The translations under genes were made by a program, and so were the position numbers. The notes below the pieces were generated by a model, which worked only from the letters and a program-made list of their open reading frames with translations, was not told the DNA's origin and searched no databases. From Bacilli bacterium (lineage in GTDB: Bacteria; Bacillota_I; Bacilli_A; RFN20; CAG-826), in NCBI GenBank assembly GCA_050952725.1, contig JBMNLN010000001.1, positions 578,454 to 642,453 on the forward strand: a stretch of DNA of 64,000 nucleotides, in the 5' to 3' direction. This document shows, piece by piece, positions 1 to 64,000 of the stretch (its first letter is position 1; each line of letters starts with the position of its first letter).

Positions 1-1
1 T

Positions 2-781
2 TTTACTGAAGAGAGACGTAAAGCAATATTAACTTTGTTAAAAGTAAATAAAAAAATTTACGTCAATGAATTATCTGAACGTTTTCAAGTGTCTTCCACG
101 ACGATTCGAAATGACTTAACTTTTTTAGAAAAAAAAGGCTATTTAAAAAGGACTTTTGGAGGAGCGATACAAATTCAGGGTGTTTCTTTTGAAATGATCA
201 ATTCAGAGAAGTATAACGTCAATCTCCAAGAGAAGATAAAAATTGGAAAATATGCCGCTTCACTAGTTGAAGATGGCGACACAATTGCCCTTGATTGTGG
301 CACGACTACCTATTGCATGGCTGAGTTTTTAGATGATAAAAAACATCTAACGGTCATTACTAATGATTTAAAAATTGCTCTTTTATTCGAAGAATATTCT
401 CATATTTCAACAATTTTTATTGGAGGAACCATAAGAAAAGGTTTCTCTTGTACGGTGGGAGCGATTGCAAACAATTTTATCAACACTTTGAAAGTTGATA
501 AAAGTTTTATCGTTGCGAATACAATCAGTGATGAATTTGCTGTTTCAACTCCCGATTCGGAACAAGCTGAAATCAAAAAACAGTTGATGAATATCGCTAC
601 TCAAAAATATCTTTTATGCGATTCTTCAAAATTCAATCAAGTTTCTTTAATTACTTTTGCCTCTTTACATGATTTTGATGAAATTATTACCGATGAGCAT
701 CTCGACAATGATATTTTGAGAAGCGCCAAGAAACAGGCAATTAAACTCACCGCATTTAAAGGAGAAAATGAAGATGACTAA
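2..781 (+). CDS. DeoR/GlpR family transcriptional regulator (5'-truncated by window edge)
   Basis: Frame is open from base 2 (FTEERRKAILTLLKVNKK...). DeoR HTH 'VSSTTIRNDLTFLEKKGYLKRTFGGA' and sugar-sensing domain 'GDTIALDCGTTT...VITND'. The true start lies upstream of the window, not at the TTG at 35. Confidence 0.93.
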   Translation, partial: FTEERRKAILTLLKVNKKIYVNELSERFQVSSTTIRNDLTFLEKKGYLKRTFGGAIQIQGVSFEMINSEKYNVNLQEKIKIGKYAASLVEDGDTIALDCGTTTYCMAEFLDDKKHLTVITNDLKIALLFEEYSHISTIFIGGTIRKGFSCTVGAIANNFINTLKVDKSFIVANTISDEFAVSTPDSEQAEIKKQLMNIATQKYLLCDSSKFNQVSLITFASLHDFDEIITDEHLDNDILRSAKKQAIKLTAFKGENEDD

Positions 782-1310
782 AGTTGAAAAAAAAGCCAAA
801 GAAGATGCCTTAAACTTACTAAAAAAAGCTAATATCATCCTTAGTGACAAAGAGAAAAATCAATTAGAATTCTGTGATTATGGCTTAGATAATTTCGAAA
901 AAGTAGGGACGATGATTTTAATTTATGTCAACACTTCAAGAGTGTGTGCAAAGGAGATTATTTTGATGCCTTACCAAATTTGTCCCGAGCATATCCATCC
1001 TCAATTAGGTGATTATCCTGGAAAAGAAGAAACGTTTAGATGTCGCTATGGCGAAGTTTATCTCTATGTTCCAGGCGAAAAAGTAGAGAATCCGCGCGCG
1101 CGTATTCCTAATGGAAAAGAAGATGTCTACACCGTTTGGCACGAAATCGTTCTTAAACCAGGCGATCAGTATACGATGAAAGAAAAAACACTTCATTGGT
1201 TTCAAGCGGGACCAGAAGGAGCGGTTGTTTCGGAATTTTCCACACCGAGTTTTGATGAGGCGGATATCTTTACTGATCCCGAAATTAAAAGAGTAGGGAA
1301 ATTTAACTAA
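768..1310 (+). CDS. D-lyxose/D-mannose family sugar ketol-isomerase (cupin, YdaE-like)
   Basis: Motifs 'CAKEIILMPYQICPEHIHP', 'GKEETFRCRYGEVYLYVPG', 'LHWFQAGPEGAVVSEFST' match B. subtilis YdaE-type D-lyxose isomerases. Confidence 0.9.
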   Translation: MKMTKVEKKAKEDALNLLKKANIILSDKEKNQLEFCDYGLDNFEKVGTMILIYVNTSRVCAKEIILMPYQICPEHIHPQLGDYPGKEETFRCRYGEVYLYVPGEKVENPRARIPNGKEDVYTVWHEIVLKPGDQYTMKEKTLHWFQAGPEGAVVSEFSTPSFDEADIFTDPEIKRVGKFN

Positions 1311-1498
1311 TTTTCGCAGGATAACCCCCATAATTCGCTTATTAAATTCATCTCTGTTTTTTCAGTAAATTCTAAAAAGATACCAGGATTTTAATGTTAA
1401 AAATCAATATAAAAGCCTAAAATTTTCATTGAAAATCAACCTCTTTTCAAGACTGTAACTGAACTTATTTTATCCTAAAATAAAATTCAAAAACATTG

Positions 1499-1527
1499 TT
1501 TACATTAGCGCTAATGTAATATATCAT
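1499..1527 (+). promoter_or_regulatory. sigma70/sigmaA promoter of the glycan operon
   Basis: TTTACA (1499-1504), 17-bp spacer, TATCAT (1522-1527), 22 bp upstream of ATG 1550 with RBS GAGG at 1537. Confidence 0.7.
1500..1519. promoter_or_regulatory. Perfect 20-bp palindrome, putative LacI-family operator
   Basis: TTACATTAGCGCTAATGTAA is its own reverse complement, has the AGCGCT core typical of LacI/GalR operators, and overlaps the -35 box and spacer. Confidence 0.8.
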
Positions 1528-1549
1528 GAAATTGAAGAGGTACAAACAT

Positions 1550-3349
1550 ATGAAAAAAAATACCAAACTTTTTGGCGTCTTCGCTGCTCTATTTTTGTGT
1601 GCTTTGACTGCTCCCTTAGTGGGGTGTAGAGGCGGACAAGGCAGTTCTGTAAGTGAATCTATCGATGAGAACCCCGATGTGACGATTAAAATTTCATCTA
1701 CTGTCAATCAAGTGCCAATCGGGGGCACTATCACCATTCGGGTGTTAGTTATGGGCACAGCATCACGTGATGTGACTTGGTCAACATCAAACAGCAATAT
1801 TGCTACAGTCGATGGTGGCACCGTAACGGGGATTGCGGTTGGCGAAGTTGATATTACAGCAACTTTAGTCGCTTATCCAAGTAAAAGCGCCACACAGAGA
1901 GTCAATGTTATTGAAGCGACAGCTCCGACATCAATTAACGCGGGGGAAACCAATCAGCTCGGTTGGGTGGATGAAAACATTACCCTAGATTTAGAATTTG
2001 TTCCCGAAACCGCTGATAAACGTGTCAATTACACTTCGAATAATCCTGCTGTTGCAATTGTTAATGATGAAGGAGTAATTTCCTTCTTGAAAAAGGGTAC
2101 AGCTAATATCACCATTACTTCGTTCCTAGATTCAACCATCTCCACAACAATTAATTTCACAGTGAAAGATGGTCCTTTCTGGACGAACAAAGGTGGTTAC
2201 AGCAATTATTTTGATTATAGCCATCAAGGTGATGAAACCGATCCGTATGTTTCGACGAATTTCACGATGACTGGCGATAATTTACCAACATATGCTTGGT
2301 TTAAACTCCAACCTACTCAAAGATACTATGCTGAGGCAACGATTAGTTTTGGCGAAACCACGGTCGATCCCTGGACGAGAGTTGGCATTGGTTCGGCGAC
2401 AACAGATACCGATACCCGCGCTTTCTATTTCTCGGATAAGGAAGGACAAAAAACGATGATGCTCGATTTCCCAGTGGAATTTGGTGGCAATCAACACCAA
2501 AGCACGATTTGGCGCGTTAATGGAATCTATGCGATTGATAAAACCGACTTTAAATTAGGAATCTTACGCGATGGCAATGATTACTACTATACGATTAATG
2601 GTAAATTGTACTGGTTTGAAGAAAATAATCGCTTTACTGGCATTGGCAGCACTCCATTAATTATCGGGAAGGATGTAGCCTTTACTATTTTTGATGCCTA
2701 TAGCACAGTTGATGAGGAAGTCATTACTGCCAAACTTAATTCAGATGCCTACAAGGAGAGGTTCTTTTCAGCGTCTTCCTTAGGCGGACAAGTAATTTAC
2801 ACTAAAGATACCGATAGTTGGCGATTTAACAATCTTGGACGTGAGGATTGGAATAACATCTGTATGGGGCAACAACGGGCAAAAGCTCTAGGTGATAAAG
2901 GTCTTGCAAAAGGAAATTTCAAAATTGAATTTGATATTTCTGCGGTCGAATTTGAAGAGACAAATATTGCTAACTCGATGGCTGGTGTCACCATGAGACG
3001 ATATAACTCGTGGGAACCTGACATGGAATCCATCTGCTTAACAAAAGATCATATTCAATATCGGCATTGGAACTTAGAGTCACCAACCAACGCTTTTGAA
3101 ACAGGTAAATTAACTGCAGTTGATTCAGCGACATTTGCTTTGGTTGATGTGGAAAAAACTTATCACATTGCAATTGAACGCACGATCCTTGGTGCCCGTA
3201 GTGAATTCAAAGTGACGATGGATGGTGAAGTGATTCAATTTAATGAAGCGGACACTTATCGTGTCAACTTTATTGGCAAGTATTTAGTTTCCTTTGGTGC
3301 TAACGATTGCAAAGCCACAATTTCCAACTTTACGATTACTAATCTTTAA
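1550..3349 (+). CDS. Surface lipoprotein with two Ig-like (Big_2-type) domains and two unassigned beta-rich domains
   Basis: Start ATG 1550 after RBS. Lipobox LVGC, Ser-rich linker, Big_2 motifs 'VTWSTSNSNIATVDGGTVTGIAVGEVDITAT' and 'VNYTSNNPAVAIVNDEGVISFLKKGTANITITS'. Paralogous to 3390..5255. Confidence 0.8.
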   Translation: MKKNTKLFGVFAALFLCALTAPLVGCRGGQGSSVSESIDENPDVTIKISSTVNQVPIGGTITIRVLVMGTASRDVTWSTSNSNIATVDGGTVTGIAVGEVDITATLVAYPSKSATQRVNVIEATAPTSINAGETNQLGWVDENITLDLEFVPETADKRVNYTSNNPAVAIVNDEGVISFLKKGTANITITSFLDSTISTTINFTVKDGPFWTNKGGYSNYFDYSHQGDETDPYVSTNFTMTGDNLPTYAWFKLQPTQRYYAEATISFGETTVDPWTRVGIGSATTDTDTRAFYFSDKEGQKTMMLDFPVEFGGNQHQSTIWRVNGIYAIDKTDFKLGILRDGNDYYYTINGKLYWFEENNRFTGIGSTPLIIGKDVAFTIFDAYSTVDEEVITAKLNSDAYKERFFSASSLGGQVIYTKDTDSWRFNNLGREDWNNICMGQQRAKALGDKGLAKGNFKIEFDISAVEFEETNIANSMAGVTMRRYNSWEPDMESICLTKDHIQYRHWNLESPTNAFETGKLTAVDSATFALVDVEKTYHIAIERTILGARSEFKVTMDGEVIQFNEADTYRVNFIGKYLVSFGANDCKATISNFTITNL

Positions 3350-3389
3350 TTTGTCTTCATCGATATCAACTTTTTAAAGGAGAAAGAAA

Positions 3390-5255
3390 ATGAAAAATAG
3401 GAAAATCTTTTCGATTGTCAGCCTTTTCCTTCTTTTAAGTGTCGTCTCATGTCAACATGGCAGTTCGCAATCGCAAGATTCAACTAGCATTGCCGCACCG
3501 ACAATTGTTATCGAAGAAGTCGGTCAAACAGCAATTTATGTTGGTGATGAACTGCAATTGACGGCGACAGTTACCAATAATATCGACAATTTAACGCTCA
3601 AATGGAAATCCTCTAACGAAGAAATCGCTACTGTTAGCGATGCTGGACTTGTCAGGGCGCTCGCTCCAGGTAATGTCAACATCTGCGCTTATTTACAAGG
3701 CACAGAAATTACGAGTAATATCATTGCCCTTGGTGTTTTAATGCCGATTCCGATGACTGGAGTGGAAATTACGAATGTAATTGATCAGTATTTCCTCATT
3801 GATCAAACTCTTGATATCACCGTAGCGCTAACCCCAAATAATGCGCGTAACGACCTCGAGTTAATAGCTGAACCGAGTGCCAAAGCTGAAATTAACGGGA
3901 TGTGCGTCAAATTCCTTGATGAGGGAAACATCACCTTAACTGTAAGAAGTCGCGCGAATAATGAAGTTCAAGCACAAGTGATGGTTCAAGTGTTAGAAAA
4001 GAGCCCTTTCTTGCAAATGTCAAAAGGCTATTCGCTCAATATGTCCTTTCAAAACATGTTGAAATTAGAAAATGCCTATATCGATGTGAAGGATTATAGC
4101 GATGAAAACGAAAACCCCTTCCATCAAGCGATTGCGAATATAACGGCTACTCGGTTTTATTTCGAAACGCGCATCAACTTACAAAACTATCGTGGTGGCG
4201 AACACGGTTGGCCATATGTCGGGGTGGGCCATGCGACCGAAGTTTCTAATTATCGGGAAGGCCGTGCTTTATTCTTCTCACCGATGGATGAACATAAAGT
4301 AGTGACAATGGATTTAGGCAAATGCTTTGCGGCCGAGGGAAGTCCTCAAGATCAATTCTCCTTGTCCTACCAAGCAAACGGCTTAAAAGATATGGATATC
4401 ACCGCCTTAAAACTCGCGGTTTTACGTGATGAAAATGAATTCTATTTCCTCATCAATGATGTCCTTTATGGATATGAAGTCCGCGATTATACCAGCATTC
4501 CCACCAATCCAATCATTTATGGTAAGGATACTTATCATAAAATGAGCGATTGGTACATGACAACGGATGCCGATGTTATCAATGCCAAATTGCAAGGTCA
4601 AAATTACAAAAATATCTTTTTCCCTGGGAGAGATAATACTGTGGTCGACAATGAGAATAAAACGATTACCTTCTCTTGTAAGGATGGTAATAAATGGGAA
4701 GATAGTTACGCTGTGGCGACCTATGCTAAAACCATTGGTGATAAAGCTCTACTCGAAGGTGATTTTGAAATTGAATACGACATTACCGCGATTCATGCGA
4801 CAACTAACGAAATTGCAAAGCGCTTGAGTTTAATGTTATTACGCGCTGATACTTATCCCCATCTTTATGATTGCTTCGGTGTCAATAACTGGTGGTGGGA
4901 AGACAATAACGAAGTCTATGGAGCCGAGTATAAAACTTGGTCCGAAGGACAACCAGCCTATTCCTCAGCGAACGTGGTTAATGGTCGTATTGGCGATGAT
5001 GGCGTCCGGCAAAAACCTGCTGAACCTAACGATCACGTGGTGGGTCATTACAAAGTGACGCGCGTGATTGAAGGAGGAAAATCGGTCTTTACCTGGACTT
5101 TTACCCAAGCGGGAACGGATAAAACTGAAAATGTCTTTGCTTTCACTGGTAAAGAAAATGTCAAAGTGAGTTACACTGGTCGTTACCGGATTAATTTTGG
5201 TGCCGCTTGTGTCGATGGAACAATTGCGAACTGGACTTGGAAAAACATCGAATAA
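3390..5255 (+). CDS. Surface lipoprotein with Ig-like (Big_2-type) domains and two unassigned beta-rich domains (paralogue of previous gene)
   Basis: RBS AAGGAG, lipobox VVSC, Big_2 motif 'LKWKSSNEEIATVSDAGLVRALAPGNVNICAY'. Collinear similarity to 1550..3349, e.g. KLAVLRDENEFYFLIN vs KLGILRDGNDYYYTIN. Confidence 0.8.
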   Translation: MKNRKIFSIVSLFLLLSVVSCQHGSSQSQDSTSIAAPTIVIEEVGQTAIYVGDELQLTATVTNNIDNLTLKWKSSNEEIATVSDAGLVRALAPGNVNICAYLQGTEITSNIIALGVLMPIPMTGVEITNVIDQYFLIDQTLDITVALTPNNARNDLELIAEPSAKAEINGMCVKFLDEGNITLTVRSRANNEVQAQVMVQVLEKSPFLQMSKGYSLNMSFQNMLKLENAYIDVKDYSDENENPFHQAIANITATRFYFETRINLQNYRGGEHGWPYVGVGHATEVSNYREGRALFFSPMDEHKVVTMDLGKCFAAEGSPQDQFSLSYQANGLKDMDITALKLAVLRDENEFYFLINDVLYGYEVRDYTSIPTNPIIYGKDTYHKMSDWYMTTDADVINAKLQGQNYKNIFFPGRDNTVVDNENKTITFSCKDGNKWEDSYAVATYAKTIGDKALLEGDFEIEYDITAIHATTNEIAKRLSLMLLRADTYPHLYDCFGVNNWWWEDNNEVYGAEYKTWSEGQPAYSSANVVNGRIGDDGVRQKPAEPNDHVVGHYKVTRVIEGGKSVFTWTFTQAGTDKTENVFAFTGKENVKVSYTGRYRINFGAACVDGTIANWTWKNIE

Positions 5256-5257
5256 AA

Positions 5258-6412
5258 ATGAAAAAGTTTGCTCTGCTTTTGCCGTTATTTCTCATCCTTT
5301 GTTCTTGTATAAAGAATAATGGTTTAAGCAGTTCTTCAAGCGAAAATTCACAGCAACTTACATCAAGTCCCTACCGAAATTCTTTATGTTTAAAAGACGA
5401 AAATGGCGATGATATCCCCTTTTTCGGCGCTGATCCCGATATCATCAAAGGTGATGACGGATATTATTATTTGTATACTTCGGAGCAATATGTCAATGTT
5501 CCCAAACGGGGGCGAATGTTAGATCGCTGTCCAACTTATCGCAGTCGCGATATGGTGAATTGGACATATTGCTCCAGTGTCTTTTTGGACCAAGCTGTCG
5601 ATTTAAATAGTTTTTGTTACCCCGATGTAGGAATCTGGGCTCCATCCATTAACTATTTCAACGGTCAATATTATTGTTATTACTCTATCGGATATGGATG
5701 GACTGCTGGAGATAATCATCTTGAATATTGTGGGATTGGTCTTGCGACTTCCTTAAACCCCTATGGTCCTTGGACTCATTACGGTAAATTATTTGATTCC
5801 AAAGAATGCGGTGTGCCCGTCTCCATTGATCCCTTTGCCTTTCAAAAAGAAGATGGCAAAATATATCTATTTTGGGGTTCTTATAATGGGATATATGCGG
5901 TTGAAATGACAATTGATGGACTGGAAGTAATTGATTTAGAAAAAAAGATTGAAATTGTCGATCCAACCCCCTCCCTTAGCGAGAGTTACGAAGGGATATA
6001 TATCTTTAAAAAAGATGACACCTATTATTTTTCTGGCTCTCGGAATGGATTTGGCGGAGGATTACATTCTCGCTATGATGTGGCAAGCGGATATGCTTCT
6101 TCATTACTCGGACCTTATAAAGATTCGACTGGTCATGACTTATTTGGCGGGGGAGATCTAGTTATTGAAGGTGATTTCGAAGATGAGTATGGCTTACGTG
6201 GAACTGGGCATCACGCAATTATTCAAGATGAAATTGGCGATTATTGGATTATCTATCATTGCTATGATCCCCGCTGCCCAGTTGCTAATGAGCGCACCAT
6301 CTGTATTGACAAACTTATTTTTGAAGATAACCACACTTTCCATACGGAAAATTATGTAGGTTCTAACACTGTCAAAAATGGACCAAAAGTGGAGGTGTAC
6401 GCGCATGAATAA
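5258..6412 (+). CDS. GH43 glycoside hydrolase (arabinanase-like branch), lipoprotein
   Basis: Start ATG 5258, lipobox LCSC. Five-blade propeller catalytic motifs ADP (GADPDII), WAP, SIDPF, YEG, and GTGHHAI. Confidence 0.9.
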   Translation: MKKFALLLPLFLILCSCIKNNGLSSSSSENSQQLTSSPYRNSLCLKDENGDDIPFFGADPDIIKGDDGYYYLYTSEQYVNVPKRGRMLDRCPTYRSRDMVNWTYCSSVFLDQAVDLNSFCYPDVGIWAPSINYFNGQYYCYYSIGYGWTAGDNHLEYCGIGLATSLNPYGPWTHYGKLFDSKECGVPVSIDPFAFQKEDGKIYLFWGSYNGIYAVEMTIDGLEVIDLEKKIEIVDPTPSLSESYEGIYIFKKDDTYYFSGSRNGFGGGLHSRYDVASGYASSLLGPYKDSTGHDLFGGGDLVIEGDFEDEYGLRGTGHHAIIQDEIGDYWIIYHCYDPRCPVANERTICIDKLIFEDNHTFHTENYVGSNTVKNGPKVEVYAHE

Positions 6413-7649
6413 GTTAAAGAGAATTATCTTATTGGCCCCAGTTCTACTTTTTGTTGCTTGTGACATCAAACCAATAACGGACGAACAAGAATCATCTAAT
6501 TCAGGTGAAGCGAGTTATTCTTATGCGAGTGATTCTTTTGAGTTTCCCGATGTGGACATCGCTCCCAAACAGATAATTTTTGAAAATCCGTTGCGCTTCA
6601 AAATCAATGAAAATGGTGAAACGGATTACGCTCCCATCGCCGATCCATTTGTGATGCATGCCGATGATGGTTATTTCTATCTTGTTTGTTCCAATACTTA
6701 TGTGCATTCATTAACCGAAGGGCGCAAATTTGATTATGGGGCGATTTTTCGAAGTCCTGATTTAGATAATTGGGTCTATGTGAGCAGTGTCTTTGAAGAT
6801 GCCGATAATCCGTTTGCTTGGTATGAATGCGCTGATGAAGGAATCCGGATTCAAGTTAATGCGCCCAATCTTACTAAGGTGGGCAAACATTATATTTACT
6901 ATTACACTTTAACCGCTGGACAACTGCACAATCCAGGTATTGGTTATGCTTATTCCTTGAATCCTTACGGACCATGGACTCAAGGGGGAAAATTATTTAC
7001 CAGCAATGAAATAGGTGTTTATAACTCCAGTGACCAAGATATCTTTATCGATGATGATGGCCAAATTTATATCATTTGGGGTTCTGGCGATGGCATTTGG
7101 GTTTGTGAATTAGCTGAAGATGGGATGTCCTTAAAGGGCGGTCTTGAATATGCAAAACAAAACAAAAAATGGATTGCTGGTTGGGCGAATGAATTAGGGA
7201 ACAATATGCATAATTATGAAGCTGCCAATGTTATTAAGCGGAATAATCGCTATTATCTTTTCTTATCAACTGGAGGATGGGATGGCGGGGCTAATGCGGG
7301 ATATCACACCTTAGTTTGTGCGTCTAATTCAATTTACGGACCTTACTTTGATTCTCTTAATCGCGATATGAAAAGCGCCTATCAAGGCGATGACGTCTTG
7401 TTACCAGATAAAGATTATGTCTCAGGCGTCGGTCACTCCTGCGTTTACCGAGATGATAAAGGTGATGATTGGATTTTCTATCATGGATATGATCAAATTG
7501 GACGTTGCGAAGAAAATAATAAGCGAATACTATTCGTTGATAAATTAATTTATAACTCAGAAACAGGGATGCCGTATGTGTTGGATTATACCCCCTCATA
7601 TGGAGAACAATTTGGTCCCTATGTAGAGAGGTGCGCTTATGAAAATTAA
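6405..7649 (+). CDS. GH43 glycoside hydrolase, lipoprotein, with variant active-site motifs
   Basis: Start ATG 6405 after GGAGG, lipobox FVAC. IADPF and YEAA retained; WAP replaced by NAP and SIDP by SSDQD. C-terminal GVGHSCV. Confidence 0.87.
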   Translation: MNKLKRIILLAPVLLFVACDIKPITDEQESSNSGEASYSYASDSFEFPDVDIAPKQIIFENPLRFKINENGETDYAPIADPFVMHADDGYFYLVCSNTYVHSLTEGRKFDYGAIFRSPDLDNWVYVSSVFEDADNPFAWYECADEGIRIQVNAPNLTKVGKHYIYYYTLTAGQLHNPGIGYAYSLNPYGPWTQGGKLFTSNEIGVYNSSDQDIFIDDDGQIYIIWGSGDGIWVCELAEDGMSLKGGLEYAKQNKKWIAGWANELGNNMHNYEAANVIKRNNRYYLFLSTGGWDGGANAGYHTLVCASNSIYGPYFDSLNRDMKSAYQGDDVLLPDKDYVSGVGHSCVYRDDKGDDWIFYHGYDQIGRCEENNKRILFVDKLIYNSETGMPYVLDYTPSYGEQFGPYVERCAYEN

Positions 7650-8793
7650 GATAAAATCATTTTTTCTCGTGCTTACGACGATTTTATGGGGGTGTACAAA
7701 ACCACCGCTTGAAAACAGCGTGAGCGAAGATATTTATAAAGAACAAGGTGATGTCAACAATTCTTATACCAACCGCTTGCCGATTCATAAACAAAATGGA
7801 GAGGAAGAGTTTGTGCCAACTGCCGATCCCTTTTGCTTTCGTGACGATGATGGCACGTTTTATCTTTATTGTTCCAACACTTATTGCACCCAAGCTGATG
7901 ATGCGGAAGTGACTTTAGATTATGGGCCAATCTTCAAAAGTCAAACGATGACTTCGTGGCAGTGGTGTGGTTCGGTTTTCCGCGGTCAAGAAACTTATGC
8001 ACTTTGGAATAATGGCGAAGGCGGGGTTTGGGCTCCGACAGTTATCAAAATCAATAATCACTACAACTTTTATTACACCTTAGGTGCTGGTGGTTTTTAT
8101 AGCGAATATACCGGGATTGGTGTTGCGACTTCCCCGACACCTTACGGACCTTGGACACACTATGGGAAAGTCTTCAATTCTGGTGAAATTGGCGTAGCCA
8201 ATTCCATTGACCCCTATGTCTTCATTGATGATGGAAAAATCTTGATGGCGTTTGGAAGTGGTGATGGGATTTGGATTGTAGAATTAAATGCTGACGGGAC
8301 AGCTTTAAAAGATGGATTACAAGCGCAATACAATAACAAGCGACAAATCGCAGGTTTTAATATTTTTCAACAAGATAATTACGAAGCCTGTTTCATTCAA
8401 AAGAAAAATGGTTATTACTACATCTATCTTTCAACTGGTAGTTGCTGTGCGGGATTATCCTCCACCTACCACGTTGTGGTTGGGAAAAGCGAATCAGTTT
8501 ATGGCCCCTATCTGGGGAGTAATGGCAAACCGATTGATACCTATAATCGCGGCGATACTGTAGTTGAAAGTCATATGACCAAGGGAACTGGAACGGGACA
8601 CTGTGCAATCATTCAAGATAGTCGTGGTCTAGATTGGATTGTTTACCACGCTTATGATCCGAATGAAGAAGGATGGAAACAACATGAACGCGTCCTTTAT
8701 ATCGATCGCCTATATTGGAATGAAAAAGGCTATCCCCTTTGTAAGGACCGTTATCCAACTCATGAAGAAGTGCCAGGACCATATCTTGAATAA
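7639..8793 (+). CDS. GH43 glycoside hydrolase (arabinanase-like branch), lipoprotein
   Basis: Lipobox LWGC. Motifs TADPF, VWAPTV, NSIDPY, YEA, STGSCC, GTGHCAI. Confidence 0.9.
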   Translation: MKIKIKSFFLVLTTILWGCTKPPLENSVSEDIYKEQGDVNNSYTNRLPIHKQNGEEEFVPTADPFCFRDDDGTFYLYCSNTYCTQADDAEVTLDYGPIFKSQTMTSWQWCGSVFRGQETYALWNNGEGGVWAPTVIKINNHYNFYYTLGAGGFYSEYTGIGVATSPTPYGPWTHYGKVFNSGEIGVANSIDPYVFIDDGKILMAFGSGDGIWIVELNADGTALKDGLQAQYNNKRQIAGFNIFQQDNYEACFIQKKNGYYYIYLSTGSCCAGLSSTYHVVVGKSESVYGPYLGSNGKPIDTYNRGDTVVESHMTKGTGTGHCAIIQDSRGLDWIVYHAYDPNEEGWKQHERVLYIDRLYWNEKGYPLCKDRYPTHEEVPGPYLE

Positions 8794-8807
8794 GGAGGAA
8801 TTAGCGA

Positions 8808-11777
8808 ATGAAAAGAGATGAAATTAATCCGAAGCTCGCCCAGATTAAATTAAAACAAATGGTTAGCGTGCTCCATGAGTTTATCAAACCAAGCATTTAT
8901 CCGATTATCAAACCATTCGAGGTTCGCTATGGTTTTTCTAAAGAACCTGTTCCTTGGAAGGAGCGTCTTTCTCTAAAATATAAACCGATTAAACCAGGGA
9001 CATATTGGAGTGAAGAATGGTTTGACTGTGCTTGGTTTCACTGTGTGGTCACCGTGCCAGAAGAATACCGTCATCTGCCCCTTTGGGTTTCTTTCAACTG
9101 CGAAGGCGAAGCCTTATTATATACAAAAGATGGCGAGCCTTTAAAAGGTTTTACCAATGGTGAAGTTGGTTATAACCACCATCGCGATAACCAAACCAAA
9201 CAAAATATCCAAATCAATGAATTCATGGATGAAAATGGAGTCATTGAATTATGGTTTGATGCGGGAAGCAACAACCGTTATTGGGATGGCGAAAGAAAAG
9301 ATGAAGGGCGGTTTGGTTTTTGTAATCTCTGCTTGAAAAATGAAGAGACAGAAGATATCTTTTTCGATATCCAAGTCTTCCAAGATCTTGCGGAAACCAT
9401 CGATGAAACCGCTCCGATTTTCCCGCCCTTACTCGAAGGATTAACCAAAATTCGCAATTTGTATTGGTATGACAGCAAAGATAAATACCAAAAAGCCAAA
9501 GCAGTCGTTAAAGAATTAATGAAACTTCCCCCCTATAAAGATGTGCATAAAAGACATTTAATCCTTGTAGCTCATTCCCATTTAGATTTGGCTTGGTTAT
9601 GGCCGATGCGGGAAAATAAACGAAAAATCGTCCGGACGATAACCAATATCTTTTATTTGATGGAAAGATATCCGTTTATGAATTTCATCATTTCCCAGCC
9701 GATTCATCTCGAATGGATTAAAAAAGCTTCGCATCAACTTTGGAATCAATTTGTAGAATATAAAAAGGCAGGAAGAATTGAAGTTCAAGGTGGTGCTTGG
9801 GTCGAATTTGAAACTAATACCCCAGGTGAGGAATCATTAGCGCGTCAAATGCTTTATGGTCAAAAATATTGGCTCGAAAACTTTGGGCATTATAGCGAAA
9901 TTATGTGGCTTCCTGATTCTTTTGGTTTTACTGGCTCTCTTCCTCAGGTGATGGCTCTATCGGGGCAAAAATACTTCTCCACAATTAAAGTTTCTTGGAG
10001 TTGGTACACTAAATTTCCCTATCATGATTTTAAATGGATTGGCATTGATGGCTCGAGTGTGATTAGCCATTTTCCGCATGAAGACGCTTATAATTCGGGT
10101 TCATTCCCAGGAAATATGTACAACATGGATCGCCAAAGAACCAAAGGTGATGTCTTTGATGGCACCTTATATCTCTATGGAATTGGCGATGGTGGTGGTG
10201 GCCCTGATGTCGGTCATGTCGAGCGTCTTGTTCGGATGAAAGAAATGGAATCAATGCCGCCAATGCGAGATGGATTAATTAGCGATATCTTTGAAGAATT
10301 AGAAGCAATCAAAGAGCGACTTCCCGCTTATAAAGGGGAACTTTATCTCGAAAGACATCAAGGGGTTTTGACTTCACAAAATCGCATCAAACAATGGAAT
10401 AAAAACCTCGAAGAAAAACTGAAAATTGTCGAATCATATCTCGCTTCGATCGGTTGTAAAGATTTTGAGCAAAAACTTCACGAAATTTGGAAAGAAATGC
10501 TCATTTATCAATTTCATGATATTATGGCTGGCTCCTCAATTGAGCGCGTCTATTTAGAAACCCAAGTTCGCTATGAAAAAATGCATGAGGAGCTCAATCA
10601 AATGATGGAAAGTGTCCTTCCCGGTTATCTTCCGGCTTATCAAGAAGGTGCTTATGTTTTCAATCATTTGAATTATGGTAGCGAGAAAGTACTAAAAAAA
10701 GATAACGCTTATTATCGTCTCCAACTAAAGCGACACGATTTCTCCAACCAGTATCAAAAATATAGCGGTGTGGATCTCCCCCTTACTTTTCAAGTGGAAA
10801 CCCCTTTATTAAAAATTACCTTTAATCAAGATGGTTCATTTAAATCCATCATTGATAAACGCAATGAATTAGAGATGATTTCTCCTTATGGAGGGAATCG
10901 CTTTCGCGTATTCCATGACTATGGTGATGCTTGGGATATTCCTAAATCCTATCGTAATCAAGATGAAGTTTATATGGAACTGGTCGAGCGCAAGATGAAA
11001 AAATACGGGCCTTTTACAGAAATAACCAGCAAATACTCCTTCAAAAATTCTACTTTAATTGAAACGATGGTCATTGATGATTATTCATCAGTGATTCGTT
11101 TCCATCATGATATGGATTGGAAAGATACTTACTATCTTATTAAGGCATGTTTTGGGGTTACCCAAGTTAGCGATGAAGCCAGTTTTGATATCCAATTTGG
11201 TTCCCTAAAGCGTTCAACCAAAAATGAGACTTGGGAAGAGATTGGTCAATTTGAAGTTTGCGCGCAAGAATGGTTGGATTTATCGAGTGATAAGGCAGGC
11301 CTTTCCTTCATTAACCATGCGCGTTATGGCAACTATGTTAAAGAAGGACAGGTGGAGATTTCCATTTTAAGAAGCACCCATGAACCTGGACGTTTTTCTG
11401 ATCAAAAACCTACTTCTTATCAATACGCTCTTTATGTCCATAACACTCCATTTGCCGAAGAAGAAGTCGACCGTCTAGCTTACTTGATGAATTCACAGTT
11501 CATCATGACGAGCGAAAAAACTCCAGCACCAACCTTACCAGTGGTCAGTGATAATGATATTGAAATCTCAGCATTTAAAAATGCGTATTCTGGTAAGGGG
11601 GTCATCGTGAGACTCTATGAACGCAGCGGTAAAGAAAAGACGATTTCTGTCAAGATTCCTAAACAATTTAAAAATATTGTTCTTGTCAATCTTCTTGAAG
11701 ATGTGATTGAACAAAAAGTGGATGTTAATGCCTTGCATTTCCGTCCATTTGAAATTAAAACTCTGTGGTTATATTAA
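8808..11777 (+). CDS. GH38 alpha-mannosidase (cytoplasmic)
   Basis: Zn-binding HSHLDLAWLWP, nucleophile region WLPDSFG, GDGGGGP and QFHDI motifs. 989 aa, no signal peptide, RBS AGGAGG. Confidence 0.95.
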   Translation: MKRDEINPKLAQIKLKQMVSVLHEFIKPSIYPIIKPFEVRYGFSKEPVPWKERLSLKYKPIKPGTYWSEEWFDCAWFHCVVTVPEEYRHLPLWVSFNCEGEALLYTKDGEPLKGFTNGEVGYNHHRDNQTKQNIQINEFMDENGVIELWFDAGSNNRYWDGERKDEGRFGFCNLCLKNEETEDIFFDIQVFQDLAETIDETAPIFPPLLEGLTKIRNLYWYDSKDKYQKAKAVVKELMKLPPYKDVHKRHLILVAHSHLDLAWLWPMRENKRKIVRTITNIFYLMERYPFMNFIISQPIHLEWIKKASHQLWNQFVEYKKAGRIEVQGGAWVEFETNTPGEESLARQMLYGQKYWLENFGHYSEIMWLPDSFGFTGSLPQVMALSGQKYFSTIKVSWSWYTKFPYHDFKWIGIDGSSVISHFPHEDAYNSGSFPGNMYNMDRQRTKGDVFDGTLYLYGIGDGGGGPDVGHVERLVRMKEMESMPPMRDGLISDIFEELEAIKERLPAYKGELYLERHQGVLTSQNRIKQWNKNLEEKLKIVESYLASIGCKDFEQKLHEIWKEMLIYQFHDIMAGSSIERVYLETQVRYEKMHEELNQMMESVLPGYLPAYQEGAYVFNHLNYGSEKVLKKDNAYYRLQLKRHDFSNQYQKYSGVDLPLTFQVETPLLKITFNQDGSFKSIIDKRNELEMISPYGGNRFRVFHDYGDAWDIPKSYRNQDEVYMELVERKMKKYGPFTEITSKYSFKNSTLIETMVIDDYSSVIRFHHDMDWKDTYYLIKACFGVTQVSDEASFDIQFGSLKRSTKNETWEEIGQFEVCAQEWLDLSSDKAGLSFINHARYGNYVKEGQVEISILRSTHEPGRFSDQKPTSYQYALYVHNTPFAEEEVDRLAYLMNSQFIMTSEKTPAPTLPVVSDNDIEISAFKNAYSGKGVIVRLYERSGKEKTISVKIPKQFKNIVLVNLLEDVIEQKVDVNALHFRPFEIKTLWLY

Positions 11778-11794
11778 TAGGGAGGTAATCACAT

Positions 11795-13339
11795 ATGTCG
11801 AAAAAGAAATTCTTAGTCTTAGCCTGCACGAGCATTGTCGCATTAGCCGCGTGCGGAGGCGGGCCAACCTCTACCTCAAGTGGTGGCGGTGTTCCCTCGG
11901 TTGACCCTTACGTCGATGATACGATTGATGATGTGTCTTATGATGGGAATGGTGATATCGTTTTTGATAATGTGAAGTTAAAAATGTGGTCGGTTTGTAC
12001 CGATCCTGATGCGGCTTATCAAGATGAAATCATCAATGATTTTAACACGGCATACAAAGGCCAAATTGAGGTGGAAATCTATCACGAATCTCGTTATACC
12101 ATCTTTGGAAATTTTGCCAAAACCGTTTCGCAAGATCCTAATAATGCACCTGATTTATTCTATGGATACGGTGAAAGAATTGGAGCGATGGTCAGCAATA
12201 AGCTTTTTGTTCCGATGGACATTTATCTCGAAGCGGCTAATATTGGTTTTAACAAATCATATTTTGAACCGATACTAATCGATAACTGCTATGTGAGTGG
12301 TTACTTATATGGTTTACCGATTTCAGTCGATACTTCAATAGCTTTCTGTCGCAAAGACATCCTGACGAAAAACAATTTAGAAGTTCCGTATACTTATGCG
12401 GAATTAATGGATGTCTGTAATGCTTTAGTTTCAAAGGCCAACGCGGGCGAATTGTGGGTTCGTGGGAATGATACCGCTAATGTCGCGCTCGGCAATGTCT
12501 ATGAGTGGCGAAAATACGACGTTGAAGTTGAAGGGACATACTATCCATTTCCGATTTCTCCTGGTGATATGTGGGTCAATGCTTATATCGCTCAAACTGC
12601 CGCTTTGCAAAATGGCGGAATTTTAGTCGATGAAAACGGTATGCCAGCATACAATACTATGGAAGTTGCTAATGGTTTACAATTGCTTCGCGATTGGCTA
12701 ATCCCCACGGAAACAAGCGCTAATAACACAGCCCTTAGTAAAATCGATTTAAACTATGACGCTGGCGTTACCGATTTCTATGCTGGGACCTCTGCCTTCT
12801 ATCTTGCGGGTGCATGGGATGGTTATGGGAATACCGCAAGAATGGACACGATGTATGCGGCCGACGGTGGTTCAAGTAATACGATGGCCATCATCAATCC
12901 TTCAGAATTATTCGCCGCTGACTTAACGAAAGATTATGCCAAACACATCTTTGGAGATTCGCATGCGGTATCGATTGTAAAAACCGTTACCAGTCGTACA
13001 AAAAGAATCGCGGCTGCAGTTTTTAGCAATTATTTAGCTGAGAATTGCGGTGGAGTTTGGATAAAAGCTGGACATTTACCAGCCTCCTTAGTGGTCCAAC
13101 AATCCAATGATTTATATCTTAACAATGAGTTTTACTTAAAATATGTCCAATATTATGGAACGACTGATTTGTATCGAACGATGCCAGTCACGGTTTATTA
13201 CGATTTCATCATGGAATCCTTCGGTACCGCGTTAAAGAAGGCAATGCTCTCTCGTTATCGCGAAATTCCAATCTCACAACTATTGCAAGAATCCTACGAT
13301 GATTGTATTGCCCGAATTAGAGATCTTGAAGAATTATAA
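11795..13339 (+). CDS. Carbohydrate ABC transporter substrate-binding lipoprotein
   Basis: Lipobox LAAC, 'APDLFY', 'LYGLPISVDTSIAFCRKDIL...PYTYAEL' typical of family 1 sugar-binding proteins. Followed by two permeases. Confidence 0.92.
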   Translation: MSKKKFLVLACTSIVALAACGGGPTSTSSGGGVPSVDPYVDDTIDDVSYDGNGDIVFDNVKLKMWSVCTDPDAAYQDEIINDFNTAYKGQIEVEIYHESRYTIFGNFAKTVSQDPNNAPDLFYGYGERIGAMVSNKLFVPMDIYLEAANIGFNKSYFEPILIDNCYVSGYLYGLPISVDTSIAFCRKDILTKNNLEVPYTYAELMDVCNALVSKANAGELWVRGNDTANVALGNVYEWRKYDVEVEGTYYPFPISPGDMWVNAYIAQTAALQNGGILVDENGMPAYNTMEVANGLQLLRDWLIPTETSANNTALSKIDLNYDAGVTDFYAGTSAFYLAGAWDGYGNTARMDTMYAADGGSSNTMAIINPSELFAADLTKDYAKHIFGDSHAVSIVKTVTSRTKRIAAAVFSNYLAENCGGVWIKAGHLPASLVVQQSNDLYLNNEFYLKYVQYYGTTDLYRTMPVTVYYDFIMESFGTALKKAMLSRYREIPISQLLQESYDDCIARIRDLEEL

Positions 13340-13360
13340 GAAAAATTAGAAAGAGAAAAG

Positions 13361-14359
13361 ATGGGATTAAAGAGAACTAGTCAAGGCATTTCTGTTAGTG
13401 AGTATGCCGTCAAGGTTGAGAGACAACGCCAAATCTTTAGAAAATATTGTATTGGCTTCCTTTTCTTAGCGCCTTATCTTTTCTTTTTCGTTCTCTTTTT
13501 TGCTGTCCCATTCTTTAAAGGAATTACGATTTCCTTCTTCAGATATAATATCGCCGATACAACTGATATCGTTTGGAGAGGGGTGCAAAATTACACCAAG
13601 ATTTTATTTGATAAGAATTCAACTTACTATAAAACTTTTTGGAATGGGATGAAAAACACTTTGATGGCTACGGCGATTTTAGTACCTTTATCCATTGTCA
13701 TCCCTTTGCTGCTTGCGACTTTAGTAAATACCAAACCAGTAGGATATAAGTTCTTTAGAGCGATTATTTATCTTCCTTCAATTTTTCCAATGACAGCGAC
13801 GGGAGTGATTTTCCTTAATTTATTCAACAATAATTACGGTTTTGTCAGCGCGATTTTTGGCGATCATATTAATTGGTTAATGGACCCGACCTATAACTGG
13901 ATTCTGATTATTTTCTTCTGTATATGGTCGGGGATTGGCGGAAATTTTATTATCTTTTTAGCGGGCTTACAAACAGTTGATCCCTCCCTCAAAGAAGCTT
14001 CATCTATCGATGGTTGCAATCTGACCAAGAGATTTTTTCATGTGACCTTAGCGCAGATTAAACCGCAATTAATTTTATGTTTTTTTAACACAACGATTGG
14101 GTACATGAATCTGTATGGACAAAACTACCTTTTAGGTCAATATGTCTCCGATCGGATGCAAATTCAAACCACGGTTTTTGTGATTCAAGAGTTGATGATG
14201 GGCACCAACTTCCAAGTTTATGGAATGGTTTCAGCAATGGCGATTTGTCTAGGTTTATTTATCATGACGATTTCAATCATTCAATTAATTGTTACAAGAG
14301 AACGGAAAGGGGGGAACAAGCATGCTAAAGAATACTTCAGCATCAAGGGAGCCAATTAA
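13361..14359 (+). CDS. Carbohydrate ABC transporter permease (MalF-type)
   Basis: Multiple TM segments, EAA loop 'LKEASSIDGCNLTKRFFHVTLAQIKP'. Confidence 0.93.
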   Translation: MGLKRTSQGISVSEYAVKVERQRQIFRKYCIGFLFLAPYLFFFVLFFAVPFFKGITISFFRYNIADTTDIVWRGVQNYTKILFDKNSTYYKTFWNGMKNTLMATAILVPLSIVIPLLLATLVNTKPVGYKFFRAIIYLPSIFPMTATGVIFLNLFNNNYGFVSAIFGDHINWLMDPTYNWILIIFFCIWSGIGGNFIIFLAGLQTVDPSLKEASSIDGCNLTKRFFHVTLAQIKPQLILCFFNTTIGYMNLYGQNYLLGQYVSDRMQIQTTVFVIQELMMGTNFQVYGMVSAMAICLGLFIMTISIIQLIVTRERKGGNKHAKEYFSIKGAN

Positions 14360-15188
14360 AATTGTTGCTTTCTTTGTTTTGCTGTTTTTCAGTGTCATTG
14401 TGCTTTTTCCGCTTCTATGGGCAGTAGTTAACTCCCTTCGCGAAGCAGAAGATATCTTTTATTATCCTAATTCCTTTTTCCCAACCAGCCTCAGTAAATG
14501 GACATTTGGCAATTATAAGGATGTTTTTGCTAATGATAATTATCCCGTGGGTCGATGGTTTTTGAATTCTTTATTTGTCTCTTCATTATCAACCATCTTT
14601 TATGTGATAATCGCCTCACTTGCTGCGTACGCTTTTGTTTTCTTAAAACTTCAGTTTGCAAATGCCTTGTTTTACTTTTTAATCGGAACGATGACGATTC
14701 CGGGCATTGTCATCATGGTGCCCCAATTCACTCAAATGGTCGACTTTGGACTAATTAAAAATTTATGGGGATTAATTCTCCCAGGATTAGGCGGAGTTTA
14801 TGGGCTTTTCTTAATTAGACAATTCTTTATGTCTATTCCTTTTGATTTGATTGAATCCTCGCGGATTGATGGAGCGAAAGACTACAAAATTTTCTTGAAA
14901 GTCGTCGTTCCTTTAGGGAAATCAATTTTATTGGTCCAGGGGATGTTCGGATTTTTAGGCGCTTGGAACGATTTACAATGGGCACAATTAATTGTCGCGC
15001 AAGCCCCAAAAGAAATGTGGACATTAGCCGTCGGTTTAGCCAAAGTGACAGAAGGAAATTTAACTTACTCGCGCTTAGGTTTGCAATTAGCTTGTACGAT
15101 TATCTCCATGCTTCCCATCTTATTCATGTATTTATTCGTGCAAGATAAGATTGTCGAAGGTGTGGCTATGTCAGGTATTAAAAGGTAA
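14322..15188 (+). CDS. Carbohydrate ABC transporter permease (MalG-type)
   Basis: Start ATG 14322 after GGGGGA. EAA loop 'LIESSRIDGAKDYKIFLKVVVPL', 'FLGAWND', C-terminal 'VEGVAMSGIK'. Confidence 0.93.
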   Translation: MLKNTSASREPIKIVAFFVLLFFSVIVLFPLLWAVVNSLREAEDIFYYPNSFFPTSLSKWTFGNYKDVFANDNYPVGRWFLNSLFVSSLSTIFYVIIASLAAYAFVFLKLQFANALFYFLIGTMTIPGIVIMVPQFTQMVDFGLIKNLWGLILPGLGGVYGLFLIRQFFMSIPFDLIESSRIDGAKDYKIFLKVVVPLGKSILLVQGMFGFLGAWNDLQWAQLIVAQAPKEMWTLAVGLAKVTEGNLTYSRLGLQLACTIISMLPILFMYLFVQDKIVEGVAMSGIKR

Positions 15189-15201
15189 AAGGTGAACAAT
15201 T

Positions 15202-16992
15202 ATGGATATTTATCAACCAATGAATCCCCAAGAAGCCAAGAAGGCGTTCCAAAAGATGAATCGACAAATTATCGATGATAACGTCAATGCTTTTGTGTGT
15301 TTAAAAGACATCAATAAAATCTATCCTAACGGTGTCCACGCGGTTTACAACTTTAATATTGATATTAACAAGAACGAATTTATTGTTCTTGTCGGTCCTT
15401 CAGGCTGTGGCAAATCAACGGTTTTACGGATGATTGCTGGATTAGAAGAAATCACGAGTGGATATTTATATATCGATAAAACTTTGGCAAATTCTCAACC
15501 GAGTAAAGACCGCAACATCGCCATGGTCTTCCAAAGTTATGCGCTGTATCCGCATATGAATGTTTTCGACAATATGTCATTTTCCCTAAGGATTAACAAA
15601 GCTCGCTTACCTAAATTGAATAAAAACGGCGAACAAGTTTATGGAATCGATACTAAGGAAATCAGAAAAATCAAACGCGAATTAAAGAAAAATCCAGAAG
15701 ATCAAGATTTAATTGCGAAGCTCCATGATTATGAAAATAATCTGAAACCTTTGTATGTAAAACGAAATTATACGAAGGATGAATTAAACAAGATTGTCTT
15801 TGATGCCGCAGAAATTCTCAATCTAGGAGAATATTTAGATCGAAAGCCAAAAGAATTATCAGGTGGACAAATGCAAAGAGTCGCGCTTGGACGCGCGATT
15901 GTCAGAAACCCCAAACTTTTTCTGATGGATGAACCATTAAGCAACCTTGATGCCAAATTAAGAGTATCGATGCGAAGCGAACTAGTGCGGATTCATAATG
16001 ATGTTAAAGCAACAACTATTTATGTCACTCATGATCAAGTTGAAGCAATGACCATGGCTGATCGAATTGTCGTCATGAATAAGGGATGGATTCAACAAAT
16101 CGCCACCCCACAGGAATTATATGAGAGCCCAAGCAATATTTTTGTCGCGACCTTTATCGGTTCTCCTGCAATGAATTTGATTGAAGGAACATATAACAAG
16201 GGAAGCATCACTTTTAAAAATGGTGACATTCTTAAATTAACTAAAGACGAAAAGAAATCCTATGAAAAGTTTATTGAGGAATCTTTAACTTATTATCACT
16301 CCCTGCAAAAATTGATTGAAAAATCGCATATTGAGTTGCTCGAACAAATCGATAGCATCACTTCATTATTAGATGAGAACGGTTTTAACGATGAGGTTCA
16401 AATGTTTTTTAAGTCAGTCCTCAATTTGGTTTTTAGTGATGAAAAACAGCCGCGATTTGCAAAGATTATTCCTGAAATAAACCTTGTTTTAGAAAAGAAG
16501 AGCAAGTTATTAGCCCAGAAAAATCTTAAAAAATTGCAAGAGTTAATTCTCGAAGAAGAAACGGAGGTTTCAAAGGCAATCGAAAAAATCAATTCAAATA
16601 AATATTCCTCAATAACAGCAAATAAAGCACCCGTTTCCAAAAAGAAAAACAAACAAATTGTTAAGCGCAACTTACTGGATGATAAGAAGATTATTGATGA
16701 ATATATTGCCCAATATCAATCCTCAAAAGATGGCAACCATCGTATATTTGTTGGAATCCGTCCAGAATATTTTAATTTAGATAATTCCCAAGATAACTTT
16801 ATTTTAGAGATTAAAGGTCAGGTTGAACAAGAATATCTTGGTACTGAAACCCTACTTCACTTTGATTATTGTGGCACAGAAATTATCGCTAAATTGCCGA
16901 GCAAAACTTTTACGTCTAGGCAAAATCTTCGCCTAACTGTAAGCAATGATAAGATGTTTATTTTCGATGCGATTAGTGGATTAAGAATATAG
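15202..16992 (+). CDS. Sugar ABC transporter ATP-binding subunit (MalK/MsmX-like) with two large insertions
   Basis: Walker A GPSGCGKS, Q-loop VFQSYALYPHM, signature LSGGQ, Walker B FLMDEPLSNLD, YVTHDQ. 596 aa versus ~370 aa for typical MalK/MsmX. Confidence 0.93.
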   Translation: MDIYQPMNPQEAKKAFQKMNRQIIDDNVNAFVCLKDINKIYPNGVHAVYNFNIDINKNEFIVLVGPSGCGKSTVLRMIAGLEEITSGYLYIDKTLANSQPSKDRNIAMVFQSYALYPHMNVFDNMSFSLRINKARLPKLNKNGEQVYGIDTKEIRKIKRELKKNPEDQDLIAKLHDYENNLKPLYVKRNYTKDELNKIVFDAAEILNLGEYLDRKPKELSGGQMQRVALGRAIVRNPKLFLMDEPLSNLDAKLRVSMRSELVRIHNDVKATTIYVTHDQVEAMTMADRIVVMNKGWIQQIATPQELYESPSNIFVATFIGSPAMNLIEGTYNKGSITFKNGDILKLTKDEKKSYEKFIEESLTYYHSLQKLIEKSHIELLEQIDSITSLLDENGFNDEVQMFFKSVLNLVFSDEKQPRFAKIIPEINLVLEKKSKLLAQKNLKKLQELILEEETEVSKAIEKINSNKYSSITANKAPVSKKKNKQIVKRNLLDDKKIIDEYIAQYQSSKDGNHRIFVGIRPEYFNLDNSQDNFILEIKGQVEQEYLGTETLLHFDYCGTEIIAKLPSKTFTSRQNLRLTVSNDKMFIFDAISGLRI

Positions 16993-17001
16993 GTAGAAAA
17001 G

Positions 17002-17994
17002 ATGAAGAATAATCAATACATGAACCCAATTTACAAACACGAATTTCCCGATCCGACTATTGGCAAAGTTGGCGATACTTATTATTTGTATTCTACTGCT
17101 GCTTTTGGCGATTATCATGAAAATGGCCAGCCTTTCTTTTCTCGCGGGGTGATTATTAAGAGTAAGGACCTCTGTAATTATGAATATGTAGGCGAAATTT
17201 TTTCCGAGGATGAATACCCTAGATGGGGCACTAAAAATGCTGGGGTTTGGGCACCGGACTTTCTTGCCTTAAACGGAAAATACTATCTGTACTATTCACT
17301 TTCAATTTTATTTGATGATAATGCTTCAATTGGTATCGCTGTTAGTGATTCGCCTGAAGGCCCTTTTAAAGATTTAGGTCCAATTATTAGGTCGAAAGAT
17401 ATCGAGGTCAATAACTCGATTGATCCGACCGTCTTTCGCGCATATGATGGAAAATTATATATTATTTGGGGCTCATATCGTGGCATTTATGGCTCCGAAC
17501 TCAGTGATGATGGTCTTGCGCTTGTAGGTGAAAAAAAACATATTGCCGGCTTTGATAAGGGCGAAATTGACTTGGACACATATGAAGCGGCGTTCATGGT
17601 CAAAAGAAAAGGTATGTATTATCTATTTTTTTCCACTGGTAAAACTCTAGATGGTGATAAATGCACCTATCATGTTGTTTGTGCTAAGAGCAAATATCCT
17701 CTCGGTCCGTTTTCCGATAGCCAAGGTAACACATTGCAAGGTCGGAATGAGGGGGATGTTGTCGTTACTGGGCTTGATAACCACTTTGTTGGAACTGGGC
17801 ATTGTTGTGTAAAGGAAGTAGGAGGAGATTTTTGGATTTTCTATCATGGAGTTGAAATTGACCAAAAATATCCAGAAGGATACTCGCGCCGTATCTTAAG
17901 TATGGATAAATTGCTTTGGGATGAAAACGAGATGCCATATGTCGAAGGTAAAGTTTGCTCCTATCAAGAATTAAAAGAGGGTCCCAAAGTATGA
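17002..17994 (+). CDS. GH43 glycoside hydrolase, cytoplasmic (no signal peptide)
   Basis: FPDPTI, VWAPDF, NSIDPT, YEAA, GTGHCC motifs. N-terminus is hydrophilic. Confidence 0.9.
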   Translation: MKNNQYMNPIYKHEFPDPTIGKVGDTYYLYSTAAFGDYHENGQPFFSRGVIIKSKDLCNYEYVGEIFSEDEYPRWGTKNAGVWAPDFLALNGKYYLYYSLSILFDDNASIGIAVSDSPEGPFKDLGPIIRSKDIEVNNSIDPTVFRAYDGKLYIIWGSYRGIYGSELSDDGLALVGEKKHIAGFDKGEIDLDTYEAAFMVKRKGMYYLFFSTGKTLDGDKCTYHVVCAKSKYPLGPFSDSQGNTLQGRNEGDVVVTGLDNHFVGTGHCCVKEVGGDFWIFYHGVEIDQKYPEGYSRRILSMDKLLWDENEMPYVEGKVCSYQELKEGPKV

Positions 17995-18095
17995 GTAAAT
18001 ATCGATGCTATCAATATGAAAAAGGAGGATTTACTTATCGAATTTAGAAAAAGGAAAAAATTTTTAGGTGAAAAATATCATGAAAGGAGAAAAAT

Positions 18096-19340
18096 ATGTT
18101 CACTAAAAAACGAAAAATAAATATTATCTTTTCGACTTTAGTTGTCGGCATGACACTTCTTGCTGGTAACGGCTTGATGAATTCGCTGCACAAATCAGCA
18201 AAAGTGGTCGGTGATTTCACTTACACCGTAACACTAGATGATACTTTGGTAATCGGTGATTACACATCGTTTAACGCTAAAACAGGTTTAGGCAATGATG
18301 TGGAAATGAAAGCCGTTGGCGCTTCCGCCTTTAACACCGGATTTATCACCTTAGCTAGCGAAGGTTATGTCTATAACAATGCGGCAATCACTGGCATTGG
18401 TCGAGTCACAGTCGTTTTAGCAAGCGGGAATGCCGCATTATCTTATGGAGTTTACGCAGATGATTTTACGAAAACCGTCAATATTACTTCGGGCACGGAA
18501 ATCACCCTTGATTATGCTAGTAACTTCTTTAAAATTGCAGCAGGTGTAGGTGGGGCTAAAATTGAAAGCGTCTTAATCAAATTTGAGTGCTTGGAAGCGA
18601 AGAAATACGATATCCATTGGGTCGGACGTGTTTCCGAAAGTGTGGAAGACAAAGGTGTCACCTTTAACACTAGGCAAGAAACGGCGATGGCTGGTTGGGG
18701 CATTCTCGATTGGGATACCGCTGAATTAAAAGCGGGATTTGGTCTTTTAACTGGTAATTTTATCGTCGAATTCGATTTGGATACGATTGAAGCAGAAAGT
18801 AACAACCATCAATACAAATTCGCTTTAGCGCTCAAACGTGTTAACGAAAACCATGAGGGCTTCTTTGTTTCGGATCGGTTTGGGATGAGCAACCAATACT
18901 GGAATGATAATAATGAAGTGTGCGGCATTGATTATCGTGCGCTTAAGAGTAATCAACCTGGTTATGGTAATGCCGATGGGATTGATCCTAATTATATTTA
19001 TGGGGTTGATGGTGATACCAAAGTAGCGATGAGCCGAGTGGGTAATGTAAAACATGAACTAATTGGCCACATCACTGCAAACGTCAACGTTGTCGGTCAT
19101 CACAAAATCGAACGGACAATTGTCGATACGACCTCGACTTTTGTTTGGACCTTCAAGAGCGTTGGTACTGAAACTTATGTCAACGTCATGCAATGGGCGG
19201 TCGACTACACTGGACCCAGTAAACCTAACTATGCAACTTCAACCACGATTACCACGCATTATTTAGGTGATTATGCGGTTTCATTTGTCGCCGCTGGTGT
19301 CAATGCTTCGTTTAGCAATTACAAAGCAACCATACTATAA
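18096..19340 (+). CDS. Secreted/membrane-anchored protein of unknown function sharing its C-terminal domain with the two Ig-lipoproteins
   Basis: RBS AAGGAG; basic then hydrophobic N-terminus with no lipobox. C-terminal 'LLTGNFIVEFDL...RFGMSNQYWNDNNEV...VVGHHKIERTI' aligns with 'LLEGDFEIEYDI...CFGVNNWWWEDNNEV...VVGHYKVTRVI' of 3390..5255. Confidence 0.75.
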   Translation: MFTKKRKINIIFSTLVVGMTLLAGNGLMNSLHKSAKVVGDFTYTVTLDDTLVIGDYTSFNAKTGLGNDVEMKAVGASAFNTGFITLASEGYVYNNAAITGIGRVTVVLASGNAALSYGVYADDFTKTVNITSGTEITLDYASNFFKIAAGVGGAKIESVLIKFECLEAKKYDIHWVGRVSESVEDKGVTFNTRQETAMAGWGILDWDTAELKAGFGLLTGNFIVEFDLDTIEAESNNHQYKFALALKRVNENHEGFFVSDRFGMSNQYWNDNNEVCGIDYRALKSNQPGYGNADGIDPNYIYGVDGDTKVAMSRVGNVKHELIGHITANVNVVGHHKIERTIVDTTSTFVWTFKSVGTETYVNVMQWAVDYTGPSKPNYATSTTITTHYLGDYAVSFVAAGVNASFSNYKATIL

Positions 19341-19373
19341 TCGCTGTCGTTTAAACAATTGATGGCATTCACT

Positions 19374-19414
19374 TGAGTGGGGTCAAATGATTCATGCAAA
19401 TTTGGCCCTACTCA
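19374..19414 (+). other. Intra-operon 15-bp RNA stem-loop without U-tract
   Basis: TGAGTGGGGTCAAAT (19374-19388) pairs with ATTTGGCCCTACTCA (19400-19414), including two G-U wobbles that work only on the + strand. 11-nt loop. Confidence 0.65.
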
Positions 19415-19463
19415 TTAATCGAAAAAATATTCGATAGTTTTTATGTTGGAGGTAAGGCTTAAA

Positions 19464-20390
19464 ATGAAATTTGAAAGCCGATTGCTAGTTTTGGCGTTAC
19501 CGTTTCTTTTAGTATCTTGCCAAAAGGGAAATCTGAGTATGGATTCAAGTTCTTCCTCAAACACAAGCGTTAATGTTAGCGATCATGCGCGCGTGATTAT
19601 CTTAGCTGGTCAATCAAATATGGAAGGAAATTCCTGGATTAATCATCTAGAAAATCATTATGACAAGCAACAGATTAGACTTTGGACTGAAGGATATGAA
19701 TCCTCCCAGATTATCTTTAATAATTCTTGGGGAAACTACACTTCTTTTAATCGCTATGAAAAAGTCGAATTAGGTCAAGGTATGAGCATGAACCATTTTG
19801 GCCCCGAAGTTGGAATTGCTGAAACTATTGATATGGCTGGATTTAGCGAACCAGTTTATATGATTAAATTTGCTTGGGGAGGCTCCAATCTCTATAATCA
19901 ATGGCGATCCCCCTCAAGTGGCGAGACTGGTCCGCTTTATGTGCAATTTGTCGACTTTATCAAAAGTTCTTTACTAACCTTAGAAATCAAGGGATTAACC
20001 CCAAAAATTCACGCCTTATGTTGGATGCAGGGAGAATCGGATGCGGATAATAATACACCAAATCCGGATAGTTATTATCAAAGATTAAAAGATTTTATTA
20101 CCGATCTTCGCGAGGAATTTAATGATTACGCCTGTAATACGGGGATTGGTTTTGTGGATGCTTATATTTCGGATTCATATGTATGGGCGCGATATCAAAC
20201 GGTTAATGCAGCCAAAAAACAACTTGCTGATGAAGATGAACTCAACACCGTTATTGATACTATTGCCTTAAAATTACCCTATGACAAAGAGCCGACCGCC
20301 GGCGTTGATCCTTATCACTATGATTCTAATGGGATGATTGAATTAGGTCGGGCATTTGGGGCAACTTTATTTGAACGATTTCTCTATTAA
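19464..20390 (+). CDS. SGNH carbohydrate esterase (SASA/DUF303, CE6-like), lipoprotein
   Basis: Start ATG 19464 after GGAGG, lipobox LVSC. GQSNM nucleophile motif, WMQGESD, and DxxH (DPYH). Confidence 0.88.
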   Translation: MKFESRLLVLALPFLLVSCQKGNLSMDSSSSSNTSVNVSDHARVIILAGQSNMEGNSWINHLENHYDKQQIRLWTEGYESSQIIFNNSWGNYTSFNRYEKVELGQGMSMNHFGPEVGIAETIDMAGFSEPVYMIKFAWGGSNLYNQWRSPSSGETGPLYVQFVDFIKSSLLTLEIKGLTPKIHALCWMQGESDADNNTPNPDSYYQRLKDFITDLREEFNDYACNTGIGFVDAYISDSYVWARYQTVNAAKKQLADEDELNTVIDTIALKLPYDKEPTAGVDPYHYDSNGMIELGRAFGATLFERFLY

Positions 20391-21350
20391 TTACGTTTTT
20401 TTAATGATATGCATGGGATAGATATTATGAACGGTATTAGCAAAATCGTTTTTTTCGATGCGTTCAAGCATATTTTCACATGCATCCTTAATCACTTGAC
20501 TCCAATCGATTGATAGCCCATTAATCGGGGAGATAATTGGAAGGCGGTCACCGATTCCATCAAACCCAAAAATATCAATCTTCTTATATCTGTGTTTTTT
20601 CAATAATCTTTTAATATTGATGGCGATTTCATCGTTATAGGCAAAAACGAAATCGTTTTCATTTTCAATAATTGCATTAGCGAAAAACTCGTAGATATCA
20701 TCTTCATAAGCGCATTCATAAATATCGAGATTGATATTTGCTTTTTCCAATTCATTTTTAAATCCATTGACTCTTTTTTTGATGACCCCTTTGACCTTTG
20801 GAGAAAGATAACAAGGACGTTTTAATCCTTTTGCGATACATTCTTTGGCGATGAGAACTCCTCCTTGGAAGTCATTACTATCAAAAGAAGAAATAGAATT
20901 GTAATAAGAAGTACGACCAATTAAAGTTACTGGGATTTCTTTTTTCTCACATAATTCATTCGCTTGCTTATCGATATTAATTAGACTGATAATCCCCACG
21001 CATTGGTTCGCTAATGCAAACACAATATCTTCATATTCAGCTTCTTCCTTTTCGCACATCCGCAATAAGCATTGATATCCGTGTTTGCTAAGCTCGCGAA
21101 TAACAGCATCAGCCATTAAGGAGAAGTAGCAGTTAGCCAGATTATAGACAATCACAGTGATGATTTGCGATTTTCCCAATGATAAATAAGATGATAAATT
21201 CGATGGAATATACCCCATCTCTTTGGCTTTAGCACGAACCCTTTCTTTTGTGGCCAGACTAATATCGGAGCAATCTCTCAATGCTCTTGATGCTGTGTTT
21301 AATGAGACACCTAATCTATCAGCGATGTCTTGCAGACGGACTCTTTTCAT
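20391..21350 (-). CDS. LacI family transcriptional repressor
   Basis: Likely start ATG 21350 (319 aa): MKRVRLQDIADRLGVSLNTASRAL...SLATKERVRAKAKEMGYIP is a LacI HTH plus hinge, followed by a periplasmic-binding-protein-like effector domain (GFDG). Confidence 0.93.
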   Translation of the reverse strand: MKRVRLQDIADRLGVSLNTASRALRDCSDISLATKERVRAKAKEMGYIPSNLSSYLSLGKSQIITVIVYNLANCYFSLMADAVIRELSKHGYQCLLRMCEKEEAEYEDIVFALANQCVGIISLINIDKQANELCEKKEIPVTLIGRTSYYNSISSFDSNDFQGGVLIAKECIAKGLKRPCYLSPKVKGVIKKRVNGFKNELEKANINLDIYECAYEDDIYEFFANAIIENENDFVFAYNDEIAINIKRLLKKHRYKKIDIFGFDGIGDRLPIISPINGLSIDWSQVIKDACENMLERIEKNDFANTVHNIYPMHIIKKT

Positions 21351-21542
21351 AGTTGCTAAATATATCTTAAATATGAATCTACGTTTTAAAATTCTTTGAC
21401 AATTTAATGTTATCATTAATCTGGGTTTCAGACTATTGTGTTTAACTCTATCGTATAAATAATGCGATGCCAAACTTTATGAAAAGGTCATATATTAACT
21501 ACACTCAATATTTTCTATATAATAATTGTAGGAGGTAAAACA

Positions 21543-22103
21543 ATGAGAAAAAACAAGAAAACATTCCTTTTTGTTGGCTTGACAACCATCTCGCTTTTAC
21601 TTTCGGGTTGCAAGTTGTTAGATCTTTTTAACCAATCCAGTAATGACAATTCCTCCTTGGTAAGCCAAGGTGATGAATCTGAAGTTAGCTATTTTGAATT
21701 AGGGTATTCTTATGCGCTTGTCGGAGTTCGTGAACGCCACGCCCCACCTTGTGATTATGAAGGCACGCATGAAACTAGTCCTTCCCTTGCGCTCATCGCA
21801 TATGCTTATAATACGATGGAAATTACTTTTGAACCTGCTTCGAACACTCAAGGATTCGTTTATATTCACTTACCAGAATCCGTGGAAGAAAGTGATACTT
21901 TTTTCACGGTCCGCACAGGGGACTATACACTTTCAGAAGATAAACTCACCATTACGGACGGGACCAACACCATGGAATTAACTTTTGAAGAAGACAACCT
22001 CGTTTATTCAATCATGGGGGTCTCGCAAGTAGAAGGTCATCAAGGTCACGACTTTACTTTGAGTTTAATCTTTGCGGATGCTACTGCGGTTCCTCATAAC
22101 TAA
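21543..22103 (+). CDS. Hypothetical lipoprotein
   Basis: RBS AGGAGG, lipobox LSGC, Ser/Asn linker, then a beta-rich ~140-aa domain with no motif I recognise. Confidence 0.7.
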   Translation: MRKNKKTFLFVGLTTISLLLSGCKLLDLFNQSSNDNSSLVSQGDESEVSYFELGYSYALVGVRERHAPPCDYEGTHETSPSLALIAYAYNTMEITFEPASNTQGFVYIHLPESVEESDTFFTVRTGDYTLSEDKLTITDGTNTMELTFEEDNLVYSIMGVSQVEGHQGHDFTLSLIFADATAVPHN

Positions 22104-22251
22104 TTTGATTCCCCAAAGACTTTTAAGCGCTCAATGCGGAGGAAACAACTTTTAACTTTCAAAAAGTTAATCATTCTCGATCTGCGAGTGCTTTTTTCAT
22201 TGATTTAATCAAGGTTTAATATTATTATGATTAGGCATTTGCAAAAGATGC

Positions 22252-22327
22252 GGGGCTGTAGCTCATCTGGGAGAGCGCTTCGTTCGCAACGAAGAGGTAG
22301 CGAGTTCGATCCTCGTCAGCTCCACCA
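22252..22327 (+). tRNA. tRNA-Ala(CGC)
   Basis: 76 nt GGGGCTG...CAGCTCCACCA. G3-U70 Ala identity pair, anticodon arm CTTCG-TTCGCAA-CGAAG, TTCGA T-loop, encoded CCA. Confidence 0.96.
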
Positions 22328-22342
22328 TTTTAATGAGAACCC

Positions 22343-22388
22343 CCCTGTTTATTAGCGTAGAATTTGCTACCATATAAACAGGGTTTTT
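22343..22388 (+). terminator. Intrinsic terminator after tRNA-Ala
   Basis: CCCTGTTTAT...ATAAACAGGG 10-bp stem followed by TTTTT. Confidence 0.65.
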
Positions 22389-22429
22389 GTTTTGAATTCC
22401 CGTTAAAAACAAGATAAAAGGTTGAAAAA

Positions 22430-23224
22430 ATGAAGATACACGACCAACATGTCCACAGTCATTATTCCTTTGATAGCAAACAAGAGATCGAAGTTTATCT
22501 TCAACTCGCCTTTGCAAGAGGTTTAAAGTATTTTATTCTTACCGATCATCTTGATTTGAACTTTCTCAATCGAGGTCAAGATCTTAAATTTGATCTTGAA
22601 AAACAGCGAATTGAACTTCATAAATTACAGAAAAAATATGAAAGTCTCCACCTCTTACAAGGAATTGAAATCGGCTATAAACCAAGTGAGTTAAAACGGA
22701 TTAACGAAATTATCAATAATCACAATTTGGACTTGATTAATTTATCCTTACACGAAGTCGATGGCATTGACTTTTTCTCTCAAGAGGATTTTATTCAACT
22801 CGGCCGAGAGAGAACATTGAAAATCTATTTCCAAAAAAGTCTTGAAATGGTCCAAAACTTCGATGATTTTGATGTTTTATGTCATCTTGGTTATGCGTTC
22901 AAAACCGCTTATAGTCTTGATAATTCGCTTCGAATTGAAGATTATGAGACGATTATTAGCCAAATTATGAAAACGCTCATCGCTAAAGATAAGTCGTTAG
23001 AAGTGAATACAAAAGTCGCTGAATCTCTGCCGCCTTCCTATACGGTTTACATATTAAGGTTATACAAAAGTCTTGGGGGCGTAAATCTCACCCTTTCAAG
23101 CGATGCGCATTGTGTGGAAAGGTATGGTGATCGTTTTGATAAATATGAACGAATAATTAAAGAGTGTGGATTTGATCGTCTAGTTTATTATGTTGCTCGC
23201 CAGAAGTTATTCGTCTTCATCTAA
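22430..23224 (+). CDS. PHP-domain phosphatase, histidinol-phosphatase HisJ family
   Basis: HDQHVHSHYSFDS, TDH, GIEIG, CHLGY, SSDAH metal ligands. Confidence 0.88.
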   Translation: MKIHDQHVHSHYSFDSKQEIEVYLQLAFARGLKYFILTDHLDLNFLNRGQDLKFDLEKQRIELHKLQKKYESLHLLQGIEIGYKPSELKRINEIINNHNLDLINLSLHEVDGIDFFSQEDFIQLGRERTLKIYFQKSLEMVQNFDDFDVLCHLGYAFKTAYSLDNSLRIEDYETIISQIMKTLIAKDKSLEVNTKVAESLPPSYTVYILRLYKSLGGVNLTLSSDAHCVERYGDRFDKYERIIKECGFDRLVYYVARQKLFVFI

Positions 23225-23242
23225 AAAAGGAGTGTTTCATCT

Positions 23243-24667
23243 ATGACAAATAAAGAGTTTTTTCTCAACTGGATTTCTAGAAATTGGAATTCCCTAGTCG
23301 ATCGGGTCTCCCTTGCCTATTATGAAGAGGTCAAGAAGCATTATTTTGCAGAAGTTGGTGGTGAAATTAATCTTACCGAATTAAGCAAAAATAACGACAT
23401 TTATGAAGTGGAGACCAATGCGATTCTCCTCCTAGTAGAAAAGTGGCTCTATGCCCATGCATCTTATCTTGAAAAAGGGAAGATGAGTTTTTATCGCAAT
23501 ACCTTTAAGCGAAGAACCACATTGGTCAATCACTATTTATATGATGATCAAGAAGGTCTTTTTTATAATTACAACTCCGTATTAAAAAGTAGAGATAAAA
23601 CTTGCTCACCGCTTCAGCAATTCTATCTATATTGGTTAGCTTTTATCTCTGATAAAGAGTTAGCTCAAGCACTTTTATCTAAAATTGATAAAGATGACCC
23701 CAAGCTCTTTGTGGTATTTATGGGACTACGTCGGTTAGGACTGTGGGATCAGGCGGATGAAATTGGGAAAATAATCGGTTTTACAGTCGATGATTATAAC
23801 CCGAGAATTTCTACTAATACAGGGCCTTTATTAAATAGACATTCCCTTTTTGAAACGCTGAGGATGATTAAAAAGGCTGGGCTTGAAGCTTATGATCATT
23901 CAATGATAGAGTTTGGCGAATTTTACACCGAAGACAATTATTTGGAAAACGCAAGAGAATTGCGGGAATTTGCTGACAAAATCGGCCTTGAATGCAATCA
24001 AACCCATGCGATTTTCCCCGTTGTTCATCCTTCGCTTAGTGAAGAAGAAACGCAAAGGAGAATCATGTATACAAAGCGCATCTTAGAAATCTCAAAAATA
24101 TTAGGGGCTGACCATTGCATTATTCATCCAATTAACTTCTATACCGAACAGGAAAATGATGATTATTTTCAGCAATATCTCCCTTTGGCTAAGAAGTTAA
24201 ATATTAAGATTGCTACTGAGAATATGTTCAATTGGGAAGATGATTATGCCGCTTTGGCAGCCTGTTCTAATCATGAAAATTTTAAGGAACTATGCGATTT
24301 AGTAAATGACTCGCATTTTGTCGCTTGTGTCGATCTGGGACACGCGGAATTACAAGGTTTAAATACCTCGGCTGTGCAAATGATTGAAAATCTTGGTCGC
24401 TATGTTGAAAGCCTGCATATTCATGATAATAATTCTCGTCATGATTTACATAAGTTACCTTTGACTTCTGGTATCGATTTCGACCTAATTCTCGATGCTT
24501 TAGCAAGGATTGATTATCGCGGAGATATTACTTTTGAAGCCAATCGCTTCATCGATCAAATGCCCAAAGAATTACATCAATCATGCTTACGGACCATGTA
24601 TCAACTTGGACTTTACTTTAAAGCAGAATTACTGATTAGAAGAAAAGCAAAGGAGTTCCTGATTTAA
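23243..24667 (+). CDS. Fusion of a degenerate trehalase-like (GH37) N-terminal region and a sugar-phosphate isomerase/epimerase TIM barrel (AP_endonuc_2 family)
   Basis: C-terminal ~285 aa has TIM-barrel metal motifs QTHA, IATENM, CVDLGH, LHIHDNN, ITFE. The N-terminal ~185 aa resembles trehalase helices (VETNAIL...EKWL; [15 protein letters not shown]). Confidence 0.72.
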   Translation: [474 protein letters not shown]

Positions 24668-24742
24668 TTGTATAAAAAATAAAACCAGGATCAAAAGATA
24701 GTTCTTTCTCAAAGAGAAGCGGAAACATGATGTGATATACTA

Positions 24743-25489
24743 ATGATGATGGAAAAAGAAAAACTAGTCACCTTACAAGAGATGATTGATCAGGCGGCGC
24801 GCATTGTCTTTTTTGGCGGAGCAGGTGTCTCGACTGAATCGGGAATCCCCGATTTTCGTAGCGCCCAAGGTATTTACAATACCAATTTTCCATATACCGC
24901 TGAAGAAGTCGTCTCCCATCATTTTTTCTTTCAAAATCCAGATAAGTTTTATGAATTTTATAAAGAGAAAATGATTTTTCCCGATGCGAAACCCAATGCA
25001 TGTCATATCCGTTTAGCGGAACTAGAACAAGCGGGAAAACTAACTGCGATTATTACCCAAAACATCGATGGTCTCCATCAAAAAGCAGGAAGTTCAAATG
25101 TTTTAGAATTACATGGAACAGTGCATCGGAATTTCTGTTTGAAATGCCATAAACAATATGATGTTAATAAGATTTTGGAATCTGGCACTCCCCATTGTTC
25201 CTGTGGGGGCTTAATTAAGCCCGATGTAGTTCTTTATGGTGAGCAACTCGACCAAGATGTTTTAAAAGAGAGTATAATCGCTTTGCAAACTGCTGATTTG
25301 CTAATTATTGGCGGGACCTCCCTTTTAGTTTATCCTGCCGCAGGTCTTATTTCCTATTTTCCCCCTTCTCGTCCTATTGTTTTGATCAATAAGGGAACTA
25401 CTGGCAAGGAGGGGCTAGCAACTCTTGTGATTAATGAGCCGATTGGCGAGGTCTTTAAAGAAATAAAAATATCACCTCGTGAGGGATGA
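24743..25489 (+). CDS. cobB: NAD-dependent protein deacylase, Sir2 family
   Basis: GAGVSTESGIPDFRS, TQNIDGLHQKAG, HG, CxxC...CxC Zn site, GGTSL. Confidence 0.95.
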   Translation: MMMEKEKLVTLQEMIDQAARIVFFGGAGVSTESGIPDFRSAQGIYNTNFPYTAEEVVSHHFFFQNPDKFYEFYKEKMIFPDAKPNACHIRLAELEQAGKLTAIITQNIDGLHQKAGSSNVLELHGTVHRNFCLKCHKQYDVNKILESGTPHCSCGGLIKPDVVLYGEQLDQDVLKESIIALQTADLLIIGGTSLLVYPAAGLISYFPPSRPIVLINKGTTGKEGLATLVINEPIGEVFKEIKISPREG

Positions 25490-25519
25490 GATGATACTTC
25501 AAACAACAAGAGAATTGAT

Positions 25520-25548
25520 GGGGTTTTAATTCAAAAGCCCCGTTTTTT
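25520..25548 (+). terminator. Intrinsic terminator between convergent cobB and nrdG
   Basis: GGGGTTTT/AAAGCCCC stem followed by GTTTTTT. Confidence 0.6.
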
Positions 25549-26215
25549 ATTCTTCTGGATAAATAAAGGGATTAACATCATAAGGGGTTTTCTTGTGATA
25601 CTTGCGGTTAAGTTTCTCGACAAAGAGGCGATTTTCTTCAAAAGCGGATTCTCCTAAAAAAGGATATCGCACACTGCGAATGCGCGAATAACCTCGATCG
25701 AGTTTTACTGTGAGTTCTAAAGCTTGCAAATGCGGACGAAAGAATTCAATATCATCAACTTTAATCCCAAGAGTCAACTCAATTAGTTCGTGATCATTAT
25801 TATCTAGAAGATGATAAGGCAACTTCATATCCGTATGAAAACCATCAACTAGTTGAGCGCGATGGAGAAGAAGCATTTTTTCTGGATGACTGCCATTAGT
25901 GTAGATAATAATCGGCGTATCAGTGATTTCCCGCACCATTTTTAAATCGTGTTTTAAATCCTCTAAAGAGGTATTTAAATATTCGCCCCCACTAAAAACG
26001 ATATAACCAAATAAATCCTTTTGTTTTTCGATATAAGAAAGGACATCAGCGATTAAATAATAATTGGTTTGAGGATTATTGATAATTTCTTGAAAATTGA
26101 AACAATGAAAACAGTGAAAAGGACAACCAGTAAAAGCGTGAATTAAGAGAGTTGGCGCACCGGGAATCTCACTGAAGGTCAGAGTGAGTTTTGGGTAATA
26201 CTTGATCATGCTCAT
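25547..26215 (-). CDS. nrdG: Anaerobic ribonucleotide reductase activating protein (radical SAM)
   Basis: CxxxCxxC (GCPFHCFHCFN), FSGGE, YTNG, HTDMK. Overlaps the 3' end of nrdD. Start may be 26209. Confidence 0.85.
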   Translation of the reverse strand: MSMIKYYPKLTLTFSEIPGAPTLLIHAFTGCPFHCFHCFNFQEIINNPQTNYYLIADVLSYIEKQKDLFGYIVFSGGEYLNTSLEDLKHDLKMVREITDTPIIIYTNGSHPEKMLLLHRAQLVDGFHTDMKLPYHLLDNNDHELIELTLGIKVDDIEFFRPHLQALELTVKLDRGYSRIRSVRYPFLGESAFEENRLFVEKLNRKYHKKTPYDVNPFIYPEE

Positions 26216-28160
26216 CTTTCCCCGCTGCGCTCTCTGTATCTAATTCATGGAAACGTCTTCGCGAGGCCCAGTCATGACGTCGAGCTTTACTCCAAAAATT
26301 GTAGTCCCCCTTATAAAAACCATTATCATCGATGCGAATATTGCTTCTAGCGATCATGCGGACATAGCCGATGACGCGTGAATAGGTGGCGATATCAGTC
26401 GAGCCGCAAACTGGGCAATTATTAACATCGCGGGCATCACTGGCTAAAATCATTTGGCCGCAGTGACAGCAACTGGTCACAGTCGGGGTTAAGGTGATGT
26501 AGTTAATTGGCTTCCGGAAGAGACGTTCAATATAATCGGCGAGAATTTCAGGAGCGATTTTATCTTCAATGAAGTGATGGAGAATGGAACCCGAGGTCGC
26601 ATACCCTTGGAATTCAGCATTGTTTTCGATTTGTTTGGTAAAATCGCTTTCCGAGAACGGCAGCATACAGCCCGAGGTTAAGAAAACGTTGTCGCCATAG
26701 CCTTGGACAAAGATTTGCCTTCCGCGCTCTTCCGCCCATTTGACATCGCTGCGAGCTAGTTTAATTCCCGCATTTTCCGCTGGAGCATACTCAATCCCAC
26801 AAGCGACATTATCGCGAACGATGAATTCGTTAATCACCTCAGTCATAAATTGCATTAATTCATGCGCGTACATTTTTCCTTTGGGATCAGCCATCCCATC
26901 AGGGTAGCCAATGTTAATCAAACCCTCGTGCATGCCAGTGACAGCGAAGACATTGAAGTAATTTTTCAAGTTATCGTTGAAGGCGAAGAAGGTCGGATAT
27001 AATTCGCGGTGTTCCTCGACCCAACGTCTCTTAGCTAAGTGTCCTTGTTCCATGATTTCTAAGTATTCCCGCATTTTCTTCTTCACTAATTCGCGATCAT
27101 GGCCGAATTCAATTAAAACGCGGTTCATATTGAGATTTAACACTTGGATGGCGCCAACATTACCGACGGACGAGCCGAAAATTCCCGCCCCAGTTCTTGA
27201 TAAAACGGAGAGATCGATATTGAGACGGCAGCAAAGCGAACGCGAAACCGCTGGGTCTTTAGCCTTAATGGTCGGATTGAGATTGCGATAGTATTCATCG
27301 TTAAAAGCTTCGGTTCGGAAGTTTTCAAAATATACACCACCCCATTGATACATCTTCTCTAAAAGATAGAGGAAAATAGGGTTTTCATATTGGAAATCAT
27401 CGTCAATTTGGACAGTGATAAGGGGGAAAGTCAAAGGAATGCCCTTATTGGTTCCCCGGCTCATCGCATCGATAAAGGCGATGTTGATTGCATTGAAGTA
27501 TTTTGCGGGAATATCTTTGTATTTATAGTCGCGCCCTACCCCACCGATAACCACGTAATCATCCTTGATATCTTCAGATGGTTTTCCAAACTCTAAGGTG
27601 CAATTACTAAAGGCTGACTCGGAACCAGAACGCAAGGGAAGATTGAGTTCATAGACGAGTTGGTACATCAATTTGAACAAATTCTTTTTCGTGTAGGTAA
27701 CACCTTGTAATTCTTCATCGTAAAGATAAGAGGCGAGAATTGTCGTCATTTGCGCGAGCATCACCGCTCCCGAAACTTGTTGACTCATCAAGGTGACAAT
27801 ATTAGAAAAGTGACGAACAAGAGTCGGTAAAGAACTCGCGGGCTCACTTTCGAGCATATTTTTGGCGATGGAAGGAATCCCCTTGGTGGCAATGTCTTTA
27901 CAACTTACAGATTGGCAGTAACTCGAAAGTTGTTTGTCATGAATATAGATGATTCCTTTGCGGTAAAGATCAACGAGATTCTTGGGGAGAATTTTGTTGA
28001 GTAAATATTCTTCCTCCGCACGATTCGAAAGATTTTTTCTTAAAAGAGCAATCGAATAGACAAAGTTCGAATTCTCCCTTTTTAAATAATCTGAACGCTT
28101 ATCATCATCGTTGCCAATGAATTTATCGATAAGAGCGTTAGTGTCCTTAAACATTGCCAT
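26169..28160 (-). CDS. nrdD: Anaerobic (class III) ribonucleoside-triphosphate reductase, no ATP cone
   Basis: Start ATG 28160 after GGAGG. 'IYIHD', 'TFPLIT', finger loop 'SLCCRL', 'APAEN', Zn site CxxC...CPVCGS, glycyl-radical motif YSRVIGY. Confidence 0.93.
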   Translation of the reverse strand: MAMFKDTNALIDKFIGNDDDKRSDYLKRENSNFVYSIALLRKNLSNRAEEEYLLNKILPKNLVDLYRKGIIYIHDKQLSSYCQSVSCKDIATKGIPSIAKNMLESEPASSLPTLVRHFSNIVTLMSQQVSGAVMLAQMTTILASYLYDEELQGVTYTKKNLFKLMYQLVYELNLPLRSGSESAFSNCTLEFGKPSEDIKDDYVVIGGVGRDYKYKDIPAKYFNAINIAFIDAMSRGTNKGIPLTFPLITVQIDDDFQYENPIFLYLLEKMYQWGGVYFENFRTEAFNDEYYRNLNPTIKAKDPAVSRSLCCRLNIDLSVLSRTGAGIFGSSVGNVGAIQVLNLNMNRVLIEFGHDRELVKKKMREYLEIMEQGHLAKRRWVEEHRELYPTFFAFNDNLKNYFNVFAVTGMHEGLINIGYPDGMADPKGKMYAHELMQFMTEVINEFIVRDNVACGIEYAPAENAGIKLARSDVKWAEERGRQIFVQGYGDNVFLTSGCMLPFSESDFTKQIENNAEFQGYATSGSILHHFIEDKIAPEILADYIERLFRKPINYITLTPTVTSCCHCGQMILASDARDVNNCPVCGSTDIATYSRVIGYVRMIARSNIRIDDNGFYKGDYNFWSKARRHDWASRRRFHELDTESAAGKDEHDQVLPKTHSDLQ

Positions 28161-28306
28161 AATTGTTTCCTCCATTAGCGATATTTTTATATTTTTCCAA
28201 TTTCTTTTGGAAAAAAGTGGGTTTTTCAGGATTTTTGGGGCAAAATAAAATCCCCCCTCATTAAATCCATTTTTTTCTAAGGGCGTCATCGCCCAGAGTA
28301 CTTATG

Positions 28307-28334
28307 ATTATATAGGAAAAAAGGGGAGATTCAA
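28307..28334 (-). promoter_or_regulatory. Putative nrdDG promoter
   Basis: Minus strand TTGAAT, 16-bp spacer, TATAAT. Implies a ~140-nt 5' UTR. Confidence 0.55.
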
Positions 28335-28775
28335 GACACTTAAAAGTGTACTTGTGTATCGAAAAAGTCAATCAACAGAAAAAGACACTTGTGATCTATT
28401 AACGGTTTTAACGGTGGGATTTTTTAATAAATTTTGCACACTCTGACAAGCACATTAAGACTTTTAAAAAAAGTCTGAATTGAGTTTCACAGGGGCAGCA
28501 ATAGTTAAAAATTAGTAGTTTTTTATCTGATTTAAAAAAACTTAAAAATTATTTTTTAGAAATTATTTTTTTGACATCTGTCTATCAAACCAAATCCGAT
28601 AAAAAGGTGAAGTAGTAACATTTGCTACCAACTTCAGTATCTCCAACTTGCGTTGCGAGTTACTGTCAACTTTCTTATAATATTAACATGCAAAAAGATA
28701 TCATCGTCTAATCCATAAAAATACATAAACAATGACTATCACACAGCAAGAAAAATGAAAAAGAGAGGTATCCAC

Positions 28776-29699
28776 ATGAATATTATTAATTTCTTAAAAC
28801 CGAAAAAAGAAATCGTCTTTATTTACAGCGATTTTACAATTCGTCAAGCCTTAGAAAAAATGCATATCCATCGCTTTACCGCGATTCCAATTATTAATCA
28901 AGAAGGTGGATATGTTGGAACGATTACCGAAGGGGACCTTTTATGGTTTATCAAAGAAAATGCTTTTCTCGATTTGAAAAAAGCCGAAAATCTACCTGTG
29001 ATGTCGGTTCCAAGAAAACGAGATAATCGCCCGGTTTATATTTCGGCACATATCGAGGAATTATATCGCCTTTCCTTAGAACAAAATTTTATTCCTGTGC
29101 TCGATGATCGTGCGATGTTTATTGGAATTGTCACCAGAAGTGATTTATTGAATTTTTTTCAAGAAAAACCACAAGCTAATAGTGAAAGTCCCTATGATGC
29201 GATTTTAGGACGAAGAAGTATTCGGTCTTGGCAAACCTTCCCTGTTCAGGAAGATTTAATTGAAAAAATTATCATTGCTGGGCTAGCCGCCCCTAGTGCG
29301 AGAAATAAAAGACCAATTCATATCGTTCGCATTAGTGACAAAAAATTGCAAAAAGAAATTTTGGAACAAAAACCCTATATGCTTAAACTCAATGCCGCAC
29401 CTGAATCATTTGCTATTTTTGGTGACATGTCAGTCGAGGAAAATGAGTTTCTCTTAAACAACAACGCTTCGGCGACAATAGAAAACATGCTCCTAGCTAT
29501 CCACGCTCTTGGTTTAGGCGGAGTGTGGATTGGGGCGGCTTCCGCAGAATGGCGTGATTTTGTGGCTAAAAAATTGCAAATGCCAGAAAACTTTATGTTA
29601 TTTGGGATGATTGCCTATGGTCACCCTAATGAAAAAAAAGCTCCTTACTTATCTGCCGATCCAGAAAAATGGCATTTGAACCAATTTGGAAAGAAATAG
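28776..29699 (+). CDS. CBS-pair domain (YkuL-like) fused to a nitroreductase-family domain
   Basis: Start ATG 28776 after GAGG. CBS 'TIRQALEKM...FTAIPII...YVGTITEGDLLW...FIGIVTRSDLL', then nitroreductase 'AILGRRSIRSW...AAPSARNKRP...AIHALGLGGVWIG...IAYGHP'. Confidence 0.88.
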   Translation: MNIINFLKPKKEIVFIYSDFTIRQALEKMHIHRFTAIPIINQEGGYVGTITEGDLLWFIKENAFLDLKKAENLPVMSVPRKRDNRPVYISAHIEELYRLSLEQNFIPVLDDRAMFIGIVTRSDLLNFFQEKPQANSESPYDAILGRRSIRSWQTFPVQEDLIEKIIIAGLAAPSARNKRPIHIVRISDKKLQKEILEQKPYMLKLNAAPESFAIFGDMSVEENEFLLNNNASATIENMLLAIHALGLGGVWIGAASAEWRDFVAKKLQMPENFMLFGMIAYGHPNEKKAPYLSADPEKWHLNQFGKK

Positions 29700-29922
29700 T
29701 TGTGGCGTTATTTTTTCGTTATCATTAATGAAATTGAGCAAAGTTTCTTGCTGTATATTTTAGGGCGAAGAAAAAAATAAAAAAAGTATTAAAAATCTCC
29801 ACTTTTTTAAAAAATCGATGAAGAAAAAATGCAAGTAAAATAATCATTTTGTGTTAATATAACTGATTTTTTTGGTATACTAATATTAGGGTTTTATTCA
29901 AAATGGGAGACTTTTTAAACCA

Positions 29923-30477
29923 ATGGCAAAAAACATCTTAGTTATCACCGGAAGCGCGCGACCAGAAGGAAATTCAATGCTCCTGGCGAAGGCTTTCATT
30001 CGCGGGGCGAGAAAAAATGGCAATGCGGTACGTCGTTTTGATGCTGCCACTAAACTCATTTCGCCATGTCGAGGCTGTAATCGTTGTTGGTCCAAAGGAA
30101 AGCCATGCATCGTCGATGATGCCTTTAATCAAGTTGCTCCTTATTTGCACGTTTCGCACATTATCGTTTTTGCCACACCGCTTTACTGGTTTAATTTTTC
30201 AAGCCCAGTCAAAGCCTTTATCGATAAACTCTATGCTTATTTTTCTGATGCTCGCAAGCGTGATTTACGCATTACCCAATCAATTTTAATCGCCGCAGGA
30301 GCAAGCAAAGAAGAAGATGCCTTCGATTTACTCAAAGAAAATTATCTTAAAATTGCCGACACTTTAAACTGGGAAAATATCGCAATGATTACCGTTGGTG
30401 GAGTAGAAAATATCCACGATGTTGATAAACTTGATGCAATCAAGGAAGCTTATGAACTCGGCAAATCGATTGAATAA
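29923..30477 (+). CDS. Flavodoxin-like NAD(P)H-dependent FMN reductase / iron-sulfur flavoprotein family
   Basis: ITGSARPEGNS, CRGCNRC...C, FATPLYWFNFSSPVKAFIDKL. Confidence 0.88.
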   Translation: MAKNILVITGSARPEGNSMLLAKAFIRGARKNGNAVRRFDAATKLISPCRGCNRCWSKGKPCIVDDAFNQVAPYLHVSHIIVFATPLYWFNFSSPVKAFIDKLYAYFSDARKRDLRITQSILIAAGASKEEDAFDLLKENYLKIADTLNWENIAMITVGGVENIHDVDKLDAIKEAYELGKSIE

Positions 30478-30487
30478 GGAGATTTTT

Positions 30488-31408
30488 ATGGCAGAAGTTA
30501 AAATTAGCATGGTGAAAAATGATGGTTCGACTTTTTATGGTCGTTCCTGGCCGATTGAAAAACCCATTGCCAATATAGTGATTGTAACTGGCATGGAAGA
30601 ACATTCAGGACGATATGCTCATTTTGCTGAATTTTTAAATCAACAAGGATATAGTGTTTTTTCCCTCGATTACTATGGCCAAGGGATGAATGTCGAAGTC
30701 GGTGGACATAAACTAGGTTGCGTGCCCGAAAGTGCTTTCCGCAAATTTGTCTATACGATTGATGAGTTAGTGCAAAAACTCTGGGTTTCATCGGTTCCCG
30801 TTTATTTGATTGGACACTCGATGGGGTCATTTATTTTACAAGACTATGCACAACGTTTCGGGAATCATGTTGATAAAATCGTTCTCGTTGGCACAAATGG
30901 ACCGATGTTTGCAGTCAAACTCGGCTATTTCCTCGCTCGATTAACGGTTTGGAAGAAGCATTATGATCGTCCCTCGAAGTTATTATCTAACCTTGTTTTT
31001 GGTGCCTACCAAAAAAGTATTAAGGATCGAAAAAATATCCACGATTGGCTCTCTTATAACGAAGAAAATGTCCATGCCTATAGTGAAGACCCTCTTTGCG
31101 GGGCTGGTTCTTCAAAAGGATTTTACCGCGAATTTTTCAAAGGACTCAACCGGCTTTATCGAAAGAAGTTCCTTGCTAAAATCAATCCTGATTTACCAAT
31201 CTTAATTACTGCGGGACAAGAAGATCCAGTTGGTCGTCACGGGAAAGGGATTGAGGCACTGGTTAAAATTTATGAAAAATTTGGTCTTCGCCATGTTGAA
31301 CACAAACTTTATCCCAAGATGCGTCATGAAGTTCTCAACGAGAACGGTAAAGAAGAAGTTTACAATGATATTCTCGCCTTTTTAAAAAAGGAATTTCCTA
31401 AAGAATAG
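30488..31408 (+). CDS. Alpha/beta hydrolase (lysophospholipase-like)
   Basis: Start ATG 30488. GMEEHSGRY, nucleophile GHSMG, GQEDPVG, RHEVLNE. Confidence 0.9.
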   Translation: MAEVKISMVKNDGSTFYGRSWPIEKPIANIVIVTGMEEHSGRYAHFAEFLNQQGYSVFSLDYYGQGMNVEVGGHKLGCVPESAFRKFVYTIDELVQKLWVSSVPVYLIGHSMGSFILQDYAQRFGNHVDKIVLVGTNGPMFAVKLGYFLARLTVWKKHYDRPSKLLSNLVFGAYQKSIKDRKNIHDWLSYNEENVHAYSEDPLCGAGSSKGFYREFFKGLNRLYRKKFLAKINPDLPILITAGQEDPVGRHGKGIEALVKIYEKFGLRHVEHKLYPKMRHEVLNENGKEEVYNDILAFLKKEFPKE

Positions 31409-31446
31409 TAGTAAATTCTTTGCCAATCATGGAGAAAGAACACAAG

Positions 31447-31470
31447 AAAGCCTTTTTAAAGGCTTTTTTT
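31447..31470 (+). terminator. Intrinsic terminator after hydrolase
   Basis: AAAGCC...GGCTTT stem followed by a T-tract. Confidence 0.55.
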
Positions 31471-31561
31471 CTTTTTTCTCCGGATTATGTTTAGTCTAAA
31501 AGATGAAATTCTTAACGTTTTCGCCTATAATTTATTTGATGCGAAACCCGAGGAGGATGAT

Positions 31562-32764
31562 ATGCGTAATTTTGTATTGATCTCACCACAATTTCCAATG
31601 ACCTATTATCGTTTCGCTGCTCAATTAAAGAAAGCGGGATTTAATGTTTTAGGAATTGGCAATGCTCCTTATCACGAACTGAGTAAAGATTTAATTGATG
31701 CTCTGACTGAATATTATTACTGCGACAATATGGAGAATTATGAAGATCTCTATCGAGCAGTAGCGTTCTTTGCTTTTAAGTATGGCAAGATTGAATTCTT
31801 AGAATCAAATAACGAATACTGGTTAATTAGCGATGCAAAACTTCGAACGGATTTTAATATCGGCGGCGGCTTTACCAAAGATGAGATCATGCGTTATAAA
31901 ATGAAGTCGGAGATGAAAAAGTTTTATCAATCCGCTGGTATTCCTACCGCTCGTTATCAATTATTAAAAGATAAAACAGATGCAGAAAACTTTATTAAAG
32001 AAGTTGGATATCCAATCTTTGTCAAACCCAATGTAGGAGTGGGTTCTGCTGATACAAGACGCATCAAAAATGCTGAGGAACTCGCGGATTTTCTTGAAAA
32101 TAAAAATCCACTCATCTCTTACATTATGGAAGAATTTATCGATGGAGTTGTCGTTTCTTACGATGGGATTTCCAATAGCAAAGCCGAACCCCTCCTCGAA
32201 ATCCAAAGTGTTTTCCCGTGTCCTAACGATACTTTAGTTAATGAGTTAACTGATGATTATTACTTCACTCTACCAACCCTTGATAAAGATCTTGTCGCGC
32301 TTGGACGCAAGGTTTTAAAAACTTTCGAAGTGAAGAAGCGTTTCTTTCATCTGGAGTTTTTCCGTCTTAATCGCGCTCATCCTAATCTTGGGAAAAAAGG
32401 TGATTTAATTGGTTTAGAAGTCAATATGCGTCCAGCGGGAGGATATACCCCTGATATGTATAACTTCGCTCTTAGCACTGATGTTTATCGGATTTATGCG
32501 GAAATGATGGCTAGTGATCAAACCACTTTAAAAGCAGATTCTACTAAATATTACTGCGTAGAAGTCGCTCGTCGCGATGCTCATGCAGGAAGTTATGTCT
32601 ACAACGATGAAGATATCAATCGCCAATTTGGCAGTGCGATTAAAATGTCAGGTCGTTATCCCAAGGTCCTAGCGCCAGGTTTAGGGGATGTTTTTTATAT
32701 CGCTCGTTTTAAAACTTTAGAGGAAGCTGATGCTTTTAGAGCATACGTGTTAAAGAGGATTTAG
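31562..32764 (+). CDS. ATP-grasp domain protein (carbamoyl-phosphate-synthase-like)
   Basis: Start ATG 31562 after GAGGAGG. 'FVLISPQFP', 'LESNNEYWL', 'YPIFVKPNVGVGS', 'MEEFIDG', 'FHLEFF', 'LEVNMRPAGG'. Confidence 0.85.
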   Translation: MRNFVLISPQFPMTYYRFAAQLKKAGFNVLGIGNAPYHELSKDLIDALTEYYYCDNMENYEDLYRAVAFFAFKYGKIEFLESNNEYWLISDAKLRTDFNIGGGFTKDEIMRYKMKSEMKKFYQSAGIPTARYQLLKDKTDAENFIKEVGYPIFVKPNVGVGSADTRRIKNAEELADFLENKNPLISYIMEEFIDGVVVSYDGISNSKAEPLLEIQSVFPCPNDTLVNELTDDYYFTLPTLDKDLVALGRKVLKTFEVKKRFFHLEFFRLNRAHPNLGKKGDLIGLEVNMRPAGGYTPDMYNFALSTDVYRIYAEMMASDQTTLKADSTKYYCVEVARRDAHAGSYVYNDEDINRQFGSAIKMSGRYPKVLAPGLGDVFYIARFKTLEEADAFRAYVLKRI

Positions 32765-32765
32765 T

Positions 32766-33776
32766 ATGGCAATCTTAGTAACAGGTGGTACCGGGTATAT
32801 CGGAAGTCATACCGTGGTCGAATTGTTGAATGCAGAAAAAGACGTCGTCATTGTTGATGATTTACGCAATTCCAAAGCAGAATCGTTAAATCGCATCGAA
32901 AAAATCACTAGCAAAAGGCCAGTGTTTTATCGAGTTGATGTGTGTGAGGGGGAAAAATTAGAAGAGGTTTTCCAAAAACATCACATCACGGATGTCATCC
33001 ATTTCGCAGGATTAAAGGCGGTAGGAGAATCAGTTGCTAAACCTCTAGAATATTACCAAAACAATATTGACAGCACTCTGACCTTGTTAAAGTTAATGCG
33101 GAAGTATGAAGTGAAAAATCTCGTCTTTTCTTCAAGTGCTACGGTTTATGGTAAGGCGGAAAAGGTGCCGATTGATGAAACATCGCCAATAGGAAATACG
33201 ACAAACCCTTATGGGACGACGAAGTTGATGATCGAAATAATTTTAAAAGATGTTCATCAAGCCAATCCGAATATGAACATCGCAATCTTGCGTTACTTTA
33301 ATCCGATTGGCGCCCATCCTAGCGGACTTATCGGTGAAGACCCTCGCGGAATCCCTAATAATCTGATGCCCTATATTGCGCAAGTGGCCCTTGGAAAATT
33401 ACCGGTCCTTAATGTTTACGGTAATGATTATCAAACTGTTGATGGTACTGGTGTCCGAGATTATATTCACGTAGTTGATTTGGCTCGGGGACATGTTTCG
33501 GCGATTTTAAAACTCCAAGAGAAGCCGGGGCTTGTTATCTATAACTTAGGAACCGGCAAAGGAACGAGCGTGCTCGAATTGGTTGAGGCATTTAAACGAG
33601 TTAACCAAGTTCAAGTCCCTTATGTCATTAGTGCCCGTCGCCCTGGAGATATTGATGCATGTTATGCGGGGGTAGAAAAAGCCTTTAAAGAAATGGGATG
33701 GAAGGCGGTTTACGGGATTGAAGAAGGCTGTCGCGACGCTTGGAATTTCCAAAAAAAGAACCCGCAAGGATTATAG
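32766..33776 (+). CDS. galE: UDP-glucose 4-epimerase
   Basis: GGTGYIGSH, HFAGLKAVGES, FSSSATVYG, YGTTK, LRYFNPIGAHPSG, GTGVRDYIHV. Confidence 0.97.
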   Translation: MAILVTGGTGYIGSHTVVELLNAEKDVVIVDDLRNSKAESLNRIEKITSKRPVFYRVDVCEGEKLEEVFQKHHITDVIHFAGLKAVGESVAKPLEYYQNNIDSTLTLLKLMRKYEVKNLVFSSSATVYGKAEKVPIDETSPIGNTTNPYGTTKLMIEIILKDVHQANPNMNIAILRYFNPIGAHPSGLIGEDPRGIPNNLMPYIAQVALGKLPVLNVYGNDYQTVDGTGVRDYIHVVDLARGHVSAILKLQEKPGLVIYNLGTGKGTSVLELVEAFKRVNQVQVPYVISARRPGDIDACYAGVEKAFKEMGWKAVYGIEEGCRDAWNFQKKNPQGL

Positions 33777-33781
33777 ATACT

Positions 33782-34489
33782 ATGAATTATGTAATTATTC
33801 TCGCTGGTGGAATCGGAGCACGAGTTAACGCCGGTATTCCCAAACAATTTATTGTAGTTGATGATAAACCAATTATCGTTTACACCTTAGAAGCTTTTCA
33901 AGAACATCCGGATATCGACGCGATTGTCGTGGTCGCGGTTGAGGATTATCTCGATGAGATTTGGAAATTGGTCAAACAATTTAAATTAAATAAAGTAAAA
34001 ATGGTTATTGCGGGCGGGGCAACCGGTCATTTAAGTACCCAAAATGGGGTCTTTGCTCTTGAAAACATCGCCAAAGAGGATGATGTTGTGATTATTCATG
34101 ATGCGATTCGCCCCATCGTTCCCCATCCGATTATTGATGACTTGCTCCGGGTCTGCCAAGAGAAGGGAAACGCGGTTTCCTCCCTAGCGATGCAGGAAAC
34201 AGTGATTCTTACCCAAGATCAAAAATCAGGTAAAGAATCGCTGGATCGCAAATACGTTCGCCGAGTGCAAACACCGCAAGCATATCATTACGGAGATTTG
34301 CTTGATGTTTATCAAACCGCTAAGAAAAAAGGCATTACCGATAGTGTTTATTGCAATACTCTCTTTATCGATTTTGGGCATACCCTTTATTTTTCGCGGG
34401 GATTTTCTAACAATGTGAAAATCACCACCACAGATGATATTACGCTTTTTAAAGCCTTAAAAAACTTTAGTGAGGAAGATTTGATTTAA
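33782..34489 (+). CDS. IspD/TarI family cytidylyltransferase
   Basis: Start ATG 33782. ILAGGIGARV...PKQFI, IHDAIRP, VQTPQAY, NVKITTTDD. Confidence 0.9.
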   Translation: MNYVIILAGGIGARVNAGIPKQFIVVDDKPIIVYTLEAFQEHPDIDAIVVVAVEDYLDEIWKLVKQFKLNKVKMVIAGGATGHLSTQNGVFALENIAKEDDVVIIHDAIRPIVPHPIIDDLLRVCQEKGNAVSSLAMQETVILTQDQKSGKESLDRKYVRRVQTPQAYHYGDLLDVYQTAKKKGITDSVYCNTLFIDFGHTLYFSRGFSNNVKITTTDDITLFKALKNFSEEDLI

Positions 34490-35529
34490 TGAACAGCCTC
34501 TATCAAAGCGGTAAGTATCTTGAAGAAGTAAAAAGTTTTTCCCAAAAATTGGATTTAACTTTTTTGCGCAATAAAAGCATTTTAATTTCTGGAGCGACAG
34601 GGATGATCGCTTCTCTTTTTATAGATGCCATACTTTTTAATCGAGAATTTCCCATTGAAATTCAGGCGATTACGAGAAATAAGAAGAATTTTTATCAACG
34701 TTTCTCAATTTACCAAAATGATCAACGACTTCAACCTTTTGTCGCCGATGTTAAAGAGCCTTTAAATCTTAGCGGAGTTTTTGATTATGTGATTCATGCG
34801 GCTTCTTATACTGACCCGAAGAATTACGCCACTTATCCAATTGATACCATCCTCGTAAATATTTTGGGGACAAAGAATCTTTTAGATATCACTGCGAAAA
34901 ACAAGGCGACCTTTATGCTTTTATCGACTTGTGAAATCTATGGAGAAGGCAGTAAGGAACTTCTTGCCGAAGAAGATTATGGTTATTTAGATCCTCTCGT
35001 GGTCCGCAATGGCTATAACGAAAGTAAGCGAGCAAGTGAATCGCTAACAATTGCCTACAGTTATGAAAAAGATATAAAAGTATTATTGCCGCGCTTATCT
35101 AGAACTTTTGGTCCCACGATGCATTTGACCGACAGTAAGGCGATATCCCAGTTTATGAAACGAGCAGTTTGGGGAGAAAATATCATCTTAAAGAGCAGAG
35201 GTTTACAAAAATATAGTTATCTTTACGTATTCGATGCAGTTTCAGCAATCTTCCATCTTCTGGAAAAAGGAGAAAATCGCGTTGCATATAATGTAGCGTA
35301 TGCCGATGAGGTCACCTTAAAAGAAATGGCAGAAAAGATCGCAAACATTGAAAACGTTCAAGTAGAGATGATTATTGAAGATGAGTTTGCTGGGCGTGGA
35401 TATTCACTTGCTACAAAAGCCTTGCAAGATACCACTCGTTTATTAAATTCAGGGTGGAAACCTCTCTATACTTTAGATAGTGGATTAGAAAAAACAATGA
35501 AAATCTTGAAGGAGCGAATTGAACAATGA
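34489..35529 (+). CDS. NAD-dependent epimerase/dehydratase (extended SDR)
   Basis: GATGMIAS, HAAS, STCEIYG, YNESKR catalytic YxxxK. Translationally coupled to the cytidylyltransferase. Confidence 0.9.
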   Translation: MNSLYQSGKYLEEVKSFSQKLDLTFLRNKSILISGATGMIASLFIDAILFNREFPIEIQAITRNKKNFYQRFSIYQNDQRLQPFVADVKEPLNLSGVFDYVIHAASYTDPKNYATYPIDTILVNILGTKNLLDITAKNKATFMLLSTCEIYGEGSKELLAEEDYGYLDPLVVRNGYNESKRASESLTIAYSYEKDIKVLLPRLSRTFGPTMHLTDSKAISQFMKRAVWGENIILKSRGLQKYSYLYVFDAVSAIFHLLEKGENRVAYNVAYADEVTLKEMAEKIANIENVQVEMIIEDEFAGRGYSLATKALQDTTRLLNSGWKPLYTLDSGLEKTMKILKERIEQ

Positions 35530-36647
35530 AAATCCTCATTACCGGAGCGAAGGGATTTGTCGGAAAAAATTTATCCCTAACCTTAAAGGCTCGAGGGCAC
35601 GAAGTTTTTGATTGTGATCTTGGAACCCCCCAAAAAGAATTAATTAATTGGATCAAACAATGTGAGTTTATTGTACATCTCGCTGGCGTTAATCGTCCCT
35701 TAACCGTCGAGGAGTTTTATCGAGGCAATGCTGACTTCACCTTAGAATTAACAAGGTTAATGGAAGAAAACCATTGCAATTCACCAGTTATTTTTTCTTC
35801 ATCGATACAAGCCGATCGCGAGCATGATTATGGAAAAAGCAAGCGCATGGGCGAAATCCATCTTCGGAATTTTGGCAAGAAGACAAATACTCCAGTATTT
35901 ATTTTTAGATTAAGTAATTTGTTTGGCAAATGGTCACGGCCGCACTATAACTCAGTGGTCGCGACTTTTTGCCACAATATTGCTCGTGATTTGCCGATTC
36001 AAATCAGTGATCCAAATGCGGTGATTGAATTTGTCTATATCGATGATGTGATAGATGTCTTTGTTTCATTAATTGAAACTCCACTGCCGCGCCAAATTGA
36101 AGAGTACTATTATGTTTCACCGATCTATCCAGTCTCACTTGGAAAACTGGCCGCAATGATTCAAAGTTTTAAGGACATGCGCACCACTCGCGAACTTCCA
36201 GCGATGGATAATCAATTCGTGCGGAAATTATACGCGACTTATTTGAGTTATCTTCCAGAAGACGAATTTGGTTATCCTTTATTAATGCATAAAGATGCCC
36301 GCGGTTCATTTACTGAATTTCTTCGTTCGGACTCCGCTGGTCAAGTTTCGGTCAATGTGGCTAAACCTGGTATTACTAAAGGAGAACATTGGCATCATAC
36401 AAAAAACGAAAAATTTCTTGTTGTGTCTGGCGAAGCTGAGATTAATTTTCGCAAAATCGGCTCCGATGAAATCATTAGTTATCGAGTAAACGGTGATGAA
36501 CTCCGCGTAATTGACATCCCAACTGGATACACACATAACATCGTCAATGTTGGCGATGGCGATTTAATTACATTGATCTGGGCTAGTGAACCGTTTGATC
36601 CTGAAAATCCGGATACTTTTTATGAAAAGGTGGTTAGGGATGTTTAA
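35526..36647 (+). CDS. CapF/WbjC-like SDR-cupin protein (UDP-2-acetamido-2,6-dideoxy-hexulose reductase family)
   Basis: ITGAKGFVGKNL, HLAGVNRP, YGKSK, FRLSNLFGKWSRPHYNSVVATFCHNIA, C-terminal cupin 'DARGSFTEF...KGEHWHHTKNEKFLVV'. Confidence 0.9.
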   Translation: MKILITGAKGFVGKNLSLTLKARGHEVFDCDLGTPQKELINWIKQCEFIVHLAGVNRPLTVEEFYRGNADFTLELTRLMEENHCNSPVIFSSSIQADREHDYGKSKRMGEIHLRNFGKKTNTPVFIFRLSNLFGKWSRPHYNSVVATFCHNIARDLPIQISDPNAVIEFVYIDDVIDVFVSLIETPLPRQIEEYYYVSPIYPVSLGKLAAMIQSFKDMRTTRELPAMDNQFVRKLYATYLSYLPEDEFGYPLLMHKDARGSFTEFLRSDSAGQVSVNVAKPGITKGEHWHHTKNEKFLVVSGEAEINFRKIGSDEIISYRVNGDELRVIDIPTGYTHNIVNVGDGDLITLIWASEPFDPENPDTFYEKVVRDV

Positions 36648-36735
36648 CCTAAGTATTCTTAGTATCAGGTTACCATTAACTAATTGTTATACACTTCTCA
36701 GATGTGGTAGAATACTTTCTATGTGAGAGGATATT

Positions 36736-37329
36736 ATGTATCGTCATTTCATTAAGCGTCTCTTTGATTTATTCTTGTCGTTCTTGGCGATAATTGTTTT
36801 ATTTCCTCTTTTCCTAATTTTAATTATTGCAGTGGCTATTGATCAAAAAGGTCATGTGTTTTTTGTTCAAAAACGTTTAGGAAAGAATAAAAAACTCTTT
36901 AATCTAGTTAAATTTCGTACTATGGATATCAATGCTCCAAACAATGTTACTCCAAGCGAAATGAAAGATCATTACGATAAATATGTAAGTAAATTCGGTC
37001 GTTTTATGCGTTTATCAGCCCTTGATGAAATTCCACAAATATTGAATATCTTCTTAGGACAAATGAGTATTATCGGCTATCGCCCTTCGCAAAGTGTCGA
37101 AGAAGAACTCAATAATGCCCGAGATCAGTATGGGATTTATAAAATGAAGCCCGGTCTAACTGGGTGGGCTCAAGTAAACACTCAACACGATCCCAAAATG
37201 AAAGTAATGTTCGAGAAAGAATATGTTGAAAAAGCATCGTTTTGTTTTGATTTTAAAATATTCTTTCTGACAATCGGCTTTTTGCTGTCTCGGTTATTCA
37301 GACCTAACAAGCACAAAATAAACGATTGA
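36736..37329 (+). CDS. Priming sugar transferase (Bac_transf family)
   Basis: IKRLFDL, single TM, KFRTM, DEIPQILNIFLGQMSIIGYRP, KPGLTGWAQV. Confidence 0.92.
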   Translation: MYRHFIKRLFDLFLSFLAIIVLFPLFLILIIAVAIDQKGHVFFVQKRLGKNKKLFNLVKFRTMDINAPNNVTPSEMKDHYDKYVSKFGRFMRLSALDEIPQILNIFLGQMSIIGYRPSQSVEEELNNARDQYGIYKMKPGLTGWAQVNTQHDPKMKVMFEKEYVEKASFCFDFKIFFLTIGFLLSRLFRPNKHKIND

Positions 37330-37334
37330 GGAAC

Positions 37335-38807
37335 ATGAAAGGGAATAAAAAAAAGAGATTAAATCCCTTTGGGATTACGAAAAAAATATGGGGCGAATTT
37401 TTCCTAGTATTCGCCATTTTTATATTGATTTTATTTATCTTTGAAAATAGTTTTATTACTCCCGCGGTAATTATTAGTCCTTTTGGTTTTTACCCTTTTC
37501 TTACGCTTCACACACTAGGAGTAGCTTTAATTCTTAGTTACTTAATTCTTGGAGAACATCGGATTCAGTTCCGGATTGAAATTTTAACTATCATTGCTTT
37601 ATGTGGGATGATTTTGGTTAACGTCATTGTTTTAATTAATATTCCTGGAGTTTTAATCGAAAAAGTAACGCTTACCAGCGGTGAAGTTTGGTTTTTTCAA
37701 GTGGAACTGACGATGACGGAGTTATTTAGATCGTTTCTGCTTTCCATCGATGCCGCTTTACTGATCTATGTGATGCTTTTTGTGTTTCCTAAAAGACAAA
37801 ACGCACTTCCGATTTCCTATCTTGTCGCCTTCACTTTTATGGTTATAGGATATGTACTGATTATTCATAGTTTGATTACTGAAATGAATTGTTATATTTC
37901 CACCATTAAAGAAGGTCCCCATCCTTATCAAAATGTTCCACAGGGCTTATTTGTCAATCGCAACTTATTCGCCAGTTATCTTTTCGGGTGTCTTTTGGCG
38001 GTTTTTTATCTTTGGGCGATGCGGAAAAAATTCAGATGGTTATACATGCTTTTAACCATCCCATTTGCAATAGTAATTCTTTTTACCATTTCAAAAACTA
38101 AAATAATCATGGTTGCAGTCCTCTATTTAGCCTGGATTGTTTATGGGATTATCTCCTTGTACAGACGACATAAATTTTTCTTTTGGTTTTTATTATCGCT
38201 TTTAGTTTTAACAATAACAGCAATTGTTATCTTTCGTTTCGTCCCTAGTTTAAAAGAAACGCCAATTGGTGAATTTCTTCAAAAACTCATTCCTAAACAG
38301 ATTTTTGTTACAAGGAGCGTCGATGGAAGAAAGACGATTTGGCGTTATGCGGCCAATTATTTGAGCAACCCATTTTATCTGTTTTTTGGTCGGGGTTTTT
38401 ATGTTTCCAAAATGCTTCTTGGTTACGCGATGAGTTATGAACCCGATGTGCCATTTGCCTATCATTGGGGAAATTTCCATAATGGCTTTTTAGAAGTTAT
38501 TTCCACAGGCGGAATATTTTTAAGTATTATCTATGTCGGATTCATTGCCTATCTTGTCTACGTGATAATTCGCATCGCTAAATTTAATAGACAACTAGCG
38601 TTTTATTCTTTTGTTGCCTTAGGTGTATTTTTAATTCACTCCAGTTTTGAAGCGGTCTCCTTACTACTTTTTAATGCGGAAGGAATTATCCACGCTCTTC
38701 CTGTCGTTCTCCCTTGTTTAATCTATTATAATCGTCTTAAACAACAAAACCGCCTCCAAAGTCGCTGGGAATTAAAATATCAATCAAGTCACCTGCAACA
38801 TTCTTAA
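37335..38807 (+). CDS. O-antigen ligase/polymerase-like multi-TM protein
   Basis: About 12 TM segments. NRN, SKT and GR...W motifs, 'FFGRG' and 'HNGFLEVISTGG' typical of the Wzy_C/WaaL family. Confidence 0.75.
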   Translation: MKGNKKKRLNPFGITKKIWGEFFLVFAIFILILFIFENSFITPAVIISPFGFYPFLTLHTLGVALILSYLILGEHRIQFRIEILTIIALCGMILVNVIVLINIPGVLIEKVTLTSGEVWFFQVELTMTELFRSFLLSIDAALLIYVMLFVFPKRQNALPISYLVAFTFMVIGYVLIIHSLITEMNCYISTIKEGPHPYQNVPQGLFVNRNLFASYLFGCLLAVFYLWAMRKKFRWLYMLLTIPFAIVILFTISKTKIIMVAVLYLAWIVYGIISLYRRHKFFFWFLLSLLVLTITAIVIFRFVPSLKETPIGEFLQKLIPKQIFVTRSVDGRKTIWRYAANYLSNPFYLFFGRGFYVSKMLLGYAMSYEPDVPFAYHWGNFHNGFLEVISTGGIFLSIIYVGFIAYLVYVIIRIAKFNRQLAFYSFVALGVFLIHSSFEAVSLLLFNAEGIIHALPVVLPCLIYYNRLKQQNRLQSRWELKYQSSHLQHS

Positions 38808-38828
38808 TCTTGAAGTGAGGTAAATACT

Positions 38829-40109
38829 ATGAGTAAAAAATCTTTGAGAAACTCAACGATTTATCAAGTTTTCGTGCGCAATCATTCAAAAGAAGGAACA
38901 TTACAAGCATTAATCGCTGATTTAGACCGCATCCAAGATCTGGGTATTGATATTTTATATCTCCTCCCGCTGCATCCAATTGGAGAAGTAGCCCGGAAAG
39001 GTAAAGCAGGATCTCCTTACGCGATTAAAGACTATCGTGCGATTCATCCTGATTTAGGAACAATGGAAGATTTTGAGTCTTTGATCAAAGAAGCGCATCG
39101 TCGCGGTCTGAAGGTGATGATCGATATCGTCTTTAACCATACTTCGCGTGATTCGGTCTTGTTAAAGGAACATCCAGAATGGTTTTTCCTCGAAAATGGC
39201 GAACCGAAAAATCGCGTAGGTGATTGGTCAGATATCGCCGACTTAAACTTTGATGTTCCCGAACTTTGGGATTATCTTATCGAGACCTTATTATTCTATG
39301 TTAAAAAAGGCGTCGATGGTTTCCGTTGTGATGTCGCCCCGATTATCCCTTTAGAATTTTGGAAAAAAGCCCGTGAAGAAGTGGCGAAAATTAATCCCGA
39401 TGTCATCTGGCTTAGTGAATCGATTGAACCGGAATTTATTAAATCAATGCGCGCCCAAGGTTATCAGGCATATAGCGATGCCGAAATGTATCAAGCTTTT
39501 GATATTCTCTACGATTATGATGTGTATCCAGAACTCAAAAAATATTTAGAAATGCGCGGAACCTTCCGGCAATATGTCGAAGCGGTCAAACGCCAAGAAT
39601 ATCTCTACCCTGTTGATTATCTTAAAGCCCACTTTCTCGATAATCACGATCAAGAACGGATTGCATCTTTAGTCAAAGATCAATATCAATTACACAATCT
39701 TATCGCATGGAGTTTTTTTCAACCTGGAGTAGGCTTTATTTATGCGGGTGGAGAAAATGCACTAACTCATAAACCTAATCTCTTCGAACATGATCCGCTT
39801 GATTGGGAAGAGCATAATCCGGAAACCTATTTATTAGTTCAAAGACTGGTACAACTCAAAAAAGAACCAATTTTCCTTGAAAAGACTAGTTTTGATATCG
39901 AAATGTATTTTCCTAAAGATGTTCTGTTAGCCACTTTATCTTCTAAAAGCGAAAAACTTTTAGGAATCTTTAATTTCTCAGGCGGAAAAGCAAAAGTTAT
40001 CCTTCCCATTAATCAAATTGAAGTTATCGATCAGATTAGTGGTAAAGTCTATCCAGTTAAGAAAAAGGTGATTTCGATTACCGAACCAGTTATTATTAAA
40101 ATTGCTTAA
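38829..40109 (+). CDS. GH13 alpha-amylase family glycosidase
   Basis: Conserved regions DIVFNHT, GFRCDVAP, WLSES, FLDNHD. Confidence 0.93.
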   Translation: MSKKSLRNSTIYQVFVRNHSKEGTLQALIADLDRIQDLGIDILYLLPLHPIGEVARKGKAGSPYAIKDYRAIHPDLGTMEDFESLIKEAHRRGLKVMIDIVFNHTSRDSVLLKEHPEWFFLENGEPKNRVGDWSDIADLNFDVPELWDYLIETLLFYVKKGVDGFRCDVAPIIPLEFWKKAREEVAKINPDVIWLSESIEPEFIKSMRAQGYQAYSDAEMYQAFDILYDYDVYPELKKYLEMRGTFRQYVEAVKRQEYLYPVDYLKAHFLDNHDQERIASLVKDQYQLHNLIAWSFFQPGVGFIYAGGENALTHKPNLFEHDPLDWEEHNPETYLLVQRLVQLKKEPIFLEKTSFDIEMYFPKDVLLATLSSKSEKLLGIFNFSGGKAKVILPINQIEVIDQISGKVYPVKKKVISITEPVIIKIA

Positions 40110-40185
40110 ATTCAATTTTTCGATATTGTTATACTTTTTTATAAAGCTCTTTTATGGTGTATAATAACTCGCATGGAGCGAAAAC

Positions 40186-40656
40186 ATGACGAAAAGCAAC
40201 ATTAGAGTTCTCACGAAAAACGCCAAAGCTTTTCATAATTATTTTCTCGATGATTTTTTAGAAGCTGGCATTGAATTAACGGGGACTGAAATCAAATCAC
40301 TACGCGCGCATGGGTGCGATTTAACTGACACCTATGTGACTTTTCGCCATGGTGAAGCCTTTGTTATCGGGATGCATATTGCCCCCTATGAAAAAGGCAC
40401 ATACTTCAATCATGAGCCGATGCGCGAAAGACGTCTTTTGCTCCATAAACATGAAATTCGTCGCTATGCCCAAAAAGTTCAAGAAAAAGGTTTAACGGTG
40501 ATTGTAACCCGAGTCTATTTAAAAAGAGGTCTTGCAAAAGTTGAAATTGCTCTAGGCCGTGGGAAAAAATTATTTGATAAACGCGAAACATTGAAAAAGC
40601 GTGCAATTGAACGCGAAATGGATGATGCGAGAAAGCGCTCATCTCGAGGAGAATAA
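40186..40656 (+). CDS. smpB: SsrA-binding protein
   Basis: NAKAFHNY...EAGIELTGTEIKSLR...RRLLLHKHEI...GKKLFDKRETLK. Confidence 0.97.
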   Translation: MTKSNIRVLTKNAKAFHNYFLDDFLEAGIELTGTEIKSLRAHGCDLTDTYVTFRHGEAFVIGMHIAPYEKGTYFNHEPMRERRLLLHKHEIRRYAQKVQEKGLTVIVTRVYLKRGLAKVEIALGRGKKLFDKRETLKKRAIEREMDDARKRSSRGE

Positions 40657-40659
40657 AAG

Positions 40660-41904
40660 ATGTTTCGCACAATTGAAGAAGCAAAGGCTTTTCTTCAGGA
40701 CCGCGATGACCGACGTAAATATGACCGAAGTCATTTTGATGCCTTTTTGGAATATCAAAAATTCAATTTTAAAGTACCTGCAATTCATATCACTGGCACT
40801 AATGGCAAAACTACGACGGCAAAGATGTTAGCGAACATTTATCAATTGGCGGGATATAAGACGGGCTTGTTCACTTCACCTTACTTATCAGACGAAAATG
40901 AAATGTGGCAAATTAATAATAAATTTATTAGTGACCAGGAACTTTTATCATTTATCAATCGTTATGCGGTGGATTTTTTACGGTTTGATTTAACTGCTTT
41001 TGAGATGGAAACTTTTATTGCTTTTATCTACTTTGCCGAATCAAAGGTGGATATAGCGATTATCGAAGTGGGAATGGGGGGAAAAACGGATGCCACTAAT
41101 GTTTTTATTCCTATTTTATCAATCATCACTAATGTATCTTTAGAACATTCGAGTTTTTTAGGGCCGACTCTTAAAGATATTGCGACTGCCAAAGCGGGAA
41201 TTATCAAACCAATTGTGCCAGTGCTTTTAGGCGGAGAAATGCTTCCAGAACTAATCCCGACTATTAAAGAAGTCGCCAAAAAAAATGGTTCTCCAGTTTT
41301 TATTGGCACGATGCCGCACAATATTCGTTATACAAAGGAAAATGCTGTTTTTGATTTTGATGAGTGTTTTAATGATATAAAAATGCAAAACCCTGCTCAA
41401 ATTTATGTTTTTAACGCTGTTAATGCCATTTCAGCATGTCGTATTTTACAAAGTCGATTCCCACTTAGAAACGAACATATGAGACAAGGAATTGAAATGA
41501 CAACCTTACCAGCCCGGATGGAAATAGTTCATTATTCCCCGTTAGTCTTCATCGATGGGGCTCATAATCCTCAAGCAATGGAAATCCTAGTTGAAACATT
41601 AAAGGAACTTGGGATATTTGCTCCCACAATTATCTTCTCGGCTTTCCGTGATAAGGATGTAGCGGCGGAATTCGATCTATTAAAAGAAATTGATGCGAAT
41701 ATCATCCTTACTCATTTTGATCATCCACGAACTCGCGATAAAGATGAATATCCTCATAATAATTTTCCCTATATTGAAAATCCTATCACCGCGATTAAAC
41801 AGTCGCTAAAAGCAGTTGAAAAAAATGAAGTAATTGTCATTACGGGGTCATTGGGCTTTGCGGGCTATATTTCCTTTTTATGGAAAGAAGGAGTTTTTCC
41901 ATGA
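40660..41904 (+). CDS. folC: Folylpolyglutamate synthase/dihydrofolate synthase
   Basis: IHITGTNGKTT, FTSPYL, EVGMGGKTDATN, DGAHNP, TGSL. Confidence 0.93.
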   Translation: MFRTIEEAKAFLQDRDDRRKYDRSHFDAFLEYQKFNFKVPAIHITGTNGKTTTAKMLANIYQLAGYKTGLFTSPYLSDENEMWQINNKFISDQELLSFINRYAVDFLRFDLTAFEMETFIAFIYFAESKVDIAIIEVGMGGKTDATNVFIPILSIITNVSLEHSSFLGPTLKDIATAKAGIIKPIVPVLLGGEMLPELIPTIKEVAKKNGSPVFIGTMPHNIRYTKENAVFDFDECFNDIKMQNPAQIYVFNAVNAISACRILQSRFPLRNEHMRQGIEMTTLPARMEIVHYSPLVFIDGAHNPQAMEILVETLKELGIFAPTIIFSAFRDKDVAAEFDLLKEIDANIILTHFDHPRTRDKDEYPHNNFPYIENPITAIKQSLKAVEKNEVIVITGSLGFAGYISFLWKEGVFP

Positions 41905-42686
41905 GAAGAAATGGTATGAGATATATTCACAAAATTGCATTGACCGCAATGATGATTACTTTTTCAGTTTTGATTACCCGCTTTATGCCTGGAGTCCAAC
42001 TAGGGGTTTATCGTTTTTCTTTAGGCGCGATTCCCATTGTACTTGCTTCATTAATTCTTGGGCCGTTTTGGGGCGGAATTGTCGGGGCTTTTAGCGATAT
42101 CCTAGGAGCACTTTTATTTCCAGTTGGTCCTTTTATTATTTGGCCCTTGCTTGGCTCGACTCTTTTTGGAATTGTTCCGAGTATGCTTTTGTTACTAATA
42201 AAAAAAATACGTCATCGTTTTCCCATACGTTTTCTTTTGTACTTTTTAATGGGGGCGATTGTCCTTTTTATTTCCGCTTTTGTGATCTTTTCAACTTCTT
42301 TTACTTATAGAGCGACCATGGATACGGAAGCGACAATTAACTTCACTTTATATTGGAAAATATTTACCCCGATAATTTTGGTTTTACTAGGTTTTGCTAT
42401 AGTAGTTGCGCTTGAGATTTTTGAAAAAAAATTCAATTCAAAAAAAGACATTGATTATCTTCAAATCACTTTAACTGAGGTTGCCTTGATTATCTTTATT
42501 ACTGATTTTATTATCGATGTCCTCTACGGGCCAATTTGGAAGATGATTGCATTTGGGAGCAATTTACTCGTTAACTTCGTTGTTCAAACCGTGCTTTTTG
42601 TCATGGCGGTCATTATTAAACCGCCACTAATTTACTATGTTTTACGAGTTTATTATCGTCTACGTCCGATGGATTTACTCGATTAA
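41901..42686 (+). CDS. folT: Folate-family ECF transporter S component
   Basis: Start ATG 41901 overlapping the folC stop. 'IALTAMMI', 'LGPFWGGIVGAFSDILG'; hydrophobic throughout; adjacent to folC. Confidence 0.72.
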   Translation: MRRNGMRYIHKIALTAMMITFSVLITRFMPGVQLGVYRFSLGAIPIVLASLILGPFWGGIVGAFSDILGALLFPVGPFIIWPLLGSTLFGIVPSMLLLLIKKIRHRFPIRFLLYFLMGAIVLFISAFVIFSTSFTYRATMDTEATINFTLYWKIFTPIILVLLGFAIVVALEIFEKKFNSKKDIDYLQITLTEVALIIFITDFIIDVLYGPIWKMIAFGSNLLVNFVVQTVLFVMAVIIKPPLIYYVLRVYYRLRPMDLLD

Positions 42687-42769
42687 TTTCTGTCACCATA
42701 TTCTTCAGATTGATCCTTTTTTTAACTTTGAGACAATGGTAAAGTATTTATAGTGATGAGGTGATAATT

Positions 42770-42937
42770 ATGACAAGAAAAAGAACGCGAGAATATTTAG
42801 GCGACAACCAATCAAACCAAAAAAGACCGATATGCACCTCAGAGCGCGAAGAGCTTGAAGCGGGCAGAGCTTATATACAAACTAGCCAAAATTCATCGAT
42901 TAATATTGATGAAATGCTGGCGATGATGGATGAGTAA
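42770..42937 (+). CDS. Small hypothetical protein, 55 aa (absent from ORF track)
   Basis: RBS GAGGTG (42758-42763), ATG 42770, MTRKRTREYLGDNQSNQKRPICTSEREELEAGRAYIQTSQNSSINIDEMLAMMDE, TAA 42935-42937, followed by a terminator. Confidence 0.55.
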   Translation: MTRKRTREYLGDNQSNQKRPICTSEREELEAGRAYIQTSQNSSINIDEMLAMMDE

Positions 42938-42968
42938 TCCTTTAAAAGAGTAAAATTTTAATTTAAAT

Positions 42969-43011
42969 GTCGTACATCGTTTAGAATGTTTTCTAACTTG
43001 TACGACTTTTT
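42969..43011 (+). terminator. Intrinsic terminator after small ORF
   Basis: GTCGTACA/TGTACGAC outer stem, inner TTAGAA/TTCTAA stem, then TTTTT. Confidence 0.65.
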
Positions 43012-43101
43012 ATTTATTTTTATAGACCTTTGTTTATTAAATCGCTTTGGCCATTTTTCTTAGTTTTCAAATGTTATAATTAATGCAGTGAGGTAATAAC
43101 T

Positions 43102-44739
43102 ATGAAAAAATGGTGGCATAAGCGTGTGTTTTATCAAATTTATCCACGCTCTTTTTGTGATTCCAATAATGATGGAATCGGTGACATTCCAGGAATCATC
43201 TCGAAATTAGATTATTTGAAGGAACTCGGCATTGGAGCGATTTGGCTCTCCCCTGTATATGCTTCGCCGAACAAAGATAATGGTTATGATATAAGTGATT
43301 ACAAGGGGATTAATCCTGAATTTGGCACGATGGCGGATATGGACCGCCTCTTTTTCGAAGCGGAAAAACGCGATATCAAAATCGTAATGGATTTAGTTAT
43401 TAATCATACTTCTGATCAGCATGAATGGTTCGTAAAATCAAAAGATATCAACTCTCCTTATCATGATTATTACATCTATGCTCCAGGGCGCATCGACAAA
43501 AAGGGCCGAGAAACTCCTCCGAATAACTGGAAGTCGATGTTTATGGGGCCAGCTTGGCAAAAATGTGAAGAAAATGGTCTTTATTACATGACTCTTTTTA
43601 CCCCTGAACAAGTCGACCTCAACTTTCGAAATCCAAGAGTTATCGAAGAAGTTAAAGATATCATGCGCTTCTGGCTCGATAAAGGGGCGGCAGGCTTCCG
43701 TTGCGACGTGATTAATTGTATCTATAAAACCACGCTTGCTGATGGAAAAAACAGCATTTATCTCACGGGGAAAGAACACTATATCTCTCAACCTGGTTGT
43801 CATCGCATTTTAAAAGAGTTGCATCGCGAAATTCTCGCTCCCTATGACGCTTTTACCGTGGGAGAAACGACAAATATTACCTTGGAGACAAGTCGCGATT
43901 TCCTCGATGAAGAACTGACGATGATTTTTCCGTTTGATCATACGAATGTGGGATATTTCAAACTCCCCATTTGGAAAAAGAAATATCGTCCGATTGAGAT
44001 GATTATGGCATTAGATCGCTGGTTGCAACATATCGATTGGAATACGCTTTTCTTTGAAAACCATGATCTCCCGCGCTCGATATCACGCTGGGGAGATGAG
44101 GGGAAATATCACTATCAATCGGCGACAATGTTCGCGACACTCTTGTTGACACTAAGGGGGACACCCTTTATTTATCAAGGTCAAGAAATCGGTATGATTA
44201 ATACAAATTTTCAAAGTCTTGATGAAGTCGATGATGTGACGAGTCGCAATGTCTATCGCACTTTAAGAGAGGACTATCATATTCCCAAGAAACTCGCTTT
44301 TAAATGGGTGATGAACTTCTCTCGTGATCATAGCCGGACACCAATTCCGTGGGATAATTCCCGCAATGGCGGTTTTTCTAAAAAACCACCGTGGTTAAAG
44401 GTGAGTGAAGATTATCCTCGTATCAATATCGCTGATAATATTGAACATCCCAATTCAGTTCTTGCTTACTATCGCACATTAGTTAACCTTCGCAATCAAG
44501 ATGAAGTATTAAAACATGGAAGTTATCAAAGAATAAAAACCAATAAAAATATCTACGCTTTTAAACGTCAACTTGGAGAGAAGGCTTATTTAATCGTGTG
44601 CAATATGGATAAAAAACCTCGCAAAACTAGGCTGGATTTAAATGGCCAAGTATTAATTAGCAATTACGGAAAAAATAACTACGCCACTCAAAAAAGGTTA
44701 CAGCCTTATGAAAGCGCTGTAATTGAGATTGCAAAATAA
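43102..44739 (+). CDS. GH13 alpha-glucosidase / oligo-1,6-glucosidase
   Basis: WWHKRVFYQIYPRSF, DLVINHTSD, QVDLN, GFRCDVIN, VGET, FENHD. Confidence 0.93.
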   Translation: MKKWWHKRVFYQIYPRSFCDSNNDGIGDIPGIISKLDYLKELGIGAIWLSPVYASPNKDNGYDISDYKGINPEFGTMADMDRLFFEAEKRDIKIVMDLVINHTSDQHEWFVKSKDINSPYHDYYIYAPGRIDKKGRETPPNNWKSMFMGPAWQKCEENGLYYMTLFTPEQVDLNFRNPRVIEEVKDIMRFWLDKGAAGFRCDVINCIYKTTLADGKNSIYLTGKEHYISQPGCHRILKELHREILAPYDAFTVGETTNITLETSRDFLDEELTMIFPFDHTNVGYFKLPIWKKKYRPIEMIMALDRWLQHIDWNTLFFENHDLPRSISRWGDEGKYHYQSATMFATLLLTLRGTPFIYQGQEIGMINTNFQSLDEVDDVTSRNVYRTLREDYHIPKKLAFKWVMNFSRDHSRTPIPWDNSRNGGFSKKPPWLKVSEDYPRINIADNIEHPNSVLAYYRTLVNLRNQDEVLKHGSYQRIKTNKNIYAFKRQLGEKAYLIVCNMDKKPRKTRLDLNGQVLISNYGKNNYATQKRLQPYESAVIEIAK

Positions 44740-44822
44740 GCGATTAAACTAATTGCGTACATAACCAGATATAATATTAGTTGACCTATGATATAATAGA
44801 CGAGCGCAAAGGGGGTTTTCTT

Positions 44823-45299
44823 ATGGGCAAAAGAATAGATTATATTTCCTGGGATGAGTATTTTATGGGCATTGCCGTTTTATCGAGTATGCGCAGCAAA
44901 GATCCCGAAACCCAAGTCGGAGCTGTAGTGGTCGATGCTGAAAATAAAATAGTTAGTGTTGGTTACAATGGAATGCCAATCGGCGTCGATGATGATCGGC
45001 TCTCTTGGACGCGCGGTGAAGGTTTAGAAAGTAAATATCTCTATGTTTGCCACGCTGAATTTAATGCGATTCTCAATGCCCGTAATGGCACCGCTTTAAA
45101 AGGATGTAAAATTTATGTTAGCCTATTTCCCTGTAACGAATGCGCCAAAGCCATTATCCAAGCTGGCATTAAAGAAATCGTTTATGCTGACGACAAATAT
45201 GCGGATAGCGTTTCAATTTTAGCGAGCAAACGGATGTTGGATATGGCAGGAGTTAAATATCGTCAATATCAAGGAACGTTACCTAAGATTACTTATTGA
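44823..45299 (+). CDS. dCMP deaminase family protein
   Basis: Start ATG 44823. SWDEYFM, RSKDP, VGYNG, HAEFNAI, PCNEC. Confidence 0.92.
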   Translation: MGKRIDYISWDEYFMGIAVLSSMRSKDPETQVGAVVVDAENKIVSVGYNGMPIGVDDDRLSWTRGEGLESKYLYVCHAEFNAILNARNGTALKGCKIYVSLFPCNECAKAIIQAGIKEIVYADDKYADSVSILASKRMLDMAGVKYRQYQGTLPKITY

Positions 45300-45301
45300 T
45301 T

Positions 45302-46123
45302 ATGAGCAAAGCGATTAAGATTACTGGACTTACTTTCGGATATGAAGCAAAAATCGACGTCATCAAAGATGTCTCTTTAAGCATTGATGCTGGTAGTTAC
45401 GTAACGATAATCGGTCATAATGGCTCGGGGAAGTCAACCTTAGCGAAAATAATGGTCGGTCTTCTAGAAACTAAGCATGGAACGATTGAAATCTTTGGAA
45501 CGACTTTAAGCGCAAATACTGTTCATCGTTTAAGAAGACAATTAGGGATTGTTTTTCAAAATCCCGACAACCAATTCATCGGAGCCACAGTTGCGGATGA
45601 TATCGCTTTTGGATTAGAAAATCGTGAAATTCCTCAAAAGGAAATGGATCCGGTTATCGATAGCGTTTTAGAAGAAGTAAATATGATAGCTTTTAAAGAT
45701 AAAGAACCGGCTAATTTATCTGGTGGACAAAAACAACGAGTGGCGATTGCGGGGGTTTTGGCCATGAAGCCCGATATCATTATCTTTGATGAAGCGACAG
45801 CGATGTTAGATCCCCAAGGAAAAAAAGAAATTCGTGACTTAATCCGCCGAATGAAAAAGGAAAACCCGAAGTTAACCTTAATTTCAATTACTCATGATGT
45901 AGAAGAGGCCTTTTTAAGTGATGAGGTAATTGTGATGAATGAAGGTCGAATTATCGCAATTGGAACGCCTGAAGAGGTGTTTTCCCACGAAAAAGAACTC
46001 AATGCGATTCGCCTTGAGCAACCGTTTATCTATAAACTGAAAAAAGCTCTCGCTTCCGAAGGAATTCAAGTTCCAGAAAAAGTCAAGACTAGCGATGAGT
46101 TAACGGAGTTCTTATGTCAATAG
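45302..46123 (+). CDS. ecfA1: ECF transporter ATPase A1
   Basis: GHNGSGKST, VFQNPDNQFIG, LSGGQKQRVAIAG, FDEATAMLDP. Confidence 0.92.
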   Translation: MSKAIKITGLTFGYEAKIDVIKDVSLSIDAGSYVTIIGHNGSGKSTLAKIMVGLLETKHGTIEIFGTTLSANTVHRLRRQLGIVFQNPDNQFIGATVADDIAFGLENREIPQKEMDPVIDSVLEEVNMIAFKDKEPANLSGGQKQRVAIAGVLAMKPDIIIFDEATAMLDPQGKKEIRDLIRRMKKENPKLTLISITHDVEEAFLSDEVIVMNEGRIIAIGTPEEVFSHEKELNAIRLEQPFIYKLKKALASEGIQVPEKVKTSDELTEFLCQ

Positions 46124-47067
46124 AATTTCGCAACCTCAGTTTTACCTATGCACCGAAATCCCCTTTTCAATTTGAGGCAATTCGCGATATTAATTTGGTT
46201 CTGGATGACCACGCGTTTACGGCGATTATTGGTCATACTGGGTCAGGTAAAACAACTTTAGTCCAACAGATTAATGCATTGTTAGTGCCCACTTCAGGTG
46301 CATTGTCAGTTGCGGGATTTTTACTAACGCCGTCTAGTAAAAAAAAGTATTTAAAGAGATTACATAAAATCGTAAAAAAACCAAAAAAACACACGGATAT
46401 TGAGGTTGAAAAAGCGCAAAACCTAATTGCTTTTATCTCACCGCTTAATTCTGCTCCGATTAAAGAATTAAGAAAAAGAGTCGGGATGGTTTTTCAATTT
46501 CCCGAATATCAATTATTTGAAGAGACGGTCATCGATGATGTTGCGTTTGGACCAAGAAATTTTGGTTTAAACAAAGAAGAAGCAGAAGCGAAAGCAAAAG
46601 TCGCTCTACAAGAGGTAGGGCTTGATGAGAGTTATTATAAGCGTTCACCTTTTGAACTTTCTGGTGGTGAAAGAAGGCGGGTAGCAATTGCGGGTATTAT
46701 TGCCTCAGAGCCGGAAATATTAATTCTCGATGAACCGACTGCTGGTCTTGATCCTTTAGGGGCCAAGATGATGATGGAGCTCTTTGTTCGCCTCTATCAA
46801 AAAGGGACAAATATTATCATTGTGACTCATGATATGGATATCGTTTTACGATATGCGACCGATGTGGTGGTGATGAAAGAAGGACGGATTGTCGAAAAAA
46901 CAAAACCGCTCCGTCTCTTTGAAGATAACAAGACAGAATACGCTTTAGAAATTCCCATGCTCTATCAATTGGCCATTACTTTGAAGCGTCATGGTTTTCC
47001 TATTGAACTCGAAAAAATAAATTCTGAAACCGATCTCGCGCAGATGATCAAAAGAGGGCGCGTATAG
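46114..47067 (+). CDS. ecfA2: ECF transporter ATPase A2 (with internal insertion)
   Basis: GHTGSGKTT, VFQFPEYQLFEE, LSGGERRRVAIAG, LDEPTAGLDP. Confidence 0.92.
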   Translation: MSIEFRNLSFTYAPKSPFQFEAIRDINLVLDDHAFTAIIGHTGSGKTTLVQQINALLVPTSGALSVAGFLLTPSSKKKYLKRLHKIVKKPKKHTDIEVEKAQNLIAFISPLNSAPIKELRKRVGMVFQFPEYQLFEETVIDDVAFGPRNFGLNKEEAEAKAKVALQEVGLDESYYKRSPFELSGGERRRVAIAGIIASEPEILILDEPTAGLDPLGAKMMMELFVRLYQKGTNIIIVTHDMDIVLRYATDVVVMKEGRIVEKTKPLRLFEDNKTEYALEIPMLYQLAITLKRHGFPIELEKINSETDLAQMIKRGRV

Positions 47068-47948
47068 TGTCAAAGATTTCGCTTGGGCGTTATACCCCTT
47101 ATAAATCACCGATTCACCACCTTGATGTGCGCATCAAGCTTTTTGGCATGATCCTTTTGATGGTGGCGGTCTTTTTTAGATTTGCCAGTGTGGAAATGAA
47201 TTTTATTATATATGGAATTATCACTTTCTTTGTTTTAATCCTGATGGCTCTTGCCCGCATTCGCCTTTTCCAACTTTTCAAACAATTAAAAGCCATTTGG
47301 TTTATGGTCATCTTTTTGTTGATTATGAACTTAATTACCTATCGCACGCCCGATGATCGAATTCTTTTCTCATTCTGGGGGATGGATATTTATCAAGGGC
47401 CGATTATTCAAACCGCATATATCTTTGTGCGGTTAGTCTTAATGCTGGCCATCACGATGGTTTTAACTTCAACGACGCGACCGCTAGATTTAACTTACGC
47501 TTTTGAATGGTATTTACATCCATTAAAGTGGATTCGTTTTCCTGTTCATGAAGTAGCGATGACGATTAGTATCACACTTCGTTTCATTCCCACGCTTTTA
47601 GATGAAACGGGGCGAATTATGAAGGCCCAAGCTTCCCGCGGTGTTGATTTTGTCCGTGGTAAACTCAAGGAGAAAATTCGCGCAATTGTCTCGTTAATTG
47701 TCCCTTTGTTTGTCTCGGCTTTTTTGCGAAGTTCTGACTTAGCAAATGCGATGGAAGCTCGCGGCTATGATCCTCAAGGCAAAAGAACGAGATATCGCAT
47801 CTTAAAATTCCGCTTTGTTGATTTTTTCGCCTTGCTTCTTGTTGTGTCTTTTTTTGCAGGTGTGATTCTCTGTCGTGTTTATCGCCTTGATTTTGCACCA
47901 GCTTTAGGTGAATTTTTTCAAATGATAGGAAATTGGTTTAAAAAATAA
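47067..47948 (+). CDS. ecfT: ECF transporter transmembrane component T
   Basis: GTG start. LRFIPTL, AQASRG and AMEARGY motifs. Confidence 0.92.
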   Translation: MSKISLGRYTPYKSPIHHLDVRIKLFGMILLMVAVFFRFASVEMNFIIYGIITFFVLILMALARIRLFQLFKQLKAIWFMVIFLLIMNLITYRTPDDRILFSFWGMDIYQGPIIQTAYIFVRLVLMLAITMVLTSTTRPLDLTYAFEWYLHPLKWIRFPVHEVAMTISITLRFIPTLLDETGRIMKAQASRGVDFVRGKLKEKIRAIVSLIVPLFVSAFLRSSDLANAMEARGYDPQGKRTRYRILKFRFVDFFALLLVVSFFAGVILCRVYRLDFAPALGEFFQMIGNWFKK

Positions 47949-47949
47949 G

Positions 47950-48687
47950 ATGGCAAAATATTTAGTAACCGTCGCCTATGATGGAACGTCGTATTGTGGT
48001 TGGCAAAGTCAAAAACACGAGGAAGCCATCCAAGATATTATCACAGCAAAACTTCGACAGATTTTTAATCAACCCGAATTAAAGATTTTTGGCAGTGGTC
48101 GCACTGACGCTGGAGTGCATGCTCGGGGTCAAACTTTTCATTTTGTGACCAAGAAAGAATTCGATTTAAATCGACTGATTTATTCATTAAATGTCATGTT
48201 GCCGGAAGATATTCAAATATTAAAAATCAAAACAGTTGATCAAAAATTTCACGCGCGATTAAGTGCTAAAAGCAAGCACTACCGATATATTATCTCTACT
48301 GGCCCGGGAGAGCCTTTTAAATATCGGCATCGTTATGAGATAAAAAGACCACTTGATGTAAAAAAAATGAAAGTCGCAATTACCGCTTTAGTTGGGGAGC
48401 ACAACTTTCTTAGTTTCACCAACAAACAAACTGATTTTCAAAAATATGTGCGCACGATTTTCAAAGCGGACATCACGGAGAATAACGAAGAGATTATCAT
48501 TGATTTTATCGGGAATGGTTTTATGCGTTCGCAAGTGCGCCTGATGGTTGGCACCCTGATCGAAATAGGACTATTAAACTTTCCTGAAGATACAATTAAG
48601 AAACTTTTACAGAAACCAAGTTTTCCCCCGCGAGTTCCGAAAGCCCCCGCTCAAGGACTTTATTTAATGGAGGTGTTTTATGAGTAG
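47950..48687 (+). CDS. truA: tRNA pseudouridine(38-40) synthase
   Basis: AYDGTSYCGWQ, GSGRTDAGVHARGQ, GNGFMRSQVR, APAQGLYL. Canonical position after ecfAAT. Confidence 0.96.
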   Translation: MAKYLVTVAYDGTSYCGWQSQKHEEAIQDIITAKLRQIFNQPELKIFGSGRTDAGVHARGQTFHFVTKKEFDLNRLIYSLNVMLPEDIQILKIKTVDQKFHARLSAKSKHYRYIISTGPGEPFKYRHRYEIKRPLDVKKMKVAITALVGEHNFLSFTNKQTDFQKYVRTIFKADITENNEEIIIDFIGNGFMRSQVRLMVGTLIEIGLLNFPEDTIKKLLQKPSFPPRVPKAPAQGLYLMEVFYE

Positions 48688-49522
48688 ATTTACCAAAATC
48701 GACTATTCTTACCATAATCATACCTATCGATGTGGTCATGCCTCAGGCAAAGATGAAGATTATATCCAGCAAGCAATTGCCGCAGGGATAAAAGTCTATG
48801 GAATAAGTGATCACGTCTTTTTAAAAAATATTGAGCAACCCTACATGCGTGGTTCTTATGCTTTTTTTCTTGATTATTTTGCATCGATAAAAAATCTCAA
48901 GGAGAAATATTGCCATCAAATTGATATTTATTCAGCTTTTGAGGCCGAATATCTCTCTGATTATCTGGATTATTATAAAGACTTGTTAGTCAGTAAAACG
49001 GTTGATTATCTAATTATCGGGCAACATGGTTTTATCCAAGATGGTGAATTTGTTTTTTATGCCAATCTTCAAGTTTCACCTTATGAAAAACTCAAACGTT
49101 ATCTTGATGACTTGATTTCAGGGATGAACACTGGTCTATTTCGGATTGTGGCGCATCCAGATCTTTTCTTTTCTTACTATCCTCGTTTTGATGATATCGC
49201 TCTAGAGGCGACAAGAAAAATTATCCAAGCCGCAAAAGATAATCATATGATTTTAGAAATCAATCTCGGGGGTATCCGCCAAGGGAAAAATATCCATTTT
49301 GGTGAGTATCGCTATCGTTATCCTGTGCGAGAATTTTGGATTGAAGTAGCCAAAAGCAAAGTGCCGGTTATGATTGGGATTGATGCCCATAACCCTGAAA
49401 ATTTTCATAGTTCAGGACTGTTGGCACTTGAAGAGTTAATCGGAGATTTACCACTTAATTATGTAAATCGCATCTCTTTTGGAAACGACGAGGCGCAAGT
49501 TGTTATTGATGAGAAGAAGTAG
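48680..49522 (+). CDS. PHP-domain phosphatase, histidinol-phosphatase family
   Basis: YHNHTYRCGHA, SDH, EAEY, AHPDLF, GIDAH. Confidence 0.88.
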   Translation: MSRFTKIDYSYHNHTYRCGHASGKDEDYIQQAIAAGIKVYGISDHVFLKNIEQPYMRGSYAFFLDYFASIKNLKEKYCHQIDIYSAFEAEYLSDYLDYYKDLLVSKTVDYLIIGQHGFIQDGEFVFYANLQVSPYEKLKRYLDDLISGMNTGLFRIVAHPDLFFSYYPRFDDIALEATRKIIQAAKDNHMILEINLGGIRQGKNIHFGEYRYRYPVREFWIEVAKSKVPVMIGIDAHNPENFHSSGLLALEELIGDLPLNYVNRISFGNDEAQVVIDEKK

Positions 49523-49549
49523 TAAAATGTCGAAGCGTTAAGGAGAACG

Positions 49550-50272
49550 ATGATTATGGGACGTCACTTTGAAGTTCGAGCCGCTTCAATGGCTAGTAGC
49601 GCCAAAAAGAAAAGTGCGCTGTATATGCGAGCCAGTCGCGAGATTTTTGTCGCGGCCAAATCTGGAATTCCTGACCCAGTATCCAACCTTGCGCTTCGGA
49701 GTGCGATTGATAAATTCAAAGGTCAAGGCGTGCCTAAAGACGTGATTGAACGCGCGATTAGCAAAGCCGCCGGCAACGATGACCAAACGGCCTATATCCA
49801 TGGACGTTATGAAGCGATGGGTCCGGGTGGTTCGATGATTGTTATCGATACCTTAACGGATAATGTCAATCGTGCTTTTAGCGAAATTAAAACCGTGATT
49901 AATAAACGCGGTGCTCGCCTTGCAAGCGTCGCCTTTAATTTTACCGAAACAGGGATTTTTATTCTTGAAGGATTAAAGAAAAACCAAATTGAAGAAACTT
50001 TAATTCTGGCGGAGATTGATGTATGGGATGTCGATATTAATGACGAAGGCTTAATTCGCATTGCAGTAGCTCCAACTGAATTTGGCAATACCCGCGATCA
50101 ACTCCAAGCCCTCGGGGTGGAAGAATTCGCGCTTGCCGAGATTCGCCTAATTGCCAATCAACCGATTCGCCTTAATGAAGAAGAAAAAAGCGGATTCAAT
50201 GACTTGCTGGAAGCACTTGATGAGCTTCAGGATGTTCAAAGTGTCTATCACAATGTCGATTTAAATGATTAA
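49550..50272 (+). CDS. yebC: YebC/PmpR family protein
   Basis: NLALRSAI...VPKDVIERAI, YEAMGPGG, TDNVNR, DVQSVYHN. Confidence 0.93.
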   Translation: MIMGRHFEVRAASMASSAKKKSALYMRASREIFVAAKSGIPDPVSNLALRSAIDKFKGQGVPKDVIERAISKAAGNDDQTAYIHGRYEAMGPGGSMIVIDTLTDNVNRAFSEIKTVINKRGARLASVAFNFTETGIFILEGLKKNQIEETLILAEIDVWDVDINDEGLIRIAVAPTEFGNTRDQLQALGVEEFALAEIRLIANQPIRLNEEEKSGFNDLLEALDELQDVQSVYHNVDLND

Positions 50273-51124
50273 ATGATAACTAGGACAAACATGACCGAAT
50301 TACAAGTTAAAGAACTAGGATTGTTAAAAGAGTTCATCCGCGTCTGTGAAAAACATGGGCTGCGGTATTATCTTTTTGGTGGAACGCTTTTAGGCGCAGT
50401 CCGTCACCAAGGTTTTATTCCTTGGGATGATGATCTTGATATTTGTATGCCACGTCCCGATTTTGAAAAACTTCTCACTTTAAGAAATGAGTTTAATGAA
50501 CCCTACTTCCTACAAGACTACCGCTCTGATCCATCTTACACGTATCTTTTTGCCAAACTTCGCGATTCCTCGACGACCTTTATTGAAACGGTTTTTAATA
50601 TGCACAATATCAATCATGGGATCTATCTTGATATTTTCCCACTTGATGGTGTGCGTTATAAGGCAAAAGGTTTCCCCGTTCGCAGTCTTAAACCCTACTT
50701 GATGTGGTTCTTATGGTGGTTTACATATCTCGGTCATTTTTGGCAACGTCCCACAAAGAAAAACTGGTGGTATTGCTGGTTGTTTTATTTGATTTCCATC
50801 GCTTTTCTCCCATTTAATCTTTTCAACTGGTTGACTAGATTAATCAAAAAATGGGCCAAGTGTAAAGATTATCATCAATGCGAAATTGTCGGTGTCTATC
50901 ATACGATGTATTATAATCGCGACACATTCCCAAAGGTTTGGTTTGGGGAAGGTGTCAAGGGGACCTTTGAAGGACTCGAAGTGGTCTTGCCGGCTAAGTA
51001 CCACGAGTACTTATCAAGAATCTATGGTGATTACATGAAATTTCCCCCCAAAGATAAACAAATTGGCAAACATCATAATCTTGGTTTCTCCGCGAAAATC
51101 AGTTATCGCGATTACCGAAAATAG
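50273..51124 (+). CDS. LicD family phosphotransferase
   Basis: GGTLLGAVRHQGFIPWDDDLDICMPRPDF, LDIFPLD, YGDYMKFPP. Start may be ATG 50291. Confidence 0.92.
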   Translation: MITRTNMTELQVKELGLLKEFIRVCEKHGLRYYLFGGTLLGAVRHQGFIPWDDDLDICMPRPDFEKLLTLRNEFNEPYFLQDYRSDPSYTYLFAKLRDSSTTFIETVFNMHNINHGIYLDIFPLDGVRYKAKGFPVRSLKPYLMWFLWWFTYLGHFWQRPTKKNWWYCWLFYLISIAFLPFNLFNWLTRLIKKWAKCKDYHQCEIVGVYHTMYYNRDTFPKVWFGEGVKGTFEGLEVVLPAKYHEYLSRIYGDYMKFPPKDKQIGKHHNLGFSAKISYRDYRK

Positions 51125-51169
51125 CCTTTAAGAAGATTGATTACACATCCCAGGACACTTTGATATAAT

Positions 51170-53641
51170 ATGAAGACTGCAAAAAGGAAAATGACTATGA
51201 AAAACAAATCACTTTTTTTAATTGCATTTCTAAGCCTGTTTCTTAGTAGCAACCTCGATTCATCTTGGTTTAAATCAGCAGCGCCAGTTGAGGTAGCGGC
51301 CGTTCAACATGCAGATAATTTTGCCCCATATACTTACTCAGGCAGTTATTACGACACAATTACTGCGACGGGTGAGGGGTTACATGGTTCGCTTCGAACA
51401 GCATTATCTAGTTATATTACTCCTGTGGCCTATCCGACTTACTCAGGGACAACTCACTCGAATTGCTTGGCTTTCCTTTTACAAGAAGCCGATGAAAATC
51501 CGACTGATTCCACCAAGATGCTCTATCTTTATACACGTGATTCAGTGACGAAAAATGCTGCATCATCTTGGAACCGTGAACACGTGTGGCCGCAGTCGCT
51601 TTCTAATAATAATTGGGGCACCTCCAAAGGTGGGGTGGACTTACTTCATATTCGTCCAACCTATCCGAGCACAAATTCTAGCCGTGGAAACTGTATTTAT
51701 GCTGAACTTGATAACAACGTAGCCACCTATAAGGTATATAACGGCATGCACTATGGCTATATGCTTAGTGGTAAATTTGAACCATTAGAAGCTACAAAAG
51801 GTGATGTGGCGCGCATTATTATGTATATTTGGGTGGCTTACCAAAATGTTTATTCGAATATGCCCTTGATCACCCAAGTTTTTGAATCATATGATACTTT
51901 GCTAAATTGGCATACCGATGATCAACCAGATGTTTTAGAGGGAAATCGCAATGATTTCGCGCAAAATTCGCTTCAAAAAAATCGCAACCCTTTCGTTGAT
52001 CACCCGGAATATGCTTGGAAGATTTTTGGAAACAATGCCTCACCTGCAGTCAAAGCAAGATGTATGGAGACTTATCCAGATGCAGCCTCCTCGGTCACCC
52101 TTGATTCCATTCAAGTAACGACACTCCCGAATAAAACTACATATTATATCGATGAAACACTTGACACCACCGGGATTGTTGTCACGGGTAATTATAGCGA
52201 TGGGACCACTAAAAATGTGACCTCATCATGCTCTTTTTCACCGACGACCTTCAGTTCATTAGGAACCAAGGCGATTACGGTTTCTGGTCTAGGAAAAACC
52301 ACTACATTTAATGTAAACGTGGTCGATTATGAAACGGTTCCTTTAACTGGGATTTCCATTCCGGATGCCACCATCAACATCGAGAAGGAAAAAACGCATA
52401 CCATTGTTCCTACTTGTGCCCCGAGCAATGTCTATCCCTATCCAGCAATTACTTTTAATTCCAACAATACCTTAGTTGCTACAGTTAATTCCACGACTGG
52501 CGTGGTAACCGCCGTCAATCAAGGCACGGCAAATATCACGGTTACCGCCACGCAAGGTTCGATTACCAAAACGACAATCGCCAAGATTATCGTTACAGAA
52601 GCAGGCGTTGTTGAAATTGTCGATATTTACGATCAAGCCGCTGGTACTAGTGTTAAATTTTATGGGCTATATCTTGGCTCATATAGCAATCAGTATAGTG
52701 GAATTTTCATCGGGAATGGTGATTACGCGATTATGGTCTATGGTTACACTGGTTCCGTCTCCTCATTTGTTCCCTATGAAACTTATGTTTTAGTTGCTGG
52801 TACAGTCAAAATTTATGAAAATCTCCACGAAGTGGTCAACGATAACACCGTTACCCCCTTGTCGATTGCGACGGTGAATAGCGAAATTGGCGTAGCTCTA
52901 GTTAATCCAGTCACCACCTATCAATTCGTCGGTAATGAACCTGCCCCAGGAAGTGGCGAAGATGATCCGACTATCCAATCACGTCCCACCATGGTGATGG
53001 GGACAGTGTATTCAGTTAGTGGAACGATTAGTGCGACTACCGATGCTACAGTGGTCCTTGATTTAGATAACGGCAATCAAGCGACCATCTTTATTAAAAA
53101 GAACTCAGGTCTTGATTATGCCAAACTCCAAAGCGCTTTGGGAACAACGGGGAAATACGCTCGTGTCAAAGGATATTTAGGTGTTTATAAAACTAAATAT
53201 CAAATCGTCCTGCCAACTGTTATTGATCCTAATCCCGCTTATACCGCGGCGAGTTTTGCGACGGATTTTCTCACTGATACGGGAACAATTTGTAGTAATA
53301 ATGGATCGGTTAATAATCGCAGTGCCTTATTAAATATTTGGATTAGTTTGGAACAAGACAAATACATTGTTCTAGCCTTAGAGGAGAGAAATGTATTGAA
53401 AAATGCGAACACCACAGCGGGAACAACGGTTGCCAATGCAATGGCCCGCTATGATTATGTCGTGGCCAAATACGCGTTAACCGACTTTATCGGACGTAAT
53501 CCTGCTCCGCTCGGAGTCGCTTCCTATCTTTATTTACAAGCCACAGATTACGTATATCTTGGAGTCTTTTCTCTCTCCTTAGGAATTCTGACGCTTGTAA
53601 GCATAATCGTCATTAATCGGAAAAAGAAAATTGTCAGTTAA
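51170..53641 (+). CDS. Surface-anchored endonuclease I family nuclease with Ig-like domains and C-terminal TM anchor
   Basis: Signal-like N-terminus. WNREHVWPQS, DLLHIRP, KGDVARIIMY, RNPFVDHPE. Big_3-like 'PNKTTYYIDETLDTTGIVVTGNYSDG', Big_2-like repeat, C-terminal TM plus RKKK. Start may be ATG 51191. Confidence 0.88.
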   Translation: MKTAKRKMTMKNKSLFLIAFLSLFLSSNLDSSWFKSAAPVEVAAVQHADNFAPYTYSGSYYDTITATGEGLHGSLRTALSSYITPVAYPTYSGTTHSNCLAFLLQEADENPTDSTKMLYLYTRDSVTKNAASSWNREHVWPQSLSNNNWGTSKGGVDLLHIRPTYPSTNSSRGNCIYAELDNNVATYKVYNGMHYGYMLSGKFEPLEATKGDVARIIMYIWVAYQNVYSNMPLITQVFESYDTLLNWHTDDQPDVLEGNRNDFAQNSLQKNRNPFVDHPEYAWKIFGNNASPAVKARCMETYPDAASSVTLDSIQVTTLPNKTTYYIDETLDTTGIVVTGNYSDGTTKNVTSSCSFSPTTFSSLGTKAITVSGLGKTTTFNVNVVDYETVPLTGISIPDATINIEKEKTHTIVPTCAPSNVYPYPAITFNSNNTLVATVNSTTGVVTAVNQGTANITVTATQGSITKTTIAKIIVTEAGVVEIVDIYDQAAGTSVKFYGLYLGSYSNQYSGIFIGNGDYAIMVYGYTGSVSSFVPYETYVLVAGTVKIYENLHEVVNDNTVTPLSIATVNSEIGVALVNPVTTYQFVGNEPAPGSGEDDPTIQSRPTMVMGTVYSVSGTISATTDATVVLDLDNGNQATIFIKKNSGLDYAKLQSALGTTGKYARVKGYLGVYKTKYQIVLPTVIDPNPAYTAASFATDFLTDTGTICSNNGSVNNRSALLNIWISLEQDKYIVLALEERNVLKNANTTAGTTVANAMARYDYVVAKYALTDFIGRNPAPLGVASYLYLQATDYVYLGVFSLSLGILTLVSIIVINRKKKIVS

Positions 53642-53657
53642 TTAACCAAAAAACATT

Positions 53658-53692
53658 AAAAAAGAGGCTAATCTTAAACTGGCCTCTTTTTC
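53658..53692. terminator. Bidirectional intrinsic terminator between nuclease and tRNA-Gln
   Basis: AAAAAAGAGGC...GCCTCTTTTT stem with A-tract and T-tract on the two sides. Confidence 0.75.
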
Positions 53693-53698
53693 ATTTAA

Positions 53699-53773
53699 TG
53701 GCTGCCGAGATAGGATTCGAACCTATGCATGAGAGGTTCAGAGCCTCTTGACTTACCGCTTGTCGACTCGGCA
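53699..53773 (-). tRNA. tRNA-Gln(CTG)
   Basis: Reverse complement TGCCGAG...CTCGGCAGCCA, 75 nt. Anticodon arm AGAGG-CTCTGAA-CCTCT, TTCGA T-loop. Confidence 0.95.
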
Positions 53774-53904
53774 TTTTTGGAAAAAAATCAAAATAACAAC
53801 AGCGATTTACTTTTGACTTCTCAATTCTAGTCCATTGTACGATTTTTTCAACGATTTTCGTATTTTTGTTTGACTTTAATATATATTTTATATATATTTT
53901 ATAT

Positions 53905-53955
53905 CGGCACTATCTGCCTCAAATTGTAGTCCCGGTAAGAGTACAGTTGATTAGG
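53905..53955 (+). promoter_or_regulatory. Possible L13 ribosomal-protein leader RNA
   Basis: Leader upstream of rplM contains 'GTAGTCCCGGTAAG', resembling the conserved CCCGG core of Firmicutes rplM-rpsI leaders. Structure not verified. Confidence 0.35.
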
Positions 53956-53964
53956 AGGATAAAT

Positions 53965-54417
53965 ATGCAACGTCAAACAACGATGGCCAATCCGCAAAAT
54001 GTAAACCGTAAATGGTATGTCGTCGATGCAACCGATTTACCACTTGGACGGCTCGCCAGCGAAATCGCCTTGGTATTAATGGGGAAAAATAAACCCGATT
54101 ATACTCCCCACGTTGATTGTGGTGATTTTGTGATTGTAATTAACGCTGAAAAAGTTGGTTTAAGCGGCAATAAAGAGCATACGAAAAAATATTATAACAC
54201 TTCAGGATATGTCGGGACTTTACGCGTTCGCACCGCGGGCAAAATGAGAAAAAAATATCCGGTAGAAATGGTCGAAAGAGCAGTTTGGGGCATGCTTCCA
54301 AAAGGACGGCTTGGTCGCCAAATTTATCGCAAACTCTTCGTCTATGCAGGTAATGAACACAAGCACGAAGCCCAACAACCAGAAACCTTGCCCTTACGTT
54401 ATCTAGGAGGTAAATAA
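53965..54417 (+). CDS. rplM: 50S ribosomal protein L13
   Basis: Start ATG 53965 after [14 protein letters not shown]...LGRLAS...[24 protein letters not shown]. Confidence 0.98.
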
Positions 54418-54419
54418 TT

Positions 54420-54818
54420 ATGGCCAAGAAGAAAGCTGTTCAATATTACGGAACTGGTCGTCGGAAATCATCCACGGCACGCGTTTTTGTTAAACCAGGC
54501 AAAGGTCAAATTACCGTCAATGGTCGCGATGTCAATGAATATATGCCTTATGCAACCTTAGTCATGGACTTAAAGCAGCCTTTAGTCATTGCAAATGTCG
54601 CGGATAAGTTCGATATCGAATGCACAGTTCGTGGTGGTGGTTTCACCGGTCAGGCTGGGGCGATTCGCCTTGGGATTGCCCGCGCTTTATTAGAAGCTGG
54701 TGTTGATCGCACAACTTTGAAAGTTGCGGGGATGCTCACCCGTGATGCGCGTGGTAAAGAACGGAAAAAGTACGGTTTAAAAGCCGCTCGTCGGGCGCCA
54801 CAATTCTCAAAACGTTAA
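54420..54818 (+). CDS. rpsI: 30S ribosomal protein S9
   Basis: [52 protein letters not shown]. Confidence 0.98.
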
Positions 54819-54841
54819 GAACACAACTTTTTACAAAAATC

Positions 54842-54869
54842 AGAGGCTTGGATTATCTCCGAGCCTTTT
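54842..54869 (+). terminator. Intrinsic terminator after rpsI
   Basis: AGAGGCTTGGA...TCCGAGCCTTTT stem followed by Ts. Confidence 0.65.
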
Positions 54870-55003
54870 GTTTATAAATCATCGCGGATTTAATAATGAT
54901 GGTTCAATGTCATCTCTAGGCTTTTCTGATCTTTTCGGCAATTTCTTTGATTTTCATTGCATTTTACTCTAGATTAGATTATATTAATTAGGCGTAATTG
55001 AGC

Positions 55004-55080
<77 letters not shown>

Positions 55081-55135
55081 TCGCTTAGATTGGCCCAGCA
55101 GTATGCTTGGGCTTTTTTTCTAGAAGGAGAACAAG

Positions 55136-56509
55136 ATGAAGATCCTGGGGTTTGATCGAAAATTTATTAAAGAATTCTTCAAAGTTGCCGCTCCTGCCAT
55201 GCTTCAACAATTAATTATTTTTGGCGGTTTACTCCTAAACACTTTAATGATTAGTGGTATTAATAATGAAGCCGTAAGTGCAGTTTATGCGGCTAATCAA
55301 GTATCTTTCTTATTTGCTCTTCCCTTCAATGGTATTGTTTTTGCGGCGGGTATTTATATACAACAATTCTTCGGAAGTAAAGATAAGGAACGGCTTCTCG
55401 ATAGTTTTCGTTATAAATTAGTCACAGTTGGTCTGGGCTTTTTGTTAATGGTTCTCCTTACCGTTTTTCTCCATAAACACCTCATCGCCTTCTATGTTCG
55501 TGCGGAGACAAAACCAGAAGAAATTACCGCATTAGCATTAGAATATTTACCTTATATCATCGCCAGTTTTGCTCCTTATGTTTTTACAACCGCCTATTCG
55601 ACCAGTATGCGCGAAATTGGAAAAACGACCCAGCCGACAATTGCTAGCATCATCGCCTTTCTTTGTCAGGGGATTGGAAACTATATCTTCATTTACGTGA
55701 TGGGACTTGGTGTCCAAGGGGCAGGACTTGCAACCTTGATCGCTCGTTTGATTGAACTGATAATTATTGTGGTTCTTAGCGAAAAATATCAACTTTTTCC
55801 CATCAAAGATATCTTGGGGAAATTCAGCATTGACCGGCAATTATTTAAAACAATTAGCCTTAAGGGGATTCCCCTATTATTTAATGAAATTCTCTGGGGA
55901 TTGGGTTCGGTGGTTCTCTCCTTATCTTTTGCGGCTCGCCCTAATGTTTTATCTGCCTTAAGTATTGTTTACACGATGAGTAATCTCTATATGATTCTTT
56001 TTGTCACCATCTCGGTTGGCGCCTCGGTTTTTATCGGTAATTATCTTGGTGCGGGTGAAGTAGAAACCGCGAAAGAAAATGCTGAGAAATTAACAAATTT
56101 CTCCCTTTTCCTAGGAATTATCCTCGGCGGAATAGTTGTGATTTTATCCAAATGGATTCCCGACCTCTTTGTCGAAGTTGATCTAGAACAGAAAAAACTC
56201 GCGACTAAACTCTTAATAATTTATTTTGCTTTTGTACCTGTCTTTGTGATTTGTACTGCGAATGCAATGATTCTTCGCGCAGGCGGAAAAGCTTTATTAG
56301 TATTTCTTTTAGAGGAGGGTTTGATGTGGTTATTGGCTATTCCCCTTGTCTTTTTACTGGCAAAATATACGGCAGTAAGTATTGTTTGGCTCTATATCAT
56401 CGTTCAAATTGTCGATTTTCTTAAAGCGGTTTTCGGCATGATTCTTCGACGTAAAGTTAACTGGGCACAAAATTTGACTGTCGAATATCAACAAGAAAAA
56501 ATAGTGTAA
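55136..56509 (+). CDS. MATE family efflux transporter
   Basis: 12 TM segments in two repeats. 'QQFFGSKD', 'GNYIFIYVMGLGVQGAGLATLIAR', 'IGNYLGAG', 'ILRAGG'. Confidence 0.9.
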   Translation: MKILGFDRKFIKEFFKVAAPAMLQQLIIFGGLLLNTLMISGINNEAVSAVYAANQVSFLFALPFNGIVFAAGIYIQQFFGSKDKERLLDSFRYKLVTVGLGFLLMVLLTVFLHKHLIAFYVRAETKPEEITALALEYLPYIIASFAPYVFTTAYSTSMREIGKTTQPTIASIIAFLCQGIGNYIFIYVMGLGVQGAGLATLIARLIELIIIVVLSEKYQLFPIKDILGKFSIDRQLFKTISLKGIPLLFNEILWGLGSVVLSLSFAARPNVLSALSIVYTMSNLYMILFVTISVGASVFIGNYLGAGEVETAKENAEKLTNFSLFLGIILGGIVVILSKWIPDLFVEVDLEQKKLATKLLIIYFAFVPVFVICTANAMILRAGGKALLVFLLEEGLMWLLAIPLVFLLAKYTAVSIVWLYIIVQIVDFLKAVFGMILRRKVNWAQNLTVEYQQEKIV

Positions 56510-56582
56510 TTTTGCTTGAACATGTTTTTTCTTATTCTTTGCTTTGATGTATCGTTAGAAGTAGTTTTGTTATAATAAACTT

Positions 56583-57749
56583 ATGATTAAGAAGGAAATT
56601 CCCGTAAACCTCATTATCCAAAAAGGCGGAAAAAAAGAAGCCTGGCCATTTTGTTGTGGGGTTAACCATTTGGCTTATGAGAATAAAAAGATTTTTACAA
56701 CTTTATTAATCAAAGATCAAAGCTTTTATAATATAGAACTACAAATTGCGGGAGAGTCACTTTTTCCCCGTGAGGAAAAAGATAAAACAATATTCATGTT
56801 GATGATTAATAGTCAAAATATCGTCATGCACGCTTGTTTTGTCTTCAACGAAGCAGAGCGCGAACAGCGCATGAAGAAAATTGAGGAAAGGCTTCTAACA
56901 TTACAAACTTTACCTTTAGATGAATATCGTGAACGTCGGGCGAAAATCCAGCAAATCCTCCAACTTCTCGCTGAAGAAAAAGTGGCCTATGTCCTTCTTG
57001 ATGAAAATCATGAACGCAATCGCGATTCAAAATATATCTATGAACCAGAAATTGCTAAAATAACCGAATATCCGTTTATCATTTTAACAGGAGAGCAAAA
57101 ATCGATTATTATCCCCGTTGAAAATGAACTTGCCGATGCAACCCGAGTAACCAAAGTTGAGATGCGAGACGAAAAAGAAACAGATGTTTCCTTAATTGAT
57201 TTTTCCCGTGTTGATTTGAGTGTGTTAACCAATCGGAAGAAGAAGCCAAATTGGAAAGATTATCTCTTAACGCACTTTAATCTCTTTCAAAAAAATGTTG
57301 GGGTTTTTCTTTTACAAACCTTGATTATTGCCTTTACTAGTTTTCTTTTTGGTTATATTATCACCACTTTTACCAAAGAAAACGCCTTTCTTTATGTTCT
57401 TTTATTGTTGGCAGCCTTAATCGTGCCTTTTTTCGTCATTATTTCGGTTTTTGATTTTCTCGAGAAGAAAAAAGAAGGAGAAGATTTATCCATCCATTTT
57501 AAAGTAACAGTTCGCGTCTGTGTGGTTTGTGTCATTCTTGGTCTTATCTTTGGGATTTTCCTTTTTGCGCTTTTGACAAAAAACAATATTTTCATCGAAA
57601 GCACCAAAGTGACAAAGCTCAGTTATGTTTTTCCATTATTAGTCAATATTCCTTTTATTTTAATTCCGATTTTTGCAAAACCCATCCGCGCTTTCTTAAA
57701 AAAGATAAAGAACAAGATGAATAAAACATCCAATGAAGAGAAGAAGTGA
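56583..57749 (+). CDS. Hypothetical membrane protein (soluble N-terminus, ~4 C-terminal TM helices)
   Basis: 388-aa ORF with an upstream TATAAT. Hydrophobic segments only in the last ~170 aa; no recognised motif. Confidence 0.65.
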   Translation: MIKKEIPVNLIIQKGGKKEAWPFCCGVNHLAYENKKIFTTLLIKDQSFYNIELQIAGESLFPREEKDKTIFMLMINSQNIVMHACFVFNEAEREQRMKKIEERLLTLQTLPLDEYRERRAKIQQILQLLAEEKVAYVLLDENHERNRDSKYIYEPEIAKITEYPFIILTGEQKSIIIPVENELADATRVTKVEMRDEKETDVSLIDFSRVDLSVLTNRKKKPNWKDYLLTHFNLFQKNVGVFLLQTLIIAFTSFLFGYIITTFTKENAFLYVLLLLAALIVPFFVIISVFDFLEKKKEGEDLSIHFKVTVRVCVVCVILGLIFGIFLFALLTKNNIFIESTKVTKLSYVFPLLVNIPFILIPIFAKPIRAFLKKIKNKMNKTSNEEKK

Positions 57750-57821
57750 TCATTGCTAGGAAGGGGAATTAACGTTGTTTTTTAAGAGGTGATTTGCTAT
57801 ATTTATATAGCGCGATTTACC

Positions 57822-57897
57822 GGGCACTTAGCTCAGTTGGGAGAGCGTTACCTTCACACGGTAGAGGTCGTGGGTTCGATCCCCTCAGTGCCCACCA
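57822..57897 (+). tRNA. tRNA-Val(CAC)
   Basis: 76 nt GGGCACT...AGTGCCCACCA. Anticodon arm TTACC-TTCACAC-GGTAG. Confidence 0.95.
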
Positions 57898-57900
57898 TCA

Positions 57901-57976
57901 GCCGACTTAGCTCAATTGGCAGAGCAATTGATTTGTAATCAATAGGTTGGGGGTTCAAGTCCTCTAGTCGGCACCA
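57901..57976 (+). tRNA. tRNA-Thr(TGT)
   Basis: 76 nt GCCGACT...AGTCGGCACCA. Anticodon arm ATTGA-TTTGTAA-TCAAT. Confidence 0.96.
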
Positions 57977-57985
57977 GTAATCAAA

Positions 57986-58007
57986 TTCCGCTCATCGAGC
58001 GGTTTTT
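57986..58007 (+). terminator. Intrinsic terminator after tRNA-Thr
   Basis: CCGCTC-ATC-GAGCGG followed by TTTTT. Confidence 0.7.
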
Positions 58008-58101
58008 AATTTTATATAGTTTTAAAAAAACGCAGTATAGTATAAGATATACTTTGCATTTAACGATATTTTTTGCGAAACGCAAATACCTTAAATGACA
58101 T

Positions 58102-58186
58102 GCGGGCATGGTGGAATGGTAGACACGTGAGATTTAGGATCTCATGCCCCAAAAGCGTGCAGGTTCGAGTCCTGTTGCCCGCACCA
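58102..58186 (+). tRNA. tRNA-Leu(TAG)
   Basis: 85 nt GCGGGCA...TGCCCGCACCA with long variable arm. Anticodon arm TGAGA-TTTAGGA-TCTCA. Confidence 0.95.
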
Positions 58187-58190
58187 TTAG

Positions 58191-58228
58191 AAAAAAGCCG
58201 CTCATCTCATCAATCGAGCGGTTTTTTT
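58191..58228 (+). terminator. Intrinsic terminator after tRNA-Leu
   Basis: AAAAAAGCCGCTC...GAGCGGTTTTTTT. Confidence 0.75.
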
Positions 58229-58390
58229 GTCTGTATGTATAAAATAGATACAAGATTAAAAATTGTTTTTTGATAACTTCCTTTACTTATTTAGAATCAG
58301 AATGACAAAAAATACAATTAATTTAAACTTGATCTGTAACAACAAACCATTAAACCATTAAACAGATTATAAAAAACAAAAGCTAAATTA

Positions 58391-58533
58391 AGGCGGTTTT
58401 ACATTGTTTCCATCATTATTTTCACTTCTTTTTTATCGGCTTTCTTAAATATAGTTGCCTTTTAGGAAAATTGGAACCATCTAAATATACTTTTATACGA
58501 AAGTGATACTTGAAATTAATGTCAAAACCGCCT
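58391..58533. repeat. Imperfect inverted repeat pair bounding a ~112-bp non-coding segment
   Basis: AGGCGGTTTTACATT (58391-58405) versus reverse complement of 58518-58533, AGGCGGTTTTGACATT: identical except for a 1-nt indel. Confidence 0.7.
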
Positions 58534-58658
58534 AAGAGCATTACTAATGTATTACTGCTTACTACGCTATTATTCAATTGCTATGCAAGAAAAAACAAGG
58601 TAATATATCTTGTGGACTACACATCCAAAAAACTTGATTGGTTACGGGGGAAATGCTC

Positions 58659-59075
58659 ATGAAAAAATACAAAATCGGTTACACAAGCGGAGTGTTTGAT
58701 TTATTCCATATTGGACATCTCAATATTCTTAAAAGAGCTAAAGAACAATGCGAATATTTAATTGTGGCAGTTTCGACTGACGAAGTGGTGGAAGGATATA
58801 AACACCGTACCCCAGTAATCCCTTTTGAAGAACGCATTCAAATCGTGGAAGCGATTAAATACGTAGATAAAGTTGTTCCCCAAACGTCAATGGATAAATT
58901 GGCCGCATGGAAAATTTATCATTTTGATGCTATTTTTCATGGCGATGACTGGAAAGGTTCATCGATGTATAACGAAATTGAAGAAAAGTTAGCTAAACAT
59001 GGAGTAGACATGGTGTTTTTAAAACATACACCTGACATATCTTCAACTGAATTGCGTAAGAAAACCGGAAGATAG
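58659..59075 (+). CDS. Glycerol-3-phosphate cytidylyltransferase (TagD-like)
   Basis: Start ATG 58659. GYTSGVFDLFHIGHLNILKRAK (HxGH), HGDDWKG, ISSTELR. Confidence 0.88.
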   Translation: MKKYKIGYTSGVFDLFHIGHLNILKRAKEQCEYLIVAVSTDEVVEGYKHRTPVIPFEERIQIVEAIKYVDKVVPQTSMDKLAAWKIYHFDAIFHGDDWKGSSMYNEIEEKLAKHGVDMVFLKHTPDISSTELRKKTGR

Positions 59076-59078
59076 TTT

Positions 59079-59906
59079 ATGAAAAAAGAAGAACTTCGGG
59101 CGTTTCAATTAACCCAACTTATTTTGCTTGATGAAATTGAAAAGATTTGTAAGGAACAGAATTTAACGTATTATATCATCGCTGGAACGCTTTTAGGCGC
59201 GGTACGACATGGTGGATTTATTCCTTGGGATTATGACTTGGATATTGCTATGCCGCGTCCTGATTATCAAAAACTAAAGGAATATTTTTTAAAAAATCCT
59301 TCAGATGAGTTTTTTTATGAAGATTACGATACCGAAAAGTATCACAATTCTACGCATGCAGTTATTCGTTTAAAAAATACTTATTTATCTGTCAAAAGAC
59401 TAACTAATGTGGAAAAGAAAAGGAAGCATAATGGCTGTTTTTTAGATGTTTTTCCATTAGATAAAGCTCCAAATGATGAACGACGGCAAAATAAGCAAAT
59501 TAAAAAGCTCAATCGTGTCAAAAAACTTTTATATTACAAGGAAGGCCAGGTCTTTGATGATGCAAAACGCCTCCGAAATTTCTTAAAGAAAATAGTTTCA
59601 TTTATCTTAAGGGGATATTCATATAAAACTCTTGGAAAGAGACTAGAAAAAATACAAACTAAACATAACTATGAAGATTCAAAATATTTAGTCAGTATGT
59701 CCAGTCGTTATCGTTATAAAAAACAATTAATGGCAAAGGAAATCTATGGTGTTCCGAGCCGAATCTTTTTTGAAGGCAAAGAATACAATGCTCCCCAAGA
59801 AGTTATCGCCTATCTTCGGCAACTTTATGGTGACTATATGAAACTCCCTCCAGTTGAAAAACGCTTTGAAGGCATTGAGGAAATCACATTTACGGACAAT
59901 AGATAG
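59079..59906 (+). CDS. LicD family phosphotransferase
   Basis: AGTLLGAVRHGGFIPWDYDLDIAMPRPDY, LDVFPLD, YGDYMKLPP. Confidence 0.92.
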   Translation: MKKEELRAFQLTQLILLDEIEKICKEQNLTYYIIAGTLLGAVRHGGFIPWDYDLDIAMPRPDYQKLKEYFLKNPSDEFFYEDYDTEKYHNSTHAVIRLKNTYLSVKRLTNVEKKRKHNGCFLDVFPLDKAPNDERRQNKQIKKLNRVKKLLYYKEGQVFDDAKRLRNFLKKIVSFILRGYSYKTLGKRLEKIQTKHNYEDSKYLVSMSSRYRYKKQLMAKEIYGVPSRIFFEGKEYNAPQEVIAYLRQLYGDYMKLPPVEKRFEGIEEITFTDNR

Positions 59907-59911
59907 AAGCT

Positions 59912-61453
59912 ATGAAGGAAAACCAACTTTTTAAATCAAAAGAAACCCTGAAAAAAAACGTTGTTCTAAACACTGTTTTTCGGATTTTGATGATTATCGC
60001 TCCTTTTTTAACCGCGCCTTATGTTTCGCGGGTTTTGATGAGCGATGGAGTAGGTGTTTATAGTTATACGCAAAGTTTGGTTACCTATTTTACTATGTTT
60101 GCTGCCCTTGGCACAATCTCATATGGAAGCCGAGAAATCGCAAGAAGAAGAGAGAATAAAGAACAATATTCAAAAGCATTCTGGGAAATTGAGCTGATTG
60201 CTGTTATTTGCTCTGGTTTAAGTTTGATTGCTTGGATTGCACTGTCATTTTTATATACAGAATATAAAGTTTATCTGTTAATTTTGACGTTTTGCATTTT
60301 AGCGACAACGATGGATATTAGTTGGTTCTATGCAGGGCTTGAAGAATATAAATATACGATAAGTGTTAATTTAATTTTCAAAATTTTAAGTGTTATCAGT
60401 ATTTTCTTGTTTGTTAAAAGTCCAGATGATGTCTGGATTTACGTTTTAATAAATTCAATTTCTTTATTTGCTGGTAACGCATCAATGTGGCTTTTTTTAC
60501 CCAAATTTTTAGTTAAAACTAGAATTGAAAAAAAGAGTCTTAAGTATCACTTTAAAGAAACATTTGTTTATTTTATTCCAACTATTGCCACCTCGCTTTA
60601 TACCGTGATTGACAAGACATTAATTGGCGCTTTGATTCAAGGAGAAACTACGGTTGTAATTAATGGAGTTGAAACAGTGAAAAAAACCGCGGAAATAGAA
60701 AGCGGATATTATGAACAAGCGACAAAGATTATCGACATGGTGAAAGTGGTGACCTTTGTAAGCATTAATAGTGTCCTTTATTCGCGTGCTAGTTATCTCT
60801 ATAAAATCAAAGATTATGGAACGATTAAAAAAATGACCTTACAGGCGTTTCAAATCGTGACTTTTCTCACGGTTGGGGCTGCTTTTGGTTTAATTGGCAT
60901 CGCTAGCACATTTGTGCCCTTATTTTTTGGGGCAGGATACGAAAAGACGATTTTACTTTTACAAATATTAGCATCCTTAGCTCCTGTTGTTTGCGTTAGC
61001 GGCACGCTCGGATCCTTATATTACAGTCCAGTTGGAAAACGAAAGCAGTCGTCAATCTATTTAATTATTGGAGCAATTGTAAACCTTGTCCTTAGCGCTC
61101 CTTTAGTTTTGATTTTAAAATCCGTTGGAGCGGCAATCGCTTCAATTGCTGCTGAATTAGTTATCGTTGTTTTATATGTTTATTATTGTAATAACGCCAT
61201 TACTTTAAAAGAACTCTTCAGAACATTTTGGAAAAAAGTCATCAGTGGCGGAGCCATGTTGGGAGTCCTTATTTTATTTAATTTTTTCGTAAAAACACAT
61301 TTTTCTAATGCCCTTCTCTTTTTATTTGTTTCAGTAATTGCAGGGTTTGCGATATACGTGCTGATGTTGATGATTTTAAAAGATGATTCAATAAGATTAA
61401 TCCCCAAAATACTCAGAAGAACAAAAGATAACGATTATGAAGCCAAAGTTTGA
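59912..61453 (+). CDS. Polysaccharide flippase (Wzx/RfbX family)
   Basis: 'LKKNVVLN...TAPYVSRVL...GVGVYSY', 'MDISWFYAGLEEYK', 'GYYEQATKII'; ~14 TM segments. Confidence 0.92.
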   Translation: MKENQLFKSKETLKKNVVLNTVFRILMIIAPFLTAPYVSRVLMSDGVGVYSYTQSLVTYFTMFAALGTISYGSREIARRRENKEQYSKAFWEIELIAVICSGLSLIAWIALSFLYTEYKVYLLILTFCILATTMDISWFYAGLEEYKYTISVNLIFKILSVISIFLFVKSPDDVWIYVLINSISLFAGNASMWLFLPKFLVKTRIEKKSLKYHFKETFVYFIPTIATSLYTVIDKTLIGALIQGETTVVINGVETVKKTAEIESGYYEQATKIIDMVKVVTFVSINSVLYSRASYLYKIKDYGTIKKMTLQAFQIVTFLTVGAAFGLIGIASTFVPLFFGAGYEKTILLLQILASLAPVVCVSGTLGSLYYSPVGKRKQSSIYLIIGAIVNLVLSAPLVLILKSVGAAIASIAAELVIVVLYVYYCNNAITLKELFRTFWKKVISGGAMLGVLILFNFFVKTHFSNALLFLFVSVIAGFAIYVLMLMILKDDSIRLIPKILRRTKDNDYEAKV

Positions 61454-62672
61454 TCAAACAATTAATAATATTCAATTTTGCACTGGCTGTGGTCTATGCG
61501 CTCATCTTTGTCCTAAAGATGCGATTAAAATCATTGAAGATCCCAGGCGGAGACATTTTCTTTTTCCGGTGATTGATAAGGAAAAATGCATCAATTGCGG
61601 ACTTTGTTTTCAAGGTTGTCCAGTGCATAAAGAAAAAAAACTAGACTTAGACACAAAAGTTTATCATTTTCGCCATGAGGATAAAAACAAATTGAAAGAG
61701 TCTTCATCTGGTGGTGCTTTTCAAAAAATTGCAGAGATTTTTTTAACTAAAGAAAATGTTGCGGTTTATGGCGCAGCTTGGTCTGGATTAAAGGTTCAGC
61801 ATCAAAGAATTACTAGTCTTGATGATCTGTCCCTCTTACTAGGTTCAAAATATATCCAGTCCTTGGTTGATAAAAATATTTATACATCAATCAAACAGGA
61901 TGTAAAAGATGGAAAGGAAGTGCTATTTTCTGGCACCCCTTGTCAAGTTGCCGCAGTACACGCTTTACTAAATGAACAAGAAAGAGAAAAAGTGTTATTA
62001 ATCGAATTGCTCTGTCATGGTGTTCCCAATCAATGGGGATTTGATCGATGTATAGAACAGGAAAATAAAGTCATTAAAGGCGAGATAATATCTTTTGATT
62101 TTCGACATAAGACAGCATATGAAAAAGATAATAGGCAGTTTAGTTATGTTTATCAAAAAGAAAATAAAAATTATGAAGTAGTAGGACAATATTTCTTTTT
62201 CCCTTATTATTATTTTTTCCATTCTTATTCCATTTACCGCGATTCTTGTTACCAATGTAATTTTCGAAACAATAGATTGGGTGATATTATTATTGGTGAT
62301 TTTTGGGGAGCATCCAAACTTGATAAAACCTTACCAAATGATTGGGATCGATCCATCATGATTCCCCTAACTTTTAAAGGTGAGGACATTGTGCATTCAA
62401 TAGGAACTAAAAAAGATATTCCGGTTGCTGATATTAGCATATATAATGAGTCATTATTATTTGATAGTAAAAAAGATAGTGGTTTTGTAGATTTTTATGA
62501 AAAAATTGAGAATCTTAAATATTATAAAAAAAAGCGAATCAATCCACATTATTTAAAATTCAAAATCATATTGCGAAACACCGTTAAATTCTGCATTAAT
62601 CTTTTCTTGCCGAAAAAACAAAAAAAGAACTACACAAAAATTGTCCATTTTAAAAATAAGATTCCTAACTGA
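61437..62672 (+). CDS. FrhB/FdhB-like (F420 hydrogenase beta-subunit family) protein with N-terminal 2x[4Fe-4S] ferredoxin
   Basis: CTGCGLCAHLCP, CINCGLCFQGCP, SSSGGAF, GSKYIQS, FSGTPCQV, CHGVP, RDSCYQC, DIIIGDFWG. Confidence 0.88.
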   Translation: MKPKFDQTINNIQFCTGCGLCAHLCPKDAIKIIEDPRRRHFLFPVIDKEKCINCGLCFQGCPVHKEKKLDLDTKVYHFRHEDKNKLKESSSGGAFQKIAEIFLTKENVAVYGAAWSGLKVQHQRITSLDDLSLLLGSKYIQSLVDKNIYTSIKQDVKDGKEVLFSGTPCQVAAVHALLNEQEREKVLLIELLCHGVPNQWGFDRCIEQENKVIKGEIISFDFRHKTAYEKDNRQFSYVYQKENKNYEVVGQYFFFPYYYFFHSYSIYRDSCYQCNFRNNRLGDIIIGDFWGASKLDKTLPNDWDRSIMIPLTFKGEDIVHSIGTKKDIPVADISIYNESLLFDSKKDSGFVDFYEKIENLKYYKKKRINPHYLKFKIILRNTVKFCINLFLPKKQKKNYTKIVHFKNKIPN

Positions 62673-62818
62673 TGGAGACAATTAAATCTTGACTCTTATT
62701 TTTGATGAGACAAGTTTTTTAAAAATGAGTATATTAATGATAATGATAAAAAAACTTTTTTGTTATAAAATTGCTTTTGAAGACTACAGGACTCTTTAAA
62801 GAAAAAGAGGTAAAAAAA

Positions 62819-63943
62819 ATGGAAAAAATGAAGATTTTAGAAGTTATCAGTTCATTAGCACCAACCGGAGGGGGAGAAACATTCGCGGTTAATTTGTCGC
62901 GTGAATTATCTTCTCAAATTAATCTTAAAGTGGTGATTTTATACCAAAAAAATCGCGATTTTTTTATTGAACGTCTTAAAGAGAAAAAGATTGAGCCAAT
63001 AATCTTAAATAAAAAAGGGCATGTTGATTTAAAAAACACAAGGGATTTGCGCAAAATCATTGATGATTTCGCCCCAGATATTATTCACACTGAGAATAAC
63101 GCGCTAATTTCAACTTTTTTAGCCTTAAGAAAAACGAAGCACCGAAGGAAATTACATGTTTTTCATACAATGCACTTGATTCCAGAGGAAGAATGCAAAC
63201 ATCCCTTGGTTAGAATGATGTATAAGTATATTTTTCGGAAAAAAAACTATGTACCCGTAGCGATTACGAAACGCTTAGCAGAAATATCATCTAAATTTTA
63301 TCGAAGATCATTTGTTCCATTCGTTAACAATGGCGTAGAATTATCCCCGTTTAATAATCATATCAAGCTGGAAAAACGCGAATATGATATCGTGGTAGTC
63401 GGAAGATTTTCTGTGGAAAAAAATCATAAATTTCTCATTCCGGCTTTTGCAAAATTAAAAGAAAGCATTCCCAATTTAAAAGTAGCTTTAGTTGGTGATG
63501 GTGAAATGTTCAACGAAGCGCTCGCTTTAGCCAAGGCTTTAAAAACAACCGAATATATGGAATTTAAGGGAATTTTGAATAATCCAGCCGAAGTAGTTAA
63601 TGACGCTAAAGTAATCGCGCTTGGTTCTTTGTTTGAGGCAAACCCTCTATCTTTAATTGAAGGAATGTCATCAGGTTGTATTGTGGTCTCAAGTGATGTC
63701 GGGGGGGTGGCAGATATTATTCAAGAAGGCAAAAATGGTTTTCTTTTCCCTGTTAATGAAGAGGAGAAATTTATTGCCATCCTAAAGAAAGTTCTTAAAA
63801 ATATCAGTAATTACGAAACGATGAGTTCTTATAATCGAAAATATTCTCAGCAATTTTCTATGAAAAAGTGCGCAAATGATTATATTGAATTGTTTAGGAA
63901 TTACGAAAAAAACATTGCAAAACCCAGGCAAAAGTTAGGGTAA
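62819..63943 (+). CDS. Glycosyltransferase family 4 (GT-B)
   Basis: Start ATG 62819. GGGE, DIIHT, VGRFSVEKNH, EANPLSLIEGMSSG, SDVGG. Confidence 0.92.
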   Translation: MEKMKILEVISSLAPTGGGETFAVNLSRELSSQINLKVVILYQKNRDFFIERLKEKKIEPIILNKKGHVDLKNTRDLRKIIDDFAPDIIHTENNALISTFLALRKTKHRRKLHVFHTMHLIPEEECKHPLVRMMYKYIFRKKNYVPVAITKRLAEISSKFYRRSFVPFVNNGVELSPFNNHIKLEKREYDIVVVGRFSVEKNHKFLIPAFAKLKESIPNLKVALVGDGEMFNEALALAKALKTTEYMEFKGILNNPAEVVNDAKVIALGSLFEANPLSLIEGMSSGCIVVSSDVGGVADIIQEGKNGFLFPVNEEEKFIAILKKVLKNISNYETMSSYNRKYSQQFSMKKCANDYIELFRNYEKNIAKPRQKLG

Positions 63944-64000
63944 TTATTTTTTTGAAAAAACTTCTATAATAATTAAAAACTATCAGCGTTTACCAGCAAA

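Follow-up and report, generated by a model that had tools for sequence, protein, structure and literature searches.

Within the window, the 64,000-nucleotide stretch of genomic DNA analysed here, positions 1550-20390 hold 13 co-oriented ORFs on the + strand (ORF listing of the window). Lipoboxes are present at seven N-termini (LVGC, VVSC, LCSC, FVAC, LWGC, LAAC and LVSC), while a GH38 enzyme and a 330-aa GH43 lack a signal. The ORF list, Pfam and the N-termini thus bear out the preliminary description of this row as 13 co-oriented genes, seven of them with lipoboxes. Pfam searches over the 13 genes identified Big_2 in two proteins, GH43 in four, SBP_bac_1/8, BPD_transp_1 in two, and ABC_tran together with OB_MalK. 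The intergenic distances are 40, -1, -8, -11, 14 and 17 nt from gene 1 to gene 7, and 21, -41, 13, 9, 101 and 102 nt from gene 7 to gene 13. We preferred starts at 1550 for BigA, 5258 for GH43a and 14322 for permease Q over the longest ORFs, which changes the BigB-GH43a distance from -1 to 2 nt and the distance between permeases P and Q from -41 to -38 nt. The predicted arrangement is not a chance juxtaposition, because the gene order repeats in independent metagenomic contigs.

The first gene of the row, which is also the first in homologous loci, encodes the lipoprotein BigA (1550..3349, +), a putative surface glycan binder with a lipobox, two Big_2 domains (Pfam) and then tandem ConA-like domains (M and C). 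Its orthologues are 41-62% identical. BigB (3390..5255, +; Pfam Big_2) is a divergent second lipoprotein of this family, about 25-27% identical to BigA, with a C domain of a subtype common to the 414-aa protein described below. An AF2 model of BigB residues 203-621 contains two beta-sandwiches (pLDDT 84.5, pTM 0.87), and Foldseek matched this model to BT3469, tandem galectins and CBM66. Beyond the Ig domains lies a region that belongs to a rare family, with 80 clusters in 1.84 billion representatives; its model shows two ConA/galectin-like sandwiches in tandem, and it is therefore probably a glycan binder.

The third putative surface binder, a 414-aa protein (18096..19340, +), has a predicted signal or anchor and is modelled with a beta-sandwich in its N-terminal part and with a C domain that is ConA-like. 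Its N-terminus is hydrophobic and has no Cys, and the protein is therefore secreted or anchored, in agreement with the single secreted protein described before. It has no Pfam or NCBIfam match, and its fold matches, to legume lectins and GH16, are weak because the model is of low confidence (pLDDT 66). The protein is found together with GH38 in the loci that carry it. The BT3469/DUF1080-like and GH16 folds, which are those of a possible enzyme reading, are related to the folds of the lectin lipoproteins. We considered enzymatic activity for these lipoproteins and found it unsupported: the larger family members that were scanned carry no fused catalytic domain, the invariant columns hold no conserved acidic pair, and most fold matches are to lectins and CBMs.

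The Ig-lipoproteins had been likened to SusE/SusF of Bacteroidota. This comparison stands as a functional analogy in architecture, since both have a lipid anchor, a stalk of Ig type at the N-terminus that precedes tandem carbohydrate-binding-like beta-sandwiches, and a gene that adjoins the transporter. It does not extend to sequence: the Big lipoproteins have no sequence or Pfam relationship to SusE/SusF, and their only Pfam matches are Big_2 and related Ig domains. In addition, there is no SusC/SusD partner here, the transporter is an ABC system, and the Big lipoproteins, whose glycan binding is predicted, are anchored in the cytoplasmic membrane of a monoderm.

Four proteins score 132-186 bits against the GH43 Pfam profile, for which the cut-off is 32.2. 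Three of them are lipoproteins: GH43a (5258..6412, +; 174 bits), GH43b (6405..7649, +) and GH43c (7639..8793, +). GH43b and GH43c belong to the conserved core of the locus; GH43b orthologues are 46-60% identical in the homologous loci L003 and L015-L021, and GH43c is the best conserved surface enzyme. GH43a is limited to loci of the GH38 type, and six orthologous clusters (58-62% identical) were found among 5.8 billion proteins searched. The fourth is a cytoplasmic single-domain GH43 without a signal peptide (17002..17994, +; 186 bits), with orthologues 63-66% identical in L048 and L050; in the PDB it comes closest to intracellular arabinanases (about 1e-26). The catalytic Asp/Asp/Glu columns are kept in a 10-sequence alignment, with D60 (ADP) and D192 (SIDP) invariant and E246 (NYEA) near-invariant. 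By analogy with GH43 enzymes in general, these residues would be the catalytic base, the pKa modulator and the acid. The likeness to endo-arabinanases is distant: the GH43s failed the NCBIfam AbnA, AbnB, BT0367 and BT0360 equivalog test, with best scores of 56-125 bits (96-107 bits for GH43c against the arabinanase equivalogs) and cut-offs of 480-800.

Between GH43c and the binding-protein gene lies the gene for a predicted cytoplasmic GH38 alpha-mannosidase of the Ams1-like long type, without a signal peptide (8808..11777, +), a placement seen in at least four contigs. It is packed mid-operon with flanking gaps of 14 and 17 nt. The 989-aa protein has all four GH38 domains (PF01074 217 bits, PF09261 72, PF07748 118 and PF17677 48, all above threshold) and Ams1-like_1st by Pfam, and its PDB matches are 7vqo (4e-101) and 7ufr (3e-92). 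The sequence contains HSHLDLAW and PDSFG, which are presumably metal-binding/nucleophile motifs. It is the single GH38 in the genome, and GH38 occurs in 12 of 251 genomes of the order. The domain set, cytoplasmic location and strong similarity (3e-92) resemble those of Ams1-like long GH38s fed by ABC importers, known examples of which are encoded downstream of the importer. We take the bacterial tetrameric enzymes of 7ufr-7ufu to represent the Bifidobacterium longum N-glycan system. In contrast to such systems, the locus here has no endo-beta-N-acetylglucosaminidase, GH125 or beta-mannosidase, and the GH38 has GH43 partners instead.

The ABC importer consists of a solute-binding lipoprotein (11795..13339, +; Pfam SBP_bac_1/8), permease P (13361..14359, +) and permease Q (14322..15188, +), both with BPD_transp_1 and with the start of Q overlapping the end of P, and a MalK/UgpC-type ATPase of 596 aa (15202..16992, +; ABC_tran and OB_MalK). 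PDB matches of the binding lipoprotein are weak and uninformative. It is 58-71% identical in L003 and L015-L022, in GH36-type and GH38-type loci alike. Its identity to the binding proteins of L015-L022, loci that lack GH38, is 58-61%, and the class of ligand taken up is therefore probably shared, whether or not mannose is part of it. The last gene of the row encodes a lipoprotein of the SASA family (PF03629, SGNH-type), a predicted carbohydrate O-acyl esterase (19464..20390, +); its start is probably 19464 rather than 19443. The protein scores 81.4 bits against a cut-off of 24.8 and has the block-I Ser motif GQSNMEG, with no solved PDB relative at E <= 0.01. SASA occurs in most homologous loci, and its position varies, before or after the core.

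A promoter-like site, TTTACA-17-TATCAT (1499..1527, +), overlaps a 20-bp perfect palindrome, TTACATTAGCGCTAATGTAA (1500-1519, +), which is a putative LacI-type operator across the -35/-10 region. This palindrome has one copy only in the window and in the 1.33-Mb genome. In L003, 19 of its 20 bases are kept 46 bp upstream of the BigA orthologue, and two lineages have the operator in front of BigA. The candidate repressor for it is a LacI-family regulator encoded convergently to the operon (20391..21350, -; Pfam). It combines a LacI HTH with a sugar-binding domain and, with the palindromic candidate operator at the promoter, it is of the LacI/GalR type. The LacI gene goes with the homologous loci, and the L048 copy is 53% identical. 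We rejected the upstream DeoR and cupin genes as part of the conserved locus, both being missing from L003.

The row is presumably transcribed as a single operon. It could also be split into up to three transcripts, given two stretches of about 100 bp between genes (17995-18095 and 19341-19442) and, ahead of the esterase, a promoter-like site (19312-19341) that may be the SASA gene's own promoter. Promoter and terminator scans gave results no better than shuffled sequence.

Degradative CAZymes (four GH43, one GH38 and the SASA esterase), a carbohydrate transporter (binding protein, two permeases and ATPase) and a regulator (LacI and its operator) thus lie side by side, the composition of a Gram-positive-type polysaccharide utilization locus (gpPUL). 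The gpPULs of Roseburia and Eubacterium rectale (Sheridan et al. 2016, PMC5320581) likewise combine degradative CAZymes with an ABC transporter and a LacI-type regulator. However, those gpPULs use sortase- or wall-anchored multimodular enzymes, whereas every extracellular component here is a lipoprotein, the locus encodes dedicated non-catalytic Ig-plus-lectin lipoproteins, and the host is apparently wall-less.

The core of the locus comprises two GH43 lipoproteins, the ABC importer, the Big_2/lectin lipoproteins and the cytoplasmic GH43, and its synteny is kept in more than 12 independent contigs or genomes. It is found in MAGs of uncultured gut Bacilli/'Mollicutes' and in a small number of other Firmicutes, in most cases accompanied by a GH36 alpha-galactosidase, and minimal versions have only the GH43s and the importer. 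The GH38-type form, with GH43a, BigB and the 414-aa protein in addition, is present in few other metagenomic lineages only. The set of BigB, GH43a, GH38 and the 414-aa protein is co-inherited across lineages that are only 54-70% identical in protein. The full architecture recurs in a few lineages. GH38 is not a defining component: most homologous loci carry GH36 in its place, one JGI lineage carries both, and the nearest GH38s of the relatives belong to a separate, classic GH76-GH125-GH38 operon. We therefore rejected GH38 as the defining enzyme and regard it as accessory within the locus family. On sequence comparison, the locus is a rare mannosidase-bearing version of a locus family common to related uncultured gut bacteria. 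The statement that no locus of this composition has been described agrees with our literature search, which found none, and needs one qualification, as uncharacterised homologues of the locus are frequent in MAGs.

The host has a reduced genome and is apparently peptidoglycan-less, because no PBP transpeptidase domain was found in the complete 1.33-Mb contig. The RFN20 families CAG-826 and CAG-288 have been predicted to be without peptidoglycan and sortases (PMC10868615). In a wall-less cell, lipid anchoring is the way to hold proteins at the surface.

To analyze which sugar pathways accompany the locus, we examined 251 genomes of the order, 20 of which have a GH43c-type locus (the own genome and 19 others). 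araA is present in 6 of the 251 genomes and, among the 20 with the locus, in the own genome only; it is absent from all 19 others, 17 of which are at least 90% complete. xylA is absent from all 20. In contrast, galK is present in 19 of the 20 (18 of the 19 relatives) and in 76% of genomes across the order, and in one genus galT-galK directly continue the locus. Since the relatives lack araA and xylA and have galK, galactose, as released from beta-D-galactofuranosides, is a likelier product than arabinose.

Activity of this kind has a precedent in the family, as beta-D-galactofuranosidases have been reported in GH43 subfamilies 3, 8, 30, 31, 32, 34 and 37 (PMC12290620). These enzymes (Helbert et al. 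2019; A. niger XynD; PMC12290620) share the five-bladed propeller and the canonical catalytic triad with the GH43s here, and, of the specificities reported for GH43, theirs alone gives a sugar, galactose, that the locus-bearing relatives have a pathway to catabolise. The likeness is at the family level, and no Firmicutes locus of such a kind has been characterised. From the genomes compared, the sugar released by the GH43s would most likely be D-galactose from beta-D-galactofuranosides rather than L-arabinose, and the target is probably not the plant arabinan that the annotations suggest. GH36 alone would account for the galK link of the GH36-type loci. The own araBDA lies 150 kb from the locus, adjoining a different glycan locus, and the copy of the operon in this genome may still serve arabinose use.

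Drawing on gene content, predicted locations, synteny, the lectin-like fold and pathway co-occurrence, we infer the binding, the enzyme specificities and the substrate in a model for the locus. The polymer would be held at the membrane by BigA, BigB and the 414-aa protein via tandem ConA/galectin-like domains on Ig stalks. The SASA esterase would strip O-acyl groups and the three GH43 lipoproteins would cleave furanosidic linkages. The resulting oligosaccharides would be taken up by the binding lipoprotein and the permease/ATPase complex and converted to monosaccharides by the cytoplasmic GH43 and by GH38, which would act on these imported chains to free their alpha-linked mannose. A difficulty for this last step is that GH43s at the surface would not by themselves free mannose-containing fragments from a mannan backbone. 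An O-acylated heteroglycan of microbes or fungi that contains Galf and alpha-Man, to which relatives add alpha-Gal, would be the target. Thus, we hold with moderate confidence that the locus is a LacI-controlled, ABC-importer glycan utilisation operon of the Gram-positive PUL type acting on such a glycan. The pipeline proposed earlier, from capture through hydrolysis and de-acylation to ABC import and finishing in the cytoplasm, is consistent with where the proteins are predicted to lie, with the synteny kept in relatives and with the lectin-like Ig-lipoprotein fold.

The strongest alternative, and a clearly less probable one, is an operon for plant L-arabinan or arabinogalactan of the Geobacillus AbnA/AbnEFJ/AbnB type. 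Here surface endo-arabinanases would be followed by arabino-oligosaccharide import and an intracellular GH43 that frees arabinose, and GH38 (GH36 in relatives) would be an unrelated passenger that takes other imported alpha-glycosides. The Geobacillus stearothermophilus arabinan system (PDB 3cu9, 3d5y) indeed has a GH43 outside (AbnA), an ABC oligosaccharide importer (AbnEFJ) and a single-domain GH43 inside (AbnB), and the cytoplasmic GH43 has its best PDB matches among AbnB-type structures. Endo-1,5-alpha-L-arabinanases are the nearest PDB/NCBIfam relatives of all four GH43s, sources label the homologues 'arabinan endo-1,5-alpha-L-arabinosidase', the own genome has araB-araD-araA, and the minimal loci fit a homopolymer. 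However, the similarity is far below equivalog level, none of the other 19 genomes of the order with the locus has araA, and the own araBDA adjoins a different locus. No GH51, GH127 or other arabinan accessory enzyme occurs in any locus version. The locus here also lacks GH27 and ara genes and, beyond the Geobacillus set, has lectin-like lipoproteins and an esterase as well as GH38 or GH36; it is not obvious what the O-acyl esterase, GH38 and GH36 would do on arabinan. A plain arabinan reading was our first working hypothesis, and it was downgraded after the araA/xylA/galK co-occurrence tests.

The preliminary description favored an acylated, furanoside-decorated alpha-mannan, such as an Aspergillus-type galactofuranomannan or an arabinomannan, with the core degraded by GH38. 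The furanoside part of this proposal gains indirect support from the pathway co-occurrence and the reported GH43 galactofuranosidases (PMC12290620), and the galactose/Galf result agrees with it as with our model. The position of GH38 inside the operon also speaks for a mannan, as do ManA in the own genome and a second mannoside locus there with a surface GH125, two GH130 and DUF1861. BigB, GH43a and the 414-aa protein occur only alongside GH38, which suggests a dedicated mannose-related extension. The backbone is where the proposal lacks support. The locus has no recognised surface endo-alpha-mannanase (GH76, GH99, GH92), so an alpha-mannan backbone could not be cut outside the cell by recognised enzymes. 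The genome yielded no homologue of the GH76 carried by relatives, and GH38 itself is cytoplasmic, an accessory gene whose nearest counterparts in relatives sit in the separate operon with GH76 and GH125. The close relation of the binding protein to those of loci without GH38, and the GH36 of the JGI lineage, argue in the same direction, and we consider an alpha-mannan substrate unlikely.

Very unlikely is a mosaic with no single substrate, in which an ancestral GH43/ABC locus acquired unrelated cytoplasmic exo-glycosidases (GH38, GH36) and an esterase that act on any small glycosides taken up, perhaps from several transcription units: the accessory content and position do vary (SASA before or after the core; GH36, GH38 or both) and the last two genes follow the wide gaps, with the promoter-like site at 19312-19341, but the tight mid-operon packing of GH38, the co-inheritance of the GH38-type set and the operator ahead of BigA in two lineages all argue against it.

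RFN20/RF39-like Bacilli are common, though uncultured, in human and animal guts. The locus family offers them a compact, fully lipoprotein-based means of polymer harvesting, and the rare lectin-like lipoprotein family may be the monoderm counterpart of the surface glycan-binding proteins of Bacteroidota. Should the GH43s be galactofuranan hydrolases, the 'arabinanase' label that gut metagenomes routinely give to this clade would be wrong, and gut bacterial use of fungal or bacterial Galf glycans would become testable. If they are ordinary arabinanases, the locus is a tidy, unsurprising plant-fibre operon with an odd mannosidase passenger. We tentatively suggest, as a bolder combination, that the arabinanase-like GH43 clade consists of Galf hydrolases, that the Big_2/tandem-ConA and 414-aa proteins form a new family of surface glycan-binding proteins, or even of hydrolases that provide the absent mannan-cutting activity, and that the locus exemplifies an unrecognised PUL type by which wall-less gut Bacilli feed on Galf glycans of microbes or fungi, with the GH38 form serving Galf-mannose glycans.

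A minor feature of the importer is an insertion of ~200 aa, rich in Lys and Glu, in the C-terminal regulatory part of the ATPase; this long form is kept in the homologous loci.

The 13 genes between 1550 and 20390 are co-oriented on the + strand. At 10 of their 12 junctions, neighbouring genes overlap or lie no more than 40 nt apart; the final two gaps measure 101 and 102 nt. Pfam assigns Big_2 domains to the first two proteins, BigA (1550-3349) and BigB (3390-5255), GH43 to four proteins (132-186 bits, cut-off 32), a full GH38 domain set to a 989-aa protein, the corresponding families to a solute-binding protein, two permeases and a MalK-type ATPase, and SASA (PF03629) to the last protein (19464-20390). 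It assigns no family to the 414-aa surface protein (18096-19340), whose N-terminus is hydrophobic with no Cys. Lipoboxes occur at seven N-termini, and neither the GH38 nor the 330-aa GH43 carries a signal. The gene layout, domains and lipoboxes thus bear out the preliminary description of the locus in every particular. A LacI gene (20391-21350) is convergent to the 13 genes. At 1500-1519, a perfect palindrome of 20 bp shares sequence with the best promoter-like site on the + strand, in scans whose promoter-like and terminator predictions scored no better than chance. The palindrome occurs once in the genome, and an independent contig retains 19 of its 20 bases 46 bp upstream of the BigA orthologue.

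The ATPase (15202-16992), of MalK/UgpC type, has 596 aa, with a Lys/Glu-rich insertion of about 200 aa that separates the OB_MalK region from the TOBE-like C-terminus. Homologous loci also have long forms, of 547-615 aa, and the shorter ones of the relatives G034 and G066 and of CAG:449 have 462-479 aa. Just past the LacI gene, 21543-22103 encodes a lipoprotein of 186 aa (lipobox LSGC) to which Pfam assigns no family, and 23243-24667 encodes a 474-aa protein with a xylose-isomerase-like TIM barrel at residues 209-434 and a weak Trehalase match (E 2e-4) at residues 50-139.

We searched with the window's proteins (tblastn) eight loci from GTDB genomes, the genomes of two relatives and contigs with GH43 homologues. 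The conserved core comprises the b- and c-type GH43 lipoproteins, the binding protein, two permeases, the long ATPase, one or two Big_2 lipoproteins and, usually, the small cytoplasmic GH43; the SASA esterase and LacI genes are often present. A GH36 alpha-galactosidase lies 3' of the ATPase in loci L016, L017, L019-L022 and L052 and in G034 and G066; L015 and L018 stop short of this position. No GH38 was found in L015-L022, G034, G066 or L052. The binding proteins of L015-L022 are 58-61% identical to the window's. The GH38 form, consisting of the core plus GH43a, a divergent BigB and the 414-aa protein, was found in a Logan contig (L003), an ENA contig (L050) and a JGI contig (L051 and L048) with the whole 16-gene layout and a GH36 as well, so that the co-occurrence of GH43, GH38 and this lipoprotein family proposed for searching does recur. 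GH43a has only six orthologous clusters among 5.8 billion proteins, and a literature search found no characterised locus of this composition. We conclude that the locus is a real, conserved and uncharacterised Gram-positive-type PUL variant. Its anatomy is conserved across homologous loci, and the pipeline of capture, hydrolysis, import and finishing envisaged for it is plausible.

The JGI version carries a 183-aa Imp-YgjV membrane protein gene (L048 9399-9950), absent from the window, between the GH36 and a 406-aa surface protein. In the Logan contig, a gene for a 1019-aa reverse transcriptase (RVT_1; L003 2108-5167) precedes the syntenic locus by a few kb; it may be a group II intron or retron-like element.

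The Ig-lipoproteins consist of two Big_2 domains followed by about 400 residues for which neither Pfam nor NCBIfam has a family. Searching 1.84 billion representatives with a profile of this region retrieved just 80 clusters, 64 of them below 1e-10. In the larger family members scanned, the domains are limited to Big_2, a CBM9-like domain or Listeria-Bacteroides repeats; none is catalytic. An AlphaFold model built from 30 sequences shows two tandem beta-sandwiches (pLDDT 84.5, pTM 0.87), matched in Foldseek by BT3469, tandem-repeat galectins, clostridial neurotoxin receptor-binding domains and CBM66; the predicted fold is that of a ConA-like lectin/CBM. The columns conserved family-wide are Trp, Arg, Asn, Tyr and Asp, not a Glu pair. 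BigB and the 414-aa protein, both confined to GH38-type loci, share a C-domain subtype with an NNxxWxDxNEVxGxEY insertion that BigA is missing. The Big_2 lipoproteins are a new lectin-like lipoprotein family, best read as putative surface glycan binders; the suggested likeness to Bacteroidota SusE/F holds as analogy, not as family membership.

The host genome is a single 1.33-Mb contig, 95% complete, and a six-frame search of the complete contig for the PBP transpeptidase domain (PF00905) was negative; probably, the organism is peptidoglycan-deficient. By record title, the homologous loci come from uncultured Bacilli/Mollicutes (human gut), Coprobacillus sp. CAG:826 and Firmicutes bacterium CAG:449. 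The order RFN20 includes families CAG-826 and CAG-449, peptidoglycan is predicted to be absent in CAG-826 and CAG-288, and sortases are absent from RFN20 as a whole (PMC10868615). Judging by these titles, the window's genome probably belongs to RFN20 too. An all-lipoprotein surface apparatus is expected of such a cell, without peptidoglycan and sortases.

The catalytic Asp/Asp/Glu columns are kept in the alignment of all four GH43s. Among solved and curated proteins, endo-1,5-alpha-L-arabinanases come closest to them, though at a distance (E 1e-16 to 1e-27), and the GH43s score 56-125 bits against arabinanase equivalogs with cut-offs of 480-800. To test the arabinan reading, we assessed sugar catabolism genes in the 20 locus-bearing genomes (those with a GH43c orthologue) among 251 sampled genomes of the order. 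araA is present in one of the 20, the window's own (6 of 251 sampled), xylA in none and galK in 19 (192 of 251; one-sided Fisher p = 0.03). In genus g68 (G066), the GH36-type locus continues straight into LacI, galT and galK in the same orientation (L044 and L045 on G066:C1, combined 7670-26264), and the Leloir genes are therefore physically attached to the locus in that genus. An importer that supplies a cytoplasmic GH43 is of benefit only where the cell uses the sugar set free, and galactose is the only sugar among the reported GH43 specificities that fits the relatives. Since the enzymes also resemble furanosidases, a beta-D-galactofuranoside is the natural candidate substrate, and the GH43s are probably mis-annotated; beta-D-galactofuranosidase activity has been reported for seven GH43 subfamilies (PMC12290620). 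This argument, albeit indirect, strengthens the furanoside part of the substrate first proposed. The galK link is open to other explanations, as galK is common in the order anyway and GH36 by itself accounts for it in GH36-type loci. The window's own organism could use L-arabinose; its araB-araD-araA genes lie 150 kb off, beside a different glycan locus.

These three ORFs (G000:C1:424543-446003) were read as araB-araD-araA from their sizes, N-terminal sequences and an AraA_N match. After them come a 288-aa ORF in the reverse orientation and then the other glycan locus, with 1004-, 948- and 1103-aa ORFs with lipoprotein-type N-termini, a 655-aa ORF that is GH42 beta-galactosidase-like by its N-terminus, ORFs resembling ABC importer components by appearance and a 286-aa GH43. 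Directly upstream of the window's GH43 locus, a co-oriented catabolic operon (G000:C1:574128-579760; L041 6128-10426 plus window 2-1310) encodes a GFO/IDH/MocA oxidoreductase, a Zn-dependent alcohol/polyol dehydrogenase, an FGGY sugar kinase, a DeoC/LacD aldolase, a DeoR regulator and a cupin of 180 aa that weakly matches D-lyxose (mannose) isomerase. The operon possibly handles a product of the GH43 locus; in L003 the two are not linked.

The GH38 is intact and of the Ams1-like long type (PDB matches 7vqo, 4e-101, and 7ufr, 3e-92). It is the sole copy in the window's genome, and in the order GH38 is a rarity, present in 12 of 251 genomes. Relatives 40-42% identical to it sit with a binding protein, two permeases, a 567-aa protein with no assigned family, GH125 and GH76. 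This GH76-GH125-GH38 arrangement is the conventional operon, from which the window's GH38 differs in having been recruited into a GH43 locus. manA is present in the window's genome, and a search there with the relatives' GH76 gave no homologue. The alpha-mannan originally proposed as substrate is weakened, because the GH38 is accessory and cytoplasmic, no endo-mannanase is recognised at the surface, and the binding protein is nearly alike whether or not the locus has a GH38. That BigB, GH43a, GH38 and the 414-aa protein are inherited together does suggest a dedicated add-on serving a form of the substrate that contains mannose. The recognised surface enzymes do not account for mannose-bearing fragments outside the cell. 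One of the surface proteins with no assigned family may be an enzyme.

A second mannoside-type locus lies at G000:C1:794800-812000 (L039, L040). It encodes a surface-located lipoprotein of 842 aa bearing a GH125 domain, a protein of 864 aa that combines F5/8 type C and GH130-like domains, a DUF1861 protein, a GH130 protein, a Big_2 lipoprotein and ORFs that by appearance resemble ABC importer components, and two GH30 proteins are encoded just upstream.

Follow-up and report, generated by a model that had tools for sequence, protein, structure and literature searches.

Paralogous surface lipoproteins with predicted ConA-like domains in GH43/ABC importer loci of small-genome gut Bacilli: candidate glycan-binding proteins

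Introduction

Surface proteins of the SusE/SusF type, the glycan-binding lipoproteins of Bacteroidota polysaccharide utilisation loci, are, by general description, lipid-anchored proteins in which an N-terminal Ig-like spacer is followed by tandem beta-sandwiches; their genes are neighbouring paralogues that lie beside those for the glycoside hydrolases and the transporter of a single glycan locus. Another described group, the carbohydrate-binding modules (CBMs) such as the LamG-like CBM66 and CBM6/35, is appended to GH43 enzymes and esterases. In the window (the whole stretch of 64,000 nucleotides of DNA that was analyzed), two adjacent genes encode lipoproteins, P1 and P2, which agree with SusE/SusF, by prediction, in anchoring, domain layout, and gene arrangement, and are likewise predicted to be non-catalytic; a third protein, P3, shares their C-terminal domain. 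However, the host of P1 and P2 is a small-genome member of the Bacilli with an ABC importer in place of SusC/SusD, and their domains are predicted to be ConA-like instead of the starch-binding type of SusE/F, to which they have no sequence relationship.

The hosts of such proteins are small-genome gut Bacilli formerly labelled 'Mollicutes'. These uncultured organisms are frequent inhabitants of human and animal guts and occur, among others, in Hadza samples. To our knowledge, the way in which they acquire glycans is essentially unstudied, and literature searches found no description of the domain family of P1, P2, and P3.

Results

The preliminary description of this DNA had aligned the C-termini of P1, P2, and P3 by eye. 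Pairwise BLASTP confirms their homology, all three alignments being significant: that of P1 with P2 covers both proteins from one end to the other (25% identity, E=7e-44), the C-terminal ~190 residues of P2 align with P3 (32% identity, E=8e-22), and the C-termini of P1 and P3 align at 23% identity (E=3e-4). All the motifs that had been quoted were found in the translations at the places given, and P1 and P2 indeed have a middle domain in common (VGIGSAT..TRAFYFS / KLGILRDGNDYYYTING / PLIIGKD). The C-terminal domain is located where it had been reported, but its borders are not, as it starts slightly earlier, near 2738 in P1, 4593 in P2, and 18597 in P3; the start coordinate of the earlier finding, 2168, is the start of the P1 middle domain. 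A profile built from the three C-termini detected exactly three copies in the 1.33-Mb genome, which are P1, P2, and P3 themselves. Similarity between the middle and the C-terminal domain was not significant (hhalign E=0.18), and we rejected the idea that they represent an internal duplication.

In P1, the signature residues of the middle domain are Y268, E270, W283, R298, S303, K309, W329, N332, R348, Y354, N358, E365, P377, D383, and D396, and those of the C-terminal domain are G456, D457, F465, E468, D470, R492, E501, H547, R552, G584, Y586, and N601. The signature common to P1 and P2 recurs in the P3 C-terminal domain (F, E, D, R, D, H, R, Y, G, Y, N). As had been noted, P3 attaches this domain to a different N-terminal module, which is unrelated by hhalign to the Big_2, middle, or C-terminal domains and is conserved in the relatives P0005-P0007.

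A signal peptide ending in a lipobox, [LVI][ASTVI][GAS]C, was taken to define a lipoprotein. P1 and P2 both carry one, and the lipobox Cys column is at least 90% conserved in 18 relatives. Lipoboxes are also present in the translations of all three surface GH43 proteins, the substrate-binding protein (SBP), and the SASA esterase. P3 has a hydrophobic N-terminus and no lipobox Cys, and we did not class it as a lipoprotein; its relatives P0005 and P0007 do carry lipoboxes.

We searched Pfam, NCBIfam, and PDB sequences using the single proteins, the 3-sequence profile, and a 24-sequence profile as queries. Consistent with the suggestion that the family is new, no sequence model covered either domain. 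Only an N-terminal pair of Big_2 domains was recognized in P1 and P2, spanning ~160 residues (E values of 3e-12 and 4.5e-11), whereas the middle and C-terminal domains lie outside this match. In particular, Laminin_G_1/2/3, Gal-bind_lectin, DUF1080, and others of that Pfam clan gave no match at E<=1 with P1, P2, P3, or 24 family members; NCBIfam gave no match of that clan for P1, P2, and P3; and the PDB sequence search gave no match to the middle or C-terminal domain. A GH43_C match in one member (E~1e-3) and matches to poxvirus and UHRF1 PDB chains (E>0.01) were inconsistent across members and were treated as chance. We also rejected the precomputed Pfam labels that relatives carry, PF26182 (Ig_NUP210_5th) and PF26918 (Ig_Eae), as matches on the new domains: they are absent from P0014, one of the family members without Big_2 that keep both domains. 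Because the two are Ig-type families by name and are absent where Big_2 is absent, we place them in the Ig region.

The proposal that these domains might be ConA/LamG beta-sandwiches, i.e., two-sheet jelly rolls superposable on LamG, galectin, or ConA-type structures, found support for both domains in an AF2 model of high confidence and its Foldseek matches; the fold is a predicted and not a solved one. The AF2 model of the middle plus C-terminal domains, made from a 39-sequence alignment, consists of two beta-sandwiches (pLDDT 93.9, pTM 0.91), with the P1 middle domain at model residues 11-192 (pLDDT >90). A single-sequence AF2 model of P3 had a pLDDT of 34 and was not used for fold reading. 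With the two-domain model as query, Foldseek returned 244 PDB matches at E<=1e-3 and ~10% identity, of which the best 25 comprise BT3469 plus tandem galectin, LamG, and LNS proteins. BT3469 (4jqt) is the top match, at 1.3e-9; the top matches also include the V. cholerae sialidase, a protein with lectin wing domains, as well as the tandem galectins 2wsu, 3wv6, and 4fqz, laminin LG4-5, and neurexin LNS. For the tandem pair against tandem galectins, laminin LG4-5, and BT3469, the Foldseek probability is 1.0, with E values down to 1e-9. Whole-model TM-scores against the Foldseek targets are only 0.2-0.3, which we attribute to another inter-domain geometry in the targets.

This modelling predicts with confidence a ConA-like lectin/glucanase fold for both the middle and the C-terminal domain, which belong to no known family. 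Both are predicted 11-15-stranded beta-sandwiches, like LamG/LNS domains, galectin CRDs, and BT3469, and their closing strands (H-x-K-I-x-R-T-I ... Y-x-G-x-Y-L-x-x-G) resemble those of LamG-type domains in layout. However, the low identity, conserved signatures of their own, and the lack of an HMM match set them apart from all of these. Galectins are recognized by a His-Asn-Arg ... Trp-Gly-Glu-x-Arg carbohydrate-recognition motif on the concave sheet; at the sequence level, this motif is absent from the family alignments and no galectin HMM matched.

With only 17 clusters in a set of 1.84 billion representatives, the family is rare, and all 17 come from uncultured small-genome gut Bacilli. Within it, the C-terminal domain is joined to varied N-terminal parts, including Big_2 plus the middle domain, the P3-type module, Flg_new repeats, and duplications. 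P1 and P2 represent two old paralogue clades, A and B, and form a tandem pair in many genomes. The P2 C-terminal domain belongs to a subfamily with a Trp-rich insert, FGVNNWWWEDNNEV, that is common to P3-type proteins, and in the C-terminal-domain tree P2 and P0002 are sister to the P3 type (SH-aLRT 99). It had been supposed that the domains were shuffled within one locus, a view that is not supported in that form. Because the middle-domain and C-terminal-domain trees are congruent, the P1/P2 pair recurs, and P3-type proteins of other genomes keep to the same 3' place in the orthologous loci, domain fusion, judged from these sequences, is ancient and lineage-wide and not local to one locus.

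Distant middle-type domains occur in other genomes as two copies C-terminal to a GH43 catalytic domain, on both sides of a GDSL esterase domain, and in up to six copies in a protein of 3787 aa that also has GH88, GDSL, and Flg_new modules. By analogy, these fusions in cis, with one to six copies, suggest the pattern in which CBMs are appended to enzymes. The domains match no Pfam CBM model, and the C-terminal-type domain was never found fused to a catalytic module among the relatives examined.

The family is always found in one type of locus, with a LacI regulator, the tandem pair, GH43 lipoproteins, an ABC importer, a SASA esterase, and GH38 or GH36. All three clades show the order LacI, tandem pair, two to three GH43 genes, SBP, permeases, and ATPase, along with GH38/GH36 and SASA; where some loci have GH38, others have GH36 instead or in addition. 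Family genes lie at the head of, and within, the GH43/ABC operon in every genome examined. In the PDB search, the closest solved relatives of the three GH43 lipoproteins are endo-alpha-1,5-L-arabinanases (E~3e-30).

Table 1. Features of the locus, with positions in the window
Feature	Position	Strand	Basis and remarks
P1, clade-A lipoprotein	1526..3349	+	ORF, translation; 607 aa from ATG 1526; lipobox LVGC, Cys34
P1 Big_2 x2, Ig-like, spacer	1673..2161	+	Pfam PF02368, E=3.2e-12, 2 stretches
P1 middle domain, aa ~215-396	2168..2713	+	Predicted ConA-like beta-sandwich (AF2, Foldseek), conservation; no Pfam model
P1 C-terminal domain, aa ~405-607	2738..3346	+	Predicted ConA-like beta-sandwich (AF2, Foldseek), BLASTP; no Pfam model
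P2, clade-B lipoprotein, 621 aa	3390..5255	+	Translation, Pfam, BLASTP, tree; lipobox VVSC, Cys21
P2 Big_2 x2	~3495-3998	+	Pfam Big_2 match, E=4.5e-11
P2 middle domain	~4005-4583	+	Alignment with P1
P2 C-terminal domain, aa 402-621	4593..5252	+	BLASTP vs P3, E=8e-22
Three GH43 lipoproteins	5258..8793	+	Pfam PF04616; lipoboxes in translations
GH38 alpha-mannosidase, SBP lipoprotein, two permeases, long (596-aa) ABC ATPase, cytoplasmic GH43	8808..17994	+	Pfam, translations, PDB search
P3, 414 aa	18096..19340	+	Translation; N-terminal signal or anchor without lipobox Cys
P3 N-terminal module, ~130 aa, beta-rich	18195-18596	+	No Pfam or NCBIfam match
P3 C-terminal domain, aa 168-414	18597..19337	+	BLASTP vs P1 and P2
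SASA-type carbohydrate esterase lipoprotein	19443-20390	+	Pfam PF03629
LacI-family regulator	20391-21473	-	ORF; LacI orthologues at same position in related loci

Discussion

Taking together the predicted fold, the surface location, the synteny, and the fusions, we propose that P1 and P2 are non-catalytic, SusE/F-like surface glycan-binding lipoproteins, a reading to which we assign a probability of roughly 0.55. Each protein combines a lipid anchor with two Big_2 spacers and a predicted rigid tandem of ConA-like (LamG/galectin-type) beta-sandwiches. P1 and P2 would capture the target polysaccharide of the locus at the cell surface and hold it for the adjoining GH43 lipoproteins and the esterase; because these enzymes are arabinanase-like GH43 proteins and a SASA esterase, the target may be a furanoside-containing, probably O-acetylated plant-type glycan. 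Released oligosaccharides would then enter via the SBP/ABC importer and be processed in the cytoplasm by GH38, GH43, and a mannose/lyxose-isomerase-like cupin. P3 would add a third protein, secreted or anchored, in which the C-terminal-type domain is displayed on a different N-terminal module. The whole arrangement could be the single-membrane equivalent of what SusE/SusF-type binding proteins are in Bacteroidota. Low identity among paralogues is common for binding proteins, and P1 and P2 have diverged to ~25%. The family is a conserved, locus-defining part of GH43-based sugar-harvesting systems that is invisible to Pfam and NCBIfam annotation. If glycan binding is correct, it would provide one or two new CBM-type families and a marker for such loci in metagenomes, and SusE/F-like accessory binding lipoproteins would have evolved in ABC-importer bacteria.

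More tentatively, the middle and C-terminal domains might be two new families of carbohydrate-active modules, with P1, P2, the GH43 enzymes, the esterase, and the SBP forming a 'utilisome'-like complex around the ABC importer, a single-membrane parallel to the Sus paradigm. In a sharper variant, the C-terminal domain may be a new jelly-roll glycanase family that gives the locus its endo-activity.

We consider it unlikely that one or both ConA-like domains are catalytic, i.e., a new glycanase, lyase, or 3-keto-glycoside-hydrolase-type jelly roll making the first surface endo-cut, although the ConA-like fold also houses enzymes (GH16, GH7, GH11, GH12, PL7, DUF1080) and the PDB entry of BT3469, the top Foldseek match, bears the name 'putative glycosyl hydrolase'. 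The beta-strands carry conserved acidic, His, Arg, and Tyr residues. In the middle domain, E270, R298, R348, Y354, and D383 are strongly conserved and position 365 is D/E in 100% of cases; in the C-terminal domain, the strongly conserved residues are D457, E468, D470, E501 (as [DE]501), H547, R552, and Y586. Since the E and D of the motif F-x-[IV]-E-[FY]-D are two residues apart on one strand, they probably face the same side. Judging from the alignments, such polar and acidic residues could equally form a catalytic centre or bind a sugar or Ca2+. A GH16-like site is defined by an invariant catalytic carboxylate pair or triad on one strand (ExDxxE-type). The E and D of the C-terminal E-x-D, which lies on the first long strand of that domain, are each 92% conserved. 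Against catalysis, several members that are otherwise intact have S or N in place of E468, and three have N, Y, or T in place of D470. HMM searches show no similarity to a GH or PL family, and the locus already contains three surface GH43 enzymes related to endo-arabinanases. Furthermore, Ig spacers with tandem sandwiches, paralogue pairs at 25% identity, and middle-type fusions to GH43, GDSL, and GH88 are typical of binding modules. Catalytic domains would instead make this a new family of enzymes, and in both cases the predicted fold and the signature residues offer direct targets for expression, mutagenesis, and ligand screening.

It is improbable that P1 and P2 are scaffolds that, through protein-protein contacts, assemble a surface complex of the GH43 lipoproteins, the esterase, and the SBP, with no glycan binding of their own. 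LamG and SPRY-type domains often mediate such contacts, SPRY-containing RyR and neurexin/laminin LG are among the Foldseek matches, and the same set of lipoproteins strictly co-occurs, but the fusion of middle-type domains in cis to catalytic modules suits substrate targeting better. We likewise give little credence to adhesins for host mucus, other cells, or particles that are merely co-regulated with the sugar locus: the combination of Big_2 and a lectin fold is like that of bacterial adhesins and the carrier organisms are gut-associated according to their record titles, yet the constant position of the genes at the head of or inside the GH43/ABC operon argues for a role in the pathway.

Glycan binding by P1 and P2 remains our preferred reading, and a minor point concerns the start of P1. 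A scan for promoters and terminators gave counts equal to chance. A promoter-like site is present upstream of P1 at 1499-1527, and because its -10 box ends at 1527, the ATG at 1550 (599 aa) is a likelier start on sequence grounds than the ATG at 1526.

Homology among the three proteins

The preliminary description had aligned by eye the C-termini of three surface proteins, here called P1, P2 and P3, and BLASTP bears out their homology. P1 and P2 align over their full length (25% identity, E=7e-44), which also upholds the second, middle domain proposed for this pair. The final ~190 residues of P2 align with P3 (32% identity, E=8e-22), and P1 matches P3 over the same C-terminal region (23% identity, E=3e-4). 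All the motifs quoted in that description were found in the translations, the three aligned C-termini have 27 invariant columns, and a C-terminal profile detected exactly three copies, those of P1, P2 and P3, in the genome, a single contig of 1.33 Mb with ~38% G+C.

In P1 and in P2, Pfam recognised nothing but a pair of N-terminal Big_2 Ig-like domains; P3 had no Pfam match, and none of the three proteins had an NCBIfam match. When 24 family members were scanned singly against Pfam (E<=1), no family recurred, and neither profiles nor single proteins, when used to search PDB sequences, gave a credible match. PF26182 and PF26918, precomputed labels on relatives, were rejected as matches to the new domains, being Ig_NUP210_5th and Ig_Eae and absent where Big_2 is missing; one relative, P0014, lacks all three and yet has both new domains. 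A literature search found no previous description of the family. Thus, the domain family is real, rare and without a Pfam, NCBIfam or PDB sequence match, although its fold superfamily is very well known.

Predicted fold

Relatives were drawn from same-order genomes, a 1.84-billion representative library and a 5.8-billion cluster collection, and a 39-row alignment of their middle plus C-terminal region was the basis of an AF2 model of P1 residues 205-607 (mean pLDDT 93.9, pTM 0.91, all five models >=92.4). A single-sequence AF2 run on P3 reached pLDDT 34 and was not used for the fold. The model is made up of an all-beta domain at model residues ~11-192 and another at ~205-403, with short helices between them, and its high pTM suggests that the two form a fixed pair. 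Foldseek returned 244 PDB matches at E<=1e-3, the best being BT3469 (4jqt, 1.3e-9). Also leading were tandem-repeat galectins (2wsu, 3wv6, 4fqz, 8yzq), laminin LG4-5 and neurexin LNS pairs, botulinum-toxin binding-domain and NTNH chains, and V. cholerae sialidase. Identities were 8-12% over alignments of 370-460 columns, a length from which we read that both domains align. Given the model and these matches, both domains are predicted to be ConA-like (LamG/galectin-type) jelly rolls without a specific nearest family, in agreement with the ConA/LamG beta-sandwich proposed earlier. By hhalign, the middle and C-terminal domains have no significant sequence relation to each other (E=0.18).

Genomic context

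The window covers bases 578454-642453 of the genome. ORFs, translations and Pfam matches show that bases 35-21473 of the window form one glycan locus. In a PDB search, the solved structures nearest to its surface GH43 enzymes were endo-alpha-1,5-L-arabinanases (E~3e-30).

Genes of the glycan locus, in 5' to 3' order, and other genes named in the text
Feature	Coordinates	Remarks
DeoR regulator		locus start
Lyxose/mannose-isomerase-like cupin	768-1310	180 aa
P1	1526/1550..3349	lipoprotein
P2	3390..5255	lipoprotein
Three GH43 lipoproteins		
GH38 alpha-mannosidase		
SBP		solute-binding lipoprotein of ABC importer
Two permeases		
ABC ATPase	15202-16992	596 aa
Cytoplasmic GH43		
P3	18096..19340	
SASA-type esterase		lipoprotein
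LacI regulator		divergent; locus end
Predicted lipoprotein	21543-22103	186 aa; just past LacI; no Pfam match
GH43 and GDSL fusion genes	L053, G527:C140, 5838-12495	984 and 1225 aa
Giant open frame	L048, G434:C3, 4639-15999	at least 3787 aa, to end of stretch
Own-genome lipoprotein	G000:C1:466723-469314 (-; L047:1723-4314)	864 aa
Reverse-transcriptase gene	L022 3928-6987	RVT_1; 1019 aa

The middle-domain and C-terminal-domain trees are congruent and contain three clades: A (P1-like, first gene of the pair), B (P2-like, second gene) and C, whose members have the motif SPYWDxSHQAD. Every context examined places the family in one and the same kind of locus, and its genomic role is clear. One arrangement is LacI, clade A, clade B, two or three GH43, (GH38), SBP, two permeases, long ATPase, (GH36) and GH43. 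That of clade C is two GH43, SBP, permeases, ATPase, the clade-C lipoprotein, a second paralogue, SASA and LacI. This paralogue is much more divergent (22-26% identity to P1 over 380-520 aa); because it stands directly 3' of the clade-C lipoprotein (L035 10968-12353; also L036-L040), the tandem-pair rule holds for clade C too. The position of P3-type genes matches that in the window: the cytoplasmic GH43, in some cases accompanied by GH36, comes before them, and a divergent LacI after.

In the C-terminal-domain tree, P2 groups with P0002, a relative 67% identical to it, and this pair is sister to the P3 type (SH-aLRT 99); a Trp-rich insert, FG[VM]xNxxWxDNNEV, is common to all of them. The P3 type therefore came about when a clade-B-like C-terminal domain was copied onto a new N-module. 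The preliminary description had placed the shuffling within one locus; instead, the event is old, since the identity between P3 and P2 is only 32% and other genomes have P3-type genes at the same position.

Distribution and architectures

A three-sequence C-terminal profile matched just 17 clusters in the library of 1.84 billion representatives, and 18 of 301 same-order genomes; a 24-sequence profile, run on a phylum-wide sample of 400 genomes, matched 8 of them (E<=1e-5). Named records are uncultured Bacilli, Mollicutes or Firmicutes MAGs, 'Coprobacillus sp. CAG:826' and 'Bacillales bacterium UBA7581', and Hadza gut samples are the source of several. Almost every member is a ~600-aa lipoprotein in which a lipobox is followed by two or sometimes more Big_2 domains, then the middle and the C-terminal domain. 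Variants are the P3 type (P0003, P0006, P0007), with a separate ~130-aa N-module before the C-terminal domain; P0005, in which Flg_new repeats are combined with two C-terminal domains; and P0010 (1134 aa), in which two complete middle-plus-C-terminal units, one A and one B, are fused.

A fuller profile also picked up distant middle-type domains in proteins that do not belong to the lipoprotein family. Two adjacent genes of genome G527, following LacI, SBP and permeases, encode a GH43 catalytic domain with two C-terminal middle-type domains (984 aa), and Big_3 with a GDSL esterase domain flanked by two middle-type domains (1225 aa). This pair joins what the window encodes separately: catalytic modules fused to middle-type domains elsewhere are separate polypeptides in the window locus. 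The giant frame of genome G434 has up to six middle-type domains with Flg_new repeats, GDSL esterase, GH88 and a GLUG motif. The 864-aa lipoprotein, in the window's own genome but outside the window, has a weak copy (aa ~264-419) and an N-terminal DGxLDEPxW motif that resembles CBM9/DOMON-like modules; the whole protein had no Pfam match, nor did the distant middle-type regions, and the C-terminal-type domain was not found in these proteins.

Possible function

Fusion in cis to catalytic modules is the classic behaviour of carbohydrate-binding modules. We favour, at a probability of roughly 55%, P1 and P2 as SusE/F-like non-catalytic surface glycan-binding lipoproteins for the GH43/esterase/ABC system, with P3 as a third binder. 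The analysis shows homology, predicted fold, surface signals, synteny and fusions; that the proteins bind glycan, what the ligand is and that they cooperate with the enzymes is what we infer.

Numbered in P1 from ATG 1526, the middle domain conserves Y268, E270, W283, R298, S303, K309, W329, N332, R348, Y354, N358, [DE]365, P377, D383 and D396, and the C-terminal domain G456, [DE]457, F465, [ED]468, D470, R492, [DE]501, H547, R552, Y/F582, G584, Y586 and N601. Both sets are conserved in all clades, the latter also in P3-type proteins; E468 and D470 are each substituted in a few otherwise intact members. This set of residues fits a sugar or Ca2+ site, although it could also serve catalysis, and a new jelly-roll enzyme is an unlikely alternative. 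A protein scaffold or an adhesin is each still more improbable. We regard the domain family as a solid though not startling find; expression and glycan screening would be a cheap test.

Other features of the locus

The cupin, beside DeoR and upstream of the operon, matches D-lyxose isomerase weakly (E=3e-5) and could convert mannose freed by the GH38 enzyme. MalK/MsmK-type ATPases have ~370 aa; orthologues of the window's ATPase in related loci are likewise long (549-617 aa), and from its translation an insert of about 190 aa, helix-like and rich in Lys and Glu, appears to separate the ABC domain from the C-terminal regulatory part. Because a promoter-like site (TTTACA-17-TATCAT, window 1499-1527) ends at 1527, overlapping P1's first ATG (1526), P1 more likely starts at ATG 1550 (MKKNTKLF...). 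The first two GH43 ORFs probably start at internal ATGs 5258 and 6405, which stand ahead of signal peptides, not at TTG 5207 and ATG 6378. In the closest relative, the SASA esterase gene lies before the lipoprotein pair, not after the operon, and upstream of this orthologous locus is the reverse-transcriptase gene, with PDDEXK and AAA neighbours.

Follow-up and report, generated by a model that had tools for sequence, protein, structure and literature searches.

How a gene comes to join what looks like a fragment of a trehalase to a complete TIM barrel, and whether such a fragment is a remnant in decay or a part that the protein still uses, is the question raised by one open reading frame in a 64,000-nt stretch of a Bacilli genome (hereafter the window). 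An earlier note, made from the letters of this stretch, had described the gene as a miniaturised trehalase relic fused in frame to an intact sugar-isomerase TIM barrel, with a repurposed non-catalytic helical module as the other option. Its claim of an open frame with a ribosome-binding site of its own was borne out, as the ORF at 23243–24667 encodes a two-domain fusion protein of 474 aa and is preceded by an AAGGAG motif that starts 2 nt past the stop codon of the upstream PHP-domain gene. In addition, an identical full-length 474-aa product is recorded for the 1.33-Mb contig of the source genome. The features of the gene and its surroundings, in window coordinates, are as follows.

22252–22327, forward strand: tRNA-Ala(CGC), at the edge of an accessory three-gene block
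22430–23224, forward strand: PHP-domain phosphoesterase of the HisJ family (PF02811; TIGR01856, 111.7 bits)
23227–23232, forward strand: Shine-Dalgarno sequence AAGGAG, 10 nt 5′ of the fusion ATG, read from the sequence
23243–24667, forward strand: fusion ORF, 474 aa, stop codon included (ORF reading and recorded product)
23243–23782, forward strand: N-terminal domain (N-domain), residues 1–180, a partial (α/α)6 toroid (AlphaFold2, Foldseek, VIA-align, ESM Atlas)
23387–23773, forward strand: GH37-homologous core, residues 49–177, equivalent to positions 203–354 of short GH37 proteins (hhalign, PF01204, TreA match)
23783–23815, forward strand: inter-domain linker, residues 181–191, DDYxPxISTNT, with Y185, P187 and T191 invariant (family alignment)
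23807–24640, forward strand: xylose-isomerase-like TIM barrel, residues 189–466 (PF01261, 76.5 bits; ligand alignments)
24641–24664, forward strand: C-terminal tail, RRKAKEFLI here and a 13-residue consensus in the family, conserved in the family alignment
24743–25489, forward strand: Sir2/CobB NAD-dependent protein deacylase, the downstream gene
25517–25544: terminator-like hairpin 3′ of the Sir2/CobB gene

The similarity of the N-terminal part to trehalase goes beyond chance. The N-terminal 190 aa alone scored 23.5 bits with PF01204 (Trehalase), for which the cut-off is 21, residues 49–142 aligning with profile positions 300–396 of 512, and orthologues from two other loci (L004 and L084, described below) scored 30–31 bits. 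A phmmer search of PDB sequences reached yeast neutral trehalase (Nth1) at an E value of 4e-4, and a three-sequence profile reached E. coli TreA at 6.6e-6. As a comparison family for hhalign, we collected ~400–420-aa proteins annotated as trehalase family glycosidases from uncultured gut Bacilli, and the N-domain family aligned with this ~410-aa short GH37 family with a probability of 99.3%, an E value of 2e-20 and 30% identity, residues 49–177 pairing with positions 203–354. The AlphaFold2 model of the N-domain contained eight helices and a β-hairpin, its helices matching, on superposition, eight of the twelve in the (α/α)6 barrel. A Foldseek search of the PDB with the N-domain placed E. coli TreA entries (2jf4/2wyn) on top with an E value of 2e-4, followed by other GH37, GH63 and GH78 toroids; VIA-align put 179 N-domain residues on TreA residues 195–535 with a Z score of 11.6 and an rmsd of 3.4, and the structural cluster nearest to the ESM Atlas model was a 415-aa Bacillota GH37 group with a TM score of 0.76 by query. 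Because VIA Z scores of 10–12 are near-tied, within 1 Z unit, across GH94, GH63, GH78 and GH76 toroids, the structural scores by themselves identify a partial toroid and not a family, and the GH37 assignment rests on the sequence profiles. By these profiles, residues 49–177 are homologous to the GH37 trehalase family, with N59, E66, R91 and F127 as invariants common to the N-domain and GH37, while W68, W131 and the FMGLRR motif (residues 159–164) are new invariants specific to the fusion family.

The earlier note had aligned the N-terminal part, in order, with separate pieces of TreA. Its second and third peptide pairs (14 and 20 residues on each side) were reproduced exactly in the three-sequence-profile alignment, and hhalign with the short GH37 proteins lends support to its fourth, a helix pair of 12 residues. 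The first pair, which set 10 residues against the N-terminal TreA helix, was not recovered, residues 1–48 giving an E value of 0.18 in the wrong place. Global hhalign, HMM searches and structural alignment also went against pairing the N-terminal residues with the first TreA helix and preferred the helix at GH37 positions ~105–135, itself a weak match; among the weak HMM matches of residues 3–40 in 120 short GH37 proteins, 61 of 93 fell at positions 100–150 and 7 of 93 at the N-termini. The picture of separate pieces with the intervening segments missing also has to be revised, since residues 49–177 form a single contiguous block with one 23-aa loop deletion, and the N-domain is, on these alignments, best described as a GH37 barrel cut at both ends with its loops trimmed. 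What it lacks relative to short GH37 proteins is mainly ~100 aa at the N-terminus, ~60 aa at the C-terminus, with the catalytic Glu, and some of the loops. The twelve-helix (α/α)6 barrel is incomplete, with 180 residues forming eight helices, or about two-thirds of it, and the substrate-loop deletion near residues 151–154 removes the GH37 invariants G307, Q321 and P325.

The truncation also takes away the catalytic residues. In TreA, D312 is the general acid of the ESGWD-type motif, with D195 as its counterpart in short GH37 proteins, and E496, near the C-terminus, is the catalytic base, with the invariant E385 as its counterpart by analogy. The ESGxD acid motif, of which E191, G193 and D195 are short-GH37 invariants, would map to N-domain residues 33–48, a segment that could not be aligned by profile; BLAST sets HYFAEVGGE against HAAGESGLD, and both E37 and E41 vary across the fusion family. 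At the other end, homology to GH37 stops at position 354, before E385, and is followed by the linker and the TIM barrel. The earlier note was thus right that both catalytic residues are absent, the acid motif being degenerate and the Glu-bearing segment gone. Because the catalytic Asp and the Glu segment are lost, the N-domain is predicted to be catalytically dead, unable to hydrolyse glycosides.

As the earlier note had stated, the C-terminal TIM barrel is intact: PF01261 (AP_endonuc_2) matched residues 209–434 with 76.5 bits against a gathering score of 31.1. The sugar-isomerase part of that description is a Pfam label only, against which stand a nine-ligand site and a match to the phosphodiesterase CbiR. 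In all 47 aligned sequences, nine ligand positions of the barrel are unchanged: H255, H295, E326, D364, H367, H392, D401, H403 and E432. The trinuclear zinc site of endonuclease IV (Endo IV) has this same succession of ligands, H, H, E, DxxH, H, DxH, E. The genome encodes its own endonuclease IV, confirmed as Nfo (NF002196, 389 bits), and a MAFFT alignment with it placed all nine ligands in invariant columns, with an uncertain pairing between E432 and the Nfo Glu. An hhalign comparison with the same Nfo covered six of the nine (H295, E326, D364, H367, H392 and H403), D401 being offset by one column and H255 and E432 lying outside the aligned region. By sequence, the nearest relative of the barrel with a solved structure was MJ1311 of Methanocaldococcus jannaschii (3wqo; E value 1e-10), called a D-tagatose 3-epimerase-like protein, in which all nine ligand positions are matched, but which is a single-domain, function-unassigned protein with neither the N-terminal helical domain nor the C-terminal tail. 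The MJ1311 structure described by Uechi et al. in 2014 is said to have the nine Endo IV zinc ligands and no DNA groove. MJ1311 is also listed among Endo IV homologues (PMC2770678). The fusion barrel shares with Nfo the PF01261 superfamily and the aligned ligand positions, but the fusion is not an Nfo equivalog, with no NCBIfam nfo match, and Foldseek places epimerases above Endo IV. On the strength of the ligand alignments, an Endo IV-type trinuclear metal site is predicted to be present in the barrel.

In the Foldseek search with the barrel, D-tagatose and D-psicose 3-epimerases and UlaE came out on top with E values of about 1e-12 and 12–20% identity, making ketose 3-epimerases the closest barrel fold (TM about 0.74 by target). 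Ketose 3-epimerases use a single metal with four ligands, whereas the fusion has five extra conserved ligand positions, and no NCBIfam epimerase match was obtained for the fusion, though the 3-epimerases are its best structural neighbours. In NCBIfam, the phosphodiesterase CbiR (NF041277) came first for the fusion, for its standalone relatives and for a second TIM barrel encoded beside the fusion at two loci (TIM-B), the fusion scoring 36.8 bits, far under the equivalog cut-off of 105. CbiR of Akkermansia is a cobamide-remodelling phosphodiesterase (mBio 2020, PMC7733943). It belongs to the same superfamily as the fusion barrel and carries out phosphodiester hydrolysis, but has no GH37-derived domain, and no cobamide genes were seen in the fusion neighbourhood. 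Because the barrel combines the nine-ligand Endo IV-type set with CbiR as its best NCBIfam match, phosphoester hydrolysis is favoured, and the barrel may be a phosphoesterase rather than a sugar isomerase; we infer that "sugar isomerase" is an unsafe label for it. Standalone barrel homologues, 38–45% identical, are common in gut Clostridia, where their neighbourhoods consist of housekeeping genes and offer no hint of a substrate.

The C-terminal tail has no counterpart in TIM-B or the standalone barrels in the alignment and is therefore specific to the fusion. In AlphaFold2 predictions made with the family alignment, the full-length protein reached a pLDDT of 94.2 and a pTM of 0.92, and the N-domain alone a pLDDT of 90.7. 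From the N-domain model to the full-length model, pLDDT rose from 84 to 96 for residues 11–20 and from 46 to about 94–95 for linker residues 181–190, and a DSSP β-bridge between residues 180–181 and 470–471 was found only in the full-length model. Since the pTM of 0.92 refers to a chain of two domains, the interface is predicted with confidence, and we infer from the model that the N-domain is docked rigidly on the barrel.

The same architecture recurs well beyond the source genome. A large protein catalogue contained ~47 protein clusters with both domains, 469–491 aa in length and 50–65% identical over 96–99% of the query, the majority of which already carried PF01261 and PF01204 tags. In the family alignment, 22 residues assigned to the N-domain are invariant (F7, W10, W15, N16, Y27, Y34, L47, N59, E66, W68, L69, R91, Q126, W131, F159–R163, A171, Y185 and P187), and mean pairwise identity was 51% for the N-domain versus 69% for the TIM domain. 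In the three members with DNA, pN was 0.25–0.35 for the N-domain and 0.26–0.29 for the barrel against a pS of 0.71–0.86, at which synonymous sites are saturated, so that the inequality pN << pS is usable and a dN/dS value is not. As pN lies far below pS in both, purifying selection acts on both domains of the fusion, and the check on selection proposed in the earlier note thus found constraint on the N-terminal part. An exhaustive phmmer search with the N-domain against 1.8 billion representatives returned four matches, of which one was a member of the fusion family, two were pieces of such fusions and one was a piece of a GH37 enzyme, and for this reason the N-domain seems to exist only inside the TIM-barrel fusion. 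There was no N-domain match in plasmid records, and a literature search found no paper on a fusion of a GH37 fragment and a TIM barrel.

Scans of genome and metagenome contigs yielded three further full-length fusion loci, L004 in a ruminal Bacilli MAG and L084 and L085, identical to each other, on JGI metagenome contigs; together with many ENA and Logan contigs these are independent occurrences, so the search in other MAGs that the earlier note had proposed did find the same fusion. The context of the fusion was seen at three loci: L004 and L084, where it lies in a glycan-degradation cluster, and the source genome, where it lies in the PHP–Sir2 block. In both clusters the gene order is a GH123-like gene, an unknown protein of 614–619 aa, GH20C, the fusion, TIM-B and an intact GH37 of 412–414 aa, which thus lies two genes downstream of the fusion and is followed by a GDSL esterase or GH36. 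TIM-B, of 278–280 aa, overlaps the end of the fusion by 16 nt and is translationally coupled to it, is 37% identical to the fusion's barrel and has weak NCBIfam matches to fructoselysine and psicose 3-epimerases. The N-domain and the central portion of the intact GH37 encoded in the same glycan cluster share 32% identity, which is compatible with the domain having arisen by duplication inside a cluster of this kind.

In the source genome, by comparison, the fusion sits between the HisJ-family PHP phosphoesterase and the Sir2 deacylase, outside any glycan locus. The stop codon of the PHP gene and the fusion ATG are 18 nt apart, a terminator search returned none between these two genes or further on until the hairpin at 25517–25544, which is the probable end of a PHP–fusion–Sir2 operon. 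Elsewhere in the genome, a single contig of 1.33 Mb, there is neither a second PF01204 match nor a partner barrel, and a weak third PF01261 match, considered as a partner barrel, turned out to be a TatD DNase. A 414-aa ORF at 18096–19337 of the window equals the short GH37 genes in length, yet is unrelated to them. In a same-genus genome (G001), tRNA-Ala(CGC) stands next to nrdG/nrdD, the slot up to nrdG holds only a DUF4143 fragment, and the PHP and Sir2 genes of the block were not found. Since this slot lacks the block, the three-gene block is accessory, and the fusion was absent from 40 related genomes searched. A near-identical assembly (a 211-kb contig) has separate 169-aa and 267-aa products on record, the latter beginning at M208, so the fusion ORF appears to be interrupted there after codon 169, where the window has CAG at 23750–23752, and on this ground this lineage may be able to do without the fusion.

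Taking these observations together, we think it likely that the gene encodes a conserved two-domain cytoplasmic enzyme in which a dead GH37 module, acting as a wall or buttress, sits on a metal-dependent TIM barrel. The N-domain would descend from a short (~410 aa) GH37 glycosidase of the gut-Bacilli type, having kept about 8 of 12 helices and lost the first ~100 residues, loops, the catalytic Asp and the Glu-bearing C-terminal segment, and would have been retained under purifying selection as a non-catalytic module. The invariant linker and the fusion-specific C-terminal tail would dock it rigidly onto the barrel, and catalysis would sit in the intact metal-dependent barrel, as a metal-activated phosphoester hydrolysis, probably of a sugar or glycan-derived substrate, rather than a ketose isomerisation. 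The N-domain would most likely serve as a structural wall or buttress and in this way shape the substrate site of the barrel or its oligomeric state. Of the two options in the earlier note, the repurposed non-catalytic helical module is the one supported: its origin from GH37, its fusion in frame and the absence of both catalytic residues are all confirmed, and the model predicts a confidently folded domain docked on the barrel (pTM 0.92).

Several other readings of the protein have to be set against this one. The unusual domain pair, in a metagenome-type assembly, is all that would suggest a chimera or a frameshift artefact joining unrelated genes, and the recurrence of the same fusion with a conserved linker in L004, L084/L085 and many ENA and Logan contigs makes this explanation practically negligible; the mis-assembly that the earlier note had named as a possible refutation is excluded by these independent occurrences. 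Hardly more credible is a miniaturised glycosidase that remains active, for, although the PF01204 gathering score was passed, there is no catalytic base segment, no conserved acid at the ESGxD position, and a third of the barrel and the substrate loop are missing. A functionless, decaying remnant kept in frame, or a true start at M208, would agree with the 267-aa product from M208 and the separate 169-aa product recorded in the other assembly, and with the faster evolution of the N-domain (51% versus 69% mean identity). However, GAGG abuts the M208 codon without a spacer, whereas the upstream ATG has a good ribosome-binding site, and the 22 invariant residues, the pN far below pS, the ~47 clusters and the high-confidence predicted fold leave this reading very improbable. 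Given the ~47 clusters, the invariant N-domain and linker residues and the low pN, we likewise abandon the word relic and the notion of an accidentally deleted gene held in frame.

The readings that touch on chemistry carry more weight. A barrel that works as a 3-epimerase or isomerase on ketoses or sugar phosphates, with the N-domain as a mere accessory, is a real possibility, albeit one we doubt: Foldseek puts the D-tagatose and D-psicose 3-epimerases and UlaE first, the paralogous TIM-B weakly matches fructoselysine and psicose 3-epimerases in NCBIfam, and the E-D-H-E ligands of the epimerases are a subset of the fusion's own, but the five extra invariant ligands (H255, H295, H367, D401 and H403) match endonuclease IV and MJ1311, the best NCBIfam match is CbiR, with none of the epimerase equivalogs reached. 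For an epimerase with a single metal, five additional ligands are superfluous. Unlikely, in our view, is an N-domain that serves as a carbohydrate-recognition module, in which what is left of the GH37 funnel would still bind a sugar and direct the barrel to a phosphate or phosphodiester on a glycan, which would make the fusion a new kind of glycan phosphodiesterase. Such a role would suit the GH37 origin, the invariant aromatics W10, W15, Y27, Y34, W68 and W131, the hydrolase-type nine-ligand metal site and the two loci at which the fusion lies among GH123-like, GH20C, GH37 and GH36 genes; it sits poorly with the loss of most GH37 substrate contacts (in the initial ~100 aa, in the 23-aa loop and at the two catalytic positions) and with the position of the source-genome fusion outside glycan loci in a genome with no GH37 gene, and the invariant aromatics might just as well belong to the core or to the interface. 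A shade less probable still is a new class of glycan-processing enzyme in which the gutted GH37 would form a sugar-recognition wall for a trinuclear-metal barrel that cleaves sugar-phosphate or sugar-phosphodiester linkages as host or microbial glycans are broken down and may pair with TIM-B as a hetero-oligomer.

The dead GH37 module buttressing a metal-dependent barrel thus remains the reading that we prefer, and the fusion, an uncharacterised, conserved variant of two known folds that occurs in uncultured gut bacteria, is a case of domain recycling, neither a decaying relic nor an assembly error. What sets its N-domain apart from GH37 enzymes is both what it has lost and that it is always joined to a TIM barrel. 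Automatic pipelines may call the fusion a trehalase or split the protein, both of which would be wrong. The finding also flags an uncharacterised MJ1311-like clade, annotated as sugar isomerases and widespread in gut Clostridia and Bacilli, that carries the full Endo IV ligand set, and the isomerase or epimerase annotation of these MJ1311-like barrels is probably misleading. The fusion is a natural example in which about two-thirds of an (α/α)6 glycosidase toroid has been kept as a stable non-catalytic domain, and it bears on the tolerance of toroidal repeat folds to truncation and on the recycling of dead enzymes as accessory modules.

The 474-aa fusion joins a trehalase-derived N-domain to a TIM barrel. 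In a protein catalogue its residues 1-169 are matched exactly by a 169-aa product and its residues 208-474 by a 267-aa product, both derived from a single 211,075-bp contig of another assembly. In that near-identical strain or assembly the fusion ORF appears to break off at the domain boundary, with codon 169 the last one before the interruption, and the break could be a genuine nonsense or frameshift mutation, or else an assembly error. Codon 170 of the window's ORF is CAG (23750-23752).

The genes discussed below are as follows.
Window 22252-25544: block of PHP phosphoesterase, fusion and Sir2 deacylase, flanked by tRNA-Ala(CGC) and nrdG-nrdD
Window 18096-19340: 414-aa ORF in the glycan operon neighbouring the fusion
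L004:2300-4159 and L084:1290-3134: conserved 614-619-aa protein between the GH123-like and GH20C genes
L004:7401-8243 and L084:6404-7240: paralogous TIM barrel of 278-280 aa, whose gene shares a 16-nt overlap with the end of the fusion gene

In a same-genus genome, the slot equivalent to the window's three-gene block (G001:C20:36000-48000) held only a DUF4143 fragment, which marks this tRNA-adjacent site as variable and accessory. The 414-aa ORF had no match in Pfam or NCBIfam and, despite its identical length, is unrelated to the 414-aa GH37 protein of L004, a ruminal Bacilli locus.

Standalone barrels of ~285 aa from the same nine-ligand clade as the fusion barrel were found at L006:5944-6795, L008:5950-6813 and ~500 more loci, being widespread among gut Clostridia (Oscillospiraceae and Christensenellaceae), where genes for aminoacyl-tRNA synthetases and transketolase lie beside them; in one source they carry the label 'sugar phosphate isomerase/epimerase'.

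In the glycan-degradation clusters of L004 and L084 (a metagenome contig), which in these genomes contain the fusion gene, the 614-619-aa protein likewise matched neither Pfam nor NCBIfam. The paralogous barrel, absent from the window's genome, is 37% identical to the fusion barrel and shares its nine ligand positions. The 16-nt gene overlap suggests that the two proteins are translationally coupled in L004 and L084, perhaps forming a hetero-oligomer.
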